Source: a phage. Taken from it: a stretch of DNA of 64,000 nucleotides. The notes beneath the pieces were generated by a model that saw only the letters and a list, made by a program, of their open reading frames with translations, was not told the DNA's origin and did not search any database. The stretch lies in NCBI GenBank assembly GCA_025830695.1, contig GCA_025830695.1_4111.2; one strand, 5' to 3'. The translations under genes and the position numbers were made by a program. Of the stretch, positions 1 through 64,000 are shown one piece after another (the stretch's first letter is position 1; every line of letters begins with the position of its first letter).

Positions 1-9241: not shown

Positions 9242-9278
9242 AGTGTTTTATTCATACACCAACGATAAGGGCAACAGC

Positions 9279-9542
9279 ATGAATATTAAGTATTTTGCGA
9301 CGCGTGAACAAGCTCGGATCGCCGCACGCCAGGACGGGGCAACGTTTAAAGATATGGGCGTACAATCGGAACGTGGTAAACGTTGGGCCATTGTAAAGCG
9401 TAGTACAGCCAGATCATTACAGTACTGGCTATCAGCTTTAAAAAGTCCTGCTAGTGTATCGCGACGAGTGGTAGAAATAAAGCTCGACCGTAAGGGGAAT
9501 CGTGTTACCGTGTACCGTACTAAAAAGATAGCAGTACTATAA
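9279..9542 (+). CDS. hypothetical early protein (87 aa), paralog of 20612..21007
   Basis: start moved to ATG 9279 (MNIKYFATREQARIAARQDG...RKGNRVTVY). Confidence 0.6.
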   Translation: MNIKYFATREQARIAARQDGATFKDMGVQSERGKRWAIVKRSTARSLQYWLSALKSPASVSRRVVEIKLDRKGNRVTVYRTKKIAVL

Positions 9543-9551
9543 AAAAAGTAC

Positions 9552-9610
9552 TTGCAAACTAAGTTTAAAAGCGTATAATACTTTATATCAGGTGGGGAAT
9601 AGTTCCCCAC
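9552..9610 (+). promoter_or_regulatory. early promoter + 5-prime hairpin cassette
   Basis: TTGCAA 9552-9557, TATAAT 9574-9579, hairpin GTGGGGAATAGTTCCCCAC. Confidence 0.7.
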
Positions 9611-9629
9611 TAAAGCAAGGAGTAAAAAA

Positions 9630-9860
9630 ATGACCAATATGTATATGACTGAAGTTAAAACCGTAAAAGATACTACCACTAATAAAACTACTTACTTACA
9701 GCGGATCTGCGGTGTATGGCAACGTATCAGCAAATCAAAGTACTTTAAATTAACATCATATGCCAATCGTTCGGATTCATTCAGTACTGAAATAAAAGGT
9801 AATAAAGTACACCAATACGGCACTTATTATTATTACAGCCTGGACGCGATTGCAGTATAA
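9630..9860 (+). CDS. hypothetical early protein (76 aa)
   Basis: ORF track; SD AAGGAG. Confidence 0.65.
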   Translation: MTNMYMTEVKTVKDTTTNKTTYLQRICGVWQRISKSKYFKLTSYANRSDSFSTEIKGNKVHQYGTYYYYSLDAIAV

Positions 9861-9890
9861 GCAGTTTACAAATCTTTACAATTGCCGGTA

Positions 9891-9919
9891 TTGACTTATT
9901 TTGTCAGTACTGGCATAAT
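9891..9919 (+). promoter_or_regulatory. promoter driving conserved non-coding leader (candidate small RNA)
   Basis: TTGACT 9891-9896, 17 bp, CATAAT 9914-9919; transcript would contain TAGCCCATAGGGTGCGGGAGTGTATCT; no ORF. Confidence 0.45.
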
Positions 9920-10034
9920 GTATTCATTGGCAGATAAGCCGTAGCCCATAGGGTGCGGGAGTGTATCTATAGAAAAATTAGTTTAGTACAGTTACAATTG
10001 TGCACCCGGTGGGTTAGCTGTTGTCATGGGGTAT

Positions 10035-10063
10035 ATTATGCCAGTACTTGATAATGCTGTCAA
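10035..10063 (-). promoter_or_regulatory. minus-strand promoter convergent with 9891 promoter
   Basis: reverse complement TTGACA-17bp-CATAAT; leader ...ACAACAGCTAACCCACCGGGTGC. Confidence 0.45.
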
Positions 10064-10107
10064 TACTTTTTTAATATTCAGTACTGAAAACTATTTTTAA
10101 AAAGTAC

Positions 10108-10169
10108 TTGCAAACTAAGTTTAAAAGCGTATAATACTTTATATCGAGGCGGGGGAATGGTTCTCCCGC
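10108..10169 (+). promoter_or_regulatory. early promoter + 5-prime hairpin cassette
   Basis: TTGCAA 10108-10113, TATAAT 10130-10135, hairpin GCGGGGGAATGGTTCTCCCGC. Confidence 0.7.
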
Positions 10170-10191
10170 TCAATTAAACGAGGATTTAAAA

Positions 10192-10431
10192 ATGGCTACT
10201 ACTAAAACTTACAACGGGCACAAAAACAAAACTCATTGGAATGTTTCATTGTGGATTAATAACGGTGAGTCATTATATCGGCTTGCTCAAAGTTGCATCG
10301 CACAATGTAAAACTAAAGATATTGCGGCCCAATGTATGTACCGCAGATTAAAAGCCAACGGTACTACTACAACACCGGACGGATTCAAGTATAGCACTAC
10401 GGCGATCCGTGCTGCAATGGTTGGAATGTAA
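10192..10431 (+). CDS. hypothetical early protein (79 aa), paralog of 8954..9193
   Basis: ORF track; shared HKNKTHWNVSLWINN...TPDGFKYSTTAIRAAMVGM. Confidence 0.65.
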   Translation: MATTKTYNGHKNKTHWNVSLWINNGESLYRLAQSCIAQCKTKDIAAQCMYRRLKANGTTTTPDGFKYSTTAIRAAMVGM

Positions 10432-10487
10432 CATTCAGTACTGAATCAATGGCGGGTGTGGTTCCCGCCTTTACTGAGGATTATCTA

Positions 10488-10775
10488 ATGAGCAAAGTAA
10501 TTGACTATAAAGTGTTAACCAAATCATTGTCAATCAGTGAGTGCACCGATGGCTTTTGGATGTACGATGAAACGCGTGGCATGAATTTAGCCTTAAGAGC
10601 GAAAACGGCTGAGGCGGCGTATGTGCAAGCCCTGGAATACTACCAGGAACGTCTAAAGGAAGTTGAAAACAATTATCAGAATCTCAAAGAGAAAGTAGAT
10701 AATTTCGTCGGTCAATTCGTTGACGATGACGAGGAAGACGGGCACTATTGTAACCGTTGCGGATCTTACAATTAA
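10488..10775 (+). CDS. hypothetical protein (95 aa)
   Basis: track ORF trimmed to ATG 10488 after hairpin GGCGGGTGTGGTTCCCGCC and SD GAGGA. Confidence 0.55.
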   Translation: MSKVIDYKVLTKSLSISECTDGFWMYDETRGMNLALRAKTAEAAYVQALEYYQERLKEVENNYQNLKEKVDNFVGQFVDDDEEDGHYCNRCGSYN

Positions 10776-10792
10776 GTACTGAGGATTATCTA

Positions 10793-10999
10793 ATGAGTCT
10801 TTTAATTGACCGTATCAAAGAGCTTGAAGAAAAAGAATTGCAGTTAATCGGCTTACAGAATAAAATCTTTCATGATTTGGGGAGTTTTATCAATGCCTGG
10901 GATAGTGGCGATCCTGGTGCGTTACCTGCTAACCGCCAGGCGATGATCAATGATGTGCGTAGTGTTTATGAATATGTTTTAAAAAGTACTGGACACTAA
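10793..10999 (+). CDS. hypothetical protein (68 aa)
   Basis: track ORF trimmed to ATG 10793; same initiation context (AGTACTGAGGATTATCTAATGAG) as 10488 gene. Confidence 0.55.
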   Translation: MSLLIDRIKELEEKELQLIGLQNKIFHDLGSFINAWDSGDPGALPANRQAMINDVRSVYEYVLKSTGH

Positions 11000-11017
11000 G
11001 CAATAAAGGCGTATAAT
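10990..11017 (+). promoter_or_regulatory. probable promoter
   Basis: TGGACA 10990-10995, 16 bp, TATAAT 11012-11017. Confidence 0.45.
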
Positions 11018-11055
11018 ACTTTATATCGAGTTAACACTACCCAGGAGTAACAGCG

Positions 11056-11244
11056 ATGTTTAATATTTTAATTGTTAATGAGCAAGGGAACGAGATTGAA
11101 ACAATTCAATCCCCTATTAATCCGATTGGTACTCATAGCATTGTAACACAAAAAGCGGTTTATGATTGCATCGAGTTCGCTGCGGACTTTAAAAACAATC
11201 AAATTGTTGTGCACGTTGAGAATGATTTTATGGAATTTAATTAA
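11056..11244 (+). CDS. hypothetical protein (62 aa)
   Basis: ORF track; SD AGGAG. Confidence 0.55.
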   Translation: MFNILIVNEQGNEIETIQSPINPIGTHSIVTQKAVYDCIEFAADFKNNQIVVHVENDFMEFN

Positions 11245-11250
11245 AAGTAC

Positions 11251-11309
11251 TTGCAATTAGTTTTCAGTACTGTATAATAGTTTACATAGAGGGGAGAAAT
11301 GGTTCTCCC
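11251..11309 (+). promoter_or_regulatory. early promoter + 5-prime hairpin cassette
   Basis: TTGCAA 11251-11256, TGTATAAT (extended -10) 11271-11278, hairpin GGGAGAA-ATGG-TTCTCCC. Confidence 0.7.
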
Positions 11310-11328
11310 TGGTAATGAGGAAAATACA

Positions 11329-11550
11329 ATGGCTAATATCACTACTCTTTCTCAACTGGAAGCACTGGTTAAATCTATGCGGGAACATGCCGACAAGATC
11401 GGCGTAAAAGATCCAGCCGTTTGCTTCTGCGACGAATTGAATGATGATACACTGGTAATAGCAGAAGTCCAGGACGTTTCTAACTATTCATCGCGTTACA
11501 CTGGCGGCGTAGCAAATAAAGGTGACTTCTGTTTATACCTTACTAAGTAA
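11329..11550 (+). CDS. hypothetical protein (73 aa)
   Basis: start moved to ATG 11329 (MANITTL); SD GAGGA. Confidence 0.6.
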   Translation: MANITTLSQLEALVKSMREHADKIGVKDPAVCFCDELNDDTLVIAEVQDVSNYSSRYTGGVANKGDFCLYLTK

Positions 11551-11556
11551 TACATA

Positions 11557-11580
11557 GGGGATCGATTGATCCCCTTTATT
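11557..11580. terminator. rho-independent terminator (hairpin usable from both strands)
   Basis: GGGGATC-GATT-GATCCCC followed by TTTATT. Confidence 0.6.
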
Positions 11581-11654
11581 GTTAAGTACTGAATCATTTA
11601 ATAGACGGATCTCGGCACCCGGTGGGTTAGTGACTGTTTCGTCTTGATGTAGTA

Positions 11655-11683
11655 ATTATGCCAGTACTGGATGCAGTTGTCAA
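11655..11683 (-). promoter_or_regulatory. minus-strand promoter; ca. 100-nt transcript ending at terminator 11557-11580 (candidate small RNA)
   Basis: reverse complement TTGACA-17bp-CATAAT then ATCAAGACGAAACAGTCACTAACCCACCGGGTGC. Confidence 0.45.
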
Positions 11684-11716
11684 CAATTATTTTTCAAATA
11701 CTTTTTATTAAAATAC

Positions 11717-11771
11717 TTGCTATTAGTTTTTAAACGCGTATAATGTTTTGCATAGGGGGAGCGGTTCCCCC
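11717..11771 (+). promoter_or_regulatory. early promoter + 5-prime hairpin cassette
   Basis: TTGCTA 11717-11722, TATAAT 11739-11744, hairpin GGGGGAGCGGTTCCCCC. Confidence 0.65.
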
Positions 11772-11792
11772 TGGTAACTAAGGAATAAGAAA

Positions 11793-12029
11793 ATGCTTGA
11801 ACAAATCAAAACAACGTCTGCTAATGTAACGGGAACGGTATCACACTTTATTGGTGATGAATCGCGGGGCGTTCCCTATTGTGCTGTACATGTAAACACT
11901 GAGGGTAACTACTGGTTTACGGTTTACGGATCATATTCATTTGGACGGCCAGGGCATCAAAAAATTCTGGATAAAGTACAACCAACGGGTAAAAATATTA
12001 CTGCCGAAATGTTTTATAAAAAATCATAA
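11793..12029 (+). CDS. hypothetical protein (78 aa)
   Basis: ORF track; SD AAGGA. Confidence 0.65.
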   Translation: MLEQIKTTSANVTGTVSHFIGDESRGVPYCAVHVNTEGNYWFTVYGSYSFGRPGHQKILDKVQPTGKNITAEMFYKKS

Positions 12030-12034
12030 AGTAC

Positions 12035-12093
12035 TTGCAATTAGTTTTTAGTACTGTACAATATTTTACATCGCACGGGGGAGCGGTTCCCCC
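12035..12093 (+). promoter_or_regulatory. early promoter + 5-prime hairpin cassette
   Basis: TTGCAA 12035-12040, TGTACAAT 12055-12062, hairpin GGGGGAGCGGTTCCCCC. Confidence 0.65.
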
Positions 12094-12113
12094 TGGTAAC
12101 TAAGGATAATCAA

Positions 12114-12413
12114 ATGAAAATTGCAATCATCGCCCTGGCTTTATCTGTTTCCTCTTTCGCTGTTAATGCGTCGTTAGATGTAAGTAGTGAAAAATTCATT
12201 CAGTGCACTGTTGCGATGACAGATGAAAGTACTGGCGAGATTGTTTTAAAGGATTTAGAGATCCAGCCAGAAGCATTTAAAAGCGGCCCGTTCCATGAAG
12301 AAGACGAAAAAGGTAGCACGACAATTTATTACGATGTAAGTACTAAGCGTGGATCGGTCACGGTTATGGATACTGAGAAAGTAACGCACACCGGAGTAAT
12401 TAACTGTTTATAA
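12114..12413 (+). CDS. secreted/periplasmic small protein (signal peptide)
   Basis: N-terminus MKIAIIALALSVSSFAVNA-S: hydrophobic core plus AxA-type cleavage site. Confidence 0.65.
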   Translation: MKIAIIALALSVSSFAVNASLDVSSEKFIQCTVAMTDESTGEIVLKDLEIQPEAFKSGPFHEEDEKGSTTIYYDVSTKRGSVTVMDTEKVTHTGVINCL

Positions 12414-12430
12414 TATAGTACTGAATCACT

Positions 12431-12458
12431 AGCCCACCTTAAACAGTGGGCTTTTTTG
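12431..12458 (+). terminator. rho-independent terminator
   Basis: AGCCCAC-CTTAAACA-GTGGGCT then TTTTTT; identical copy at 13166. Confidence 0.7.
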
Positions 12459-12510
12459 TTTTTGTATTATCGTAGTACTGCATACTTTAAAAATAGTTTT
12501 AAAATAGTAG

Positions 12511-12538
12511 TTGACATTACCACAAAAAGGCGTAGAAT
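12511..12538 (+). promoter_or_regulatory. promoter with long (ca. 120 nt) leader
   Basis: TTGACA 12511-12516, 16 bp, TAGAAT 12533-12538. Confidence 0.55.
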
Positions 12539-12661
12539 GTATTACATCAAGACGGGGAGCACTAAGTAGACCGCCAGTAAGTCGAACGAAAAACTGGACA
12601 CGTCGATAAAACTTTGATACACTAATAAACGTAAACTAAACTTTAATTGAGGATTTATAAA

Positions 12662-13144
12662 ATGGCTAATGTAAAATCATTCCTGAAAGCACTGATTTCA
12701 AACGATACTGTTATTGCTGCTGAATTGTTGGCTGACCTGGATAACGATACCATGAAAGCAGTACGCAACAATTTTAACATTGCGTACAGTGAAGCTAAAG
12801 AACTGCAAGCCAAAAAGGTAGCAGAACTGGAAGAACAGAAAAAAGCCCGTGAAGCCGAACTGCAAGCAACAATCGAAAGTATCCAGGCGGCGGTGGCTGG
12901 ATTGGATCTGGAAGTAGTTGTAGAAATGGCACATAAAGCCCTGGCGGTTAAGTATGGTGAAGATAAGCCAGAATCTAAACCTAAAAAATGGATTCAAGAA
13001 CGTGTTACTGTAGTACTTGATAACGGGGAAGAACATATGATTCCTGTACGCGGTAACTGCATTGCGGTAGTACTGGACGCTATCAAAGAAAGCGGTATGA
13101 CTCGCGAGGAATGGATCGAAGCTCATCGCAAAGTTGAAGCATAA
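12662..13144 (+). CDS. hypothetical protein (160 aa), Ala/Glu/Lys-rich helical N-terminal half
   Basis: track ORF trimmed to ATG 12662 (MANVKSF) with SD GAGGA. Confidence 0.6.
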   Translation: MANVKSFLKALISNDTVIAAELLADLDNDTMKAVRNNFNIAYSEAKELQAKKVAELEEQKKAREAELQATIESIQAAVAGLDLEVVVEMAHKALAVKYGEDKPESKPKKWIQERVTVVLDNGEEHMIPVRGNCIAVVLDAIKESGMTREEWIEAHRKVEA

Positions 13145-13165
13145 CAATTAAAGTACTGAATCACT

Positions 13166-13193
13166 AGCCCACCTTAAACAGTGGGCTTTTTTG
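13166..13193 (+). terminator. rho-independent terminator
   Basis: AGCCCACCTTAAACAGTGGGCT + TTTTTT. Confidence 0.7.
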
Positions 13194-13273
13194 TGTCTGT
13201 AGTATTCCAGTCCACCAGCACCGCCTAGAATCGATTCTAACGCATTAAACTGATTATCTGATACATCGCCCTA

Positions 13274-13281
13274 GCTGGTGG
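13274..13281 (+). other. Chi octamer GCTGGTGG (inverted copy CCACCAGC at 13212-13219)
   Basis: exact octamer in intergenic DNA. Confidence 0.5.
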
Positions 13282-13346
13282 CGTTAAGGTCGTTAGAATG
13301 CGATTGAGAGCGTTTAAAGTATTTTGCAAAAAGTAATAAAAAGTAC

Positions 13347-13406
13347 TTGCACGATTAAGAGATTAGCGTATAATGTTTTACATCGAGAGGGGGAAACGGT
13401 TCTCCT
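13347..13406 (+). promoter_or_regulatory. early promoter + 5-prime hairpin cassette
   Basis: TTGCAC 13347-13352, TATAAT 13369-13374, imperfect hairpin GGGGGAAACGGTTCTCC. Confidence 0.6.
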
Positions 13407-13429
13407 TCCAAATCAAAGGAATCAAAACA

Positions 13430-13657
13430 ATGGCTATTATCATTACTCGCGTATCTGGTACTACTGGCAACGAACAAGTAGTTGCAGTCATTACTAACAA
13501 GGCAGGTGCGGAATTGCAAAATGCAATGAATACCTGGGCCGTTAATGAGTTCGGTCAGTGGGCAAGTGTAGCATACATTGAAACCTATCAAGTGCCGTCG
13601 ATTAGTTTAACTGATTTGGGCGTTGAGCGTATCCTTTGCCTGGATGAATTAAATTAA
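13430..13657 (+). CDS. hypothetical protein (75 aa)
   Basis: start moved to ATG 13430 (MAIIITRVSG). Confidence 0.6.
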   Translation: MAIIITRVSGTTGNEQVVAVITNKAGAELQNAMNTWAVNEFGQWASVAYIETYQVPSISLTDLGVERILCLDELN

Positions 13658-13666
13658 AAAAAGTAC

Positions 13667-13725
13667 TTGCAAAGTAAATCGAATAAAGTATAATACATTA
13701 CATCAAGGGGAGAAATGGTTCTCCC
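13667..13725 (+). promoter_or_regulatory. early promoter + 5-prime hairpin cassette
   Basis: TTGCAA 13667-13672, TATAAT 13689-13694, hairpin GGGAGAAATGGTTCTCCC. Confidence 0.7.
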
Positions 13726-13744
13726 TGATAATGAGGAAACTAAA

Positions 13745-13957
13745 ATGGCTATCATTACTAAAATCAAAGTTAACAAGACTATCGTTAAACTGGCAGAAGT
13801 GAAAGAAGGTTATAAAGTATCTTGGTGCGGTATGTATCGGACGTTCGCAGATATAGATGATGCGATCAATTATTACAGTGACACGGTTAAAAACTTTGTT
13901 CGTGCTGATGTGGTTATGGCAGTGGCAACATATAAAGCAGCGAAAGAAAGTAAGTAA
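13745..13957 (+). CDS. hypothetical protein (70 aa)
   Basis: start moved to ATG 13745 (MAIITKIKV). Confidence 0.6.
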   Translation: MAIITKIKVNKTIVKLAEVKEGYKVSWCGMYRTFADIDDAINYYSDTVKNFVRADVVMAVATYKAAKESK

Positions 13958-13976
13958 AAATATTATCACAGTACTA

Positions 13977-14005
13977 TTGACATAGTTTGATAGTACTGGC
14001 ATAAT
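13977..14005 (+). promoter_or_regulatory. promoter (AGTACTATTGACA...AGTACTGGCATAAT class)
   Basis: TTGACA 13977-13982, 17 bp, CATAAT 14000-14005. Confidence 0.6.
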
Positions 14006-14048
14006 AGATTTTATCAAGACGACACATATTAATTTAAGGAATACTAAA

Positions 14049-14372
14049 ATGGCTAAAACTATCATCAACACCGTTTCCCTGGCTGCAATCCATGCAATCA
14101 ATGTTGACGGTAAACGTTGGACTGATTCATATGGCAATACTTATCATTCTTGTCATGTAAGCGTTGAACTGGATAACGGCTTGAATGATCTGGCGGTTGA
14201 ATCATTTACTTATGGCTATGAGGATGCATATCAACAAACGGCGGTATCACTCTTAAAGGAATCAGTAGACGGGCTTGATACTGTTGAAACCTCCCTCTAT
14301 CGTTTGTGCAATGATCTTAATATCCCGTTGCATTGTACTGTACAGAATGTTAAACGCAAAAAAGATCTTTAA
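14049..14372 (+). CDS. hypothetical protein (107 aa), paralog of 20193..20516
   Basis: shared RWTDSxGNTYHSCxVS...FTYGY...KRKKD. Confidence 0.65.
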   Translation: MAKTIINTVSLAAIHAINVDGKRWTDSYGNTYHSCHVSVELDNGLNDLAVESFTYGYEDAYQQTAVSLLKESVDGLDTVETSLYRLCNDLNIPLHCTVQNVKRKKDL

Positions 14373-14377
14373 TTAGC

Positions 14378-14414
14378 TTTACTTTATGCAGATACTTTGA
14401 TATAGTGTCTGCAT
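14378..14414 (+). promoter_or_regulatory. promoter overlapped by operator-like palindrome
   Basis: TTTACT 14378-14383, 17 bp, TATAGT 14401-14406; inverted repeat ATGCAGA (14386-14392) / TCTGCAT (14408-14414) brackets the -10. Confidence 0.45.
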
Positions 14415-14452
14415 AGGGGAAAGAAATTAAATCAACTTAAGAGGAAAGTAAA

Positions 14453-14722
14453 ATGAAAAATATCAGTACTTTAATCGATGCAGGTACACATGTTCGTCGG
14501 TCTATGGTTGCAACCAGTTCTACAAAACAAGTACCAAGCGGTTATCTTGTATTTGTGCACGATGGTAAACTCCTGGAACGTTCAATCAATTTTGATGTTA
14601 AAAACAATTGCCGTTTTATTATCTTTAAGCGTGAACAATATAAAATTGATTTGCCAGCGAAGCCCATAAGCGGGGCGTACAACGTGCAATCATTGTTTGA
14701 GCGTCAACCATACACCTATTGA
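14453..14722 (+). CDS. hypothetical protein (89 aa)
   Basis: ORF track; SD AAGAGGAAAG. Confidence 0.6.
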   Translation: MKNISTLIDAGTHVRRSMVATSSTKQVPSGYLVFVHDGKLLERSINFDVKNNCRFIIFKREQYKIDLPAKPISGAYNVQSLFERQPYTY

Positions 14723-14773
14723 TCAAATCATCGTTAGTGGTCGATTTAGGCCGCTTATATTGGGGATTATACC

Positions 14774-14944
14774 ATGAACGTTAATCAAGTACTGAATGAG
14801 ATCGAAAGCATCATTAAACCGATGAAGCGTATTGATGCTGTTCCTACACCGGAAGAATGCCGCCTTTATGAGCGTTACAGTGTGGAACAAGCCCAGGAAA
14901 TGGCCCGTATCCGTCCGGTTGCCAGTACTGATAAGGCGGCGTAA
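14774..14944 (+). CDS. hypothetical small protein (56 aa)
   Basis: read by eye: MNVNQVLNEIESIIKPMKRIDAVPTPEECRLYERYSVEQAQEMARIRPVASTDKAA; preferred over overlapping Arg-rich track frame. Confidence 0.45.
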   Translation: MNVNQVLNEIESIIKPMKRIDAVPTPEECRLYERYSVEQAQEMARIRPVASTDKAA

Positions 14945-14945
14945 T

Positions 14946-15155
14946 ATGCTTACTGTACAGGATAAGATCGACATCTTAAAGGTTAATATGTATGTGATTG
15001 ATGCCGTACCTGGTAAAGTATTTGCATACGATGACACCACTGTAAGCAATTTCTACTATAGCCAGGACGTGGGGGATCTTTCTGTACAGTCGGTTATTGA
15101 AAATGTAGTTAATGCAGCGTATGAGCATTTACTTTCAAATAGTACTTGCAATTAG
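14946..15155 (+). CDS. hypothetical small protein (69 aa)
   Basis: TAATATG stop/start junction; MLTVQDKIDILK... Confidence 0.5.
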   Translation: MLTVQDKIDILKVNMYVIDAVPGKVFAYDDTTVSNFYYSQDVGDLSVQSVIENVVNAAYEHLLSNSTCN

Positions 15156-15206
15156 TTTTCAGTACTGTATAATGTTTTACATGAAGGGGAGAAATAGTAC
15201 TCCCCA
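15146..15206 (+). promoter_or_regulatory. early promoter + 5-prime hairpin cassette
   Basis: TTGCAA 15146-15151, TGTATAAT 15166-15173, hairpin GGGGAG...CTCCCC. Confidence 0.7.
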
Positions 15207-15224
15207 CTAATTAAGGAATATGAA

Positions 15225-15371
15225 ATGAAAGCATCAAAAAAGAGTAATACTAAGAAAGCATGTTCACCTTTCGCTGGGGTATTCCCTTTACGTTTCGTTG
15301 ATGAAGTGGTTTCCTACCCGCCGGGCCTTACTCCTGAGATGGTAGAAAGTTTGCGTAAATCTAAAAAATAA
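15225..15371 (+). CDS. hypothetical small protein (48 aa)
   Basis: read by eye after cassette; SD AAGGA; MKASKKSNTKKACSPFAG... Confidence 0.45.
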   Translation: MKASKKSNTKKACSPFAGVFPLRFVDEVVSYPPGLTPEMVESLRKSKK

Positions 15372-15374
15372 TAC

Positions 15375-15434
15375 TTGCAATTAGTTTTCAGTACTGTATA
15401 ATGTTTTACATCAAGGGGAGAAATGATTCTCCCC
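15375..15434 (+). promoter_or_regulatory. early promoter + 5-prime hairpin cassette
   Basis: TTGCAA 15375-15380, TATAAT 15397-15402, hairpin GGGGAGAAATGATTCTCCCC. Confidence 0.7.
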
Positions 15435-15452
15435 ACTATCAGGAGAAACAAA

Positions 15453-15605
15453 ATGAAACAATATAATGCTCGGTTTGATGTTACTATCGGTAACGGCAAA
15501 GGTCAATTTTCTTTCAGTACTCGACGCAGTTATACAGAAAACTTCCTGCGTAATTGTGCACTGACCGCCGCACAAATTAAACATTACTTTCAGGCTAAAA
15601 AATGA
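15453..15605 (+). CDS. hypothetical small protein (50 aa)
   Basis: start moved to ATG 15453; SD AGGAGA. Confidence 0.5.
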   Translation: MKQYNARFDVTIGNGKGQFSFSTRRSYTENFLRNCALTAAQIKHYFQAKK

Positions 15606-15691
15606 AATCATTGGCTTATTACAGTTCGGCCCTGGTCGGTGCATTGATCGCGGCATTGTTAGTAACCTATCTATTCTTTATGGTGATTTAA
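15602..15691 (+). CDS. possible small hydrophobic peptide (29 aa)
   Basis: ATGA overlap; MKSLAYYSSALVGALIAALLVTYLFFMVI (single TM-like). Confidence 0.3.
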   Translation: MKSLAYYSSALVGALIAALLVTYLFFMVI

Positions 15692-15826
15692 ATGAATCCT
15701 AACGGTATAATTTACAGTACTCCTAAAACGAAAGCAGACAAGGTAAACGCTAAAAAAGCGAAAGTAAAGGAGTACATCAAACAAGGAATGACACGAAAGG
15801 CCGCAGTACTTAAAGCTAAAAAATAA
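15692..15826 (+). CDS. possible small basic protein (44 aa)
   Basis: read by eye; Lys-rich. Confidence 0.3.
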   Translation: MNPNGIIYSTPKTKADKVNAKKAKVKEYIKQGMTRKAAVLKAKK

Positions 15827-15836
15827 ATGAAAAAAG

Positions 15837-15923
15837 TGGTTGACTTCGGTCAGCCATTTTGCTATTATATATTCATTGAGAGATAGCTCACTAGCCCACA
15901 GGGTGCAGGAGTGTATCTATTGT
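15837..15923 (+). repeat. element R copy 1 (terminator-like hairpin + promoter + conserved leader)
   Basis: GTGGTTGACTTCGGTCAGCC...TTTGCTATTATAT...AGCCCACAGGGTGCAGGAGTGTATCT. Confidence 0.6.
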
Positions 15924-15972
15924 ATAATGTTTGAGTACTGAAAACTATTTTAAAGTATTTGATAAAAAGTAC

Positions 15973-16028
15973 TTGCAAACTATCTCAATAGGCGTATAAT
16001 GTTTTACATCGAAAGGGGAAACGGTTTC
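15973..16028 (+). promoter_or_regulatory. early promoter + 5-prime hairpin cassette
   Basis: TTGCAA 15973-15978, TATAAT 15995-16000, hairpin GGAAACGGTTTCC. Confidence 0.65.
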
Positions 16029-16051
16029 CTCTGGTAATAAGGAAACGAATC

Positions 16052-16393
16052 ATGACTATCTCAATTGCTCAATCTAACTTTGAAAACGAAATCATCGCTC
16101 AGGCACTGCGTTTAAATGATGGTCGGGCCGAAATCAATTACGGTTTCAATTCAGGCGGTTGTGAAAAATATCAGTACTTTGTAACGGCTGATGGCTGTGT
16201 CCTGGGCATCAATACAGTTATTGTAAACATTCAGAAAATTAATTTCAATGATCCAGACGATAGCCAGTTTTACATTGTAGGCGTAGACGTGAACTATGAG
16301 GATGACTCACTAACTGATGATCACACTGGCGAGCGGTTAGAAAGTGCATACGGTGAAGATGATTATCAGTCCGGTCCAGAAGATTTCGAATAA
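16052..16393 (+). CDS. hypothetical acidic protein (113 aa)
   Basis: ORF track; SD AAGGAAA. Confidence 0.65.
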   Translation: MTISIAQSNFENEIIAQALRLNDGRAEINYGFNSGGCEKYQYFVTADGCVLGINTVIVNIQKINFNDPDDSQFYIVGVDVNYEDDSLTDDHTGERLESAYGEDDYQSGPEDFE

Positions 16394-16407
16394 TATTAAA
16401 AAATAGT

Positions 16408-16466
16408 TTGACAATAGATTATAGTACTGTATAATGTTTTACATGAAGGGGAGAATAGTTCTCCCC
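16408..16466 (+). promoter_or_regulatory. early promoter + 5-prime hairpin cassette
   Basis: TTGACA 16408-16413, TGTATAAT 16428-16435, hairpin GGGGAGAATAGTTCTCCCC. Confidence 0.7.
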
Positions 16467-16486
16467 ACTAACAGAGAGAAAACAAA

Positions 16487-16699
16487 ATGGCTAATATCCG
16501 GTCGAAATTAAAAAATGCAAAACAAGTTTTATTTTCAGATCATGAATACTTTAATAAAGATATTACAGGAGTTACAAGTATCAAGGAGGTAAAAGAAAAA
16601 ACCGGAGTTTTGTGTGATGTGCGATTAGTTGGAACATTTGGGAATAACGTGCTATATCGCTGTGGTGATTACAATTTTACACTGACTATTATTAACTAA
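16487..16699 (+). CDS. hypothetical protein (70 aa)
   Basis: ORF track. Confidence 0.65.
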   Translation: MANIRSKLKNAKQVLFSDHEYFNKDITGVTSIKEVKEKTGVLCDVRLVGTFGNNVLYRCGDYNFTLTIIN

Positions 16700-16728
16700 A
16701 AAATATTATCACAGTACTATCAAAGCTA

Positions 16729-16757
16729 TTGACACTGATTGATAGTACTGGCATAAT
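16729..16757 (+). promoter_or_regulatory. promoter (TTGACA...GGCATAAT class)
   Basis: TTGACA 16729-16734, 17 bp, CATAAT 16752-16757. Confidence 0.6.
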
Positions 16758-16792
16758 AACTTTTATCAACTACACTACTAAGGAATTAAAAA

Positions 16793-16972
16793 ATGGCTAT
16801 CATCGCAAAAACTGAAATCGTTGGTCTGGATTCTATCATCATGACGTTTGAAGATCAAAAAGGTATGTATGTAGTTTCCTATGGTGATTATGTTCGGGAG
16901 TATGAAACGGTAGACGAAGCCTTTGAAAGCTATATTCGCCAGGTGAATAAAGCATACGACGACTACCGCTAA
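16793..16972 (+). CDS. hypothetical small protein (59 aa)
   Basis: read by eye; SD AAGGAA; MAIIAKTEIVGLDS... Confidence 0.5.
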   Translation: MAIIAKTEIVGLDSIIMTFEDQKGMYVVSYGDYVREYETVDEAFESYIRQVNKAYDDYR

Positions 16973-16999
16973 AATATATTACCAGTACTATTAAAGATA

Positions 17000-17027
17000 T
17001 TGACAACGTTTGATAGTACTGTATAAT
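17000..17027 (+). promoter_or_regulatory. promoter
   Basis: TTGACA 17000-17005, TGTATAAT 17020-17027. Confidence 0.6.
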
Positions 17028-17071
17028 AAGTTTTATAAACAGTAGTTAACTTAACCTAAGAGAGAAATAAA

Positions 17072-17215
17072 ATGATCGCACTGGATTCATTCATCGACGC
17101 AGTACTGGCAAAAACTGGCGAGGATCTGACCGCAGAACAATACGCAATGATCGAACAATGCCAGCAAGACGGTAAATCGGTGAAAGATACTGTTAAGATT
17201 ATCCGCAAGATGTAA
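17072..17215 (+). CDS. hypothetical small protein (47 aa)
   Basis: read by eye; SD AGAGA; MIALDSFIDAVLAKTGEDL... Confidence 0.45.
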   Translation: MIALDSFIDAVLAKTGEDLTAEQYAMIEQCQQDGKSVKDTVKIIRKM

Positions 17216-24906: not shown

Positions 24907-24914
24907 GCTGGTGG
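24907..24914 (+). other. Chi octamer GCTGGTGG just downstream of element R copy 4
   Basis: exact octamer. Confidence 0.5.
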
Positions 24915-24938
24915 AGTGAAAACTATTAATAAAAAGTA

Positions 24939-24967
24939 TTGACAAAGTATATCAGTACTGCAATAAT
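24939..24967 (+). promoter_or_regulatory. promoter
   Basis: TTGACA 24939-24944, AGTACTGCAATAAT -10 region. Confidence 0.5.
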
Positions 24968-25020
24968 GTATCTCGTAGGGCGGCAATGGTGCGACGGTCC
25001 ACAAAGTTAGGAGATTCAAA

Positions 25021-25353
25021 ATGAGTACTTCAATCGCTATCGTTAAAGCTTTCATCCGTACCAATGTTTCATCTGTATTCATCGACGGTCTGGATCGGGA
25101 AGTAGAATACTCAATCATTATCGCACAGACTGCAAACGGTGCTCGGTATATCCTTAATGATAGTGAAGCAAATCACTACTACTTCACTAAAGCTACTGGC
25201 TTTAAACGCATCGATGCTGACGTAGTATACGCTAAGATGAATAAGCTGGTAGACAAGATTAACGCGAAAGGTACTATCGATTTACAGTACTGGACCGAAA
25301 CCGATCCAGAATATGGTTCTCACCGCTATCTGAATCCAGGTATTAAAATGTAA
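25021..25353 (+). CDS. hypothetical protein (110 aa)
   Basis: ORF track; SD AGGAGA. Confidence 0.65.
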   Translation: MSTSIAIVKAFIRTNVSSVFIDGLDREVEYSIIIAQTANGARYILNDSEANHYYFTKATGFKRIDADVVYAKMNKLVDKINAKGTIDLQYWTETDPEYGSHRYLNPGIKM

Positions 25354-25360
25354 AAAGTAC

Positions 25361-25422
25361 TTGCATAGTACTTAGAATCAAGTATAATGTTTTACATAGA
25401 GAGGGGGAAATGGTTCTCCCTC
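25361..25422 (+). promoter_or_regulatory. early promoter + 5-prime hairpin cassette
   Basis: TTGCAT 25361-25366, TATAAT 25383-25388, hairpin GAGGGGGAAATGGTTCTCCCTC. Confidence 0.7.
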
Positions 25423-25442
25423 CTAAATTAAGGAGTTTTATC

Positions 25443-25844
25443 ATGACCTTCTCAATCAATTCCTTCGCTGACGTTTTAGTACTGGCTCGGACTTTTGGTA
25501 AAGATGCACTGGAGTACGCTGTAAGTAATGGTACTATCCAACCGGAACAGTGCCGCATCATTGGAAACTGCAAACGTTGGGCGGTATCCAATACTATTGC
25601 ACTGGAAAACTTCCACGATGGCAACAATGAATATTCTGTTGATGTAGTATTCGAAGCCGTTGATCTCGGCGGTATCTATAATACTAACCTGAATGATGTG
25701 CGTATCGTTCGCACGGGGTTCGGTGCGTATGATGTATCTATTCGTGAAGCTATGAACACCGGATACATTAGCAAGGACTTACTTGCTCACATCATGCAGC
25801 TGTGTACGGAACGTAACGAAGCACGCACTATCTTAGGACTGTAA
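25443..25844 (+). CDS. hypothetical protein (133 aa)
   Basis: start moved to ATG 25443 (MTFSINSF); SD AAGGAG. Confidence 0.65.
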   Translation: MTFSINSFADVLVLARTFGKDALEYAVSNGTIQPEQCRIIGNCKRWAVSNTIALENFHDGNNEYSVDVVFEAVDLGGIYNTNLNDVRIVRTGFGAYDVSIREAMNTGYISKDLLAHIMQLCTERNEARTILGL

Positions 25845-25912
25845 GCGTTACACATCACCAAACATCATAGGCCGCCTTGTAGCGGCCTTAACTATATCAG
25901 GAGGGCATACAT

Positions 25913-26122
25913 ATGTTCTATACAGTATACAGCGTTCTAGGTACTATTGCAGGCGTACATGATAACGTCAATGATGCTATGCGTACAGTACTGCAACAGG
26001 TTCCACTAAAGCCTAAGACCATTAAGCAGATGACAGCACGACTAACCAGGGCGACCGATGGCGTGGAAGTATGGCAGGACTACGGGGATACACAGATAAT
26101 CGTTAGCGTAACGAAGGATTAA
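25913..26122 (+). CDS. hypothetical protein (69 aa)
   Basis: ORF track; SD CAGGAGGG; preceded by GC hairpin GGCCGC-CTTGTA-GCGGCC. Confidence 0.6.
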   Translation: MFYTVYSVLGTIAGVHDNVNDAMRTVLQQVPLKPKTIKQMTARLTRATDGVEVWQDYGDTQIIVSVTKD

Positions 26123-26340
26123 TGCGTAAAGGGATCTAGTACTGATTCAGAAAAAAGTCAAGGCGTTTTTAAAATTATGCGTTAAAAAAATGCATAGGTA
26201 ATCCCTTGACTTTTTTGAAATAAAAGGGATTGGACTATGGCAAAATGCGTAGGGGGCTAAAGGGCGGGTAACCTTAGCGACTTCGATAAAGGGGTATTAC
26301 GAATAAAATGTTATTGACTTTTTATATGAATCGTATAAAA
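26123..26340. promoter_or_regulatory. non-coding control region upstream of family B array (inverted repeats, AATGCGT repeats, weak promoter TTGACT 26314-26319)
   Basis: inverted repeat AAAAAAGTCAAGG (26151-26163) / CCTTGACTTTTTT (26204-26216); AATGCGT at 26121, 26177, 26244. Confidence 0.45.
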
Positions 26341-26371
26341 TATGATTGATATTAATTTTAAGGGAGTCCCT

Positions 26372-26569
26372 ATGCGTATTTTAACTAAAGAACAGCACCA
26401 CGAAAGACTTATCAATAACATGGCTATGATAATGTATAAGTCCCATGACCGTGGTATTGCCTATAAGCGTGAATTAATTATGGCACTATTCATTGGAACT
26501 AACTTTCAGGAAAGGTATGTCAACGATTGGATTTGGTATTTAATTGAAGATATAACGAGTAAACTATGA
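26372..26569 (+). CDS. family B small paralog (LGTNYQE motif family)
   Basis: track ORF trimmed to ATG 26372 (MRILTKEQ) with SD AAGGGAG; motif FIGTNFQERYV. Confidence 0.6.
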   Translation: MRILTKEQHHERLINNMAMIMYKSHDRGIAYKRELIMALFIGTNFQERYVNDWIWYLIEDITSKL

Positions 26570-26766
26570 AAATGCGTATTTTAAATAAAGAAGAATATCA
26601 ATCACTGTTACGTAAAAACTACGTAAAGATTTACAACACAGACACACACGTAGAACGAATGGAGTTATACCTTTTGATTACATTGGGAACAAACTATCAG
26701 GGTAGATGGGTGTGGCAATATATGGATACATTGAAAAATAAAATATTGTCCACGAGGAAACAATGA
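26566..26766 (+). CDS. family B small paralog
   Basis: ATGA-coupled; LGTNYQGRWV. Confidence 0.6.
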   Translation: MKMRILNKEEYQSLLRKNYVKIYNTDTHVERMELYLLITLGTNYQGRWVWQYMDTLKNKILSTRKQ

Positions 26767-26972
26767 AAACTATAACACGAACCCAATCATACGGTCTTAT
26801 CTTGAAATACATGGACTTAATGGTGGATATCAGCAAAGACCTGCCTAAAACTGAAATTGAAGTTGCAAGAGCAGAGATCCGCATGTTGGCTGTACTGAAC
26901 ACAAACCATCAGGAAGATTATGTTGAAGAATGGATTCGATTTTTAATAGAAGATATTAAGAGTAAAATATGA
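26763..26972 (+). CDS. family B small paralog
   Basis: ATGA-coupled; LNTNHQEDYV. Confidence 0.6.
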   Translation: MKTITRTQSYGLILKYMDLMVDISKDLPKTEIEVARAEIRMLAVLNTNHQEDYVEEWIRFLIEDIKSKI

Positions 26973-27184
26973 TTATTATAGAAAACTCATATCAATATAC
27001 TGAACGCATCGCTGCCAGACAACTTGAAATCCTCATAATATACGAAGAGACGTCTGATTTAAACTTAGCCGAGGTATTGGAAAATGAAATACTTTTGGGT
27101 GCATTCTTGGGAACAGACTATCAGGAGTATTATGAGGAAAAGTATTTGTCATCTCTTGAGAAATACATCAGGAGCAAATTATGA
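26969..27184 (+). CDS. family B small paralog
   Basis: LGTDYQEYYE. Confidence 0.6.
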   Translation: MIIIENSYQYTERIAARQLEILIIYEETSDLNLAEVLENEILLGAFLGTDYQEYYEEKYLSSLEKYIRSKL

Positions 27185-27393
27185 TTATATTAACACCTGA
27201 AGAATATAAGAAACGTTTTAATTCTGTCCAGACTGAAATATTACTTATATACCTTTCAAATGCAGACCTTAACTTATCAAGGGCAATGGAGAAGGATTTA
27301 CTTATGGGTGCATTTTTGGATACAGACTTTCAGGAGTATTATGTAGGGAAATACTTAATTGAACTTCAGAACTACATTAAGAGTAAACTATGA
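27181..27393 (+). CDS. family B small paralog
   Basis: LDTDFQEYYV; near-duplicate of 26969 gene. Confidence 0.6.
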   Translation: MIILTPEEYKKRFNSVQTEILLIYLSNADLNLSRAMEKDLLMGAFLDTDFQEYYVGKYLIELQNYIKSKL

Positions 27394-27617
27394 AACATTT
27401 AAGTAATATTGAGAAGATGAGAATTATCATTGATGCATTAAACAAATACGATACCCTTTTACAAATAAAAGGTTTAACTCGATTGGAACACAAGATAAAC
27501 ACCACCGATGTACGCATGTTGGCTGTACTGGGGACGAACTTCCAGGAAGAGTATGTTATTGCACACATAGTTGCACTCAAGAATTACATTATGGACAAAT
27601 GTAATGAACATCATTAA
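27390..27617 (+). CDS. family B small paralog
   Basis: LGTNFQEEYV. Confidence 0.6.
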   Translation: MKHLSNIEKMRIIIDALNKYDTLLQIKGLTRLEHKINTTDVRMLAVLGTNFQEEYVIAHIVALKNYIMDKCNEHH

Positions 27618-27828
27618 TAACTTTGAATACGAGGCCCGTGCTAAGAGTGCCAGAAAAAAAGAGAACACCATTTACTTCACTATGATGTACTTACAATGGA
27701 CTGAAATTGAAGAAAAGGTTGCTGAAGTATGGATGTTGGAATTCATGGGGACGCAGTATCAGAATAGGTTTGCGGGTGAGTATATCGATGTTCTTATGAA
27801 ACAAATAGAAAGAAAGGAAAAGAACTAA
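27604..27828 (+). CDS. family B small paralog
   Basis: track ORF trimmed to MNIINNFEYEA; MGTQYQNRF. Confidence 0.55.
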   Translation: MNIINNFEYEARAKSARKKENTIYFTMMYLQWTEIEEKVAEVWMLEFMGTQYQNRFAGEYIDVLMKQIERKEKN

Positions 27829-27986
27829 TGGTTTTCATTAACATATCTGACCAACTCGATACTAAACTAGAAGTCGAGCAGAGTGAGGGATGGATGCTGT
27901 ACTTTCTTGGAACTTCTCATCAAAATTTTTATATCCATGAACACATAGTTGCACTCACAAATCTAATAAGGGATAAATGTAAATGA
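27828..27986 (+). CDS. family B small paralog (52 aa)
   Basis: read by eye; TAATG junction; LGTSHQNFY. Confidence 0.5.
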   Translation: MVFINISDQLDTKLEVEQSEGWMLYFLGTSHQNFYIHEHIVALTNLIRDKCK

Positions 27987-28240
27987 AACACTTGACGGAC
28001 GATGAATATTCACTTAGAATTCGAAAGCTCACCCCAGAAGCAAGAGTAATCTACGATGACGATGCACTTTCATGGAACGAGATGAAAGTTAAAGTTCATG
28101 AGCTATGGTTGCTGTACTTTGTGGGAACCCAATATCAAGAGAAATATTGTACCGATTATCTTGAACAACTAATGGATCTTATACAGATAAAACTAAATGA
28201 ACGAATTGTGGAAAAATATGAAAACTTTATCAAGCACTGA
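27983..28240 (+). CDS. family B paralog with C-terminal extension (lost stop)
   Basis: VGTQYQEKY; usual ...KL-stop junction mutated so ORF reads 14 codons further. Confidence 0.55.
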   Translation: MKHLTDDEYSLRIRKLTPEARVIYDDDALSWNEMKVKVHELWLLYFVGTQYQEKYCTDYLEQLMDLIQIKLNERIVEKYENFIKH

Positions 28241-28469
28241 GTATCAGACTGCCCTCTTCTCTCTTCTAAACACCCTTCGCACTAACAATAAACTTTATAA
28301 TTCCCGTGAAGCTGATATCGTCAACGCTGATGTATATCTTAATAAATTCATAGGGACTAACTATCAAGAACTGTTCACTCTACGATATATCTCTGCATTG
28401 AGAAACGAAATATCAGATAAAACCCGCCAAGCCAGAAGAGAATGGAAGAAACAATGCGACAAAGACTAA
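28218..28469 (+). CDS. family B small paralog
   Basis: track ORF trimmed to MKTLSSTEYQ; IGTNYQELF. Confidence 0.5.
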   Translation: MKTLSSTEYQTALFSLLNTLRTNNKLYNSREADIVNADVYLNKFIGTNYQELFTLRYISALRNEISDKTRQARREWKKQCDKD

Positions 28470-28702
28470 ATCACAAAATGTATTGTAAACTATTGCAGAC
28501 ACTGGCACAGAAACACTATGACACGGTATCTGAAATATTACCCTATGATATCATGCGTTTACTTCACTGTGAGGCCGAGATGCTTGTACTGATGACAGGC
28601 ACTGATAAAACAGCAATCGCCAGATCGATAGAGCAATATATTGATGCACACTGCCAACACATGAGAACCGAAATCTGGAGGAAAGAGAATGATAATCCTT
28701 AA
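28442..28702 (+). CDS. family B-like paralog (divergent; start uncertain, 28442 or 28454)
   Basis: ORF track; MTGTDKTAI in motif position. Confidence 0.45.
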   Translation: MEETMRQRLNHKMYCKLLQTLAQKHYDTVSEILPYDIMRLLHCEAEMLVLMTGTDKTAIARSIEQYIDAHCQHMRTEIWRKENDNP

Positions 28703-28904
28703 TGAGTATCAGTATCATTGGAGGTTACAAACTATCAAATCAAAAGTGTATAGTATTGTGTTAAACAAATCTATTGCACAAGAGGACAAATGTGTTATAA
28801 TAGCTGAAATGAAGTTGGGTGTATTCGTAGGGACAAACTATCAAAACATCTACACTGACGTATTATTAAGTTCCTTACGTAACAAGGTGGTATCCAAAAT
28901 ATGA
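28689..28904 (+). CDS. family B small paralog
   Basis: VGTNYQNIY. Confidence 0.6.
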   Translation: MIILNEYQYHWRLQTIKSKVYSIVLNKSIAQEDKCVIIAEMKLGVFVGTNYQNIYTDVLLSSLRNKVVSKI

Positions 28905-29119
28905 GAAATTTACAAGGCTTTGAATACATCAGACTCCTGAAAACATGTGGAAGCAGAAGGAGAATGATATCAAGCGATAAGAGCATCCAAGCTAACCTTA
29001 AGCACGCACTAGTAACTGAACTCTATGTAGGTGCACTCTTAGGCACAAACTATCAACAAATGTATGTAGATCTATGGATTGACGCTCTACAGAAAGAGGT
29101 TAAAAGTAAATGCAAATGA
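28901..29119 (+). CDS. family B small paralog
   Basis: LGTNYQQMY. Confidence 0.6.
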   Translation: MRNLQGFEYIRLLKTCGSRRRMISSDKSIQANLKHALVTELYVGALLGTNYQQMYVDLWIDALQKEVKSKCK

Positions 29120-29328
29120 TTAATTTAAGTAAAGACGAATTTTATGTTCTACTGGCGAAAACTTATCCAGCACGGAAGGCCGTTTATGATAGTCACATTA
29201 TTGAACCCTCAAAGAAGTTGATTTTAGTAAATGAGATTAAGATGCTTTCAGTCTTAGGAACAAACTATCAAGAGAATGCTGTACTGATGTTAATTGATGC
29301 CCTCCAGAGAGAGATACAAAGTAAATGA
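29110..29328 (+). CDS. family B small paralog
   Basis: LGTNYQENA. Confidence 0.6.
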   Translation: MQMINLSKDEFYVLLAKTYPARKAVYDSHIIEPSKKLILVNEIKMLSVLGTNYQENAVLMLIDALQREIQSK

Positions 29329-29549
29329 TTAATTTAACTTACCATGAATATCAAAAACGTTTAAATGCATCCAGAGATATAAGGATTCAAATATTCAATA
29401 ACAAAAGATTGAAGCCTGATATCAGAAAAATCAAAATTATAGAAGCAGAGTTATGCAACTTTCTAGGGACCAACTATCAGGCAGGTAAGGTAAAAAACTA
29501 TCTTAGAGAACTAATGAATAGTATTGAAAATAAATGTAAGGGTAATTAA
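29325..29549 (+). CDS. family B small paralog
   Basis: LGTNYQAGK. Confidence 0.6.
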   Translation: MINLTYHEYQKRLNASRDIRIQIFNNKRLKPDIRKIKIIEAELCNFLGTNYQAGKVKNYLRELMNSIENKCKGN

Positions 29550-29550
29550 C

Positions 29551-29790
29551 ATGAAAATGATTAAATTATCTCAAGCAAAATATAAAGAACGCCTGGTAAA
29601 AATTGCACCTGGACTTAATGAAATCCATCACGGAGAAGTCATTAAACACGGAAATAAGATGATTATGAAACTTGAGTTAAAGGTGGGTGCATTCATAGGA
29701 ACAAACTATCAGGAGTATTATGTAGATGAATACATAATCGCACTTAAGAGATATATTGGAAGAAAACTATATCTACAAACTAAAGAATAG
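29551..29790 (+). CDS. family B small paralog
   Basis: track ORF trimmed to MKMIKLSQ; IGTNYQEYY. Confidence 0.55.
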   Translation: MKMIKLSQAKYKERLVKIAPGLNEIHHGEVIKHGNKMIMKLELKVGAFIGTNYQEYYVDEYIIALKRYIGRKLYLQTKE

Positions 29791-29819
29791 TATTGAAAAT
29801 AAATGTGAGGTTGATGAAC

Positions 29820-30083
29820 ATGCAAATGATCAATTTAAGTAAAGATGAATATACCGAGCGTATGACAAAAATTACGCACAAACGTAATACAATCTATCAC
29901 AACCCAGAAATTCAACACAGTAAGAAAATGATTATGATGCGTGAGTTAAAGATGGGTGTATTCTTAGGAACAAACTATCAAGATACAGAAGTAAATCGCT
30001 TAATCGCGGAGTTACTACTGGAAATCAGAGGTAAGCTGTACTTTTATCAAATGACCCAACCACTGAGGTGTACTAAGAAATGA
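29820..30083 (+). CDS. family B small paralog
   Basis: track ORF trimmed to MQMINLSKDEY; LGTNYQDTE; upstream junction duplicates preceding junction. Confidence 0.55.
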   Translation: MQMINLSKDEYTERMTKITHKRNTIYHNPEIQHSKKMIMMRELKMGVFLGTNYQDTEVNRLIAELLLEIRGKLYFYQMTQPLRCTKK

Positions 30084-30295
30084 ACAACATCACATTGCAA
30101 GAAAGATTCATCCGAATCAACTATGCAATTACCAAATTAGATGCTACTATAGGATTCCAAAGTCTACCATACAAAACCAGATTGTTATTAGAGTGTGAAG
30201 CTAAGTTGGGTGTACTGTTAGGGACGCAACACCAACAACGATATGTGGAAATCTGGATTGACCTTTTAACCCAAAATATATATGAGAGAATGTAA
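30080..30295 (+). CDS. family B small paralog
   Basis: LGTQHQQRY. Confidence 0.6.
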   Translation: MNNITLQERFIRINYAITKLDATIGFQSLPYKTRLLLECEAKLGVLLGTQHQQRYVEIWIDLLTQNIYERM

Positions 30296-30526
30296 ATGCA
30301 AAATGAAATGATATACTTAACGAATGAAGAATTTCAAGAGAAGATGTTAAAAACCAAAAACATTACTCTTAAGTTCGTTCCAAATCAATCAATATCTGAA
30401 GTATCTGCAAATGTATTGTTTCAGAAGCTACCATACGTTCTTGGAACTGATAAACAAGAATTTATGGTTCAAAATATGATTGAACATCTTATAATGAGTA
30501 TTAAGGAAAAAGTAAATGCAAAATGA
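30296..30526 (+). CDS. family B paralog (subtype with LPYxLGTD[KR]QE)
   Basis: MQNEMIYLTNEEF; near-duplicate N-terminus with next gene. Confidence 0.6.
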   Translation: MQNEMIYLTNEEFQEKMLKTKNITLKFVPNQSISEVSANVLFQKLPYVLGTDKQEFMVQNMIEHLIMSIKEKVNAK

Positions 30527-30770
30527 AATGATATACTTAACCTATAATGAATACGTCGAGAGATTAGTTCGTGCCAAGAGATATACCAATAAACGTCCAA
30601 TTGACCTAAACCAAACCCCAGCAGAAAGGAGTGCAGAAGTATTATTCCAATCACTACCATATCTTCTGGGAACTGATAGACAAGAGGAATATGTTGCACG
30701 TATGATTAGATATCTTAAAATCACTATTAAGGAAAAAGTAAATGAAAATGAAATACTTAACAGACGATGA
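30516..30770 (+). CDS. family B paralog (subtype LPYLLGTDRQE)
   Basis: MQNEMIYLTYNEY...PAERSAEVLF. Confidence 0.6.
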   Translation: MQNEMIYLTYNEYVERLVRAKRYTNKRPIDLNQTPAERSAEVLFQSLPYLLGTDRQEEYVARMIRYLKITIKEKVNENEILNRR

Positions 30771-30993
30771 GTTAAAAGAACGACTAATTAAATCAAGAAA
30801 ACATACAAATCAACTTCCAAACGACACAAACAAGTCTCCAGCGGAAAGGAGTGCAGAAGTTTTATACATTCAACTCATGTACTTTCTTGGCACTGACAGA
30901 CAAGAGTATTACATTGAAAGTATGCTTCGATATCTTAAATTCTCTATAAAGGAAAAGATACATGATCAAGTATTTAAAAATCCTAACAGCTAA
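30742..30993 (+). CDS. family B paralog (same subtype)
   Basis: PAERSAEVLYIQLMYFLGTDRQEYY. Confidence 0.6.
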   Translation: MKMKYLTDDELKERLIKSRKHTNQLPNDTNKSPAERSAEVLYIQLMYFLGTDRQEYYIESMLRYLKFSIKEKIHDQVFKNPNS

Positions 30994-31204
30994 TGAATAT
31001 CATAAGATTGTAATGAAGACTAATAGTGCTTACGCTAAAAAATCAAACCCCAAGTACATACTGGAACACACATTCGAAGAACGACAACTAGCTTTAGTTG
31101 AAGCAAAACTTCTTGCACTCTTAGGAACAAACTATCAAGAAGAATACATCAGAAAACTAATATACCTTTTAACTAAACATATAAGAAAAAGAAAAAATGC
31201 ATGA
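30962..31204 (+). CDS. family B small paralog
   Basis: LGTNYQEEY. Confidence 0.6.
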   Translation: MIKYLKILTANEYHKIVMKTNSAYAKKSNPKYILEHTFEERQLALVEAKLLALLGTNYQEEYIRKLIYLLTKHIRKRKNA

Positions 31205-31431
31205 AACACTTGACAGATGATGAACATGGGCTTATAGTAATGGATGTAATCAACATCGAATACAAAAAGTTGATACGCTATCGTTGTTATGAAGATAAGC
31301 AACTCGTTCTAGCAGAACAGAAGTTGTTTCGACTCTTAAACACAAACTACCAAGCACAATACGAAGAATCGTATATGTACCTTTTGGCGAGGAAAGCAAA
31401 AAGAGATTATGAAAATTTTAAGCAAAGGTGA
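31201..31431 (+). CDS. family B small paralog
   Basis: LNTNYQAQY. Confidence 0.6.
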   Translation: MKHLTDDEHGLIVMDVINIEYKKLIRYRCYEDKQLVLAEQKLFRLLNTNYQAQYEESYMYLLARKAKRDYENFKQR

Positions 31432-31630
31432 TTCAGTAATATTACTTATAGAGAGTTCAAGTAAATTCTTAAACATAACACTGTCTGATATAGATGAAGA
31501 TGACAAAGAAGTACTGAGAGCAGATTTAAGAGTACTGTTACATATCGGAACAAACCTACAAGAAGAATATGTAGAGTGCTACATCAATGAACTTAAAGAA
31601 TCAGTACTGAGAAAATGCAAATGCAAATGA
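31409..31630 (+). CDS. family B small paralog
   Basis: IGTNLQEEY. Confidence 0.55.
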   Translation: MKILSKGDSVILLIESSSKFLNITLSDIDEDDKEVLRADLRVLLHIGTNLQEEYVECYINELKESVLRKCKCK

Positions 31631-31848
31631 AAATCATTACCGATGTAGAATACCTAACAATCATAAATGGACTGTTTTTGAAGCTCTTCGTCATTAACAC
31701 ATCAGATATACCAGATATGGATAAAATTATTAAGAGAAATGAAGTCTATGTTCTAGCTACCCTTGGAACGAACTATCAAGAACACGACATTAAAGATTAT
31801 ATTAATACACTTAAACGAGCTATTGAACTAAAATGCCAAAACCACTAG
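31615..31848 (+). CDS. family B small paralog
   Basis: LGTNYQEHD. Confidence 0.55.
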   Translation: MQMQMKIITDVEYLTIINGLFLKLFVINTSDIPDMDKIIKRNEVYVLATLGTNYQEHDIKDYINTLKRAIELKCQNH

Positions 31849-32048
31849 GAACAGCAGAATACATTGAACTCATGGGATTACACTTCTCATCCTTTCAGAA
31901 ACTTATGCGAGAATCAAAGAATGATTTAGAATATACCATCAGAGGTTCCGATTTAAGAATGCTTCTCACCCTAGACACAGATTCCCAAGAGCGATTTGTC
32001 AATGAGCATATTAGAGCACTTTTAATGGAAATTAAAAGTAAACTATGA
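31833..32048 (+). CDS. family B small paralog
   Basis: LDTDSQERF. Confidence 0.55.
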   Translation: MPKPLGTAEYIELMGLHFSSFQKLMRESKNDLEYTIRGSDLRMLLTLDTDSQERFVNEHIRALLMEIKSKL

Positions 32049-32260
32049 AGATAATATCAAACCAAGAGTACTTGGCACTATTCAGGAAGAATAATCACAA
32101 ATATATGGCACTTGATTCAAGAACTGATATAAGTGAACTTGAAAAAAATCTTTTGCGTTCAGATATGATAGTACTGACACTCTTAGGAACACAGCATCAA
32201 GAGAGAACTGTTAATTCACACATAGGTATTCTTATACAGATTGTACAGGAAAAGATATGA
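32045..32260 (+). CDS. family B small paralog
   Basis: LGTQHQERT. Confidence 0.6.
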   Translation: MKIISNQEYLALFRKNNHKYMALDSRTDISELEKNLLRSDMIVLTLLGTQHQERTVNSHIGILIQIVQEKI

Positions 32261-32478
32261 GAATCATAACACAACAAGATATTCTTAAGTTCACAAGGGT
32301 TCATGCATCTGAATTTGATGCTATATTATCAAAAAGTTACAATGACCCTTATACACAAGATGTACATTACAGTGAATTATGGATGTATATACTTTTAGGT
32401 ACAAATAAGCAAGAGCAAGCCGTACAGAAGTATTTGACAGCTTTACGTGATGCTACTGCTAATGGAGTATGTGTTTAA
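32257..32478 (+). CDS. family B small paralog
   Basis: LGTNKQEQA. Confidence 0.6.
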   Translation: MRIITQQDILKFTRVHASEFDAILSKSYNDPYTQDVHYSELWMYILLGTNKQEQAVQKYLTALRDATANGVCV

Positions 32479-32479
32479 T

Positions 32480-32722
32480 ATGAAAGTACTGACAGAACTA
32501 GAAATGTATCATAGATTTAATAAGTACTATCATTTACTTAAGCCTATACAGAGGATTAAATGTCCATTTGAAGAGAAACAGGTTTTAATCTATGAGCACA
32601 AGTTCTTTGTATCATTAGGTACAGATCAACAAGAGTACTATTTGACGTTGTACTTGATTACATTAATAGATTTAATTCACTATAAAACCAAACAAGCTAA
32701 TAAAGAGAAATATGAAAACTAA
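32480..32722 (+). CDS. family B small paralog (last of main array)
   Basis: track ORF trimmed to MKVLTELEMY; LGTDQQEYY. Confidence 0.55.
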   Translation: MKVLTELEMYHRFNKYYHLLKPIQRIKCPFEEKQVLIYEHKFFVSLGTDQQEYYLTLYLITLIDLIHYKTKQANKEKYEN

Positions 32723-33056
32723 TATACAACTCAAGGTATATAAATCATTTGAACATACATATATCAAAAGTAGTCTATGTAGAGATGTAATGGATTACAA
32801 GGGTAAACCATTCACAATTACCTATGATTCTTATGTTAGTGATTTATATATATCATTTGTTAATTACGAAAATAAAATATACAAGCACGTTGATATTAAA
32901 GATTTAAGTACTTTATCACCAGAGGAATACTTTCAGGAATCATTAGTATGGGATTTAGAGTTTCCTATGCCATTAGTACATAAGATGATAGTACTAATGA
33001 AAGAATCTAAACAGGAGCCTAATGGTGATTATGAAGAACACATCGTTGAGTATTAA
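32712..33056 (+). CDS. family C paralog (E-E-x-Y/F-F-Q-x-S-L/T-V-x-D motif family)
   Basis: LSTLSPEEYFQESLVWD. Confidence 0.6.
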   Translation: MKTNIQLKVYKSFEHTYIKSSLCRDVMDYKGKPFTITYDSYVSDLYISFVNYENKIYKHVDIKDLSTLSPEEYFQESLVWDLEFPMPLVHKMIVLMKESKQEPNGDYEEHIVEY

Positions 33057-33426
33057 GAGTACTGATAATATTAAGAGTTATACAAGCTCAAGTACTGTGA
33101 CAATCGAAGTAAATTCTATTAATGCTGGTAATGCATTAGATAAGTTCTTTATTGCTCAAGGGTACAGGAAAGATATTCATCAATATTGTTCAGTATATGG
33201 GGAGTACAATAGTACTGAAGATATAATTTATTGGTCAACACATCAAGATTATATAACTAAAATTGGCGTTCCAGATGTTAGTACTTTATCTGAAGAAGAA
33301 TACTTTCAGTACAGCTTAGTACATGATTTACCTATACCTTTAGGGTTAATTAAGGGTATGCAGGAAGAGGTTCATAAGCTTAAATCCATGAGTAAAGGTA
33401 CTTTCATTAGAACAGTGCAATACTAG
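33022..33426 (+). CDS. family C paralog (start uncertain)
   Basis: VSTLSEEEYFQYSLVHD. Confidence 0.55.
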   Translation: MVIMKNTSLSIKSTDNIKSYTSSSTVTIEVNSINAGNALDKFFIAQGYRKDIHQYCSVYGEYNSTEDIIYWSTHQDYITKIGVPDVSTLSEEEYFQYSLVHDLPIPLGLIKGMQEEVHKLKSMSKGTFIRTVQY

Positions 33427-33427
33427 C

Positions 33428-33456
33428 TTGACAGTACTTTTCATTACTGATATAGT
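33428..33456 (+). promoter_or_regulatory. internal promoter in family C array
   Basis: TTGACA 33428-33433, 17 bp, TATAGT 33451-33456. Confidence 0.5.
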
Positions 33457-33485
33457 ACACTAACGTTAATCATAGGGTAAAAATT

Positions 33486-33731
33486 ATGTTAAATTTTTTA
33501 AATTTCCTTATCGTCTTGTGTATTGTTCTTGGGATTGCACCATTTGTATTGTATTTCATGGATTCAGATGAAATGCAGAAGATGAATTGCACAAGGACAG
33601 GACAGAGTAGAGTAGAGACGATTCTTATGCCTGTTACGGTTATTGTTAACAACATGCCCATTACAAACATGGTCCCTACCCTAACGACAACGTACCAGTA
33701 CTCTTGTGCTGACGGAGAGAGGTGGAGATGA
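33486..33731 (+). CDS. small membrane protein (hydrophobic N-terminus), hypothetical
   Basis: MLNFLNFLIVLCIVLGIAPFVLYF; downstream of promoter 33428. Confidence 0.45.
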   Translation: MLNFLNFLIVLCIVLGIAPFVLYFMDSDEMQKMNCTRTGQSRVETILMPVTVIVNNMPITNMVPTLTTTYQYSCADGERWR

Positions 33732-34048
33732 AATTTAATATAGCAAAAACATCGAGTATATGTATTTTTGGTTATGCTGATGAGTTAGGTGATATTGACA
33801 TTCTTTTGTACAAAAAGGATGGTGTTATGCATTTCAAGTACCAGGATGAAGAGGCAGACAATTATCCTTTACCTAATTTAGTACAAATGCAGGAAGATGA
33901 ATTATTCCAGTACAGCTTAGTATACGACATTGATATTTGCACGATGCCAGTACTAATTAGTATTCAAAAAGTGATGCTCGATATGTATGATAAGCTAATA
34001 CAAGGTACATCAGGGAGAATCATTGAAATCGATATACAAGACAATTAA
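33722..34048 (+). CDS. family C paralog
   Basis: MQEDELFQYSLVYD. Confidence 0.6.
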   Translation: MEMKFNIAKTSSICIFGYADELGDIDILLYKKDGVMHFKYQDEEADNYPLPNLVQMQEDELFQYSLVYDIDICTMPVLISIQKVMLDMYDKLIQGTSGRIIEIDIQDN

Positions 34049-34241
34049 TCAAGAATGGAAGACCCAAAAGTACAGGGAATTCAACAGGAATTTTACAAAA
34101 GATGCATTGAATTTAAAAACAACAGAGTTTGATATGTTTATTTTTCTTGGAACACGTTCACAAGAACAATTTGTTCATTATTATATAAATTCGTTGCGAA
34201 CGGAGATAGTATGCAAAACACAGGGTATTATAAAAAGGTAA
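34023..34241 (+). CDS. family B paralog interleaved in family C array
   Basis: FLGTRSQEQFV. Confidence 0.55.
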   Translation: MKSIYKTINQEWKTQKYREFNRNFTKDALNLKTTEFDMFIFLGTRSQEQFVHYYINSLRTEIVCKTQGIIKR

Positions 34242-34477
34242 ACCAATATTTGTACGCTACAAAGTACAGGGATTTTTGTTTAAAGGGTGGTGATGAAGAT
34301 TTTTCTTTGCGATTATCAGAATTTAATCTGTTATTTTATCTTGGTACAAAAGAACAAGAAGAAATGGCACAGAAATTTATCAAGCACCTTTTACAAAAAA
34401 TTAATATGCAAATTTTGATGCTTAAGTTACAGAATGAGATAAATGAATATGAATCCAGAAATAGTTCAGGATCTTAA
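34211..34477 (+). CDS. family B paralog interleaved in family C array
   Basis: YLGTKEQEEMA. Confidence 0.55.
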   Translation: MQNTGYYKKVNQYLYATKYRDFCLKGGDEDFSLRLSEFNLLFYLGTKEQEEMAQKFIKHLLQKINMQILMLKLQNEINEYESRNSSGS

Positions 34478-34835
34478 AAAAGTAATATTTCTTTTGAATA
34501 CCAGAAGTGAATTGTATACAGAGTTAAAAGAGATTAATGCATTTTATCAGAATTTTGTAATCCAAGAGATCAGTGATTTAATTACAGATGCATTATTTGA
34601 ATTATCGGAGAAATACAAAGGTTCAGAGTTCAGTGTTAAGAATGTTATTCGTCCAAGTGCAAGGAAAATTATATTATCACATTTTACATTTGACAATAAA
34701 GATTTATTCAGTCATAATCCAAGTACAGCTTTATATTTTATTCCTGATTCAGACAAAAATCATCCTATTCATTACGGATGGATTTTGTCATATATAGTAC
34801 AAGGAAAGGAGTATCCTATTAAATGGAAAGATTAG
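34443..34835 (+). CDS. hypothetical protein (130 aa), no family motif
   Basis: ORF track. Confidence 0.5.
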   Translation: MNMNPEIVQDLKKVIFLLNTRSELYTELKEINAFYQNFVIQEISDLITDALFELSEKYKGSEFSVKNVIRPSARKIILSHFTFDNKDLFSHNPSTALYFIPDSDKNHPIHYGWILSYIVQGKEYPIKWKD

Positions 34836-34983
34836 GGCGATTAGATTATTACACAATTAATACAAATTATTTGTTGCGTAATATAAAATCCGATTACAAA
34901 ATATGGATAAAGAACAGAGATAGCATGTGTTATGAATTTTATTTAGATTATGCTATCAAACGATTTTTAAGAGAAGAACATTA

Positions 34984-35187
34984 ATGCAAAAGATTAATAC
35001 GATAACATTAAATGCATTACAGGATTCATTATTAGATAGTATTAAGATGTATTACAATATACATTTGAAGGGTGGTATTGATAATTACGATTATTATTTG
35101 AGTTTAATTACATTTGAGCACCTTTCAGTACAGGACAGGATTTTACATCCTACAAATCCTAGGTATCCATCGATAGGTAAATTATGA
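34984..35187 (+). CDS. hypothetical protein (67 aa)
   Basis: ORF track. Confidence 0.45.
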   Translation: MQKINTITLNALQDSLLDSIKMYYNIHLKGGIDNYDYYLSLITFEHLSVQDRILHPTNPRYPSIGKL

Positions 35188-35732
35188 ATGAGATAGAGTT
35201 ATTAGCACACAAGATAAGTACAATAATGCTTATCCTCAATAACAACCATCCTATATCGCATATAGATGGAATCCTGAGTCAGAGGACAGGTGGTAGTTTA
35301 TATTTGTCCATAAACGCAGATATCGCAAGGAAATACATTGATATTGATGTTGAAATCGAATATGATACAACGGGGATTGTTGATGTAGGTGCATTAATCA
35401 GTTCAAATCCAGTATCAGCATCCCCATTGACCAAAGATGTTAGTACAGGATTCGAAGGATATTTGTGGTACAATACCAATGATGATTATTTTATATATCA
35501 GCATTCCAATACAAATTATGATGAAGACAAATTTCAGTTCATAGACCCTTATGATGAAGCTGAAGTATTTCAAAAATCATTAATCACAAAACCGCATGAG
35601 ATGATGTATCTAATGTTATTCAGTACAATGCATTTGAATCCATTAATTAAAGGTTTAAAATTTTATATTCAATTAAATTTAGTCCATGTAGTTTATGATT
35701 TATTAATGCAAGGATATAGTTATGAAGTATAA
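35184..35732 (+). CDS. family C paralog
   Basis: DEAEVFQKSLI. Confidence 0.55.
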   Translation: MNEIELLAHKISTIMLILNNNHPISHIDGILSQRTGGSLYLSINADIARKYIDIDVEIEYDTTGIVDVGALISSNPVSASPLTKDVSTGFEGYLWYNTNDDYFIYQHSNTNYDEDKFQFIDPYDEAEVFQKSLITKPHEMMYLMLFSTMHLNPLIKGLKFYIQLNLVHVVYDLLMQGYSYEV

Positions 35733-36033
35733 AATGATGTATACCCCAGATATGATTTATGTTGAATTAGAAGATGATGACGATGGGTGGAATTTGATTT
35801 ATTCAAGAAGTTCAGGTTGGTACATGGCACATTTAAATGATTCGATAGTTACAGATTATTTTGTAGATTTCAATACATTATCCGATGAAGAATTGTTCCA
35901 ACAGCAATTAGTGATTGACACGGGTGGTTATGATGTCTTATTATTAAAAAAGATACAGAAAGCTGTTATTGATTTTAAGCCCATGATATGGCAAAGGAAA
36001 TATTATGACCTCGAAGTACCGTACCAGCAATGA
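35722..36033 (+). CDS. family C paralog
   Basis: LSDEELFQQQLVID. Confidence 0.6.
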   Translation: MKYKMMYTPDMIYVELEDDDDGWNLIYSRSSGWYMAHLNDSIVTDYFVDFNTLSDEELFQQQLVIDTGGYDVLLLKKIQKAVIDFKPMIWQRKYYDLEVPYQQ

Positions 36034-36571
36034 AATTCAGTACACCTACGCTAATGCAATCCTTATGGGACAAAAGTTAGCTTGTATTGTTGCATCCTTA
36101 TATAATGCCCAGAAATATCACAAGCGTCATTTCCACAAATGTATTGGTATTATTCCATCGAAGTACAATACATATATTGCGTGCACGAGTCATTTTGATA
36201 AACGATTCAATACACCAGATATACCAAATGCCCGTAGTGTTATTGGTCTTTTGGATTTCGCACCTGGTGCTGTTATTGGAAAGAATGATTTAGAGTACGC
36301 ATGGTATAATAAAAATTCCCCATTAGTAATGGTAACATATGATAAAGAAACGAACAAAACAATAGAGTACAATACATATAAATCAGAGGAAGAATTTTTC
36401 CAAGGTTCAATGCTTGTACCAGTGCGTTTGTTATTTTATAATGTCATAATGAGTACAGTACACAATAGTCCATTACACAAGAATCACAAAATTAATTTCA
36501 ATTTTTGTGCTTATGCGATTGATGGTGTGTATGAGTGTTTAATGGAGGTATTGAGTTATGAAGCTGAATAA
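36005..36571 (+). CDS. family C paralog
   Basis: SEEEFFQGSMLV. Confidence 0.55.
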   Translation: MTSKYRTSNEIQYTYANAILMGQKLACIVASLYNAQKYHKRHFHKCIGIIPSKYNTYIACTSHFDKRFNTPDIPNARSVIGLLDFAPGAVIGKNDLEYAWYNKNSPLVMVTYDKETNKTIEYNTYKSEEEFFQGSMLVPVRLLFYNVIMSTVHNSPLHKNHKINFNFCAYAIDGVYECLMEVLSYEAE

Positions 36572-36899
36572 TACATTTGATATTAATAAGTTAAGAGAAT
36601 GGTTTTATAGTATTGAAATTGAAGCCATCCCGTATCATAGATATGAACAATATAATTTAACCAGTATTGATATCCGTGAGTTGTACGCGTATTATCAAAG
36701 TGCATTAGAGATGCATAAGATATTTTTGAGTACAGATTTTGTTCTAAATTACAATTTTGAGGAATTTAATAATTATAATTTAGTACAGAAATATGTAGTA
36801 GCAAAGTACATGTACCTTCAAGGAATTACAAGTATAGTTGAATTTAATACAGTTCTTGCTTTAGTTGAGGTAATTTTATGCAGTACATGTATGATTTAG
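36558..36899 (+). CDS. hypothetical protein (113 aa), motif not evident
   Basis: ORF track. Confidence 0.45.
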   Translation: MKLNNTFDINKLREWFYSIEIEAIPYHRYEQYNLTSIDIRELYAYYQSALEMHKIFLSTDFVLNYNFEEFNNYNLVQKYVVAKYMYLQGITSIVEFNTVLALVEVILCSTCMI

Positions 36900-37384
36900 A
36901 GTTCAGCTTAGATGCTGCATTTAAATATGTTCACAAGATAGAAACAATATACAGTACATTATGTGCAATAAAATCAGTAACAGAAGAGCTTGATGTTGGT
37001 GAAAAATATCAGGTATGGAATAATACATTTTTAAATAAAGAACGTTGCTCTACGGGGTTTAATATTTTAACATTTAATCCCAGCAATTGTTACCCAGAGA
37101 AGCATGAACGTTATCCGAATGACGACATGTGGTTTGAGTACAAAGAAGATTGTGATATGTCGTTCATTGAAGTTCCTGATGATTTTAATGCACAAGATTT
37201 AACAGACGAGTGGTGGTTCCAGCAGAATTTAGTCCACGATGATATTGATTTATTTTTTTATGTAGTATTTAAAATGCTTTATCACAACAATATAGTACAA
37301 GATAGTGTATTTTTTTCATGTCTATATATTGATGATTTGTACAATGAAATTCAAATCAACATGCCCATAACGCCTGTATCGTAA
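36878..37384 (+). CDS. family C paralog
   Basis: TDEWWFQQNLVHD. Confidence 0.55.
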   Translation: MQYMYDLEFSLDAAFKYVHKIETIYSTLCAIKSVTEELDVGEKYQVWNNTFLNKERCSTGFNILTFNPSNCYPEKHERYPNDDMWFEYKEDCDMSFIEVPDDFNAQDLTDEWWFQQNLVHDDIDLFFYVVFKMLYHNNIVQDSVFFSCLYIDDLYNEIQINMPITPVS

Positions 37385-37409
37385 GATATGGGCTTTTTTC
37401 GTTTTGGTA

Positions 37410-37438
37410 TTGACATAGAAGACCAAAGCTGTTATCAT
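37410..37438 (+). promoter_or_regulatory. internal promoter in family C array
   Basis: TTGACA 37410-37415, 17 bp, TATCAT 37433-37438. Confidence 0.5.
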
Positions 37439-37466
37439 GTGTATTCATTTTAAAGGAGAACATATA

Positions 37467-37979
37467 GTGAGTTTCATAATCCCAAGTACATACGAAGATG
37501 CATCAAGTGCAGTTCATAAGATTCATTATATTTTTAATTTAATTATTAAATCTGCAAAAATTAAAATGTATGCACCTCTTGTGACAAATAATCGAAATGA
37601 AGAAATTTTTATTAGCACAGACAAAATTATTTTTCCATATTTCAATGAAGATAGATTGTGGTTCATACATTTAGCTGCATTACAAAAATATAAGATGTCA
37701 ATTCGTAATAATTTGGTTATACCGTTATATCATCCCGATATTGGAGAGGATGAGTATTTTCAGTACAGCACAGTACACCGCCATGAAGATATCTTTGCTG
37801 CTATGCTTATTGCTAAATTGAACACCGTTGATTTGGAGCAGTACAAATACAATAATAAATCATGTAAGATCATAATCCCTGCATTCATAGCTCTTTATGA
37901 TTATGTGGTGCATAACATAAAAGATGATACATATGCTTTCAATGAAGAGTATTTGGATTTTTTTAAGGAGAACATATGA
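37467..37979 (+). CDS. family C paralog (probable GTG start)
   Basis: SD AAGGAG then GTG 37467; GEDEYFQYSTVHRHED; track ORF 37437..37979. Confidence 0.5.
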   Translation: MSFIIPSTYEDASSAVHKIHYIFNLIIKSAKIKMYAPLVTNNRNEEIFISTDKIIFPYFNEDRLWFIHLAALQKYKMSIRNNLVIPLYHPDIGEDEYFQYSTVHRHEDIFAAMLIAKLNTVDLEQYKYNNKSCKIIIPAFIALYDYVVHNIKDDTYAFNEEYLDFFKENI

Positions 37980-38515
37980 GCAGTACAACAGTATCAAAAG
38001 TACAGAAAGCAATGTCATTCAATGAAATTGGTACATTTAAAGATAAGATCATTGATTGCCTTGAATACATGATTTGTAGTAATATCGAAAGTATCGAGAT
38101 ATTTAACAAGACAAATCGCTCTTACCATATGATGTACATTGCAAACAATAATGGTATCATTCCATTTATTTCGGATAGTACAATATGGTACGCATGTGAT
38201 ACGAAAAAAACCACAATAGGTTTACATTTATTTGAGACACATTATGATCTAATTATTCCTGAACATTGTATGCAAGAAGAAGAATATTTTCAAATGCAAT
38301 GTATACATTCACCATTAGTGTTGTTTAGTTTATATATTATACCTTATATCACCAAATGTGTTCATGACAATAAAGCTCCGTGGAATCATGAATTTGTATC
38401 GTTGAAGTTATTGTATAATGTATTAGTAGAATATTATGATTACAGGCACAATGGTACAATCAGTGATGTATGGGATTTTGAATCGCTAAGGGTGAAAACA
38501 TACACAGGTGAATGA
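37976..38515 (+). CDS. family C paralog
   Basis: QEEEYFQMQCIH; initiation region duplicates that of 37467 gene. Confidence 0.55.
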   Translation: MSSTTVSKVQKAMSFNEIGTFKDKIIDCLEYMICSNIESIEIFNKTNRSYHMMYIANNNGIIPFISDSTIWYACDTKKTTIGLHLFETHYDLIIPEHCMQEEEYFQMQCIHSPLVLFSLYIIPYITKCVHDNKAPWNHEFVSLKLLYNVLVEYYDYRHNGTISDVWDFESLRVKTYTGE

Positions 38516-39131
38516 TATGACCAGAATTAAAATGTATGATTTGATGCAGTACAGTAAAATTGCCATTCCAGTGCTTAATAAAGTGCTGGATGCATTCATT
38601 GCCAAATACCCTGAGAATTCAGTGTTATGTATTCCATTTAGTGTTCCAGATAAAGATGATATATTCCAAGTGAATGTCAGTACACGTGGTATTACATTAC
38701 AGCAGAAATACATGGATACGGAATATTATGGAATAAAGTTGGATTCAGTACAGGGTTCAAAATCAGCCTATGATTTTTTTGTTCCTAATAATATAGAGTC
38801 ATGGGAAACAAACATTTCAAAGAAAGATGAAAATGATGTTCCTATTAGTGGTGTGTTCAACAATAAAGTTTTTTATTATTACGAAACCGACAAATTCCCT
38901 GAAGAGTTATATTACAATTCAGAAATGAATGAAGATGTAGATGCATTCATGTTTCAATTATCTTTAGTACATGATATCATTGATGTTCAAGAGTTAAGAG
39001 CAGAAATCAATTTAGCTAAAGAGTTATCGGACATGCTGCCACCGTTTAGTATGCTTTTTTGTGAAGGTGGTTATTTTTCAAAAGAAGTGTTTGAACATTT
39101 CGTAGATGTTGTAAAAGGGTTGGATATATAG
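38508..39131 (+). CDS. family C paralog
   Basis: DVDAFMFQLSLVHD. Confidence 0.55.
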   Translation: MNDMTRIKMYDLMQYSKIAIPVLNKVLDAFIAKYPENSVLCIPFSVPDKDDIFQVNVSTRGITLQQKYMDTEYYGIKLDSVQGSKSAYDFFVPNNIESWETNISKKDENDVPISGVFNNKVFYYYETDKFPEELYYNSEMNEDVDAFMFQLSLVHDIIDVQELRAEINLAKELSDMLPPFSMLFCEGGYFSKEVFEHFVDVVKGLDI

Positions 39132-39132
39132 T

Positions 39133-39327
39133 ATGCTTACAGTTGATGTTAAACAAAAATACCGTAAGTTTGATTGGTTCACCGACAGCTTCCAGCTTGA
39201 ATTATTACATTTGAATATCTGTGAAACATTATGTGCAGAAACACAAGATGAATTTGATGATAGAGTGATGAACATAGTAATGCTTTCTTGCTTTAAACAT
39301 TTTGGTTATTTTTTCGGACAGAATTGA
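39133..39327 (+). CDS. hypothetical small protein (64 aa)
   Basis: ORF track. Confidence 0.4.
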   Translation: MLTVDVKQKYRKFDWFTDSFQLELLHLNICETLCAETQDEFDDRVMNIVMLSCFKHFGYFFGQN

Positions 39328-39335
39328 GGTAAAAA

Positions 39336-39851
39336 ATGCATCAACACAAGCATCATTCATATGATTTTGCAATTAACATTATGAAGTTCATTCGAGCGTT
39401 GGAGGATGGGAAGCTTAGTCATAAGTACACCAAAGTAGGTGACAATTGGTTCAGAAATGATGATGAGTTCAGAAGTCATAAGATTGTTTACAGCAATAAT
39501 TACAGTGCCAATTACCTACAAGATGTAGTGATGTGTTTTGAATACGTGTTGCAGTTCAGGGGTTCAATCCAGGATGAGTTGATGGAGCACATGTACATCC
39601 GATACCTTCCAATGCTCAAAGATGAAAATGTATTATTAAATTCAATATACCAACGAGTTCGTGAAATTGAGTGCAGGGATATATTAGATACAGAAGAATC
39701 GTATTTCCAGCAATCCCTGATTTATGCACCTGATTTATTACAGGTACATAATTTGTTTAATACATTACGTCAAAACATCAGTACAGACATATTTTTGTCA
39801 TTATCGAATTATGATACATTTGTCAAAGATTTAGAGGAAATAGGTTTATGA
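39336..39851 (+). CDS. family C paralog
   Basis: TEESYFQQSLIYAPD. Confidence 0.6.
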   Translation: MHQHKHHSYDFAINIMKFIRALEDGKLSHKYTKVGDNWFRNDDEFRSHKIVYSNNYSANYLQDVVMCFEYVLQFRGSIQDELMEHMYIRYLPMLKDENVLLNSIYQRVREIECRDILDTEESYFQQSLIYAPDLLQVHNLFNTLRQNISTDIFLSLSNYDTFVKDLEEIGL

Positions 39852-40192
39852 GTCGATTTTCGGTTTATATAGTAAACGTCAGTAAAGATGGTAGTTTAAT
39901 TGAATTTGATGTAGTTGATAACAATGATAATTCATATGGTATTAAGGTACAGGACAATGATGTACAGTTCAGTACAAGGACAAATTTTGAGAATCCAGTC
40001 CAAGTTCCGAATTTCATAGAAGATGAAGCTGCACGATTCCAATACGAAACGGCATATGACAATGTACATATGCATATTATTATGCAAACGAGTTTAGTTC
40101 AATTAGTTCCTTTGTTCAGACAAAATATATATGTACATGAAGTGTCGATTAATGGCATTCAAAGTTCCGTTTTGTTCGGTACAAATATGTAA
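39848..40192 (+). CDS. family C-like paralog (degenerate motif)
   Basis: DEAARFQYETAYD. Confidence 0.5.
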   Translation: MSRFSVYIVNVSKDGSLIEFDVVDNNDNSYGIKVQDNDVQFSTRTNFENPVQVPNFIEDEAARFQYETAYDNVHMHIIMQTSLVQLVPLFRQNIYVHEVSINGIQSSVLFGTNM

Positions 40193-40202
40193 GGAAAGTA
40201 CA

Positions 40203-40754
40203 ATGAGTTCAATGAGTTTATTAGATACATTAGAAAAAGACAGAAGTGCAATTAAGCGTTTAAAAGAGCAAGTACAAAAGATTGTATACAACGTTGATAA
40301 GTTTGAAGTCCCAGGAAGATTTGGTGATATTTCCCATACGGAGATCAAATCCCTTAAGTCAGATTTGTTGATTAAAAATAAAAATGGGTTGATTTTAGTT
40401 TTGAGTTCAGATATGATGGGGGCAACACATAGTTATAATGCAGTATCGGTGCGTTCAGAGTGTGAAGGTATATATCTATCACAGGGTTTCAATAGCGAGA
40501 CACAGGTTTGTTTTTGTGATGCAGTACATGACCCTATGAAGTTCACGAGAAGTGAAGCCCAAGCGTTATTAGAGCTATCAGACGAGAGTTTGTTTCAGTA
40601 CAGTACAATGTATGACAATGATAAGCTTCGTTGTATGTACGCTGTAAAGCATTATACACAGGAGTTTTCTGGATTTGCATACCTTTTAGTTAGAACCAAT
40701 ACCAGATATATTGATATGTTAGAAGATTACATCGATAAAGTTGTTAATGTATGA
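40203..40754 (+). CDS. family C paralog
   Basis: track ORF trimmed to MSSMSLLD (SD AAGGAAAG); SDESLFQYSTMYD. Confidence 0.55.
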   Translation: MSSMSLLDTLEKDRSAIKRLKEQVQKIVYNVDKFEVPGRFGDISHTEIKSLKSDLLIKNKNGLILVLSSDMMGATHSYNAVSVRSECEGIYLSQGFNSETQVCFCDAVHDPMKFTRSEAQALLELSDESLFQYSTMYDNDKLRCMYAVKHYTQEFSGFAYLLVRTNTRYIDMLEDYIDKVVNV

Positions 40755-40936
40755 TGTATGATTATGGGATGGGATAATGCTGATGAAAGAGTTATTTGAA
40801 GATCAGTTCAATACATATGTGGATAATATTCTTTATTCCAGCCGTGCTAGTCAACGAGGAAATCGTGCTTACAATATAGATTACCTATTAGTGGTGCTGA
40901 GTTCACAGTACACCAATGCGGTACAAAGGGTTTATT

Positions 40937-41146
40937 ATGAAAAGTGCAAGTAATAGTGATATTGCAAAGGAGAAGTTCAAGTGCAGTTTAGATTTTGGGT
41001 TAAATGATTTTCTGACATGCACAATGTACAGGAATGATGATTATGAGCAATCCGTAATTTCGTTGCACAGATATTTCGAAATAATTTACGCAAGATATCT
41101 TAGAAGGTTAGAGGGAATAGGGGATTGGAATTATGATTACGTTTGA
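40937..41146 (+). CDS. hypothetical small protein
   Basis: track ORF 40916..41146 trimmed to MKSASNSD; region 40760-41550 looks degraded. Confidence 0.3.
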   Translation: MKSASNSDIAKEKFKCSLDFGLNDFLTCTMYRNDDYEQSVISLHRYFEIIYARYLRRLEGIGDWNYDYV

Positions 41147-41552
41147 AGAGCCGGAAGTGGCATATTGCTTTAGTGTGAAAGGTTTTGAATTCATGATGGA
41201 TTCTATTTTGAAGGATACATATTTGGTTCAGATTGCAGTTCCAGATAATACAGATAATGCATTACAGTGAGTATTGAATATATACGAGAGGACGAGTCGA
41301 AGGCTTTGTGCAATGAAAAGGATTGAAGAAATCAAGCTTTCTATGCTGAATAAATAGAGACGTTTCATTTTGACAGGCCGCAGGGGGTCAAAAAAATTTC
41401 CGCTGAAAAACATGCTAAGGTATATGTTTAATATAAAGTTTTATATTGTGTTTTTCAGAGTACAGTTCATGTTTCTTGAAACAAAAAATACCCCGCCGCC
41501 GAACGTTCTCCTTATATTGGAGTTTACCTTATTAATTATAGTAGAGATTAAG

Positions 41553-41930
41553 ATGGAAATAAAATATAATGAATTTTGTGCAAGGACATGGATGTACACT
41601 GGTGAGTTAGTTACGCACTCTAACTTATACAAGGGTGATTTAAACTACGCTAGGGACAAGATTTTAAAGTACTGGAATGCTGACTTTTATTTGATGGATT
41701 TTAGTACTGGGTTTAGGGGTAAAGCAACCGAGATGTTGGACTATACAGTACTTGATGATGCTGCACTGTTTCAGGCGGCATTAGTATTTGATAAGAAGTA
41801 CATCTGTACATTAGAAGAGATGATTGAATTACAGCGTAGAATTAAATGTATTCACAGAGAATGTATAGACATCTGGTGCAGTACTGGTGAAGATGATTTT
41901 TGTAATCATTTCAATCTAGGGGAAGAGTGA
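41553..41930 (+). CDS. family C paralog
   Basis: track ORF trimmed to MEIKYNEF (SD GAGATTAAG); LDDAALFQAALVFDKKY. Confidence 0.55.
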   Translation: MEIKYNEFCARTWMYTGELVTHSNLYKGDLNYARDKILKYWNADFYLMDFSTGFRGKATEMLDYTVLDDAALFQAALVFDKKYICTLEEMIELQRRIKCIHRECIDIWCSTGEDDFCNHFNLGEE

Positions 41931-42091
41931 TGGAATTTGATTTTTTAATATCAGTACATTCTTTTAAGCACAGTTATCAGTACTTTTGTAATTTAAACAA
42001 AGGTGATTTGATTATGGATACAGATACAGAGGCTGTATACAGTTCTAATATTCTGTACAAATTCAGTACTAATCTGAAGGAGATTTTATGA
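41930..42091 (+). pseudogene. truncated duplicate of the N-terminus of 42459..42815
   Basis: 53-codon ORF MEFDFLISVHSFKHSYQYFCNLNKGDL... matches the first 27 aa of the 42459 gene then diverges and stops. Confidence 0.5.
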
Positions 42092-42459
42092 AAAAAGAAA
42101 TTAGAATTCAATTCGGTATGAGGAAAAAAGAGGTCATCTGTACACTGAATCATGCGGTCGTGGAAAGCCTTGGTGGTGCATTACAAAAATTCTCCCATTT
42201 TGTTCTTGTACTATATGAAAATGGGTCTTTTAAAATCTTCACATATGATGATTCAAAAAATTACCGTAATGATTTTGTAAATCTGACAGTACTGTCAGAA
42301 GAGGAATTCTTTCAGGAAAGTACTGTCTGGAATTTACCAGGAGCACCAATTGAATACGTCCGTGCTACACAGGCAGAAATGATCAAAGTAATGCAGAACT
42401 ATCCAGAAGATTATATGACTAAGTTTCCTGAATCTATTTATGTAGAGGTTGAGTACTGA
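42088..42459 (+). CDS. family C paralog
   Basis: LSEEEFFQESTVWN. Confidence 0.6.
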   Translation: MKKEIRIQFGMRKKEVICTLNHAVVESLGGALQKFSHFVLVLYENGSFKIFTYDDSKNYRNDFVNLTVLSEEEFFQESTVWNLPGAPIEYVRATQAEMIKVMQNYPEDYMTKFPESIYVEVEY

Positions 42460-42815
42460 TGGAATTTGATTTTTTAATATCAGTACATACTTTCAAGCAC
42501 AGTTATCAGTACTTTTGTAATTTAAACAAAGGTGATTTAATGCACAGTGCAAATGAGTATATTCATTACACTCAGGGTAAATTTACATTCATTGATTACA
42601 GTTCATTACAGTATCCACACCAAGATATGCCGGACTATACATTAATGGATACCGCAGAACTATTCCAAGAATCATTAGTATTTGATAAGAAGTACTTGTG
42701 TACATTTGAAGAAGTTATTGCAATACAAAATGAAATGAAAGAGTATGCTGCTTTGCATAAACCCAATGCAAGTATTAATCAAGAATACAAATTCAATTTA
42801 GGAATTCAAGAATGA
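42459..42815 (+). CDS. family C paralog
   Basis: MDTAELFQESLVFDKKY. Confidence 0.6.
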   Translation: MEFDFLISVHTFKHSYQYFCNLNKGDLMHSANEYIHYTQGKFTFIDYSSLQYPHQDMPDYTLMDTAELFQESLVFDKKYLCTFEEVIAIQNEMKEYAALHKPNASINQEYKFNLGIQE

Positions 42816-43171
42816 CATATGATTATTCTATGTACTATTATAAGTTACCTAAAGGATGGGACTTGTGCTGTAATCTTATTAAGGGCGACTCGGAACATGA
42901 GTTGAGTTTATATATGCATTACAAAGATTCTTGTTTTAAATTTATTCATGTATCACATGACGACTATGACTATGAATCTGAGAGTCTTATAGATTATACA
43001 GTACTGGACGATGGTGAACTATTTCAGGCTGCATTAGTGTTTGATAAGAATAAGTACTCCTGTACATTTGAAGAAATGGTTTCTTTGCAAAATGAAATGA
43101 AGAGATTTGAAAAAGAAAACGTATTTAATCCATCCCCATCAAGAACGAATAATTATTATTTCAATATATGA
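42812..43171 (+). CDS. family C paralog
   Basis: LDDGELFQAALVFDKNKY. Confidence 0.6.
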   Translation: MTYDYSMYYYKLPKGWDLCCNLIKGDSEHELSLYMHYKDSCFKFIHVSHDDYDYESESLIDYTVLDDGELFQAALVFDKNKYSCTFEEMVSLQNEMKRFEKENVFNPSPSRTNNYYFNI

Positions 43172-43180
43172 GATTATAAA

Positions 43181-43672
43181 ATGACATTACAGAGTTCATT
43201 GGAAAAAGCAAAGAAGATTCATGAGTACATGAATATGGCAAAAGAAGGTTCAGTTTACGGTGTTTTCAAAGACACAAGTACTCAATATTATGTACCGGAT
43301 AACCTCCTTTATAATGACTGCTCAGATACAGAAACGTGCGTACTGGATACAGAAACGTGCATACTAGATACCGACCCTAATGATTATGAATGCTTCATTA
43401 ATATGCATAATGAGTACATGGTCTATATTAATGATACAGATACCATCAACAGTACTGACAGCGATTCCAATGACATTATAATTCCGAGTGAAGTACTGGA
43501 AGGTCCGTGGGATAGTGAAGAGTATTACTTCCAACAAAGTACTGTATATGATAATGAAGTACTTGATGTTATTATAATTATGTGGTACTTTAAAAGTATT
43601 GGTTCTGGGAACTTCTATTTCGATTACAAATACGTAAAGAAAACTGTAGATAACGGTATTAACAGGGGTTGA
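43181..43672 (+). CDS. family C paralog (subfamily MSLQSALEKAKKIHEYM...GPWDSEEYYFQ...MWYFKS)
   Basis: first of five consecutive close paralogs. Confidence 0.65.
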   Translation: MTLQSSLEKAKKIHEYMNMAKEGSVYGVFKDTSTQYYVPDNLLYNDCSDTETCVLDTETCILDTDPNDYECFINMHNEYMVYINDTDTINSTDSDSNDIIIPSEVLEGPWDSEEYYFQQSTVYDNEVLDVIIIMWYFKSIGSGNFYFDYKYVKKTVDNGINRG

Positions 43673-43673
43673 A

Positions 43674-44144
43674 ATGAGTTTAGAAAGAGCATTAGAGATT
43701 GCGAAGTTAATTGATTTATGCAGCAAAGAAATTGTAGCAAATTGTCTTAATGGATATCTATTCAAGGAAGGTAAATCATATTGTCGAATGAGATACGATG
43801 ACAGTAGTGAGTACATTCACATGTATGAAGAAAACTTAGATTCTTCTGAAACAACACTCAATGGGTGTGATGTTAATTTGGAAGATAATTACATGTACTT
43901 CTGTCGTGATGCTGATATTTTAATACAAGATTCTGACATTATATCTGGTGCAGCAGAGAAACATCTTCCGTATTCAGTACTGGATAATGACTGGGGAAGT
44001 GAAGAGTACTACTTCCAGCAGAATACTATCTACGAGGAAGATGTACTTGACAAGCTTGTCATTCTGTGGTACTTTAATAATACAGATTGTCCTAGCTTCT
44101 ATTTGGACTTGGATCTACTACGAGTTATTAAAGAGGATATATGA
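43674..44144 (+). CDS. family C paralog (same subfamily)
   Basis: WGSEEYYFQQNTIYEED. Confidence 0.65.
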   Translation: MSLERALEIAKLIDLCSKEIVANCLNGYLFKEGKSYCRMRYDDSSEYIHMYEENLDSSETTLNGCDVNLEDNYMYFCRDADILIQDSDIISGAAEKHLPYSVLDNDWGSEEYYFQQNTIYEEDVLDKLVILWYFNNTDCPSFYLDLDLLRVIKEDI

Positions 44145-44584
44145 GTTTAGCAAGTGCACTTGAACTAGCACACAGAATACATCACTTCCACGATAACATA
44201 AAAAGTGGTTTCTATGGTGATAAAGTAAGTGCATTTGGTAATGAGTATTATCTATCAGGTATAAAGACATACTCTGATGATATTTTACTTATGGGTCATG
44301 ATAAAGACAATACTATACAGTACTCTTCATGTAGTCAATATACTAATTTTTTTGTATATATTCCAGGTACTAAGATTACTTTTGACACAACAAATACACC
44401 TGTTGACTTCGGGGTACTTGATGGCCCGTGGGGTACTGAAGAGTATTACTTCCAACAGAGTCTCATTTTTAACCAAGAAAATCTTGATTCCTTGGTTGTG
44501 TTGTGGTACTTTAAGGAATTGAATTTTGAACCATTCTTTCTTGACTGGGGAGCATGTGAATATTTAAGTACAGGGGATTTGTAA
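44141..44584 (+). CDS. family C paralog (same subfamily)
   Basis: WGTEEYYFQQSLIFNQ. Confidence 0.65.
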   Translation: MSLASALELAHRIHHFHDNIKSGFYGDKVSAFGNEYYLSGIKTYSDDILLMGHDKDNTIQYSSCSQYTNFFVYIPGTKITFDTTNTPVDFGVLDGPWGTEEYYFQQSLIFNQENLDSLVVLWYFKELNFEPFFLDWGACEYLSTGDL

Positions 44585-45072
44585 TGTCATTACAAAGTGC
44601 ATTGAAAGAAGCAAAGAAGATTCATGAGTACATGATTATGGTACAGGAAGGTTCAGTACCAGGTGTATATAAAACATCTGATACTGAATTTTTTGTAAAA
44701 GACCGTGACGATTATGACGAGTCCGAGATATGTGCAGAAACATTAGTACTGCACACTGATACTGGTGACAGTGATAACTGTGAATATCATATGTACAATC
44801 AGTACATTAGTTATTGCCGTAATGAAGATATTACCATCTACAACACAGATAGTGATGCTGATGACACTATCATTCCTTATTCAGTACTGGAAGGTCCGTG
44901 GGATAGTGAAGAGTATTACTTCCAGAATACTACGTTGTACAATGAAGAAGAATTAGATGTTATTGTAATTATGTGGTATTTCAAAAGTATTGACTCCAGT
45001 AGTTTCTATTTTGATTATGAATATGTAGAGAATACTGTAGGAGAAGGTAATGTCATTACAAAGTGCTCTTGA
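44584..45072 (+). CDS. family C paralog (same subfamily)
   Basis: WDSEEYYFQNTTLYNEE. Confidence 0.65.
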   Translation: MSLQSALKEAKKIHEYMIMVQEGSVPGVYKTSDTEFFVKDRDDYDESEICAETLVLHTDTGDSDNCEYHMYNQYISYCRNEDITIYNTDSDADDTIIPYSVLEGPWDSEEYYFQNTTLYNEEELDVIVIMWYFKSIDSSSFYFDYEYVENTVGEGNVITKCS

Positions 45073-45502
45073 AAAAGCAAAAGAACTACATGGATACTTT
45101 GACGATATAAAGGCAGGAAAGTTCAAAGAAGTGTACAAAGCCGAGAACGGCAACTACTACAAAGATGAAATGTATAATAACTCCGTGGGTGTAAGGGTTA
45201 TTCTTGGGTTGAATTCCAATAGTCCTATATCGTTTTCTGAATACAATAGAGATGCAGAATTTATTAGTTATGTTGAAAATGGTAGCATTCGTTTTATTAA
45301 TCGCAAAAAACCATTAATTTTGAATTATGAAGTACTGGATGGTCCGTGGGATAGTGAAGAGTATTACTTCCAAAACAGTACTGTTTACGATGATGAAGTA
45401 CTTGAAGCATTAGTTATTATGTGGTACTTAAAGAGTGTTAACTGTCCTCGATTTTATTTGGATTTCGAAGAACTTCGTAAAGATCCAGAAGGTATAGAAT
45501 GA
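45050..45502 (+). CDS. family C paralog (same subfamily)
   Basis: WDSEEYYFQNSTVYDDE. Confidence 0.65.
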   Translation: MSLQSALEKAKELHGYFDDIKAGKFKEVYKAENGNYYKDEMYNNSVGVRVILGLNSNSPISFSEYNRDAEFISYVENGSIRFINRKKPLILNYEVLDGPWDSEEYYFQNSTVYDDEVLEALVIMWYLKSVNCPRFYLDFEELRKDPEGIE

Positions 45503-45813
45503 AAAACTTATTCAGTGTTCAGTACGTCCCTGGTGAAATTAGTTTATTGTATCTGTTTGATCATGATAATTCATTATTACTAGTAGTAAAGAAATGCCAA
45601 GCTAGTTCGTTTGTTGAATACATTCACGATAGTGAATATATACCTGATTTTTTAGAGTGTGATTATTACGATGAACATGAATCATTTATTTTCCAGGAAT
45701 CGCTCGTATGGGATAAATCGATCAACTTCTTTACGTTAATTGAATTACAAAAGCAGGTGAAGTATCATTGGAATTACTTAATCACACAGGATTACATTGA
45801 GATAGAAATATAA
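45499..45813 (+). CDS. family C paralog
   Basis: HESFIFQESLVWD. Confidence 0.55.
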   Translation: MKNLFSVQYVPGEISLLYLFDHDNSLLLVVKKCQASSFVEYIHDSEYIPDFLECDYYDEHESFIFQESLVWDKSINFFTLIELQKQVKYHWNYLITQDYIEIEI

Positions 45814-46121
45814 TGACTAAAAATGAATTTGATTCACTTTGTACGGTTTATAATTCATTGACAGAAATACCTGACTTTATTAATTACATTTCAGCTTTAA
45901 ATCAAATTATGCATAGTTTTGAACAATCGTTTGAAGAGAAATATGCTGGTAGAAAAGTTCTATGTCATATGTCAATGTACTTAGGAGATGGTGAGCCTTA
46001 CACTACAAGTACTACATGTGAAATAAAAAAATATAATATATTATTGGGGACAATAGAATTCACAGTATCCAATGGTGGTAGTTATATGTACTTTAGAGAT
46101 GGAGTGGTTGAATTATTATGA
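45813..46121 (+). CDS. hypothetical protein (102 aa), motif not evident
   Basis: ORF track. Confidence 0.45.
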   Translation: MTKNEFDSLCTVYNSLTEIPDFINYISALNQIMHSFEQSFEEKYAGRKVLCHMSMYLGDGEPYTTSTTCEIKKYNILLGTIEFTVSNGGSYMYFRDGVVELL

Positions 46122-46567
46122 GTTACGAAAGTGCAATCAAGAAAGCAAATGATATTCTACGCGTCGTTAAATTCTTCAAAGAAAATCCTGAATACTTAGC
46201 TGATGAAAACCATGATCACGATGAGAGATTGAGACGAAAAATTGTCGCTTTATTTGACACTAATGCGGATAATTATAGTCTAATTGAGTTAGCATACGAT
46301 TATATTTCATTGAACCGAAACGGCAATATAGTTAATATAGAAAGACATGCAACTGAAGAATCTTTTAAAATTTCAGATATTTTATCCCTGAGTACTGAAG
46401 AAGGGTACTTCCAGGGTAGTACTGTTTATGAACAAGGAACACTTGACAATCTATGCACATTCAGTGTAATATATCAGAAATCTGTACTAGATGTATTTTA
46501 TCTTGACACTGCTGAACTGGATACACTAACCAATTTTGTTACTACTGAAGAGGCTACATTCGAGTGA
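46118..46567 (+). CDS. family C paralog
   Basis: STEEGYFQGSTVYEQ. Confidence 0.6.
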   Translation: MSYESAIKKANDILRVVKFFKENPEYLADENHDHDERLRRKIVALFDTNADNYSLIELAYDYISLNRNGNIVNIERHATEESFKISDILSLSTEEGYFQGSTVYEQGTLDNLCTFSVIYQKSVLDVFYLDTAELDTLTNFVTTEEATFE

Positions 46568-47100
46568 TGAAAGTTAACATCAATGACTTTGATGCATTAC
46601 AAGATTTATCAAAAAAGATTCGCACCATTGTACCAGTACTCAAAAAATGCAGTACTGGTTTAATCGATCCTAGTACTGTTGTTAATGAGAAGTACAATTT
46701 TCATTATGTATTACAGGGTACTGGGGCATTCCAGAAGTGTGAGGTGCGTGAGACACACGTAATTGATACATCATTGTTTTCTATTGGTGCACCTGTGTCG
46801 AATAATACTATTTTCCTAGACAACGCTGGAAATATTCAACAATTAACATTTAAGAAAAGGAAAAAGAACAATAACATTGGTGTGTATGCGATGAAGTGGG
46901 GTCAACCTGATTTGAAGCGTGAAATTCACATCCCTAAGTACAATTACAATGCATTTGACGAACAGTGTTTTCAACTATCGTGTACTGACCCTGACTATGC
47001 TATCATTCAGTTCTATATGGAATTGCAGATTGCATTTAACAGTAATTTGTATATTAACTTATTGGCGATGAACATCGATGAAGTATTCAAAAACATTTAA
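46564..47100 (+). CDS. family C-like paralog (degenerate motif)
   Basis: FDEQCFQLSCTD. Confidence 0.5.
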   Translation: MMKVNINDFDALQDLSKKIRTIVPVLKKCSTGLIDPSTVVNEKYNFHYVLQGTGAFQKCEVRETHVIDTSLFSIGAPVSNNTIFLDNAGNIQQLTFKKRKKNNNIGVYAMKWGQPDLKREIHIPKYNYNAFDEQCFQLSCTDPDYAIIQFYMELQIAFNSNLYINLLAMNIDEVFKNI

Positions 47101-47296
47101 TCGAATTGAATACATGAGAACTGTGAGTGCAGTGTGGGACATATGGTTCACTACTAAACCAAAAATGGATTACCATGACTTTAAGCTCTTGTTCTTCGTT
47201 GGCTCTAACAAACAGGATGTTGCAATGAAGGGTTATATTCAGCACTTACAGGAACTAATCCAGAAGAGAATATATGAAAATAATAGACCAAAATGA
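47078..47296 (+). CDS. family B paralog interleaved in family C array
   Basis: FVGSNKQDVAM. Confidence 0.5.
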   Translation: MKYSKTFNRIEYMRTVSAVWDIWFTTKPKMDYHDFKLLFFVGSNKQDVAMKGYIQHLQELIQKRIYENNRPK

Positions 47297-47465
47297 TATT
47301 GCTAAACTATTCAATATATATTCTACTAGAATGATGCAAACAGACTCATATAGTACTGAATTCAAAGAGTTGAAAGTCCTGATGTACTTGGGAACCCAAT
47401 ATCAGGAACAAGTTATTTTGGAATATATTAATTCGCTGAAGAAGGATATCCGTTATGTACGATGA
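47274..47465 (+). CDS. family B paralog interleaved in family C array
   Basis: YLGTQYQEQVI. Confidence 0.55.
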   Translation: MKIIDQNDIAKLFNIYSTRMMQTDSYSTEFKELKVLMYLGTQYQEQVILEYINSLKKDIRYVR

Positions 47466-48015
47466 TTTAGATCTTGCGTTTGAACGTATGGTAATTTTAA
47501 TGCAATGTGCAGAAATGCATGAAACAATCCGTCGCACCAAAGGGATTGAATATACAAGTAAACTATTCTCATACGAAAGTCGTCGAGGGATGGATCATTT
47601 TTACTGCACTGATTGTTCAAAGTTTTCAGTACTGAAATATTATCATCCTACTGTTTCCAATAATAGTTTAATATCCACATATGACGGTGATCTGTTTAGT
47701 GTAATGTATGACACATTACATCCATCAATTTCAATCTATAAAGATTGCGATAGTAGTTTATCGTATATAATTGAAGATTACTTATCTCCTAATACTGAAG
47801 AGAATATTTTTCAGAACAGTGTGTTGCATGATGAATTAAGTATAAAATGCATCTATATGTTCAATAAGTTAAAAGAGTACGCCGATAATAATTACTTAAT
47901 TGATAAGTTAGCAGTATTGTCTGTTTCCGTTTTTAATACAAATGACATTGATATGAAATACTATAATGAGATTTGTAAAGTACATCATATGTATAAGGAA
48001 TTACTATGTTATTAA
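47455..48015 (+). CDS. family C paralog
   Basis: TEENIFQNSVLHD. Confidence 0.55.
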   Translation: MYDDLDLAFERMVILMQCAEMHETIRRTKGIEYTSKLFSYESRRGMDHFYCTDCSKFSVLKYYHPTVSNNSLISTYDGDLFSVMYDTLHPSISIYKDCDSSLSYIIEDYLSPNTEENIFQNSVLHDELSIKCIYMFNKLKEYADNNYLIDKLAVLSVSVFNTNDIDMKYYNEICKVHHMYKELLCY

Positions 48016-48608
48016 ATGCAAATAAATGTTGTAGTGCAGATGTGCATTTGTTTTTTAAGAAATTAGTAAATGATATTATCTATATGCAAGAAATCATTTA
48101 TCACAAAAGAATGGACTTAGAAAAAGCATTAGTTCAGTTCTCTTTTATGCTGGATGGGATTATTACTCTAGATGGTGATGGATTGCGTATAGCATTTGAC
48201 GGTAATTCAAATAGGGTTTTCTATTGGATGAATAATAAATTATGTTCCTCAATTTGCCGCACTTTTTATAACCCTATTTCGGACTTATATCAATTGGTGT
48301 ATTCTAAAGGTGCAGTAGAAGCATCATATGGTGATAGTTATGCCCTAGGAAAGAGTATTCCATATATGCAATCATTTGATATTGAATTAGTCAGTACTGA
48401 TGAAGATGCAATGTTCACAAATGATTTAACGATGGAACGTGAATCTGCAATGAGATATATTACAAATTCTATGCATACATTCTTTCAACGAGTAGAATTT
48501 GATAATGTATATATAGCAAATGTAAATATTTTTACTGACCTGTGTCAGTACTTGAGAAGTGTTTGTGATTTTGATGAAAGCTATTGTAAGCTTTATACTG
48601 AGGTATAA
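48006..48608 (+). CDS. family C-like paralog (degenerate motif)
   Basis: DEDAMFTNDLTME. Confidence 0.45.
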   Translation: MLLNANKCCSADVHLFFKKLVNDIIYMQEIIYHKRMDLEKALVQFSFMLDGIITLDGDGLRIAFDGNSNRVFYWMNNKLCSSICRTFYNPISDLYQLVYSKGAVEASYGDSYALGKSIPYMQSFDIELVSTDEDAMFTNDLTMERESAMRYITNSMHTFFQRVEFDNVYIANVNIFTDLCQYLRSVCDFDESYCKLYTEV

Positions 48609-48613
48609 AACAA

Positions 48614-48976
48614 ATGAACACATTAAGTATTACATACTATACAACTAAAAAATTAGTTACTTGTTTAATATCATTGAAGACAAACCATGATGATATGTTT
48701 GATATGGCTGCATATGAATTAGAATTATCAGAAGATGGCTTCAAGAGCTATGAAGTATATAGCTATGTTCGTGAAGATGTAATTGACACTACACTAATGC
48801 AAGAGGATGAGTTATTCCAAGAAAGTTTAGTATGGGATAATAAGTACGATTGTAACTTTGATTTCTTATGTTTAATCCAGAAAGAAATGAAAAGAATCTT
48901 TGATAATTATCCAGTGAAGAGATTGAGTACTGGACCGGAGCAGTACAGGAGAATTTTATTCCGTTATGAAGACTGA
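48614..48976 (+). CDS. family C paralog
   Basis: QEDELFQESLVWDNKY. Confidence 0.6.
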   Translation: MNTLSITYYTTKKLVTCLISLKTNHDDMFDMAAYELELSEDGFKSYEVYSYVREDVIDTTLMQEDELFQESLVWDNKYDCNFDFLCLIQKEMKRIFDNYPVKRLSTGPEQYRRILFRYED

Positions 48977-49301
48977 ATTAGTGAAAGTAATGTACGCTAC
49001 TCATATTAAACTACTACTTGTGAAATTTGATTATAATAAAAAACATAATGATTTCTATACTTTAATTCGTGATGAAAATACATTCTCCTTGCGATGCAAT
49101 AATATACCGTTGAAGATAAATGATTTTACTTCACTTGACGAGGGTGAATTATTTCAAGAATCATTAGTTTTTAATAGTAATATAAAAATTGATATAGAAG
49201 TTATTAAAAAATACCAGATTTTATTGAACAAAATTATGAATTGTTATCCATGTGAAATAGGTGGTCATATGCAGTTCAAATCAAAAATGTATGAATTATG
49301 A
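48966..49301 (+). CDS. family C paralog
   Basis: LDEGELFQESLVFN. Confidence 0.6.
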   Translation: MKTELVKVMYATHIKLLLVKFDYNKKHNDFYTLIRDENTFSLRCNNIPLKINDFTSLDEGELFQESLVFNSNIKIDIEVIKKYQILLNKIMNCYPCEIGGHMQFKSKMYEL

Positions 49302-49308
49302 GGTTTAT

Positions 49309-49845
49309 ATGTTAGATAAAAAAATGAACTCTGGAACCCAATATAATCATCTTAAGTTGGATACATTCGAATCAGCTATCAGTACAGCACAAGATATAAT
49401 TGATATTATCAAGTTCATTAAAGAAGATAAGTTCAAATGTTTGAAAATACTAAATCGTTCAATGTACCGTGATAAAAATATTCATGTATCAGTACGTAGA
49501 CCGAAAGATCAAGAAAGTGGGAGAGATTTCTATAACAACAGTGAGCAGTTCGAATGTGAATATGATCCAGAATTCAGAGGCGGTTTCATGTGTTACAGTA
49601 TAAAGGATACCTCACACATTGAGATACGTTCATCGAAAGGTGGCATACGTACATTAGAGTTCATTGATATAGTTTTAAATCAGGAATACTACTTTCAACT
49701 ATCATTATTGTTTCCTGCATACGATTTAGGAGTTCTATTCATGTATAAGTACTTTCATGAGCACTGGAATGAAGACTTCTATCTGGACTTAGAAGATTAC
49801 CAATTAGTTTGGAAAGAAATGGTAGAACTTCGCAATCCCTCTTGA
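49309..49845 (+). CDS. family C paralog
   Basis: track ORF trimmed to MLDKKMNSG (SD GAGG); NQEYYFQLSLLF. Confidence 0.5.
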   Translation: MLDKKMNSGTQYNHLKLDTFESAISTAQDIIDIIKFIKEDKFKCLKILNRSMYRDKNIHVSVRRPKDQESGRDFYNNSEQFECEYDPEFRGGFMCYSIKDTSHIEIRSSKGGIRTLEFIDIVLNQEYYFQLSLLFPAYDLGVLFMYKYFHEHWNEDFYLDLEDYQLVWKEMVELRNPS

Positions 49846-49894
49846 CACCCACCGATTCTTTGTGATATAATCCCTTTATATTAATTGTAAAGGG
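49842..49894 (+). promoter_or_regulatory. internal promoter + hairpin in family C array
   Basis: TTGACA 49842-49847, 18 bp, TGATATAAT 49863-49871, hairpin CCCTTTA...TAAAGGG. Confidence 0.55.
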
Positions 49895-49904
49895 TTATAA
49901 CACA

Positions 49905-50381
49905 ATGTCCAACGAACTCACATTCACCAATGCACAAAAAATAGCAAAAGACATTATCAGGGTTTATAAATTCCTTGCGAATGTTACTGAAGATTTTTCC
50001 GTGGGGGAACATAAAGTTATTAAACGAAATGGATACCTTTCATTTATGGATGGGTTACTCTATAGTTCAGATGAATCAACTTGTAGCATTAGAGTTCTTG
50101 ATGAAGTACCAAGTGGTGATTTTATTTCATACCATTTTCCAAGTTCAGATAATTTCAAATACTACAATCATCTTCTTATAAATGAAGCATTTAATACGAT
50201 TGTAATTAACACTGAAGAAGAGTTCTTCCAGTACAGTACTGTGTATCCAGAGAGGATTGTTTTCAGTTCAGTGATTTACACTGCCCTTAAAAATGAACTA
50301 AATTCCGATAGTGATCATTTCTACTTGGACCTGAACAATGTCGATTGTATTATTGAGTACATGGAGAAAAATGGTTTATGA
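49905..50381 (+). CDS. family C paralog
   Basis: TEEEFFQYSTVYPE. Confidence 0.6.
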   Translation: MSNELTFTNAQKIAKDIIRVYKFLANVTEDFSVGEHKVIKRNGYLSFMDGLLYSSDESTCSIRVLDEVPSGDFISYHFPSSDNFKYYNHLLINEAFNTIVINTEEEFFQYSTVYPERIVFSSVIYTALKNELNSDSDHFYLDLNNVDCIIEYMEKNGL

Positions 50382-50872
50382 TTACTACAGAATATGATTA
50401 CTATGGTGTTTTAGAATTTACAGAAAATATCTATCGCATTGCAAAGGAGTTCAGAAGTCCTAAGCCTTTTGGTGGTATGTTTCAATACGATGAGTTCAGT
50501 TCATCTAAAGGAAGACTTGCATTTACTAATGTTAGAGGTAATCAAATCTACGCGGAGTACTTTGATGATAATGACTTTCATTACAAAGCCGAATACATTT
50601 CATATTGCCCTGGGTCTGATTTGAAGATTAATATTGATACATTTAGAGATTCAGTGCTTGTCCCTTATAGTGAGTTAGTTTTCATGACAGAAGAAATGTA
50701 CTTTCAAGAGTCTTGTATTCATGATGTAAAAGTACTTAATGCTATGTTATTTTATGGTGCACTACTTCATCATTACAAATACAATCAACGATTCTTTTTA
50801 GATTTAGTAGTATACTATAAATGTGTGGATTATTTGAATGCAAAATACGACAACAATTCAGTACATGACTGA
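50378..50872 (+). CDS. family C paralog
   Basis: TEEMYFQESCIHD. Confidence 0.6.
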   Translation: MITTEYDYYGVLEFTENIYRIAKEFRSPKPFGGMFQYDEFSSSKGRLAFTNVRGNQIYAEYFDDNDFHYKAEYISYCPGSDLKINIDTFRDSVLVPYSELVFMTEEMYFQESCIHDVKVLNAMLFYGALLHHYKYNQRFFLDLVVYYKCVDYLNAKYDNNSVHD

Positions 50873-51200
50873 TGGTTCTGAATACTTTGTTTCAAGATAT
50901 GTAATCACACACAACCATTATGTAACCTATATTCCAGAGTACAATCAATTTTATATTCAGATTTATCAAAATAATGGAAAGATAAATGATATATATTCAG
51001 AAATAAAAATCCCTGATTATAGTACTTTATCAGAAGAGGAATTGTTTCAGGAGAACACTATAAGTACTGAAGATGTGTACGAAATAATGGAATACCAGAA
51101 GGTACTTAAACATTTTCATGAAGCAAATGATATACAAATAGATATTGTTAAACCGTGGTGTTACAATACATATGAGGTAAATTATGTTAGAAATGATTAA
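50865..51200 (+). CDS. family C paralog
   Basis: track ORF trimmed to MTDGSEYF; SEEELFQENTIS. Confidence 0.5.
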   Translation: MTDGSEYFVSRYVITHNHYVTYIPEYNQFYIQIYQNNGKINDIYSEIKIPDYSTLSEEELFQENTISTEDVYEIMEYQKVLKHFHEANDIQIDIVKPWCYNTYEVNYVRND

Positions 51201-51597
51201 AATTATGCAACGCTGTCTTGTTGATCAACACGGGGTATATGGATATCGTTTAAGTGCTCCTATTGACAAAAATAAAACAACCTATGTAAGCTATAATGCT
51301 GTACATGGATTTGATATATTCATTGATGCCAACAATAAAATCAAACAAGCTAAGGATGTGTCTATAATGACCCCTGATGAGTTATTCCAGTACAGCTTAG
51401 TTCTTCCTACATGTATCGATTTACAACGTCTAGGAGCGATACAGAAGGTTTTACGCGAACATAAAGTACAACCCAATAAAGTCACACACATTCCAGAAAC
51501 AATCTTCAAAACCATAGAAGTAGAAACTCCTGATTATATGTTAAGTGATGATGAGTACTACGAGAAACACTTCCCTGGTAAAGTTTGGAGAGACTAA
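51184..51597 (+). CDS. family C paralog
   Basis: TPDELFQYSLVLP. Confidence 0.6.
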   Translation: MLEMIKIMQRCLVDQHGVYGYRLSAPIDKNKTTYVSYNAVHGFDIFIDANNKIKQAKDVSIMTPDELFQYSLVLPTCIDLQRLGAIQKVLREHKVQPNKVTHIPETIFKTIEVETPDYMLSDDEYYEKHFPGKVWRD

Positions 51598-52088
51598 TGA
51601 ACCGAAAGTACAGAGAAACTATGAAGTTCGCTAAGGAGTGTTTAGAAGTGTTTGAGTTCATCAATGCTCATAAAGATTTACTCCATAGATACATTGCAAT
51701 CAGTGAGACAGATGACCATAGGTACATATGTTCTCGAATTCAAGATAAGATATATAAGATTGTGTTCTCGGAAACATACACAGATACATCTAATTCACTA
51801 TATGATTTTGCACGTACTGATTACGTTTCATACAAATCTTGGTCTGATAGTATTAAAATTGTGCACAAGCAAAATACATTTTATTCTTTTCTTACGGACA
51901 TTTCCGAAGAAAGTTACTTTCAAAACAGTTTAATTTATACAGAAAAAGAACTCAAAATGTTATTCATAATGTCGTACTTTAAAAAGTACTGCAAATTTAA
52001 TACATTATCTTTTGAGATTTCTGCAATGAAAGTATTCATTAAAAATGTAAAAGAATTAAAGAGGGCTTTTAATGTACATAGAAAATGA
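51585..52088 (+). CDS. family C paralog
   Basis: SEESYFQNSLIYTE. Confidence 0.6.
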   Translation: MERLMNRKYRETMKFAKECLEVFEFINAHKDLLHRYIAISETDDHRYICSRIQDKIYKIVFSETYTDTSNSLYDFARTDYVSYKSWSDSIKIVHKQNTFYSFLTDISEESYFQNSLIYTEKELKMLFIMSYFKKYCKFNTLSFEISAMKVFIKNVKELKRAFNVHRK

Positions 52089-52614
52089 GAATGTAAAATG
52101 CATTACTGACATTTGTATAAAATTAATGAAAATTTTCATTAACCCAAAATACAAGACTCGTTCTTTACGTCATAATATTGATGAGCATTGTACCATTAAT
52201 ATACTAGGTAGTATTCTTGATGTAAAATATGATGGTAAAATGTTATTCGGTATAAGAGAAGAGAAGATAGATGATGCATTCTTTTCTTCTAAAGATAAAT
52301 TTGAACCTTCTGATTATAAAGTGATTATTCGTGATGATAGCATCTATATTAGTAGTGATTATTCAAATTACTTCGATAAAATATACACTGAAAACGTTGA
52401 CTACCATTATGAAATGATTGATTTACCAGTAACAGACATTGATATGGAGAGAATCAAATTTTCATTATCAGATAATGAGTACTTAGGTATACAAACATAT
52501 TATTCACTACAAGGAAAGATTCCACCTGCTATGTATATAAGGATTGAGATTGGTAATGTATTCAATGATAAGGTTATATCAATTGCTGATAAAATATTGG
52601 GGGTTGAATTATGA
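52072..52614 (+). CDS. family C-like paralog (degenerate motif)
   Basis: ORF track; tandem position. Confidence 0.45.
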   Translation: MYIENENVKCITDICIKLMKIFINPKYKTRSLRHNIDEHCTINILGSILDVKYDGKMLFGIREEKIDDAFFSSKDKFEPSDYKVIIRDDSIYISSDYSNYFDKIYTENVDYHYEMIDLPVTDIDMERIKFSLSDNEYLGIQTYYSLQGKIPPAMYIRIEIGNVFNDKVISIADKILGVEL

Positions 52615-53174
52615 ATATCAATGATTACCAATTTCATAGGCTTGAATTTCGTCATTGTGTTGCATTTGCAAAAACATTGATGTGCATCATTGACACTCTT
52701 TCATCCAAACAATTTCGTAAGGATAATGATTTATTTCTGAAAAAAGGTCGTGTAACATCATCCGATATCTGTGTTGAACTATTTGTTGATATCAGTGTTG
52801 ATACCGGAGACAGTACAAGGGTTGGTTGTATAGGTCATATTGGTACACATTGCTTCACATGGAATCCAAATACAAGTCAAGTACGAATTGATTATAGAAA
52901 TTCACGTTGGGTTGATCTTAGTACTGAATCCGATTTAGAATCAGCTATGTTCCAGCTAAGTTTAATTCACAATCCTAATGAACTTCTTTACATTATTACT
53001 TTCAGTTATCTGTTACAAAACTACGATAAACCATCAGGGTTTTTCATAGAATCGGATATAGAAGAAATTATGGAAGAGTTTCCTAGTTTAAAGGATATTC
53101 TGGAAGAAAAAGATTTCTATGAAGACTTCAGAGATTTATACGACATGCACTTGGAGTTATTTAAGAATGGATAA
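52611..53174 (+). CDS. family C paralog
   Basis: LESAMFQLSLIHN. Confidence 0.55.
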   Translation: MNINDYQFHRLEFRHCVAFAKTLMCIIDTLSSKQFRKDNDLFLKKGRVTSSDICVELFVDISVDTGDSTRVGCIGHIGTHCFTWNPNTSQVRIDYRNSRWVDLSTESDLESAMFQLSLIHNPNELLYIITFSYLLQNYDKPSGFFIESDIEEIMEEFPSLKDILEEKDFYEDFRDLYDMHLELFKNG

Positions 53175-53685
53175 AGATGATATTCTAATTAGACTAATTA
53201 ATAGTTTAATAAAGTTCTCAAATAATGATGTCGATACATACAAAGTGGGGGATATTGAATTTAAATCATTTGGTATGTACGGTGAGGATAAAACATATTA
53301 TGCGTCAATGAAATTTCAAGATTTTCACGAGATGTTAATATCGTTATCATATGAAGATGTTGATCCAAGATGGAGTTCCAGTATTTCACTATCGAGAATG
53401 GTAATTCGTAGTAAGCATCGTTATATTTCGTCAAAGAATACTCCTAACTTGATTAATATTGTGTTGAATGAAAATACAAATCCCCTATCTAAACATGATA
53501 TCGTACCGTTAACCGATGAAGTTCTTTTTCAATTGAGTACCATTTGTGATGAAGATGTGATATCATGTATGAAAATTTATGAGAAGGTTGGGAGTGATAT
53601 TCCCATGAACTATTACCTAACTATAGATGGAACGTACCTTCGAGATGAGGTTCTAGCGTACATTGACAGTGTTTTACCAAAATAA
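53170..53685 (+). CDS. family C paralog
   Basis: track ORF trimmed to MDKDDILIR; TDEVLFQLSTICDED. Confidence 0.5.
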   Translation, partial: DKDDILIRLINSLIKFSNNDVDTYKVGDIEFKSFGMYGEDKTYYASMKFQDFHEMLISLSYEDVDPRWSSSISLSRMVIRSKHRYISSKNTPNLINIVLNENTNPLSKHDIVPLTDEVLFQLSTICDEDVISCMKIYEKVGSDIPMNYYLTIDGTYLRDEVLAYIDSVLPK

Positions 53686-53708
53686 AGACCCGTATGGGTC
53701 TTTTTGTG
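53686..53708 (+). terminator. rho-independent terminator
   Basis: AGACCC-GTAT-GGGTCT then TTTTTGTGTTT. Confidence 0.65.
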
Positions 53709-53716
53709 TTTATGGC

Positions 53717-53745
53717 TTTACAAGAGCATTCAGGTGTGTTATACT
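53717..53745 (+). promoter_or_regulatory. internal promoter in family C array
   Basis: TTTACA 53717-53722, 17 bp, TATACT 53740-53745. Confidence 0.5.
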
Positions 53746-53772
53746 TGATTTTAACTAGAGTTGGAGGAATCT

Positions 53773-54339
53773 ATGAGTACTGAATTAATTAAAGAAGTCA
53801 CATTACTTCTGAAGCATTGTTTTAAGTTCATTCCTGATACTGGCTCACGCCAGTACATTAAAGTTAATGAGAAATATAACATCAATATCCTTGTATCTGA
53901 AACTGCGAGCAGTTATGCTAACATTGAGTTGGATTCTGAAGAAAAATATACAGTATTACAAATCATAGCAGATGTACAACGTAAACAAGATTATCGTTCT
54001 TCATTTTACAACGATCATCTGTGTGTTTGCTCAAACTTCAGTGAGAATAAAATTGTGTATAAGAATTTATACACACATGAAGTGATTGATACATATAATT
54101 ATAAAATTTCATCTGATGAATACAATGTTCTAATGTTCAACGCAAACCTTTTGTATGATGCCAGTACTGTACGCTGTTTAGAGTTAGCATATAAAATTCC
54201 AAAGATCATGGAAAGAAAAGATTTGATTCACTTTAAAACTATTTTAAAATACAGTACAAAAGAATTAGAGGATTTAGTACAGGCTCTTAAGAATTTCATT
54301 AATGAACATGTACCTGTTAAATTCGAGGATGCACAATGA
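53773..54339 (+). CDS. family C-like paralog
   Basis: track ORF trimmed to MSTELIKE (SD GGAGGA); YNVLMFNANLLYDAS. Confidence 0.5.
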   Translation: MSTELIKEVTLLLKHCFKFIPDTGSRQYIKVNEKYNINILVSETASSYANIELDSEEKYTVLQIIADVQRKQDYRSSFYNDHLCVCSNFSENKIVYKNLYTHEVIDTYNYKISSDEYNVLMFNANLLYDASTVRCLELAYKIPKIMERKDLIHFKTILKYSTKELEDLVQALKNFINEHVPVKFEDAQ

Positions 54340-54920
54340 ACCATATCAGAACTAAAATTTTGAGACTCATGCATGACATTGCAGAACTTTCAGAGATTCA
54401 TGACATTACAGAAATTGTTGAATTTGATGATTATCGACTGAAAATTGAAAACAAATCCAAACATCGTTTTGGATCAGTTCAGTTGGATGTATATAAAACT
54501 TATGAATTTTCTAAAAAAATTAAAAGTTCATGGGATACGATTACTATGTACATTCGCACATCCAGAAATCGTGAACGTATTGGTTCTATTTCTTCTAATA
54601 TGGTATTTGCGAATGCATTACATGAAAAAATGAATAAAATTGTAGAATCTAATTTCAGTGAAGATGATGGATTTATTGGGTTGGATGTTCCACCAGAATT
54701 AGACCAAAGTGAAGATATTCGAGATGCATTCATTTTCCAGAAATCCTTGTTGGACAATTACAAAGAATTCGAGTACTTAATGCTTTGTTACGATACTGCA
54801 AAAATTCTTGATTGTGGTGAACTAGTTATGTACAATGATTTTATCAATTGCAAGACTGATGTTCTGAATACACTACTTCAAAATATAGAATCTGTTAAGG
54901 AAAAATATGAACGCTTATAG
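54336..54920 (+). CDS. family C paralog
   Basis: RDAFIFQKSLLDN. Confidence 0.55.
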   Translation: MNHIRTKILRLMHDIAELSEIHDITEIVEFDDYRLKIENKSKHRFGSVQLDVYKTYEFSKKIKSSWDTITMYIRTSRNRERIGSISSNMVFANALHEKMNKIVESNFSEDDGFIGLDVPPELDQSEDIRDAFIFQKSLLDNYKEFEYLMLCYDTAKILDCGELVMYNDFINCKTDVLNTLLQNIESVKEKYERL

Positions 54921-55488
54921 TTATATGACAGAACGCCATCAGTTATTATATGATATCAGTAAAAAAATGCTATCAATTGTTGGTAGTGCGAAAGAAATTG
55001 AAAAACAATATCTCATCCGTGATGTATCAATTTCATCTAAATGTTGGTCAAATGAATATTACGACCACGGTATTCTTACTATTTCTGGGGCCAGAAATAT
55101 TTGTATTGTAAAAAATAAAAGTAAAAGTAATGAAGAGTGTGAGATTAGAACCGATATACAAATTAAGGATGATGGAAGTTTTTCACATCACCCATTCCAT
55201 ATTAGTACTATTGGTGTTTTATATAATATTAAAGTACTATTCGGTGATGAAGAGTATGTGTTAAAAGCTATCAATCCAGATTCAAGTACAGTTGAAGAAG
55301 AACTGTTCCAGATGAGCACTGTTATACCTGAAGAGGTTCTTAGTACTGTTGTTTTTTGTAGTTTAATTTATCATACATACAAAAAGAACCAATTCGATTT
55401 CCACATTTTAGGAACGTACATCTTCAATACTTTGAATGTTGATCGTTTAAAAGCATTAAATGCAGCAATGGATAAGGTGCTACAATGA
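54907..55488 (+). CDS. family C paralog
   Basis: VEEELFQMSTVIPEE. Confidence 0.6.
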   Translation: MNAYSYMTERHQLLYDISKKMLSIVGSAKEIEKQYLIRDVSISSKCWSNEYYDHGILTISGARNICIVKNKSKSNEECEIRTDIQIKDDGSFSHHPFHISTIGVLYNIKVLFGDEEYVLKAINPDSSTVEEELFQMSTVIPEEVLSTVVFCSLIYHTYKKNQFDFHILGTYIFNTLNVDRLKALNAAMDKVLQ

Positions 55489-55913
55489 CAAGAGATGATT
55501 GTTTGTACATATGGGATATAATTGAAACTACACTTTCAAATCCAGAAAATTATAAAACAAAAAAAAGACAACGACACAAAATATGGATAGATTTGTTCGT
55601 TGAGGGCATACACGCAGTGACTATTTGGGATTCACCGAGGGCATCAGCATCTACTCTATTGGACAATGAATGCATTGATTGCATTAATTCCACTTTTCAT
55701 CTCTACGGTACTACATTTTTCGGTACATTTCTGGATATTGAAAGTAAAGATGATATTGATTCACTTGCGTTACAATACCAAGTACTGTATAATACTAAAT
55801 TAATTTACGATTTAGTACTAGCTTCTTATGTGTATAAATTAATGATGAAATATAATCATATTTCTGTTTCAGTTTATACTAAGGATATTCTTTCATTAAG
55901 AGACAAAACATGA
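55485..55913 (+). CDS. family C-like paralog (degenerate motif)
   Basis: ORF track; tandem position. Confidence 0.45.
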   Translation: MTRDDCLYIWDIIETTLSNPENYKTKKRQRHKIWIDLFVEGIHAVTIWDSPRASASTLLDNECIDCINSTFHLYGTTFFGTFLDIESKDDIDSLALQYQVLYNTKLIYDLVLASYVYKLMMKYNHISVSVYTKDILSLRDKT

Positions 55914-56419
55914 GTTTATTAAATGCACGCGAATTAGTTGAGATGTATGAGATTTTGTCTTCATATAAAAATTCTCATGGAGATGTGATTCTCGACAAAA
56001 AGTTCCATGTCAGTGTTGAACATATATCAAATATAGATATGATTTCTTTGGTGGAAAGTAATAAGTCAGGTCTTGAACGCGATATCATGCGTTTGATTTA
56101 TATTCCCAAACCATCATATACTAATGATAGTTCAATTAGTAATGAGACATTCATGTATAGTCCTGGTACGGATTCTACTATAGTATCGCTGTCCAATAAA
56201 TCAATGGGTACTTTCCAATTCATCTATACCAGTACTGATAACATTGAAGAAATTGAATTTCAAAACAATACATTAAGTCCATGTAGTAGTGTTATAACCT
56301 TTATGTCATATCTATGGTCAACTAAAACAAGTGCTGTTGTATATAGTTCAAATTATACACAAGATAGTATTGTTGAATCATATAAAGTTCTAAAGGAATA
56401 CTATGAAAATAACAAATGA
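55910..56419 (+). CDS. family C-like paralog
   Basis: IEEIEFQNNTLS. Confidence 0.5.
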   Translation: MSLLNARELVEMYEILSSYKNSHGDVILDKKFHVSVEHISNIDMISLVESNKSGLERDIMRLIYIPKPSYTNDSSISNETFMYSPGTDSTIVSLSNKSMGTFQFIYTSTDNIEEIEFQNNTLSPCSSVITFMSYLWSTKTSAVVYSSNYTQDSIVESYKVLKEYYENNK

Positions 56420-56984
56420 TTTTATTAAAAGTGTAGTACACCCTATGCTTAGTATTATGAAAAAAATACAGAATCTACCGGAAGATAACGATTACAAGTT
56501 TAATCGTTTTGATTCAGATGTGTTTTGTATTGAAATTGAAATTAATAACAATCGCAATTTACATTTAAAATTCAAAGAATCGTCAAGTCCGTACTACAAC
56601 TTTGATATGAATTTTAAAATAGATACTGACATTGAAGAAAACGTAATATCAAATCATACTAGCAAAAATGGTTTTATGCATAGAACTACTATGTACAATA
56701 ATAAAAATAGTATTATATCTAAATGGAATCATCAATTCACTAAAATTTGTGAAATTGAATATAGTGATTTTGGTGAAGAGAATTACTTTCAGTTAAGTAC
56801 AATTCATGAACTTCCACCGTATGATTATGTTAAAACATGGTTTGATATTCATAATATAATTGATGATGCAATCAAACTTCCATTTGGTGTGTCAATATCA
56901 TATACTGCTCCTAAAACATTTGTTTTTACTGAAGATATGATTATGAAAAAGATATGGGCAATTATCCCACTTATGATGGATTAA
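56403..56984 (+). CDS. family C paralog
   Basis: GEENYFQLSTIHE. Confidence 0.6.
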   Translation: MKITNDFIKSVVHPMLSIMKKIQNLPEDNDYKFNRFDSDVFCIEIEINNNRNLHLKFKESSSPYYNFDMNFKIDTDIEENVISNHTSKNGFMHRTTMYNNKNSIISKWNHQFTKICEIEYSDFGEENYFQLSTIHELPPYDYVKTWFDIHNIIDDAIKLPFGVSISYTAPKTFVFTEDMIMKKIWAIIPLMMD

Positions 56985-56998
56985 ATTCGTACCAGGGG

Positions 56999-57027
56999 TT
57001 GACTCTGGTATTTTTGTATGATACATT
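56999..57027 (+). promoter_or_regulatory. possible internal promoter
   Basis: TTGACT 56999-57004, 17 bp, TACATT; SD AAAGGAG before ATG 57046. Confidence 0.4.
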
Positions 57028-57045
57028 GTCCTAAAGGAGAATTTT

Positions 57046-57597
57046 ATGAACTACAATCATGATCTTTTTACATTATGTGCATCCAAATGTGTTGATGGAT
57101 GGACAGATAAAATCAATACCATAATTCATCGATATCTGGTCTTTAGTTCTCGTGCACGAAGTGAGGGGGCTATGGATTTCAAATATACACTATCTATTGA
57201 TGGTGTAACTATCCATGCAGACGAAGAACGTCTGAGCATTAATTTGTATGATTCCTGTGTATTTGCTATTCACCAAAAGATGGGGAAAGGATGGGGTTGT
57301 AATAACATTAACTCAAAAGCTATCTTTTGGGTTGGTCACCACCAGACAGTACTTGATCCTTCAATCAAATCTAATCTTTTATCCGATAATATGGTTTATG
57401 ATTTATTGTACTCCGAAGAACAACATTTTCAGTTAAGTACATTACATGATCTGGCACAGTACGAGGATTGTTACAAAACATTAGAACTATGCCATTCCCT
57501 TGAACTTAAAGATAAATTGATACAAGTTTACCCTTCATTCTTTCATGAAGAAGTACAAAGTACACTAGATCATATTTTATATGGATACGATAAATGA
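57046..57597 (+). CDS. family C paralog
   Basis: SEEQHFQLSTLHD. Confidence 0.6.
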   Translation: MNYNHDLFTLCASKCVDGWTDKINTIIHRYLVFSSRARSEGAMDFKYTLSIDGVTIHADEERLSINLYDSCVFAIHQKMGKGWGCNNINSKAIFWVGHHQTVLDPSIKSNLLSDNMVYDLLYSEEQHFQLSTLHDLAQYEDCYKTLELCHSLELKDKLIQVYPSFFHEEVQSTLDHILYGYDK

Positions 57598-58196
57598 GAA
57601 AAAGTTATCAAGAAGCTATTGACTTAATTCGTGAAGTTATCAAGGTGGCTCCTGCTGCTATTGAGTTCAAGAAGTCCATATACAAGAAGTATGGTTCAAT
57701 GTCGAGTATGTGCTTTCAAAAGAAACGTAGAGCATTCACTACCCAATACTGGAATGATTCTATCATCCTGAGCAATGAGACTCAGCGTATTTTAACACTA
57801 GAATCTGAACCTAATGAGTACGGGGAAGGGAACATTTGTGTACCTGATTATGATGAAATTAACTTCAACTGCGGTGATTTTGAAACAACATTATTACTTC
57901 ATGAGGGTTATCCAGAAGGTGATGTATTAGCTGAGTACAATCCAAAAACTAAAATTCTCAAAAGAGGAATCCAGTTCACTATTAATAACAAAGATGATGT
58001 TCAAGCAGCACTGATGCAACTGAGTACAAGTGAACCTATCACTATTAGTGTAGAAGAGTTATGGGGAATTATTTCGGTACTCAATGAGTGCTACAAAGTA
58101 AAATCATTGCGTAAACACAGCATTATATTACATACCAATATGGCAAATATAAAATGTAAGCACATTCAAGAAATGGTGGTTCCAGATGGACTTTAA
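57594..58196 (+). CDS. family C-like paralog (degenerate motif)
   Basis: QAALMQLSTSEP. Confidence 0.5.
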   Translation: MRKSYQEAIDLIREVIKVAPAAIEFKKSIYKKYGSMSSMCFQKKRRAFTTQYWNDSIILSNETQRILTLESEPNEYGEGNICVPDYDEINFNCGDFETTLLLHEGYPEGDVLAEYNPKTKILKRGIQFTINNKDDVQAALMQLSTSEPITISVEELWGIISVLNECYKVKSLRKHSIILHTNMANIKCKHIQEMVVPDGL

Positions 58197-58770
58197 AGAA
58201 ATTGAAAGTAAATTAAAGTACTTCAAAGATATCAAACTTCTTTGGAAAAAGTATAAAGTTGATTACAATTTCAGTGATGATGAGACAATAAAATACATTG
58301 AGATTAATATCAAAATCAAGTTCAAGAATAATAATTATGGTGAAGTAACCTTAAATCATACTGGTATATCACTCAAGGACTATGATGGTACAACACTCGC
58401 ATATTTTGACTTCACACCAGAACCAGGTGAAACACTACTTAGTGAGATAAATTCCTATGACATGGAAGTGTTCGGCGGGAATCCGTTACTGTTCCGACTT
58501 TCTGAAGAGTGGAGTGAAGAGTACTACACTTACAAAGATGGTGTAGTACTTGATATTCATGGAGAAGTTGTGAATGACTTGGAAGAACGTTTGTTCCAAG
58601 AATTGTGTGTTTCAAATACTTCATATGCATACAATCATATCCTTGACATGTTTGATTTATATAGTAAAATAGATGCTGAAATGAAGGCACATGGTATTCA
58701 TTACCTTACAATTAACGACTATGCTCAACTCGAAACCGCTGTGAAAGCATTGACTAAAGTACTGAAATAG
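58186..58770 (+). CDS. family C paralog
   Basis: LEERLFQELCVSN. Confidence 0.55.
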   Translation: MDFKEIESKLKYFKDIKLLWKKYKVDYNFSDDETIKYIEINIKIKFKNNNYGEVTLNHTGISLKDYDGTTLAYFDFTPEPGETLLSEINSYDMEVFGGNPLLFRLSEEWSEEYYTYKDGVVLDIHGEVVNDLEERLFQELCVSNTSYAYNHILDMFDLYSKIDAEMKAHGIHYLTINDYAQLETAVKALTKVLK

Positions 58771-58779
58771 GAATGAAAT

Positions 58780-59193
58780 ATGAAACTGTATCATGCGAGT
58801 ACTGTAAAAATTGATAACTTTTATATCCCGTATGGTGGTCTTCATATGGGAGGTAAACACAGTGCTTTGGAAGCTGCGTTACGCAAGCTGAGAAGCCCAC
58901 TGAACGTAGTAGACGCATGTACAGTATACTTGCATACCTTAGAAGTTGATGTTGATAACGTGCTTCTGTGTGAAGATTTAGGCAGTGATGATGAGTGGCG
59001 TTCACTTATTGAGAATTGCACTACTCAAGGTTATGATGCTGTTCAGTACAAAAATGACTACGAGCCTGATAATGTTCCTAGTTATATGATTTGGGATGCA
59101 TCTAAAGTTCGCATCATTGAAGTTGATGCTATGCATATGGATGAAGCTGAAATGATTATCGAAGATTTTCTTGATGAATATGAAGGTGTATAA
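58780..59193 (+). CDS. hypothetical protein (137 aa), not family C; visibly higher GC
   Basis: ORF track. Confidence 0.5.
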   Translation: MKLYHASTVKIDNFYIPYGGLHMGGKHSALEAALRKLRSPLNVVDACTVYLHTLEVDVDNVLLCEDLGSDDEWRSLIENCTTQGYDAVQYKNDYEPDNVPSYMIWDASKVRIIEVDAMHMDEAEMIIEDFLDEYEGV

Positions 59194-59729
59194 TGACTGA
59201 CCCGATGGTAGCACTGGCACGTACTAAGTTACTATTAAAGATTGGTGAGATTTTTACGGTTCTTCTGTCCAATAATATTGATATTACTGAGCTAGATATT
59301 AAGCAACCGTGGGAAGTGACTATGTTCTCGGCGTTCCACCGATTGTCATATAAAGGTGAAAGTGTTCTTGATTTTAACCCTAAAGCAAAATTCATAGATT
59401 ATGCTGCGTTGTACAGAGAGTTGCACAGAAATATTTATTCCGGTTGTATAACCAATAACTTCAAAGAAATTAAAGTTCAAACTGCATCACATGAGTTCAA
59501 TGATTTACTTTATCCAGAATTTAATCTAACGGAAGAATTACTCTTTCAGTACTCGTTAATTCTAACAAATCTCGAAACACTAGAGTTCTACAAAGAGTTA
59601 GTAGATATTTTTATGAATACACGACTTTCAAAAGATATTGTGATATTCTGGTATACAGAGCATGTTACGGAGGAATTGCTTACTGAATTTCTTCTAAATA
59701 TGACAGCTATAAAGGAGAAGTTATGTTAG
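59193..59729 (+). CDS. family C paralog
   Basis: TEELLFQYSLILTN. Confidence 0.6.
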   Translation: MTDPMVALARTKLLLKIGEIFTVLLSNNIDITELDIKQPWEVTMFSAFHRLSYKGESVLDFNPKAKFIDYAALYRELHRNIYSGCITNNFKEIKVQTASHEFNDLLYPEFNLTEELLFQYSLILTNLETLEFYKELVDIFMNTRLSKDIVIFWYTEHVTEELLTEFLLNMTAIKEKLC

Positions 59730-60196
59730 ATATTTTAGGAAACATCGATACTGCAAATTATTTTATCCAGGACGCACTGTTCAATACAGTTCAACAAGGA
59801 TTAGAAGTTCGTCATAACGTTTACCAAGGTGATGGTTATTTCGTTGATATTGTTGAGGCACGAAAGAATACGTTTAATGTTAACATTACAACACTGGGTA
59901 GACAGAACATTGCACGAATTTTAGTAAGTAAAGATGAAATTGTATTGAGATACAGTGCTAAGTTTATGTTGACTTATAAGAAAAAAACTGATATGTTCAG
60001 TACTAATTTATTTGATGAACCATTTGACCTTGATGATATTGAAGCTACTTTCTTTACTCAAAGTACTATGGTAAAATACACTGATGTTCAATTTTCTGCT
60101 GATGTAATGTCAGAAACATTACAAATGATCAAGGTATTATTTTATGCATTTGAGCAATTTAGAGAAGAAAGAAACAAGGTTAACAACCACAGATGA
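59723..60196 (+). CDS. family C-like paralog
   Basis: EATFFTQSTMV. Confidence 0.5.
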   Translation: MLDILGNIDTANYFIQDALFNTVQQGLEVRHNVYQGDGYFVDIVEARKNTFNVNITTLGRQNIARILVSKDEIVLRYSAKFMLTYKKKTDMFSTNLFDEPFDLDDIEATFFTQSTMVKYTDVQFSADVMSETLQMIKVLFYAFEQFREERNKVNNHR

Positions 60197-60557
60197 ACTA
60201 ATAGAGGCGATCACTAAGGAGTCAAAATACCACAAAGGGATTCGTCTATATTTTATAGATATTGGTTCAATGGAAGGCATATACATTTATGGTTCACAAT
60301 CTTTATCTTATGATGTAATGCCAAAAAAACATGTAAAAATCTTTTTAGGTTCAGATAAAAAAACTTTCTTGACAATTAATGATAAAAACGTTATTATGAA
60401 TTCGTTGGGCCATGATAAGGTGGAAATTGATCTAAACACACTAGAGGATATTGATTTTTTTCAATACGAGTGTTTAGGTGTTGACTTACATGGCATTAGT
60501 AGCGATATGATAAAATCATTAATCAAATATTTCGAAGGTGTTCATAAATGTATCTAA
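60144..60557 (+). CDS. family C-like paralog (start uncertain; 53-nt overlap with upstream ORF)
   Basis: EDIDFFQYECLGVD. Confidence 0.4.
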   Translation: MHLSNLEKKETRLTTTDELIEAITKESKYHKGIRLYFIDIGSMEGIYIYGSQSLSYDVMPKKHVKIFLGSDKKTFLTINDKNVIMNSLGHDKVEIDLNTLEDIDFFQYECLGVDLHGISSDMIKSLIKYFEGVHKCI

Positions 60558-61045
60558 CTAAATCAATGAAAAATTCATTTGATAAAATTAAGAGTTGTCT
60601 TGATGGAGAAAATATTACAAGTGTTACACAAACTGCTGACCAAATTCAAAGCAGTTCAAGTGATTGCACTGTTATTTTTGGTTTACATAGTCTGCGTTTA
60701 TCAATAGTAAATAATATTGACAACACTGCTATTGTAATCACACCATGCAATATTCAAAATGAGAATGGTGTATATCTTCATCACATGGGAACAGTATTTC
60801 ACATTTTCAATTCAAACGAAAACATTGTTAAGGAATACAATACTCTTAATATTGATTCAGGTGAATTATTTCAAATGAGTACTTTGTACTCATGTAATTT
60901 TACAGATACTTCATGTATTTTGCCATTTTTCTTGGAAATTATTAAGAAAATGGAAAATTTAAAACGTGAATACAATAAAGAAATGGTTCCTGAAGCTATA
61001 TTAAATATTACTAATGCTATAGAGAAGTATAATGCAGTGACTTAA
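60548..61045 (+). CDS. family C paralog
   Basis: DSGELFQMSTLYS. Confidence 0.55.
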   Translation: MYLTKSMKNSFDKIKSCLDGENITSVTQTADQIQSSSSDCTVIFGLHSLRLSIVNNIDNTAIVITPCNIQNENGVYLHHMGTVFHIFNSNENIVKEYNTLNIDSGELFQMSTLYSCNFTDTSCILPFFLEIIKKMENLKREYNKEMVPEAILNITNAIEKYNAVT

Positions 61046-61087
61046 TAAAAACGCACATGGAGTGCATTAGAAGATCAAGGATAGATC

Positions 61088-61561
61088 ATGGAGATTAAAA
61101 CTGTTGAAAATGGGAAAATTGATGACATTTTAGAGTTGGACGCATTCAAAGTTCATGATATAATGTTTAATGTGAAGGACATTATTCAATGTCTATTTTT
61201 GTGTAGCAAGACAATGCATGATTTTTTTCACAACCCAAATACTAACGTTTTTATACTAACAATCAGTACTGAAAACTCGTTTATCATGGGTATGCCTATG
61301 AGTACAAATGAACAATATATTGATTGTGTTATTCGTAATAACGATAGTATTACGCCACAATCTGAAGTACGTAAAAAGAAAAACACCTACACAATCAAAG
61401 ATGATAAAATTATGATGTGCTGTAGTAAAGGGTTTATATTAGATAATTTTATCGTAAAAGACAGTTATCACGACTTTAAAGTATCTGAAAATCAATCCAA
61501 TGTAGTTCTTTATGCGAGTGACATAGAAAGTCTAACAGTTAAAGATCCCAGTTTGGAGTAA
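61088..61561 (+). CDS. hypothetical protein (157 aa)
   Basis: ORF track; SD AAGGA. Confidence 0.5.
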   Translation: MEIKTVENGKIDDILELDAFKVHDIMFNVKDIIQCLFLCSKTMHDFFHNPNTNVFILTISTENSFIMGMPMSTNEQYIDCVIRNNDSITPQSEVRKKKNTYTIKDDKIMMCCSKGFILDNFIVKDSYHDFKVSENQSNVVLYASDIESLTVKDPSLE

Positions 61562-61724
61562 GTATGGCTAAGAAAGTAAACAATTTCGTACAGAAACACA
61601 TGAATGAGTTTAACAAGCCACAGACACATGTGGATCGTAAAAAAGAAATGAAAAATGGTAAAGTAAAACACAAGTCGAGATTTATTCTCGACTAATTTTT
61701 TGTCTAAATTTATGAGGATTGTAT

Positions 61725-62573
61725 ATGTTAGACATTTCAGATTTTCTTAATTTTAAAAAGTATTCAGTACTTGAACATATCAACGAATTTCTGAATTCTA
61801 CTACACCATTTGGTATCAGTACATCAGATGCATACGATGGATATACAATCTTCCCATACAATGACTTTCAAATTTCCGTCAAAAAAGGTTTTACAAAAGA
61901 AGTTGCAATTCGTGATGTAGTAATGTATAGCGATTCTTCTATTTCTTACTGTCATGATGTGAACAAGTTTGAATCTCTTGCAACACCTAATTGTTCATAC
62001 TACAAATCCCATGACACGATGATGTATAAAGAACAACATATCAATGGTGTTTCGTTCTATAAAACTAGCAGTGATAAATCATATACATCTAGAGATGATT
62101 TTGGAAAATACACATGTACTATGCACACGGATAATGAAAAAACAAATTACACTCATTCATTCGAGTCCAAATTCCAAGAGAGTGAAGTTTCAAATATCAC
62201 TATACAAGAACAGGTTTCAGAAGGCATTGTATATCGTAGCACTGCATTCTTTCGCATGAAAGATATTGTCACAGGCAGACCAATGATGTACAATATTGAT
62301 ATATACATGAAAGGTGATATATCCGAAGTAGTGATTAGTACTGGTTATCGTGAAAAATATACAGTTACAATGGAATCACCAGATGCATCATTAGTTCACC
62401 TCTTTAACAATTTATATACATTCCAATTCGAACTTAGTTTCGATCCAAATGAATATCAAATATTTGATATATTAAAAAGTAATATTATTAATAAGTTAGA
62501 ATATTACTACAAGTTAGGTGGTAAGATGTGCATAGTTAATACTATGTTACATAACATAAAAGAAACATTATAA
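61725..62573 (+). CDS. hypothetical protein (282 aa)
   Basis: track ORF 61719 (TTG) trimmed to ATG 61725, 6 nt after GAGGA. Confidence 0.55.
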   Translation: MLDISDFLNFKKYSVLEHINEFLNSTTPFGISTSDAYDGYTIFPYNDFQISVKKGFTKEVAIRDVVMYSDSSISYCHDVNKFESLATPNCSYYKSHDTMMYKEQHINGVSFYKTSSDKSYTSRDDFGKYTCTMHTDNEKTNYTHSFESKFQESEVSNITIQEQVSEGIVYRSTAFFRMKDIVTGRPMMYNIDIYMKGDISEVVISTGYREKYTVTMESPDASLVHLFNNLYTFQFELSFDPNEYQIFDILKSNIINKLEYYYKLGGKMCIVNTMLHNIKETL

Positions 62574-62589
62574 ATCTGGAGGATTTGGT

Positions 62590-62883
62590 ATGGATACTAA
62601 ATTCAAAATTATTTTTAAAACTAAGCCGTATATTCCACATACAGCAGAACGTTTTATACCACATGGTGCTGAGGAAATTATTCACCAAGATGGTACTAAG
62701 TTATACCTTGTTCCTTGTTCTTATGAACGTGCAGTAGAAATGTTACTAATGAATGCTAGACTATGCAAAAACAAGTACATTAGTTACCTATACAATGAAC
62801 ATATTTTAGATTTCAATGATGAAAATATGTTCATTCTAGCAATTGAGGATTTTGATAACTGGTACAATATTATTAAAATCTAA
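62590..62883 (+). CDS. hypothetical protein (97 aa)
   Basis: ORF track; SD GGAGG. Confidence 0.55.
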   Translation: MDTKFKIIFKTKPYIPHTAERFIPHGAEEIIHQDGTKLYLVPCSYERAVEMLLMNARLCKNKYISYLYNEHILDFNDENMFILAIEDFDNWYNIIKI

Positions 62884-62891
62884 TGAAAATA

Positions 62892-62939
62892 ATGTGAACA
62901 TATTAGATTCTTGTGATATAATGTTCACATCTTTTTTTT
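62892..62939 (+). terminator. rho-independent terminator (10-bp perfect stem)
   Basis: ATGTGAACAT...ATGTTCACAT then TTTTTTTT. Confidence 0.6.
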
Positions 62940-62955
62940 GATAACGGAGATATAG

Positions 62956-63342
62956 ATGAATACAAGTTCAATCCTAAAAGCAATTGGTGGTGTTTTACTC
63001 ATTGAAGTAAAAGGTGAGCCAAAGCTATGCTGTTTAGAAGATATGAAGAATACAAAACACTTCAGTACTGGTCAGATTTTTAATGCCATTCGTATTCTAA
63101 ATGACAAATCCATTGCTGATTATGGTAAAGTTTGGCCTGTATATCAAAATGCTGATGGTGATATCAGTACTGATTGGAAAACAATTGAGGCGGTACGACA
63201 AAGTTGTGAGAGTGATTGGGACTTCATTGTTGAAGTTTGTGATCAACTACAAGAAGATGTTCCAGAAATTGTCGAACGAAAAGAAGTCCTAGCACGACTT
63301 GAAAAATTCCGTCACGGAACACTACAGTATGACACAATCTAA
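62956..63342 (+). CDS. hypothetical protein (128 aa)
   Basis: ORF track; SD GGAGA. Confidence 0.55.
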   Translation: MNTSSILKAIGGVLLIEVKGEPKLCCLEDMKNTKHFSTGQIFNAIRILNDKSIADYGKVWPVYQNADGDISTDWKTIEAVRQSCESDWDFIVEVCDQLQEDVPEIVERKEVLARLEKFRHGTLQYDTI

Positions 63343-63391
63343 TCTGCTTATTAAAAATATCTAATTAACATTATATAAAAGGAATTTAAAA

Positions 63392-63697
63392 ATGGAAGAC
63401 AATGGAATGAAATTTGATATGTTTGAAGGTGTACCAGAGTTCGATTTCAACAAACTTGAAGAAGGTGAGGAATCAGAACTAGTCAGTGTTACACTTAAAG
63501 CAGATTCTAAGAAGAAATATTCATCAGCAGTACGTTCACGTTCACAAGAAGAATACGAAACATTTATTGAAAGTATTCATTATGAAACATTCCATCATGC
63601 AGATGGAACTCCATATGAAGTACGTGTAACAGTACTGAAGCCTGAAGTAAATCCAATGGAAAATCTACGTCCTGTTTACTGCTGGGCAAGTCACTAA
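63392..63697 (+). CDS. hypothetical protein (101 aa)
   Basis: ORF track; SD AAGGAA. Confidence 0.55.
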   Translation: MEDNGMKFDMFEGVPEFDFNKLEEGEESELVSVTLKADSKKKYSSAVRSRSQEEYETFIESIHYETFHHADGTPYEVRVTVLKPEVNPMENLRPVYCWASH

Positions 63698-63705
63698 TAA
63701 ACCAA

Positions 63706-63737
63706 AGGACGGGATTTGTTATCTCGTCCTTTTTTTG
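63706..63737 (+). terminator. rho-independent terminator
   Basis: AGGACGGGAT...ATCTCGTCCT then TTTTTTT. Confidence 0.65.
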
Positions 63738-63748
63738 TCTGGAGATGT

Positions 63749-64000: not shown

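Follow-up and report, generated by a model that had tools for sequence, protein, structure and literature searches.

Tandem, co-oriented paralogues adjoining terminal repeats are known from eukaryotic viruses: the MGF110, MGF360 and MGF505 families of African swine fever virus and the terminal families, or "gene accordions", of poxviruses encode diverged non-structural proteins in isolate-variable copy number, with roles in host range and immune evasion. Among phages, T5 has its pre-early genes within the left terminal repeat and SPO1 its host-takeover module within the terminal redundancy; the genes of both blocks are unrelated to one another, present once each and under separate promoters. 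Anti-defence and anti-CRISPR clusters in early regions encode small, fast-evolving, often all-helical orphans that bind and block host proteins; normally these are unrelated to one another and accompanied by a helix-turn-helix (HTH) regulator. About 80% of jumbo-phage genes are without known function. Tandem gene arrays are in print for phages 121Q and G (PMC5646251) and phAPEC6 (PMC7247149), that of 121Q being mentioned in one sentence by Hua et al. 2017 (PMC5646251).

The array described here belongs to an Asteriusvirus jumbo coliphage (GCA_025830695.1) and lies in a 64,000-nucleotide stretch of DNA (the window) that is 99.5% identical to phages G17 and Sharanji, in which the family genes are all labelled "hypothetical". 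Between 26372 and 32722 are 29 consecutive paralogous ORFs of 52 to 90 aa, all on the plus strand (Table 1). A sequence-only reading of the window had proposed an array of this size, and ORF calls, full-length alignment, profile scanning and BLASTP clustering bear it out. The 29 products align over their full length with a mean column identity of 28% (mean pairwise identity 25%), an invariant T and near-invariant Q and L. In a six-frame scan of the window with a profile made from these 29, each member scores an E value of 1e-17 to 1e-27, and BLASTP clustering of all window ORFs returns the same 29 genes as the largest paralogue family; the match signal is far beyond chance. With 29 adjacent co-oriented paralogues, where three or more were looked for, the locus qualifies as a viral tandem multigene family. 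Its products are small, soluble and non-membrane. Four further members, missed by the earlier reading, lie outside the array, two at 34.0-34.5 kb and two at 47.1-47.5 kb. The first start had been placed correctly: the ATG further upstream, at 26342, lacks conservation, being TGG in fEgEco12, and position 26341 is the last of a promoter-like -10 element. Two motif details need trimming: the supposedly usual C-terminal I-x-S-K-L occurs in its strict form in only about 6-8 members, judged by eye in the alignment, the general form being I-x-x-K; and PAERSAEVL, described as shared by the subcluster at 30296-30993, is present in two of its three members, the third reading SISEVSANVL.

Table 1 Array members, outlying members and associated signals in the window
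Feature	Position	Strand	Basis or remark
Inner boundary of direct terminal repeat (DTR)	26274		alignment with right end of fEgEco12 record
Sigma-70-like promoter candidate, TTGACT-16-TAAAAT	26314..26341	+	10/12 match; in 98-nt unique leader
Shine-Dalgarno of member 1, AAGGGAG	26360..26366	+	anti-SD duplex -7.9 kcal/mol
Member 1 (65 aa)	26372..26569	+	ORF call, alignment, profile scan; start refined
Member 2 (66 aa)	26566..26766	+	ORF call, alignment, profile scan
Member 3 (69 aa; LNTNHQ variant)	26763..26972	+	ORF call, alignment, profile scan
Member 4 (71 aa; pI 4.3)	26969..27184	+	ORF call, alignment, profile scan
Member 5 (70 aa; 50% identity to member 4)	27181..27393	+	ORF call, alignment
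Member 6 (75 aa)	27390..27617	+	ORF call, alignment, profile scan
Member 7 (74 aa; ATG start per Sharanji annotation, not upstream TTG)	27604..27828	+	ORF call, alignment
Member 8 (52 aa; N-terminally truncated, without helix 1)	27828..27986	+	ORF call, alignment
Member 9 (85 aa)	27983..28240	+	ORF call, alignment, profile scan
Member 10 (90 aa)	28197..28469	+	ORF call, alignment
Member 11 (82 aa; divergent motif MTGTDKT, 6-residue insertion)	28454..28702	+	alignment
Member 12 (71 aa)	28689..28904	+	ORF call, alignment, profile scan
Member 13 (72 aa; second structure model)	28901..29119	+	ORF call, alignment
Member 14 (72 aa; alternative ATG 29116 gives ATGA junction)	29110..29328	+	ORF call, alignment
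Member 15 (74 aa)	29325..29549	+	ORF call, alignment, profile scan
Member 16 (79 aa; in sole recent DNA-level duplication, 226 nt, 74% identity)	29551..29790	+	alignment
Member 17 (87 aa)	29820..30083	+	alignment, DNA-level duplication
Member 18 (71 aa)	30080..30295	+	ORF call, alignment, profile scan
Member 19 (76 aa; LGTD[KR]QE subcluster; 55% identity to member 20)	30296..30526	+	ORF call, alignment
Member 20 (84 aa; LGTD[KR]QE subcluster)	30516..30770	+	ORF call, alignment
Member 21 (83 aa; LGTD[KR]QE subcluster)	30742..30993	+	ORF call, alignment
Member 22 (80 aa)	30962..31204	+	ORF call, alignment, profile scan
Member 23 (76 aa; unannotated in Sharanji)	31201..31431	+	ORF call, alignment
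Internal promoter-like site, TTGACA-17-TATAGT	31210..31238	+	11/12 match; inside member 23
Member 24 (73 aa)	31409..31630	+	ORF call, alignment, profile scan
Member 25 (77 aa; alternative starts 31621, 31627)	31615..31848	+	ORF call, alignment
Member 26 (71 aa; LDTDSQ variant)	31833..32048	+	ORF call, alignment, profile scan
Member 27 (71 aa)	32045..32260	+	ORF call, alignment, profile scan
Member 28 (73 aa)	32257..32478	+	ORF call, alignment, profile scan
Member 29 (86 aa; ATG start per Sharanji annotation)	32462..32722	+	ORF call, alignment
Outlying member 30 (72 aa; FLGTRSQE)	34023..34241	+	profile E 3e-11, sequence outside profile-building set
Outlying member 31 (88 aa; YLGTKEQE)	34211..34477	+	profile scan
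Outlying member 32 (72 aa; FVGSNKQD)	47078..47296	+	profile scan
Outlying member 33 (63 aa; YLGTQYQE)	47274..47465	+	profile scan

The array adjoins the inner boundary of the DTR, which spans approximately 6769-26274 of the window; its left end maps to 6769, and its inner boundary matches the physical right end of the genome, ...GGGCGGGTAACCT. Member 1 starts 98 bp inboard of the left DTR, and the array is co-oriented with all genes of the repeat. The same order, repeat then array, is common to vB_Ec-M-J (DTR annotated 1-21,525; array start 21,624), fEgEco12 and Klebsiella phage Muenster, in which the first two genes past the PhageTerm repeat (1-20,030) are family members. This position and its conservation in Muenster are new here. 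The repeat itself includes genes for a GNAT acetyltransferase and, by weak similarity, a kinase-like protein, and a further tandem family (family A) lies on its opposite side. The left-end location, the long direct terminal repeats, small genes of unknown fold and the putative host-type promoters and inward transcription are features shared with the T5 and SPO1 blocks. Unlike T5 pre-early genes, however, the array is just outside the left repeat, which ends at 26274 while member 1 starts at 26372, and it consists of one family of 29 apparently coupled paralogues.

The promoter candidate in the leader is kept in six of seven relatives, three of the six with the -10 variant TATTAT, and the site inside member 23 has both hexamers and their spacing identical in all seven; both are consensus matches only. 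Since the array lies directly downstream of a repeat with 17 same-strand sigma-70 matches of at least 11/12, read-through into it is possible, and this together with the leader promoter suggests that the array genes are early or immediate-early. A single weak upstream promoter, as first supposed, captures the conserved leader candidate and is too simple for a locus that also has the 17 promoters of the repeat and an internal site. Overlapping or abutting genes account for 25 of the 28 junctions; ATGA, thought to join nearly all of them, is found at 14, another 11 overlap otherwise by 1-44 nt, and three have gaps of 0, 1 and 29 nt. Shine-Dalgarno-like sequences are enriched, being present at 17 of the 29 starts compared with 15% of random positions, and a scan found no convincing plus-strand terminator inside the array. 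This tight packing makes coupled translation of one long mRNA plausible, in line with the proposed polycistron, but the transcription unit does not end at 32722: the next gene overlaps member 29, and the first spacer is at 33427. The support for translation of the members is evolutionary, and the literature searched yielded neither expression data nor interaction or phenotype data on any member.

We assign a probability of about 0.4 to the reading that the copies are early, non-virion binders that have diversified as a set against host or defence targets. Host RNA polymerase would transcribe the array rightward, starting at the conserved leader promoter and reading through from the consensus promoters of the repeat, and translation would proceed by coupling or re-initiation at overlapping stop and start codons. 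Each copy, with a conserved surface of its own on the shared scaffold, would dock in the cytoplasm on a different host, host-defence or rival-phage protein, which would be blocked or redirected during takeover. The set may have grown by tandem duplication and divergence of a founder already at the repeat boundary, and may have been reshuffled by recombination between related phages. A more far-reaching version appears unlikely to us: that the copies each neutralise a separate target (a host factor, a defence system or a rival phage), that the array, through its conserved place as the first genes inboard of the left repeat, is the earliest unique DNA to be expressed as the remaining genome enters, and that the families on either side mark repeat junctions as preferred expansion sites in Rak2-like jumbo phages. 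In contrast to typical anti-defence clusters, neither an HTH regulator nor a known anti-defence protein was identified at the locus; PADLOC defence profiles gave isolated single-member matches only (E 6e-4 or weaker), and PDB sequence and fold matches included no characterised anti-defence protein.

Comparison of orthologs shows the array genes to be protein-coding and under purifying selection. Pooled dN/dS against six genomes is 0.34-0.37, falling to 0.18 in columns conserved between copies and 0.17 across the motif region. It is 0.46 (bootstrap 0.41-0.52) even in columns that are hypervariable between copies, suggesting that each copy keeps its own surface. At 10-12% DNA divergence, 22-25 orthologs per genome retain intact frames, where random substitution would break 14-16. 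Member 23 is the most conserved (96-100% amino acid identity in six genomes), orthologs of the divergent member 11 are 80-90% identical (dN/dS 0.22-0.29), and the truncated member 8 has no clear ortholog in 121Q, Ecwhy_1 or UE-S1. Started at 28218 instead, member 10 would have the MKTLS N-terminus typical of the family, and this shorter form is annotated in slurp01. An arms race often leaves a signal of positive selection; no region had dN/dS above 1 in pairwise NG86 comparisons, which are blunt for that purpose. These values bear on the proposal, made for the 121Q and G arrays by Hua et al. 2017 (PMC5646251) and repeated for phAPEC6 (PMC7247149), that such genes are the residue of tandem duplications filling a larger capsid (a "ratchet"), with little or no individual function. 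The array dN/dS of 0.35, somewhat above the 0.17-0.32 of flanking genes, and the lack of apparent harm from a copy number that varies between 23 and about 29 would suit genome filler. However, dN/dS well below 1 even where copies differ, frames that survive divergence, maintained Shine-Dalgarno-like sites and overlapping junctions, and a family and position that persist in two phage genera make it improbable.

Two AlphaFold models (pLDDT 93.9 and 97.2; pTM 0.78 and 0.82) predict for each protein a plain three-helix bundle of up-down topology. The h-L-G-T-N-Y-Q-E motif looks like a structural staple and not a catalytic site: its Gly is predicted to make a turn, its invariant Thr to be joined by a beta-bridge to the second residue of the conserved M-x-x-L-T N-terminus (residue 2-Thr49 in the model), and Thr and Gln, judging from the secondary structure, would form the capping box of helix 3. 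Conserved columns recur every 3-4 residues within helices, where one stripe per helix is predicted to be the conserved core, and nearly all other positions differ between copies. Isoelectric points run from 4.3 to 9.9 and net charges from -8 to +9, with GRAVY below 0 for nearly all members. On these sequence comparisons the copies have widely different surfaces, but from phage to phage the surface of any one copy is conserved, a combination that is new here. The L-G-T-x-x-Q segment between two helices superficially resembles the turn of an HTH, the beta residue that precedes the helices at the N-terminus is reminiscent of Arc/MetJ proteins, and 13 of the 33 members are basic (pI above 8.5), so that small nucleic-acid-binding regulators, acting in phage transcription control or in DNA end function or entry at the conserved position by the repeat boundary, have to be considered. 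No HTH profile or fold match was found, nor the N-terminal strand plus two helices, with strand pairing between subunits, of Arc/MetJ/CopG ribbon-helix-helix proteins, and we regard this role as very improbable. Non-virion assembly subunits, in which copies would be homo- or hetero-oligomer parts or dosage (for example, a replication- or assembly-zone scaffold or chaperone-like adaptors) and not fitted to targets, are also very doubtful: coupled translation of neighbours suits equimolar co-assembly, helical bundles often oligomerise and members 22 and 23 occur fused in a metagenome protein, but dosage would favour similar copies, the family averages 25% identity with opposite charges, copy number and composition differ between close relatives, and no gp450-gp499 gene, including family member gp470c, was detected in phAPEC6 virions. 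That 62-protein virion proteome lists nothing between gp347 and gp549, gp470c being the one family member placeable by number; mass spectrometry can miss small proteins, but one of 4.7 kDa was among those detected in the same study.

The array of putative binders shares with the African swine fever virus and poxvirus families its tandem, co-oriented arrangement next to a repeat, variable copy number, and diverged, non-structural products. It differs from those of the eukaryotic viruses in being unrelated in sequence and fold, with much smaller proteins and overlapping genes, and its host role is one that we infer. If the members are target-specific binders, they would offer a panel of small inhibitors, already made, against E. 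coli proteins or defence systems, and a bacterial-virus counterpart of those terminal multigene families; if they are dispensable filler, they would directly support the capsid-ratchet model of genome growth. The array fills 6.3 kb, which is about 2% of a 350-kb genome, and accounts for roughly 5% of the genes; its conserved position in two genera offers a handle on DNA entry order and early expression. Both Sharanji and slurp01 grow on E. coli K-12, which brings an answer within reach.

The family was first taken to be unrecognised. Searches indeed gave no Pfam, NCBIfam or PDB match, and no PADLOC assignment, but 28 of the 29 members match phrog_4148 (function unknown; best E 9.3e-27), and family genes are annotated as hypothetical proteins in more than 30 GenBank records. 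This PHROG, and phrog_28039, represent the same family, and relatives in RaK2 and metagenomes also match phrog_4148; the entry is without function, structure, array organisation or genome position, of which the last three were worked out here. Phage 121Q, of the same genus, has an orthologous array of 23+2 copies, and the tandem duplication reading is common to both accounts. The copies here are not "very similar", as Hua et al. put it, having 25% mean identity, and those authors may therefore have meant another array of the 121Q genome.

Between genomes the main array ranges from 23 to about 29 copies, a variation new here, and several members are without a clear ortholog in a given genome. 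Neighbouring copies are slightly more alike (30.5% identity) than those at a distance of at least 6 (about 24%), as expected of local duplication; the top pairs are 19/20, 20/21, 4/5 and 16/17. The copies are old and not the product of a recent accordion, as only one DNA-level duplication is visible, that of members 16/17. Divergence is mosaic, the pS of adjacent genes varying between 0.0 and 0.6. In RaK2 the family numbers about 12 copies, which are scattered, and the metagenome protein in which members 22 and 23 are naturally fused is P0089.

The ORF listing gives 29 back-to-back plus-strand ORFs from 26342/26372 to 32722, and their products (family B; 52-90 aa once starts were set by the Sharanji annotation and the N-terminus typical of the family) can be aligned end to end. 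In the consensus sequence, M-x-x-L-T-x-x-E-Y ... E ... L-G-T-N-Y-Q-E-x-Y-V-x-x-x-I-x-x-L-x-x-x-I-x-x-K, one Thr is invariant and Gln and Leu are nearly so. When all six frames of the window are scanned with a profile built on the 29, every member is recovered (E 1e-17 to 1e-27), as are four copies lying outside the array, and BLASTP clustering of all window ORFs returns the identical set as the largest paralogue group. With ORFs, full-length alignment, profile and clustering in agreement, the array proposed from sequence alone is upheld at its coordinates. The proposed start of its first gene, 26372, is likewise correct: fEgEco12 has TGG in place of the upstream ATG (26342), and 26341 is the last position of a promoter-like -10 element.

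Gene junctions had been described as nearly all ATGA overlaps, which is true of 14 of the 28; the others are overlaps of 1-44 nt (11) or gaps of 0, 1 and 29 nt. The C-terminal I-x-S-K-L, said to be usual, does occur, but in its strict form in about 6-8 members as judged by eye from the alignment, so its commonness was overstated. SD-like pairing is enriched 5' of the starts (17 of 29 at -4 kcal/mol or better, compared with 15% of random positions). The C-terminal codons AAG AGT AAA CT-ATG-A (AAGGAAAAAG) are conserved and serve also as the ribosome-binding site and start of the next gene, so that the C-terminal "motif", as read straight from the sequence, is partly a nucleotide-level constraint. 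Across the junction of array genes 16 and 17 lies a C-terminal family B fragment in another frame (profile positions 57-73), a scar of the 16/17 duplication that is also present in Sharanji and slurp01.

Coordinates of features in the window outside the main run of family B genes, with the duplication scar and member 23 within it
Feature	Coordinates	Strand	Evidence
RCC1-like ORF (putative)	988-2208	-	406 aa; repeated G-x-N-x-x-G-Q/E-x-G
Family A	2293-6515		about 18 tandem genes of roughly 60 aa; consensus M-x-K-E-F-Y...L-I-x-x-Y
GNAT acetyltransferase gene	18171-18527		Pfam, 37 bits, above cut-off
Protein-kinase-like ORF (213 aa)	21872-22513		weak, sub-threshold
Hairpin	24792-24819		AAAGGGATTGAC
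Near-invariant end of repeat	26123-26274		last 152 nt, up to GGGCGGGTAACCT
Inverted repeat	26200-26231		AATCCCTT-16 nt-AAGGGATT
Scar of 16/17 duplication	29738-29839		profile fragment
Member 23	31201-31431	+	array gene
Outlying family B copy, not in profile build	34023-34241	+	profile match
Outlying family B copy, not in profile build	34211-34477	+	profile match
Outlying family B copy, not in profile build	47078-47296	+	profile match
Outlying family B copy, not in profile build	47274-47465	+	profile match
Run of overlapping genes after family B	32712-64000		long series, 100-200 aa

The sequence-only reading had called the family unrecognised. It is already catalogued, in PHROG 4148 (28 of 29 members) and PHROG 28039 (16 of 29), both of unknown function, but the claim stands for the other resources: the 29 members had only scattered, single, sub-threshold matches in Pfam, NCBIfam and PADLOC, and a PDB sequence search with two profiles (29 and 86 sequences) reached a best E of 0.69. 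A full HMMER search of 1.84 billion representatives yielded no more than 88 clusters with an E-value of 1e-3 or lower. All named relatives belong to Asteriusvirus or Alcyoneusvirus phages or to contigs of about 350 kb in E. coli assemblies, and a few are metagenome-only; two divergent metagenome members had no tblastn match among isolated phages. Rfam and Tandem Repeats Finder scans returned nothing, indicating a periodicity of the proteins and not an RNA or satellite feature. The point made by Hua et al. (PMC5646251) about a tandem array in 121Q was repeated in the phAPEC6 paper (PMC7247149) and a 2026 review; all three leave the family, its structure, position and evolution undefined, and the papers on Sharanji, UE-S1 and fEgEco12 do not discuss the array. 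Family B is a real orphan family, catalogued before and uncharacterised, and belongs among viral tandem multigene families. Public annotations are uneven, with 18 of roughly 28 family B genes called in PBECO4 (KC295538).

In vB_Ec-M-J, direct terminal repeats are annotated at 1-21,525 and the array begins at 21,624. The right physical end of fEgEco12 (...GGGCGGGTAACCT) maps to window position 26274 and its left end to 6769, so the repeat in the window spans 6769-26274 (about 19.5 kb). The array has low coordinates in the Sharanji record, which had suggested a place within the terminal repeat. The mapped boundary ruled this out: going inward from the left repeat, family B is the first block of unique genes and begins 98 nt past the boundary. 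In Klebsiella phage Muenster, of another genus (Alcyoneusvirus), PhageTerm places the repeat at 1-20,030, and the two genes that come next, at 20,246 and 20,524, belong to family B (E 1e-8 and 3e-13). The roughly 12 members in RaK2 form small clusters, and two carry an additional domain of some 50 aa at the C-terminus. The Muenster and RaK2 members indicate that the family and its founding position are older than the divergence of Alcyoneusvirus and Asteriusvirus; the 29-copy expansion has been seen so far only in Asteriusvirus. The conserved location of family B at the terminal-repeat boundary is new here.

The window itself is of a collapsed, concatemer type, with right unique end, repeat and left unique end in order, and a sign change in its GC skew falls near 6000. 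Across genomes the final 152 nt of the repeat hardly vary; they may be a terminase/packaging site or an entry-pause signal; the inverted repeat within them is related to the upstream hairpin. In RaK2 (NC_019526), a 785-bp gap before ORF362 (19216-20000) has direct repeats of about 37-39 nt (…ACAATTTATATCATTCTGTGCACTATTCTGTACTG…) and is likely the terminal-repeat boundary region; it contains an unannotated short family B ORF (19710-19868) homologous to Muenster gene 048.

The 98-nt leader of the array has a candidate sigma-70-like site, TTGACT-16-TAAAAT, conserved in six of seven genomes. The plus strand of the repeat (7134-24967) has 17 sites that match the sigma-70 promoter at 11/12 or better. 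Eleven are perfect (12/12): ten identical TTGACA-16-TATAAT sites and one with 17-nt spacing. Most small repeat genes are preceded by such a match; the 6.3-kb array holds only one. The GNAT acetyltransferase gene and the weak kinase-like ORF also lie in the repeat. With these promoter matches and genes, the repeat would by analogy resemble the early host-takeover regions of T5, T7 and SPO1.

By Nei-Gojobori counts on orthologs from six genomes, pooled family B dN/dS is 0.34-0.37, with 0.17-0.32 in nine flanking non-family genes, and constraint is strongest in the motif region (0.17). Reading frames are intact in 22-25 orthologs per genome despite 10-12% nucleotide divergence, at which random substitution would be expected to introduce a stop codon in 14-16 of them, a count that is intact partly by construction since broken copies would score as "no ortholog". 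Between orthologs, dN/dS is still 0.46 (0.41-0.52) in the 32 columns where copies are hypervariable, so the surface of each copy is conserved in its own right. Diversifying selection was sought by region-wise and column-class dN/dS, and no value exceeded 1. The selection acting on the genes speaks against the idea that they are filler or a ratchet, which we consider unlikely. Member 23 is conserved far above its neighbours (96-100% aa identity, pS 0.02-0.10 in the six genomes), has no annotation in Sharanji and holds a fully conserved TTGACA-17-TATAGT; an internal promoter or other DNA-level element may add constraint here. The many frameshifts throughout the array of CMSTMSU (MH494197, UNVERIFIED) suggest sequencing errors rather than decay.

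By megablast against phage genomes, in which 36 phage records matched, 26300-32800 is 99.5% identical over its full length to vB_EcoM_G17 and Sharanji; some 30 further Asteriusvirus jumbo coliphages (121Q, PBECO4, slurp01, phAPEC6 and others) are 83-98% identical; the genes beneath the matches are "hypothetical protein" in every record. Between copies, pairwise protein identity averages 25% (maximum 55%), adjacent copies being slightly more alike (30.5% vs about 24%). Their isoelectric points span 4.3-9.9, net charge lies between -8 and +9, and nearly all have negative GRAVY. The family is old, and only one DNA-level duplication is still visible (members 16/17, 226 nt, 74% identity). 121Q has 23 copies in the main array and other genomes 26 to about 29, and synonymous divergence jumps from 0.0 to 0.6 between adjacent orthologs, implying recombination between lineages. 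The divergence between copies and the variable content make it quite improbable that the proteins are subunits of an assembly. In P0089, a 154-aa protein on a metagenome contig, loss of the member 22 stop codon has naturally joined members 22 and 23 in frame; in a MAFFT alignment almost all homologs fell on one half of it, and the other half had none aligned.

AlphaFold2 modelled member 1 with the paralogue alignment at pLDDT 93.9 (pTM 0.78). For member 13, from an alignment of 55 sequences whose N-termini were correct, it reached pLDDT 97.2 (pTM 0.82). The member 13 model has helices at residues 6-25 (kinked), 31-45 and 52-71, with residue 2 beta-bridged to Thr49 of L-G-T. Conserved columns recur every 3-4 residues inside each helix, which is a buried-stripe signature. 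Secondary-structure strings and the conservation pattern point to a structural role for L-G-T-N-Y-Q-E, in which Gly would make the turn, Thr would bridge to the N-terminus and cap helix 3, and Gln would complete the capping box. In Foldseek searches of viral models the sole matches were Asteriusvirus proteins of no assigned function. Nucleic-acid-binding regulators are a quite unlikely identity for these proteins, given the predicted fold and the charges.

Our preferred reading, at a probability of roughly 0.4, is that family B encodes early, cytoplasmic, non-virion binders that share a three-helix scaffold, each copy of which would dock its own target in the host, host defences or rival phages. 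This reading draws on the early-type context, the copy-specific surfaces conserved between phages and the phAPEC6 virion proteome, which contains no gp450-gp499 gene, gp470c being the sole family B member placeable by number. Functions other than binding and the three alternatives take the remaining probability. A search of the literature for Asteriusvirus transcriptomes or infected-cell proteomes, and with them for expression data on family B, yielded nothing.

Family A stops some 250 bp short of the repeat's outer edge, so that tandem families lie on both sides of the repeat; a relationship between families A and B was rejected (hhalign probability 3.6%). The genes that follow family B include at least two paralogue families by BLASTP (12 and 8 members). 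Many have E-E-x-F-Q-x-S-L near the C-terminus, PHROG 13866 (function unknown) matches two, and the run may be the 121Q array of "more than 30 similar genes". Near the arrays, the 406-aa ORF alone among long genes is on the minus strand, and by eye its motifs may resemble RCC1-type repeats.

Follow-up and report, generated by a model that had tools for sequence, protein, structure and literature searches.

Tandem arrays of two orphan gene families in an Asteriusvirus jumbo coliphage: local duplication, unit turnover between isolates and limited decay

The analysed window (64,000 nucleotides; GenBank assembly GCA_025830695.1, contig GCA_025830695.1_4111.2) belongs to an Asteriusvirus (RaK2-like) jumbo coliphage and shares 99.6% identity with Escherichia phage vB_EcoM_G17. 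Its ORF list contains two arrays whose genes are closely packed head to tail on a single strand (+); genes are designated below by their first position in the window. The Family A array (26342-32722, from the ORF list and alignment) holds 29 units of ~65-87 aa with the motif LGTNYQE, and stop and start codons overlap between units. Two outlying units, identified by alignment inside the second array (34023-34241 and 34211-34477), vary among isolates and bring the family to about 31 units of ~70 aa sharing GTNYQ. The Family B array (32712-61045), delineated from the ORF list, alignment and PHROG matches, comprises about 50 units (50 or more), each 100-200 aa long. They share the motif (S/T)xEExxFQxS(L/T)V, in which F-Q is invariant. 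This array runs well beyond position 45502, where the first-pass annotation had ended, to about 61045. The two orphan families thus take up ~35 kb of the window, about one tenth of a 350-370 kb genome.

The Family A profile matched phrog_4148 (1e-18 to 1e-22) and Family B matched phrog_9317, 15629, 12674, 13866, 19795 and 30243; none of the PHROGs matched by the two families has an annotated function. For the ten representatives searched, Pfam returned nothing above the gathering score, and matches from profile searches of 5.8 billion proteins were confined to Asteriusvirus-like contigs. The AF2 model of Family A is a four-helix structure (pLDDT 97), and the confident Family B model has no match among solved folds. 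A reading of the Family B motif as a TEV-type protease site (ExxYxQ, then S/G) was rejected: the model places the motif in its helical region of highest order (pLDDT ~98), and nothing indicates a protease.

The window has 36 related Asteriusvirus records, and breakpoint-level detail came from 11 natural relatives; the relatives referred to by name are G17, SHEFM2K, slurp01, CRJP21, BF17, 121Q, ph0011, TH47, PBECO4, UE-S1 and EC22.5-2. Isolates were mapped unit by unit via orthologues; colinear HSP-chaining was dropped since paralogous matches gave misleading gaps.

Units resemble their neighbours significantly more than they resemble remote units. At lag 1 the mean Smith-Waterman score was 85 in Family A, against 59 in shuffled orders; Family B gave 60 versus 43 (p = 5e-5 in both cases). 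Similarity fell to background at lag 3-4 in both families, and the immediate neighbour was the best paralogue for 11 of 29 Family A and 9 of 51 Family B units. This similarity, together with duplication junctions that do not line up with the gene borders (see below), supports a tandem-duplication origin. The units arose via local tandem duplication, as the first-pass annotation had proposed. In many cases the segment that was duplicated does not respect gene borders: it takes in the 3' end of a gene plus the 5' part of the following gene, which leaves behind repeated junctions and, now and then, a gene fragment. The further claim that the duplications are recent was not supported. The closest paralogues share 55% protein and at most 76% DNA identity; even the best unit pairs (70-76% DNA identity) thus show no duplication event caught in the act. 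The DNA divergence between duplicates is 24% or more, the sole exception being an 85-nt partial copy at 96.5% identity, and copy number equals that of the 99.6%-identical G17. In the gene accordions of poxviruses (K3L), the copy number of a host-interaction gene shifts by recombination between tandem copies, and the copies are recent, nearly identical and variable within a population. Near-identical tandem copies of this type are absent from the phage arrays, where the copies differ by 24-45% in DNA and selection maintains each of them.

Two junctions in Family A illustrate the geometry of these duplications. Self-blastn and multi-genome alignment delimit a 269-bp unit (29494-29762) that begins in the 29325 gene, whose last 56 nt it includes, and continues through most of the 29551 gene; 121Q, TH47 and ph0011 lack this unit. 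The reported out-of-frame repeat of one junction by the next was borne out: 29494-29714 and 29763-29983 are 75.7% identical across 222 nt and contain an identical 22-nt core (29516-29537 and 29785-29806). The first copy of this core codes for the C-terminus of the 29325 gene; the second follows the stop of the 29551 gene (29788-29790), in the out-of-frame junction copy at 29763-29819, which is intergenic past that stop. The 30296 and 30516 genes, described earlier as sharing their start, indeed have a 30-nt identical run (30292-30321 and 30512-30541), the rest of the two genes being 67% identical (permutation p = 0.0005). The 220-bp unit between these junctions (30296-30515) is exactly what BF17 and PBECO4 lack, and TH47 and 121Q have a different unit order. 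Both sets of identical stretches include the ribosome-binding and start region, so that selection on translation could keep them alike.

In Family B, a 532-bp segment (41927-42458) has three parts: 85 nt that repeat the 5' end of the 42459 gene, a linker of 79 nt and a gene at 42088-42459. The 42459 gene itself (42459-42815) shares 28-38% aa identity with its paralogues, the 41553 and 42812 genes. The small ORF 41930-42091 (53 aa) had been taken to repeat the N-terminus of the 42459 gene, and it does: 27 of its first 28 residues match, and 41928-42012 is identical to 42457-42541 at 82 of 85 nt (96.5%). Past nt 85 it has no demonstrable homology to that gene. The possibility that 41927-42091 is a decayed full-length paralogue was discarded, as no convincing alignment could be obtained beyond nt 85 even with the longer 121Q version. 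PBECO4, ph0011, TH47 and UE-S1 lack the whole 532-bp segment, and in these four genomes the upstream stop overlaps the downstream start.

The arrays had also been described as decaying. Pooled orthologue dN/dS values of 0.25-0.36 (against four relatives) indicate purifying selection; entries flagged as stop or frameshift in this calculation come from coordinate extraction across indels and are no evidence of pseudogenes. The majority of units are old, and purifying selection acts on them. The 27983 gene (27983-28240, 85 aa) does read 14 residues beyond the usual ...SK(L/I) end of Family A, as had been noted from the sequence. Its 258-nt ORF is also annotated in G17, slurp01, CRJP21, 121Q and ph0011 and similar tails occur in ~10 of 31 Family A units, so that the extension is no recent loss of the stop; the dN/dS of the gene is 0.22-0.28. 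Similarly, the region 40760-41550, said to contain only short, degraded ORFs, holds three small ORFs (40777-40953, 40916/40937-41146 and 41133-41270; 53-59, 67-76 and 69-81 aa) that are conserved in all 11 relatives compared, so that this description was mostly wrong. Only ORF 41133-41270 is cut short, by a CGA to TGA change at 41268-41270 seen in the window alone. Between this ORF and the 41553 gene lies a non-coding gap (41271-41552), and promoter-like matches occur at 41370-41397 and 41542-41570; in a sigma-70 scan of the arrays, promoter-like sites were not above chance. Conserved small ORFs, a conserved long ORF and low dN/dS thus speak against general decay; true decay is limited to a single gene fragment, a single nonsense codon and, perhaps, a truncated unit. 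The 41268 nonsense codon, a single base restricted to the window, could be a sequencing error or laboratory mutation. This is the point in favour of an artefact, in which an assembler collapsed or expanded repeats and fragments are sequencing errors. We consider such an origin of the arrays highly improbable, as paralogues at most 76% identical in DNA are too diverged to mislead an assembler and isolates obtained independently, in different countries and by different sequencing projects, show this architecture as well.

The claim that the arrays are turning over was supported by the comparison of isolates. In a census scoring each of 67 units for a close orthologue, one was found for all 67 in G17, 65 in slurp01, 63 in SHEFM2K (median identity 99.7%), 61 in CRJP21, 59 in BF17, 50 in 121Q and 26 in ph0011. 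Genomes that are 98-99.7% identical over shared units have 2-8 of the 67 units absent or replaced; close isolates differ by the gain, loss or replacement of whole units, and any presence/absence difference may be either a gain or a loss. The breakpoints fall at conserved unit junctions, in short near-identical stretches at unit starts and ends. An additional paralogue of the 35184 gene occurs in slurp01 and BF17; its identity is 94% over the first 50 nt, drops to ~50% in the middle and rises to 80-100% towards the 3' end, and a 5' fragment of the next gene lies ahead of it.

Much of the variation between isolates resembles allele replacement, which phage-phage exchange could yield without any event within a genome. 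One could accordingly imagine arrays that are ancient and static in each lineage, with co-infecting divergent phages swapping blocks of units and no current duplication, deletion or conversion within a genome. Several observations fit: identity to a single relative leaps between 100% and ~75% from one unit to its neighbour, the block 27390-28240 is replaced alike in SHEFM2K, BF17 and EC22.5-2, and the 85-nt fragment in the window equals the full-length gene of PBECO4, which a crossover between two types also gives. Exchange as the only process is nevertheless a doubtful account, because several exact one-unit gains or losses are bounded by repeats of the same array, as unequal exchange between paralogues yields, and because one substitution present in several paralogues of a genome (see below) is not explained by block import alone. 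Mosaic exchange and unequal exchange within an array are compatible and can both hold.

Evidence on gene conversion comes in part from the five-paralogue cluster at 43181-45502 (43181-43672, 43674-44144, 44141-44584, 44584-45072 and 45050-45502). These five consecutive genes are mutually closest relatives, as first described, and "close" has to be read with the caveat that they share 29-55% protein and 57-70% DNA identity and that the closest pair (43181 and 44584) is not adjacent. TH47 and ph0011 carry four paralogues in place of five. A candidate conversion tract at 43492-43534 is identical over 33-42 nt to 44883-44924 and 45341-45373, and the identity extends to synonymous sites, over 12-13 codons. 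Identical runs between units exceed their expected length (p = 0.0001-0.0005), and the same-codon excess in the motif tract (p = 0.0035-0.026) is modest once corrected for ten comparisons. In addition, a CCG to CAG (P to Q) change is found in paralogues 1, 4 and 5 of slurp01 and 1 and 4 of 121Q, and in paralogue 3 only of BF17. In 121Q and CRJP21 the 5' patch of the 41927 fragment has diverged, but the version in the window is the same as the full-length gene of PBECO4. Concerted evolution of whole units is not seen, orthologues being 85-100% identical and paralogues at most 76%. For short tracts only, excess identity including synonymous sites and derived changes common to paralogues give gene conversion moderate support (best p = 0.0035, uncorrected).

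Constraint without conversion might also keep these stretches alike, through translation initiation or coupling signals at the two Family A junctions and an essential protein motif in the Family B tract. The junction runs do cover Shine-Dalgarno and start sequences where genes are tightly coupled, the tract codes for the most conserved residues of the family and the units are under purifying selection. We judge constraint alone unlikely to be the explanation: it does not account for the identical synonymous positions over the same codons, for the P to Q change common to several paralogues, or for other family members having other junction sequences and other codons for the same motif. Moreover, no RNA structure explaining the identical tract was found (z = -0.13).

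The reading that we hold to be probable is that these are two phage-lineage-specific multigene families under slow birth-and-death evolution, with recombination at junctions. It is consistent with same-strand head-to-tail paralogues, similar neighbours, copy-number differences and fragments or pseudogenes (the 41927-42091 fragment and the nonsense codon at 41268) alongside functional copies. In such a process, unequal homologous recombination in replicating or co-infecting genomes would act on the junction stretches of adjacent units and so delete, duplicate or swap cassettes; short-tract conversion may hold these stretches alike as unit interiors diverge. The arrays are old, selected and slowly exchanged, which corrects the impression of young or rotting arrays and makes them candidates for host-interaction functions. 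Their proteins might tentatively be seen as small non-enzymatic binders for host takeover or counter-defence, and diversity of the repertoire might itself be favoured by selection; the Pfam, PHROG and fold comparisons gave no match, annotated function or informative fold that directly supports such a role. Going further, the arrays could be a diversified effector repertoire whose near-identical junctions and motif tracts are kept because cassettes can thereby be shuffled among adjacent units and among co-infecting phages. Family B, given its invariant F-Q and a confident model unlike any solved fold, would then be a new protein superfamily that RaK2-like jumbo phages have in common, directed against variable host targets such as defence systems; we think this rather improbable. 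Breakpoint detail from 11 relatives shows how orphan families get built and reshuffled, and the conserved junctions are predictable sites of deletion or rearrangement when these therapeutic-candidate phages are engineered or propagated.

Literature on RaK2-like phages, the same phage group, describes same-strand arrays of lineage-specific small genes without assigned function and ascribes them to duplication; we found in it no analysis of the junctions, isolate variation or conversion of these two arrays. The arrays are a well-documented example of a known process, in which these three aspects are measured here. In the lpl cluster of Staphylococcus aureus, a short conserved nucleotide stretch in each unit is the site of homologous recombination, and the evolutionary unit runs from the 3' end of an ORF across the junction into the 5' end of the following ORF, strains differing by rearranged units (Tsuru and Kobayashi 2008, PMC2568036). 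The phage arrays resemble it in the probable recombination role of a repeated stretch, in units spanning ORF junctions and in rearranged units among strains; the conserved stretch of the bacterial cluster lies mid-ORF, whereas in the phage arrays it is found where genes adjoin or within the F-Q motif. Modular shuffling in the hyperplastic regions of T4-type phages is mediated by PeSLs (Arbiol et al. 2010, PMC2839356; PMC4122927). There, short repeats located between small genes that are not essential bring about insertions, deletions and replacements that set close relatives apart, much as the junction repeats of the present arrays may do. PeSLs, however, are promoter and stem-loop cassettes, and the repeats in the phage arrays are paralogous gene ends. 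A search for such cassettes (sigma-70 promoter plus stem-loop) gave no strong match at 26-46 kb, all strong matches lying at 8.4-25.4 kb. This stretch, just upstream of the arrays, contains about 20 PeSL-like elements.

The interval at 27983-45502 is matched across its full length at 99.6% identity by Escherichia phage vB_EcoM_G17 (G17). Matches were found in 36 phage records, 310-386 kb long and all from jumbo phages of Escherichia or Salmonella, and every fetched record with a taxonomy line was classed as Asteriusvirus (RaK2-like myoviruses). Every gene under the match is annotated as "hypothetical protein". The real genes of the window all lie on the + strand and are densely packed, stop codons overlapping the start codons that follow. 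Three tandem paralogue families are visible. Family A (26342-32722, + strand) contains 29 aligned units of 65-87 aa carrying the motif LGTNYQE, and the alignment also places two outlying units at 34023-34477 (+). Family B extends from 32712 to about 61045 on the + strand, with about 50 units of 100-200 aa that share (S/T)xEExxFQxS(L/T)V, where F and Q are invariant or nearly so. Given these extents, the interval takes in the greater part of family A and about the first third of family B; past its end, about 28 further, highly diverged family B units occupy the ~15 kb at 45502-61045. No Pfam match was found for the ten representative proteins tested, and the PHROG matches of the array proteins were only to families of unknown function.

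The first-pass annotation had proposed that the interval bears signs of recent tandem duplication, gene conversion and decay, on the basis of six local observations that proved largely right. Neighbouring units are indeed more alike than distant ones, the comparison that the annotation had itself put forward as its refutation. When unit order was shuffled 20,000 times, the mean Smith-Waterman score of adjacent units was 85 in family A (59 +/- 4 shuffled) and 60 in family B (43 +/- 3 shuffled), with p=5e-5 for both. The excess was weaker at lag 2 and absent by lag 3-4, and the best paralogue was an immediate neighbour for 11/29 family A and 9/51 family B units. This signal stems from a few sub-clusters (26969/27181; 29110/29551/29820; 30296/30516/30742; 30962/31201; 41553/42459/42812; and 43181 to 45050, all named by start coordinate), and outside them a unit's identity to any other is only ~29% in family A and 10-20% in family B. 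Tandem duplication is thus borne out: local duplication is the origin of the arrays, whose bulk is nevertheless ancient.

The duplications are not recent. No pair of units in this genome exceeds 55% protein or 76% DNA identity, whereas identity to the orthologues in other Asteriusvirus genomes is mostly 85-100%, so that most duplications in this genome predate most of the sampled diversity of the genus. A recent "accordion" amplification was rejected as a reading of the arrays. General decay was equally mistaken: pooled Nei-Gojobori dN/dS against the relatives 121Q, UE-S1, TH47 and ph0011 was 0.31-0.36 in family A and 0.25-0.35 elsewhere in the region, values of moderate purifying selection and not of neutral decay. 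Core genes would be expected to be under stronger constraint than this, and selection here is relaxed relative to that expectation.

In order to follow turnover, the 67 units of the window were compared one by one with 11 related phages, a close orthologue being defined by at least 85% identity and at least 80% coverage. Orthologues were found for 67/67 units in G17 (median identity of shared units 100.0%), 63 in SHEFM2K (99.7%), 65 in slurp01 (99.0%), 61 in CRJP21 (98.5%), 60 in EC22.5-2 (99.1%), 59 in BF17 (98.6%), 59 in PBECO4 (97.9%; one of the units lacking there is truncated where the locus ends), 50 in 121Q (95.5%), 49 in UE-S1 (92.9%), 35 in TH47 (93.3%) and 26 in ph0011 (89.2%). Unit content therefore changes while shared sequence is still 98-99.7% identical, so that the claim of active turnover is right at the population level. 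A second mode of change is evident where one unit is 100% identical to a relative and the unit next to it only ~75%, a mosaicism of the kind usually left by exchange between co-infecting phages.

Four turnover events were resolved to the base, and they share a theme: the ends of units resemble each other far more than the interiors do, and the breakpoints lie in those ends. The first is a 269-bp unit (29494-29762, +) missing from 121Q, TH47 and ph0011. Its left edge falls among the codons for the C-terminus of the gene before it, which accounts for the reported out-of-frame repeat of a junction: 29494-29714 and 29763-29983 are 75.7% identical across 222 nt, and their common core GAATAGTATTGAAAATAAATGT encodes the C-terminus of the 29325 gene in the first copy and lies 3' of the stop codon in the second. 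The second is a 220-bp unit (30296-30515, +) whose exact extent is absent from BF17 and PBECO4. Its two edges lie in the identical starts noted for the 30296 and 30516 genes, where 30292-30321 equals 30512-30541 over 30 nt in genes that elsewhere share 67% identity (permutation p=0.0005); TH47 and 121Q have other units, or units in another order, between the copies of this 30-mer.

The third event concerns a 532-bp segment (41927-42458, +) made of an 85-nt copy, a 79-nt linker and the gene 42088-42459. As the annotation had seen, the ORF at 41930-42091 repeats the N-terminus of the 42459 gene, with 27 of the first 28 residues identical (82/85 nt), by far the most similar repeat within the interval. 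PBECO4, ph0011, TH47 and UE-S1 lack the segment, and in them the 41553-type gene ends in a stop that overlaps the start of the 42459-type gene. Were the two 85-nt repeats to recombine, exactly this structure would result; the reverse event, an insertion that duplicated 85 nt, is possible. The 121Q linker is 60 nt longer, the extra sequence being flanked by TAATRTTCTGTRCAA repeats. The fourth event is an extra 168-aa paralogue of the 35184 gene in slurp01 (10965-11542 of its locus L002) and BF17. Its identity to 35184 is 94% over the first 50 nt, drops to ~50% in the central part and is 80-100% at the 3' end. Ahead of it stands a short piece from the 5' end of the next (35722-type) gene, an architecture matching that of the 41927 fragment.

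The five consecutive genes at 43181-45502, described as close paralogues, are mutual best relatives, but with 29-55% protein and 57-70% DNA identity they are close only relative to the family B background of 10-25%. The two most similar, 43181 and 44584, lie three units from each other. Since orthologues resemble one another much more than paralogues do, concerted evolution of whole units is excluded. Short-tract conversion, or equivalent ectopic exchange between phages, is moderately supported by four lines of sequence evidence, so that the gene conversion claim is plausible at this scale. Paralogue pairs share identical runs longer than overall divergence predicts (p=0.0001-0.0005, in a test that takes no account of constraint varying along the gene). 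In the stretch that encodes VLEGPWDSEEYYFQ, the 43181, 44584 and 45050 genes are identical over 32-42 nt, every synonymous site included; identical residues use the same codon in 12/12 to 12/13 cases inside this tract and in ~58-61% outside (Fisher p=0.0035-0.026, modest once corrected for ten comparisons). A CCG to CAG change (Pro to Gln) in the tract is found in slurp01 paralogues 1, 4 and 5, in 121Q paralogues 1 and 4 and in BF17 paralogue 3 only, and in none of the window's. An RNA structure accounting for the tract was looked for and none was found. The 5' patch of the 41927 fragment is counted among the four lines: it is diverged by 12 nt in 121Q and CRJP21, and in the window and slurp01 it equals PBECO4's full-length gene.

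Individual signs of decay fared unevenly. The 27983 gene (85 aa) does extend 14 residues beyond the usual end. Its 258-nt ORF is likewise annotated in G17, slurp01, CRJP21, 121Q and ph0011, at only 79-83% DNA identity in the last two, with dN/dS of 0.22-0.28, and ~10 other family A units carry tails of 8-20 residues; a stop may have been lost, but if so the loss is old and retained, not recent. The interval 40760-41550, said to hold only degraded ORFs, contains three small ORFs whose protein sequence is conserved in 11/11 relatives, including the most distant, ph0011, and which look like real small genes. Only the third is cut short, from 74 to 45 aa, by a CGA to TGA change at 41268-41270 specific to the window; the remaining 280 nt are a non-coding gap preceding the next gene block. 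A 52-aa family A unit at 27828-27986 lacks ~20 N-terminal residues and may be truncated; together with 27604-27828 it is missing from SHEFM2K, BF17, EC22.5-2 and ph0011. Read-through fusions occur too, since the 154-aa protein P0001, from an ENA metagenome contig, joins the 30962 and 31201 orthologues in frame.

RaK2-like and other jumbo phages are known to have paralogue families and tandem duplications (PMC3622015, PMC5259590, PMC7824862, PMC7247149); no analysis of these arrays was found in that literature. The mechanism resembles that of the lpl cluster of S. aureus, in which recombination takes place at a conserved stretch that every unit has, and what evolves as a unit extends over two neighbouring ORFs (PMC2568036). 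PeSL shuffling in T4-type phages (PMC2839356) is alike in outcome, but PeSL-type cassettes are absent within the arrays. The arrays add a well-documented case to an evolutionary process that is already known, in two protein families that are uncharacterised.

Immediately upstream of the arrays, at 8.4-25.4 kb, is a region rich in strong host-type promoters; neither such promoters nor the ~75-nt elements of that region were found inside the arrays. A terminator-like hairpin with a T run (37372-37393), annotated as a terminator in G17 and UE-S1 too, and a promoter-like site 3' of it (TTGACA-17-TATCAT, 37410-37438) would split the family B array into transcription blocks. This hairpin and promoter-like sites in the few intergenic gaps suggest long polycistronic transcripts. 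From context, the array proteins may act in host takeover or counter-defence.

The ~75-nt intergenic element is present at 8380-25440 in at least 16 aligned copies (~20 strong promoter-pattern matches), one in front of each small gene. It combines a strong sigma-70-type promoter (AAAAAGTACTTGCAAA-N17-GTATAATGTTTTACAT), a conserved GC hairpin (GGGGGAAAtgGTTCTCCCC) and a ribosome-binding site, and resembles the PeSL cassettes. Family C (2293-6515, +), also outside the interval, has ~20 units of ~60 aa that match phrog_11711, with an N-terminal M(N/H)KE(F/Y)Y and an LLIYRY-like C-terminal end; some of its internal DNA repeats reach 75-87% identity. Within it, a 223-aa gene (3913-4584) carries a family-B-like motif (LSEEELFMYSTVID), suggesting that units moved between arrays. 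On the minus strand, a 406-aa ORF (988-2208) is rich in repeated G-x-N-x-x-G-(Q/E)-x-G motifs and, judged from its translation, may encode an RCC1-like beta-propeller repeat protein.

Follow-up and report, generated by a model that had tools for sequence, protein, structure and literature searches.

The paralogous gene families around the terminal repeat of this jumbo phage have probably evolved by tandem duplication, divergence, loss and rare relocation, with no continuing exchange between their arrays. Their layout is old and syntenically conserved. The window (the whole 64,000-nucleotide stretch of DNA analysed here) comes from an Asteriusvirus jumbo coliphage of the 121Q type, which infects E. 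coli, and covers the region around the phage's terminal repeat. Phage G17 is 99.4% identical to it, 121Q and PBECO4 are also related, and mapping extended to only four relatives outside the near-identical strains. Besides families A, B and C, a fourth paralogue family (X) was recognized. The A, B, C and X genes have strong profile matches to phrog_11711, phrog_4148, phrog_9317/12674/13866 and phrog_29152, respectively, and all four families carry the PHROGs label 'unknown function'. Together, three or four private gene families take up ~39 kb, roughly 11% of the 350-kb phage genome, and the result shows a route by which such a genome grows and diversifies.

Paralogue families in the window

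The arrays and related features are as follows:

2293-6515, + strand: array of 18 family A genes, each of ~60 aa (A HMM E 1e-14 to 1e-24; phrog_11711), flanking ORF 3913 on both sides
3913-4584, + strand: 223-aa gene of family X (phrog_29152, 7e-155) within the A array, with a C-type core
4438-4473, + strand: core EEELFMYSTVID, residues 176-187 of ORF 3913
6769-26274, no strand: counterpart of the direct terminal repeat of ~20 kb, between the A and B arrays, from alignment with fEgEco12
26342-32722, + strand: main family B array, 28 genes and a degenerate copy at 28442 (B HMM, alignment)
32712-61045, + strand: family C block, 45 C genes and 23 other ORFs including four B genes (core HMM, broad C HMM)
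43181-45502, + strand: run of five C paralogues in tandem, with mutual identities of 30-55% (paralogue comparison)

Genes are tightly packed in the arrays, and junctions are often of -4 nt (start/stop overlap). Family B proteins are ~70 aa long with an LGTxxQE motif, and their number in the main array varies from 28 in G17 to 22 in 121Q, 18 in JNE01 and 0 in EJP2; neither A nor B genes were found in the ~80 kb of EJP2 examined. Family C proteins are acidic, 100-200 aa long, and were defined by the core [ST]EEx[YLF]FQxS[LT][VIL] some 40-60 aa ahead of the C-terminus, a motif that was found in 147 of 150 database representatives. An AF2 model of family C reaches pLDDT 80, with the core motif in the most confident part; family C matches no known fold. 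Besides the four B genes, ~19 unrelated ORFs lie within the C block, as does a truncated N-terminal C fragment (41927-42091). Nearest paralogues are mostly adjacent. The five tandem paralogues at 43181-45502 have a single JNE01 orthologue (J29448) and therefore represent a lineage-specific tandem amplification.

Family B genes in the family C block

The initial annotation had placed family B members at 34023, 34211, 47078 and 47274 within the C array. All four ORFs are present on the + strand at these coordinates and proved to be genuine (held-out HMM E 1e-7 to 1e-12). They lie in two sites, which are bordered by C genes:

33722-34048, + strand: C gene directly upstream of site 1 (reciprocal best hit JNE01 J23502, 50% identity)
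34023-34241, + strand: B gene of site 1, 72 aa, TTG start (B HMM, phrog_4148)
34211-34477, + strand: B gene of site 1, 88 aa (B HMM; reciprocal best hit JNE01 J23788)
46564-47100, + strand: weak C gene directly upstream of site 2 (core HMM 18.5 bits; reciprocal best hit J33268)
47078-47296, + strand: B gene of site 2, 72 aa (B HMM; reciprocal best hit JNE01 J27649)
47274-47465, + strand: B gene of site 2, 63 aa (B HMM, phrog_4148; syntenic JNE01 orthologue J33819)
47455-48015, + strand: C gene directly downstream of site 2 (reciprocal best hit J34502)

The family B HMM was trained on the 28 main-array genes only (26342-32722), with the interleaved candidates left out. It gave E-values of 1.6e-11 for 34023, 1.6e-7 for 34211, 4.2e-7 for 47078 and 4.8e-12 for 47274, and every remaining non-B ORF in the window scored at least 0.39, except for the degenerate in-array copy at 28442 (0.0035). 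By BLASTP single-linkage, the four ORFs fall in one 32-member cluster with family B. The two tested against PHROGs matched the same phrog as a main-array gene (phrog_4148; 7e-9 for 34023 and 1e-16 for 47274). They are 60-90 aa long and align over their full length to family B, with the G-T-x-x-Q...L signature; Q52 and L63 are invariant in 32/32 sequences, and three of the four genes also have the near-invariant T49, the exception being 47078 with S. All four are intact in G17, 121Q and PBECO4 (annotated in 121Q as gp345, 346, 379 and 380), and full-length orthologues of 47274 occur in 33 Asteriusvirus records at 81-100% identity. The four small ORFs are true but divergent B genes in two fixed slots.

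An NJ tree unites the seven interleaved B genes in a single clade, but with a bootstrap of only 9%, the sequences being ~70 aa long and close to saturation, so their standing as a distinct old subfamily leans mainly on synteny. Within site 1, a GGGAGA Shine-Dalgarno-like sequence lies upstream of 34023. This gene is closest to its neighbour 34211 (33% identity; 71% bootstrap) and is thus a local tandem duplicate; the site has two B genes in the window vs one in JNE01. Within site 2, 47078 was either relocated or differentially lost, since its JNE01 orthologue J27649 (84% bootstrap) occupies a third, different slot. This different slot is the only sign of movement in the data.

A C-type core in family X

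A family C-type core had also been claimed for ORF 3913-4584 inside the A array, and it was borne out by profile comparison and by divergent orthologues that carry the canonical FQ. The neighbours of this ORF on both sides are ~60-aa family A genes. Its core, LSEEELFMYSTVID, lies 37 aa from the end, with Q replaced by M in its clade, and the core stretch is unchanged in 21 homologues at identities down to 61%. X orthologues at 26-39% identity carry FQ, as in SEDEMFQWSTII of JNE01 and TDEKMFQYSTMI and TEEEIFQQSLVL of EJP2. Of 588 six-frame segments scored with a 26-column C core-motif HMM, ORF 3913 was the top non-family match (12.6 bits, E 0.003), the runner-up reaching 6.7 bits. A broad full-length C HMM found it (E 0.0011) as the sole match outside 32.7-61 kb among 168 ORFs, with an alignment spanning residues 62-191, whereas a narrower, first full-length C HMM gave no significant match (E 1.9). 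Comparison of X with family C by hhalign yielded P 2e-6 (probability 88.6-89.3%) over 18-35 columns, vs P 0.004-0.42 for five control family pairs.

Other properties set ORF 3913 apart. It is basic (pI 8.8), vs a median of 5.0 for the acidic family C; at E <= 0.01 it matched phrog_29152 only and no C-type PHROG; and it had no family A HMM match at E <= 10 (hhalign P 0.41). The X structure model is of low confidence (pLDDT 49, pTM 0.34), and the resemblance of its secondary-structure order to the N-terminal helix, beta block, core helix and long helix of family C is too uncertain to rely on. On this profile evidence, ORF 3913 appears to be distantly related to the C superfamily, or at a minimum to have the core helix in common with it, the similarity covering roughly 18-35 columns.

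At the locus of ORF 3913, EJP2, which lacks A and B, has an X member alone, so ORF 3913 has probably not moved from the C block into the A array. The X-family gene EJP02_511 carries TEEEIFQQSLV and is the first + strand gene after the RCC1-like block of EJP2, and this phage also has three tandem X genes. An origin of ORF 3913 as a relocated C-array gene was judged improbable, given its own family (phrog_29152) and the lone EJP2 member at that locus. The A...X...A layout of the window recurs in JNE01. Probably, the A array is no older than the X gene and expanded to either side of it. EJP2 could also once have had A and B and lost them since, which bears on whether X predates A.

Order of the arrays and exchange between them

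It had been proposed that the three arrays exchange modules rather than evolving as isolated blocks. The arrays are indeed mixed, but exchange between them found no support: cross-array DNA matches were absent (0/134), no chimeras were seen, and the order is syntenic in JNE01. In a self-BLASTN of the window, all 134 off-diagonal matches fell within one compartment (A-A 7, B-B 6, C-C 13, repeat-repeat 107) and none linked two arrays. Between the interleaved B genes and the main B array, the DNA comparison yielded one 31-nt match only. No ORF in the window bore two family signatures by the family HMMs.

The family maps of G17, 121Q and PBECO4 are the same as that of the window. The divergent JNE01 also has B genes in its C block and uses the same two slots. 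At site 1, 33722 (C) and 34211 (B) correspond to J23502 and J23788, the latter directly after the former; at site 2, 46564, 47274 (B) and 47455 correspond to J33268, J33819 and J34502. These orthologues are only 30-60% identical, yet they pair as reciprocal best hits and follow one order in both phages. When recent amplification was examined, paralogues were at most 55% identical in amino acids, DNA matches were of 67-75%, and copy number varied. The interleaving reflects old, fixed positions that probably result from duplication and divergence, not ongoing swapping between arrays; it is an ordinary, old by-product of these processes and calls for no new exchange mechanism.

Divergence, terminal repeat and possible function

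Median orthologue identity between the window and JNE01 is 42% for A, 39% for B and 33% for C, vs 95% for 41 ORFs of the repeat region. At the first A gene, and likewise at the first B gene, nucleotide identity to JNE01 is lost over a distance of about 50 bp. Such sharp boundaries could mean whole-array replacement between phages instead of fast in-place evolution.

The arrays adjoin the ~20-kb direct terminal repeat on either side, so that private families sit exactly at its two junctions. In the alignment with fEgEco12, position 1 of that phage falls at 6769, and the end of its repeat at about 26274; the fEgEco12 repeat has been verified by restriction digests (PMC13070987), and the vB_Ec-M-J record annotates its own as 1-21525. 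Putative regulatory sites are as follows:

26314-26341, + strand: promoter-like site (consensus match) where the terminal repeat meets unique sequence, immediately ahead of the first B gene
33428-33456, + strand: promoter-like TTGACA-17-TATAGT with TG (consensus match only), in the gap ahead of the site 1 unit
37372-37438, + strand: terminator-like hairpin (37372-37393; G17 annotates a terminator there), then a promoter-like site (37410-37438)

Promoter-like sites are no commoner than in shuffled sequence (107 vs 112). The arrays may be transcribed as operons from sigma-70-like promoters. Mass spectrometry of phAPEC6 found no gene product between gp348 and gp548 in the virion (PMC7247149), and from this proteome the array products are not virion proteins. 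The pattern of 33-42% vs 95% identity makes the array families candidates for host-interaction or anti-defence functions, and they are clear targets for deletion and expression studies. With low confidence, the genes may act early, as effectors of host takeover or anti-defence, and be under diversifying pressure. It is also conceivable, although unlikely, that the C superfamily (45 genes and X) is an undescribed fold with an invariant F-Q core, confined to RaK2-like jumbo phages and forming a ~28-kb hyper-divergent early arsenal beside the terminal repeat. The small proteins of the fixed-slot B genes would then be conserved partners or regulators in a host-takeover or anti-defence system, with variants maintained or swapped between lineages.

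Alternative explanations

If genes or modules still passed between the three arrays through recombination or gene conversion, the interleaved copies would be recent migrants. The impurity of the arrays, the different slot of the 47078 orthologue in JNE01, and the C paralogues 48614 and 42459, which are 51% identical and lie 6 kb apart, fit such a process. It is nevertheless very improbable and largely refuted by this analysis, considering the lack of any cross-array DNA match or chimera, the identity of only ~20% between interleaved and main-array B genes, and the identical JNE01 slots held by orthologues of 30-57% identity. The interleaved B genes might instead be ancestral seeds, with the 28-gene array amplified later at the terminal-repeat junction. 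They are single-copy, kept in position and present in 35/35 Asteriusvirus records that have B, main-array copy number ranges from 18 to 28, and the order at the JNE01 B/C border is B-C-B; we still regard this polarity as rather unlikely, as the B tree is poorly supported and EJP2, having neither type of B gene, provides no outgroup.

A stronger contender, though still not the favoured one, attributes low array identity to the swapping of whole arrays between phage lineages by homologous recombination in conserved flanks. There are sharp breaks in identity at 2286/2293 and close to 26391, and identities among relatives form discrete classes for X (94-99%, 75-85%, 39% and 26%) and for 47274 (96-100%, 81-87% and 57%); however, gene order within the arrays stays collinear, and on the right side similarity returns only gradually. 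Such swapping is compatible with the main explanation, not opposed to it. Convergence or chance in the C-type motif of ORF 3913, perhaps via the DNA octamer CAGTACTG over S-T-V codons, is improbable. One copy of this octamer does lie within the core, read as Y-S-T-V codons, X is basic and has a different PHROG, and the significant alignment is confined to 18-35 columns. Yet P is 2e-6 vs at least 0.004 in controls, the motif persists in X orthologues at 26-39% identity, whose residues WSTII, YSTMI and QSLVL cannot all encode the octamer, its distance to the C-terminus is similar in X and family C, and the full-length C HMM aligns over residues 62-191.

Under duplication and divergence, the layout would have arisen by birth-and-death evolution. 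Unequal recombination between adjacent paralogues during concatemer replication would produce tandem duplicates, which would then diverge fast and sometimes be lost, and one B gene would have changed slot or been differentially lost.

Comparison with known systems

Paralogous genes in RaK2 have been reported at roughly 10% (PMC3622015), and the passages concerned in this paper and in an mBio 2017 paper (PMC5646251) read tandem duplication as enlarging jumbo phage genomes. The array to which these passages devote one line belongs to the same genome type and is very probably the same B array as that of the window. The same passages contain no family definition, no interleaved B genes or X/C relationship, and neither the position of the array relative to the terminal repeat nor its divergence. 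PHROGs keeps X (phrog_29152) apart from the C families, whereas the profile comparison here joins them via the core.

Comparable sets of many small genes of unknown function, by or in long terminal repeats, are the host-takeover modules in the terminal repeats of SPO1 and T5 and the early region suspected in the RaK2-like phage CBB (PMC5259590); RpoD-like promoters are a further common trait. In these phages the genes are mostly unrelated and single, in contrast to three or four paralogue families over about 39 kb in the window. Early expression of the window arrays is putative.

The 'genomic accordions' of poxviruses (K3L amplification) and the multigene families that large DNA viruses carry involve tandem copy-number change of non-structural genes near the termini. 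Unlike accordion copies, those in the window are old, with amino-acid identity of at most 55%, little DNA similarity and no known selective agent; like them, the window arrays differ in copy number between relatives.

Gene families of the window and its source phage

The 14-kb region under study is 99.4% identical to Escherichia phage vB_EcoM_G17 and 94-99% identical to SHEFM2K, phAPEC6, 121Q and PBECO4. All five are Asteriusvirus jumbo coliphages of about 350 kb, and every gene under the matched region is labelled "hypothetical protein". The ORFs of the window lie almost throughout on the plus strand (G+C 30-39%), and tRNA and Rfam scans of the window gave no match. Three families of small-protein genes (A, B and C) were delimited by BLASTP clustering and HMMs, and PHROGs separates them independently of this clustering, all of the PHROGs concerned being of unknown function.

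Array gene families of the window
2293-6515: family A, 18 genes of about 60 aa, phrog_11711
26342-32722: family B, main array, 28 genes of about 70 aa with an LGTxxQE signature, phrog_4148
Between 32712 and 61045: family C, 45 genes of 100-200 aa, phrog_9317, 12674, 13866 and others

Pfam, NCBIfam and PHROGs provided no functional annotation for these families or for family X (the ORF at 3913-4584 inside the A array). In a search of 1.84 billion proteins, the family C core, [LM]-[ST]-E-E-x-[YLF]-F-Q-x-S-[LT]-[VIL], was found in 147 of 150 representatives; family C is small, because only 167 clusters reached E ≤ 0.001 with its profile. Its proteins are acidic (median pI 5.0, net charge -9). The AF2 model of C gene 45050, built on 40 paralogues (pLDDT 80, pTM 0.77), predicts an N-terminal helix followed by a beta block, a short helix formed by the core and finally a long helix; the core helix lies in the most confident segment (pLDDT 94-98). 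Cleavage of the core, EExYFQ(G/S), by a TEV/3C-like protease is considered unlikely, since in this model the motif sits in a capped helix of the most confident part.

Several single ORFs were also recorded. The 86-aa ORF at 28442-28702, located among the main-array B genes, scores weakly against the B profile (E 0.0035) and has TGTDKTAIA in place of the family's LGTNYQE; it is a putative degenerate or strongly diverged B copy. The top database match of the B profile, P0173 (E 2e-30), is a metagenome contig protein of 154 aa, twice the usual length, which suggests two B units fused in one ORF. The ORF at 41927-42091 (54 aa; 74 aa in 121Q) shares 71% identity with residues 1-38 of the C gene at 42459-42815. 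It is a truncated N-terminal copy of that gene and probably a relic of unequal recombination.

Family B genes inside the C block

According to the initial annotation, family B genes are interleaved with the C genes at four positions. The B profile used here was built from the main-array genes alone, with the interleaved candidates left out.

Interleaved family B genes and their B-profile scores
34023, first site: E 1.6e-11
34211, first site: E 1.6e-7
47078, second site: E 4.2e-7
47274, second site: E 4.8e-12

The top-scoring unrelated ORF reached only E 0.39. All four genes align with family B over their full length and keep its invariant Q and L, and the two ORFs tested against PHROGs, 34023 and 47274, both matched phrog_4148. 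They are thus genuine family members.

The array map of the close relatives G17, 121Q and PBECO4 is the same as that of the window (...B array, CC-C, BB, ---CCC..., CC, BB, C...). In the divergent Asteriusvirus JNE01, whose array orthologues are only 27-70% identical, B genes still lie inside the C block. Collinear reciprocal best hits between window (w) and JNE01 (J) ORFs were obtained around both sites: w33486, w33722 (C) and w34211 (B) correspond to J23027, J23502 and J23788, and w46564, w47274 (B) and w47455 correspond to J33268, J33819 and J34502. Therefore, both B slots are older than the split of these lineages. The differences between the window and JNE01 are local. Genes 34023 and 34211 form a tandem duplicate pair (71% bootstrap) with one gene at that place in JNE01, the JNE01 orthologue of 47078 (J27649, 84% bootstrap) lies at a third slot, and five C paralogues at 43181-45502 are represented by one single JNE01 gene. 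In the neighbor-joining tree of family B, bootstrapped on BLOSUM distances, all seven interleaved B genes group together with a bootstrap of only 9%. Duplication of a whole [C, B, B, C...] segment as the origin of the two BB sites was rejected, as the genes that follow the two sites show no collinear paralogy.

The ORF at 33486-33731 (81 aa), the first gene after a promoter-like site at 33428, is hydrophobic (GRAVY +0.38) and may encode a membrane protein. Its identity to the JNE01 orthologue (61%) is above that of its B and C neighbors.

A family C-type core in ORF 3913-4584

The initial annotation had also placed a C-type core in the ORF at 3913-4584. The first full-length C HMM gave no match to it (E 1.9). 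With a 26-column HMM of the C core, this ORF scored highest of all six-frame segments outside the family (12.6 bits; next 6.7), and with a broader C profile it was the sole match outside the C block (E 0.0011). Profile-profile comparison of X and C gave 89% probability and P 2e-6, while five control family pairs gave P 0.004-0.42. A word-indexed search with ORF 3913 reached only homologues of at least 61% identity; the more distant orthologues that proved informative were recovered by tblastn of phage records. The X core reads YSEDEMFQWSTII in the JNE01 orthologue (39% identity) and LTDEKMFQYSTMI, LTEAELFQYTIM and YTEEEIFQQSLVL in EJP2, a second divergent relative. The window version reads LFMYSTV, its M being fixed across 21 homologues with identities as low as 61%, and the distant orthologues therefore identify this M as a clade-specific Q-to-M change. 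These orthologues are the decisive evidence for the C-type core, whose presence in ORF 3913 is confirmed. Counting against full C membership, ORF 3913 falls into a separate PHROG (29152), is a basic protein where family C is acidic, and aligns significantly over only a short stretch; its AF2 model was poor (pLDDT 49) and allowed no usable fold comparison. It is treated here as a putative fourth family, X, a distant branch of the C superfamily. A fusion of an A-type N-terminus to a C-type C-terminus was rejected by hhalign against A (P 0.41).

The A...X...A order of the window is also found in JNE01. In EJP2, where about 80 kb was examined, no A or B gene was detectable, the C block is present, and three tandem X genes occur together with a separate one, EJP02_511. 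The latter is the first plus-strand gene past the minus-strand RCC1-like block, the place held by the A array in the window. Read most simply, these layouts make X a resident no younger than the A array, with A expanding around it, although EJP2 may instead have lost A and B.

Terminal repeat and divergence of the arrays

Restriction digests confirmed a direct terminal repeat of 20,993 bp in phage fEgEco12 (PMC13070987). By alignment, position 1 of this phage falls at window 6769 and its repeat end at about 26274. In the vB_Ec-M-J record, the repeat is annotated at 1-21525, and it stops past the orthologue of 25913-26122 and short of the first B gene. Window 6769-26274 is thus the counterpart of the direct terminal repeat (~20 kb) that Asteriusvirus phages carry; the source record therefore shows this repeat once, and the window is a collapsed representation. 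It runs from the unique right end (RCC1-like genes, A array) through the repeat into the unique left end (B array, C block). A gap of 254 bp separates the A array from the repeat, and one of 68 bp lies between the repeat and the B array.

Compared with JNE01, ORFs of the repeat region have a median identity of 95% (n=41), against 42%, 39% and 33% for A, B and C orthologues, respectively. Nucleotide identity is about 91% up to 2286, seven bases short of the first A gene, returns at 6569, stays at 87-97% through 26391, and is then lost until about 58.8 kb. This pattern may reflect very fast evolution of the arrays or, alternatively, their wholesale replacement via recombination in the conserved flanks.

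Further features of these regions were as follows.
6769-26274: 107 internal DNA repeats; megablast matches in 179 phage records, some outside Asteriusvirus
6520-8440: ORF-poor, about 1.9 kb, including the point that matches the physical left end of the genome (position 1 of fEgEco12 aligns at 6769); GTAATCA repeats, ATTTTGGGCGTA four times, GGCTAAACGGCTAGA units at 7570-7670 and 11 copies of CAGTACTG; no tRNA or Rfam match
988-2208, minus strand: 406 aa, resembling genes labelled 'GTPase regulator' (RCC1-like) in the EJP2 record; 95.5% identical to its JNE01 counterpart; one of about 10-14 paralogues in the opposite-strand block
1-6000: negative GC skew (-0.16 to -0.20) over the A array despite plus-strand genes; positive in the remaining plus-strand coding region

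Expression signals and virion evidence

The array genes are tightly packed, with frequent 4-nt overlaps. Three near-consensus sigma-70-like sites were recorded.
26314: near-consensus
33428: near-consensus
37410: near-consensus, after a terminator-like hairpin

Promoter-like sites in the window show no enrichment over shuffled sequence, and these three are candidate promoters, to be taken as leads only. The palindromic octamer CAGTACTG occurs 59 times (0.75 expected; maximum 3 in 100 shuffles) between 661 and 63637, most densely at 6750-8357 and 9400-26000, and is absent from 31609 to 41879. It contains AGTACT, the ScaI site. Many copies lie in the spacers of near-consensus promoters, immediately 5' of the -10 box (for example at 7148, 9905, 11265, 15160, 15389, 17537, 24953, and 2251, the last preceding the first A gene), which suggests that a regulator of promoters in the repeat region uses the octamer as its operator. 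Within C and X genes, it is translated as S-T-V or [ST]-V-L codons.

None of the gene products between gp348 and gp548 was detected in phAPEC6 virions, whereas the ~41-kDa 'DNA condensation protein' products gp549, gp551 and gp003-010 were (PMC7247149). The genes of the latter sit at the ends of the phAPEC6 record, adjoining the A array. From their position and size, with no alignment, we infer that these proteins belong to the RCC1-like block.

Origin of the mixed array positions

The initial annotation had concluded that the three arrays exchange modules. This is only partly supported, in that they are not pure blocks. Self-BLASTN of the window gave 134 off-diagonal matches, each within one compartment (A-A 7, B-B 6, C-C 13, repeat-repeat 107), and none of the 134 joined two arrays. 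Between the interleaved B genes and the main B array there is a single DNA match, of 31 nt, and no ORF was matched by two family profiles. The genes in mixed positions have held them stably since ancient times; tandem duplication, divergence, loss and rare relocation explain the layout best, and ongoing module exchange does not.

In the searchable literature we found no account of the families themselves, of B genes interleaved with C, of a link between X and C, of arrays sited at the repeat junctions or of their contrast in divergence, and a search combining anti-defence and Asteriusvirus found nothing relevant. Hua et al. (PMC5646251) mention what is very probably this B array and read it as tandem duplication that enlarges jumbo phage genomes. 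The RaK2 paper gives about 10% paralogous genes (PMC3622015), and the CBB paper describes a suspected early host-takeover region with RpoD-like promoters adjoining the repeat (PMC5259590). The role of about 39 kb of hyper-divergent, repeat-flanking, non-virion genes is a more interesting question than the interleaving, which is an ordinary kind of viral multigene-family evolution, here in uncharacterised families.
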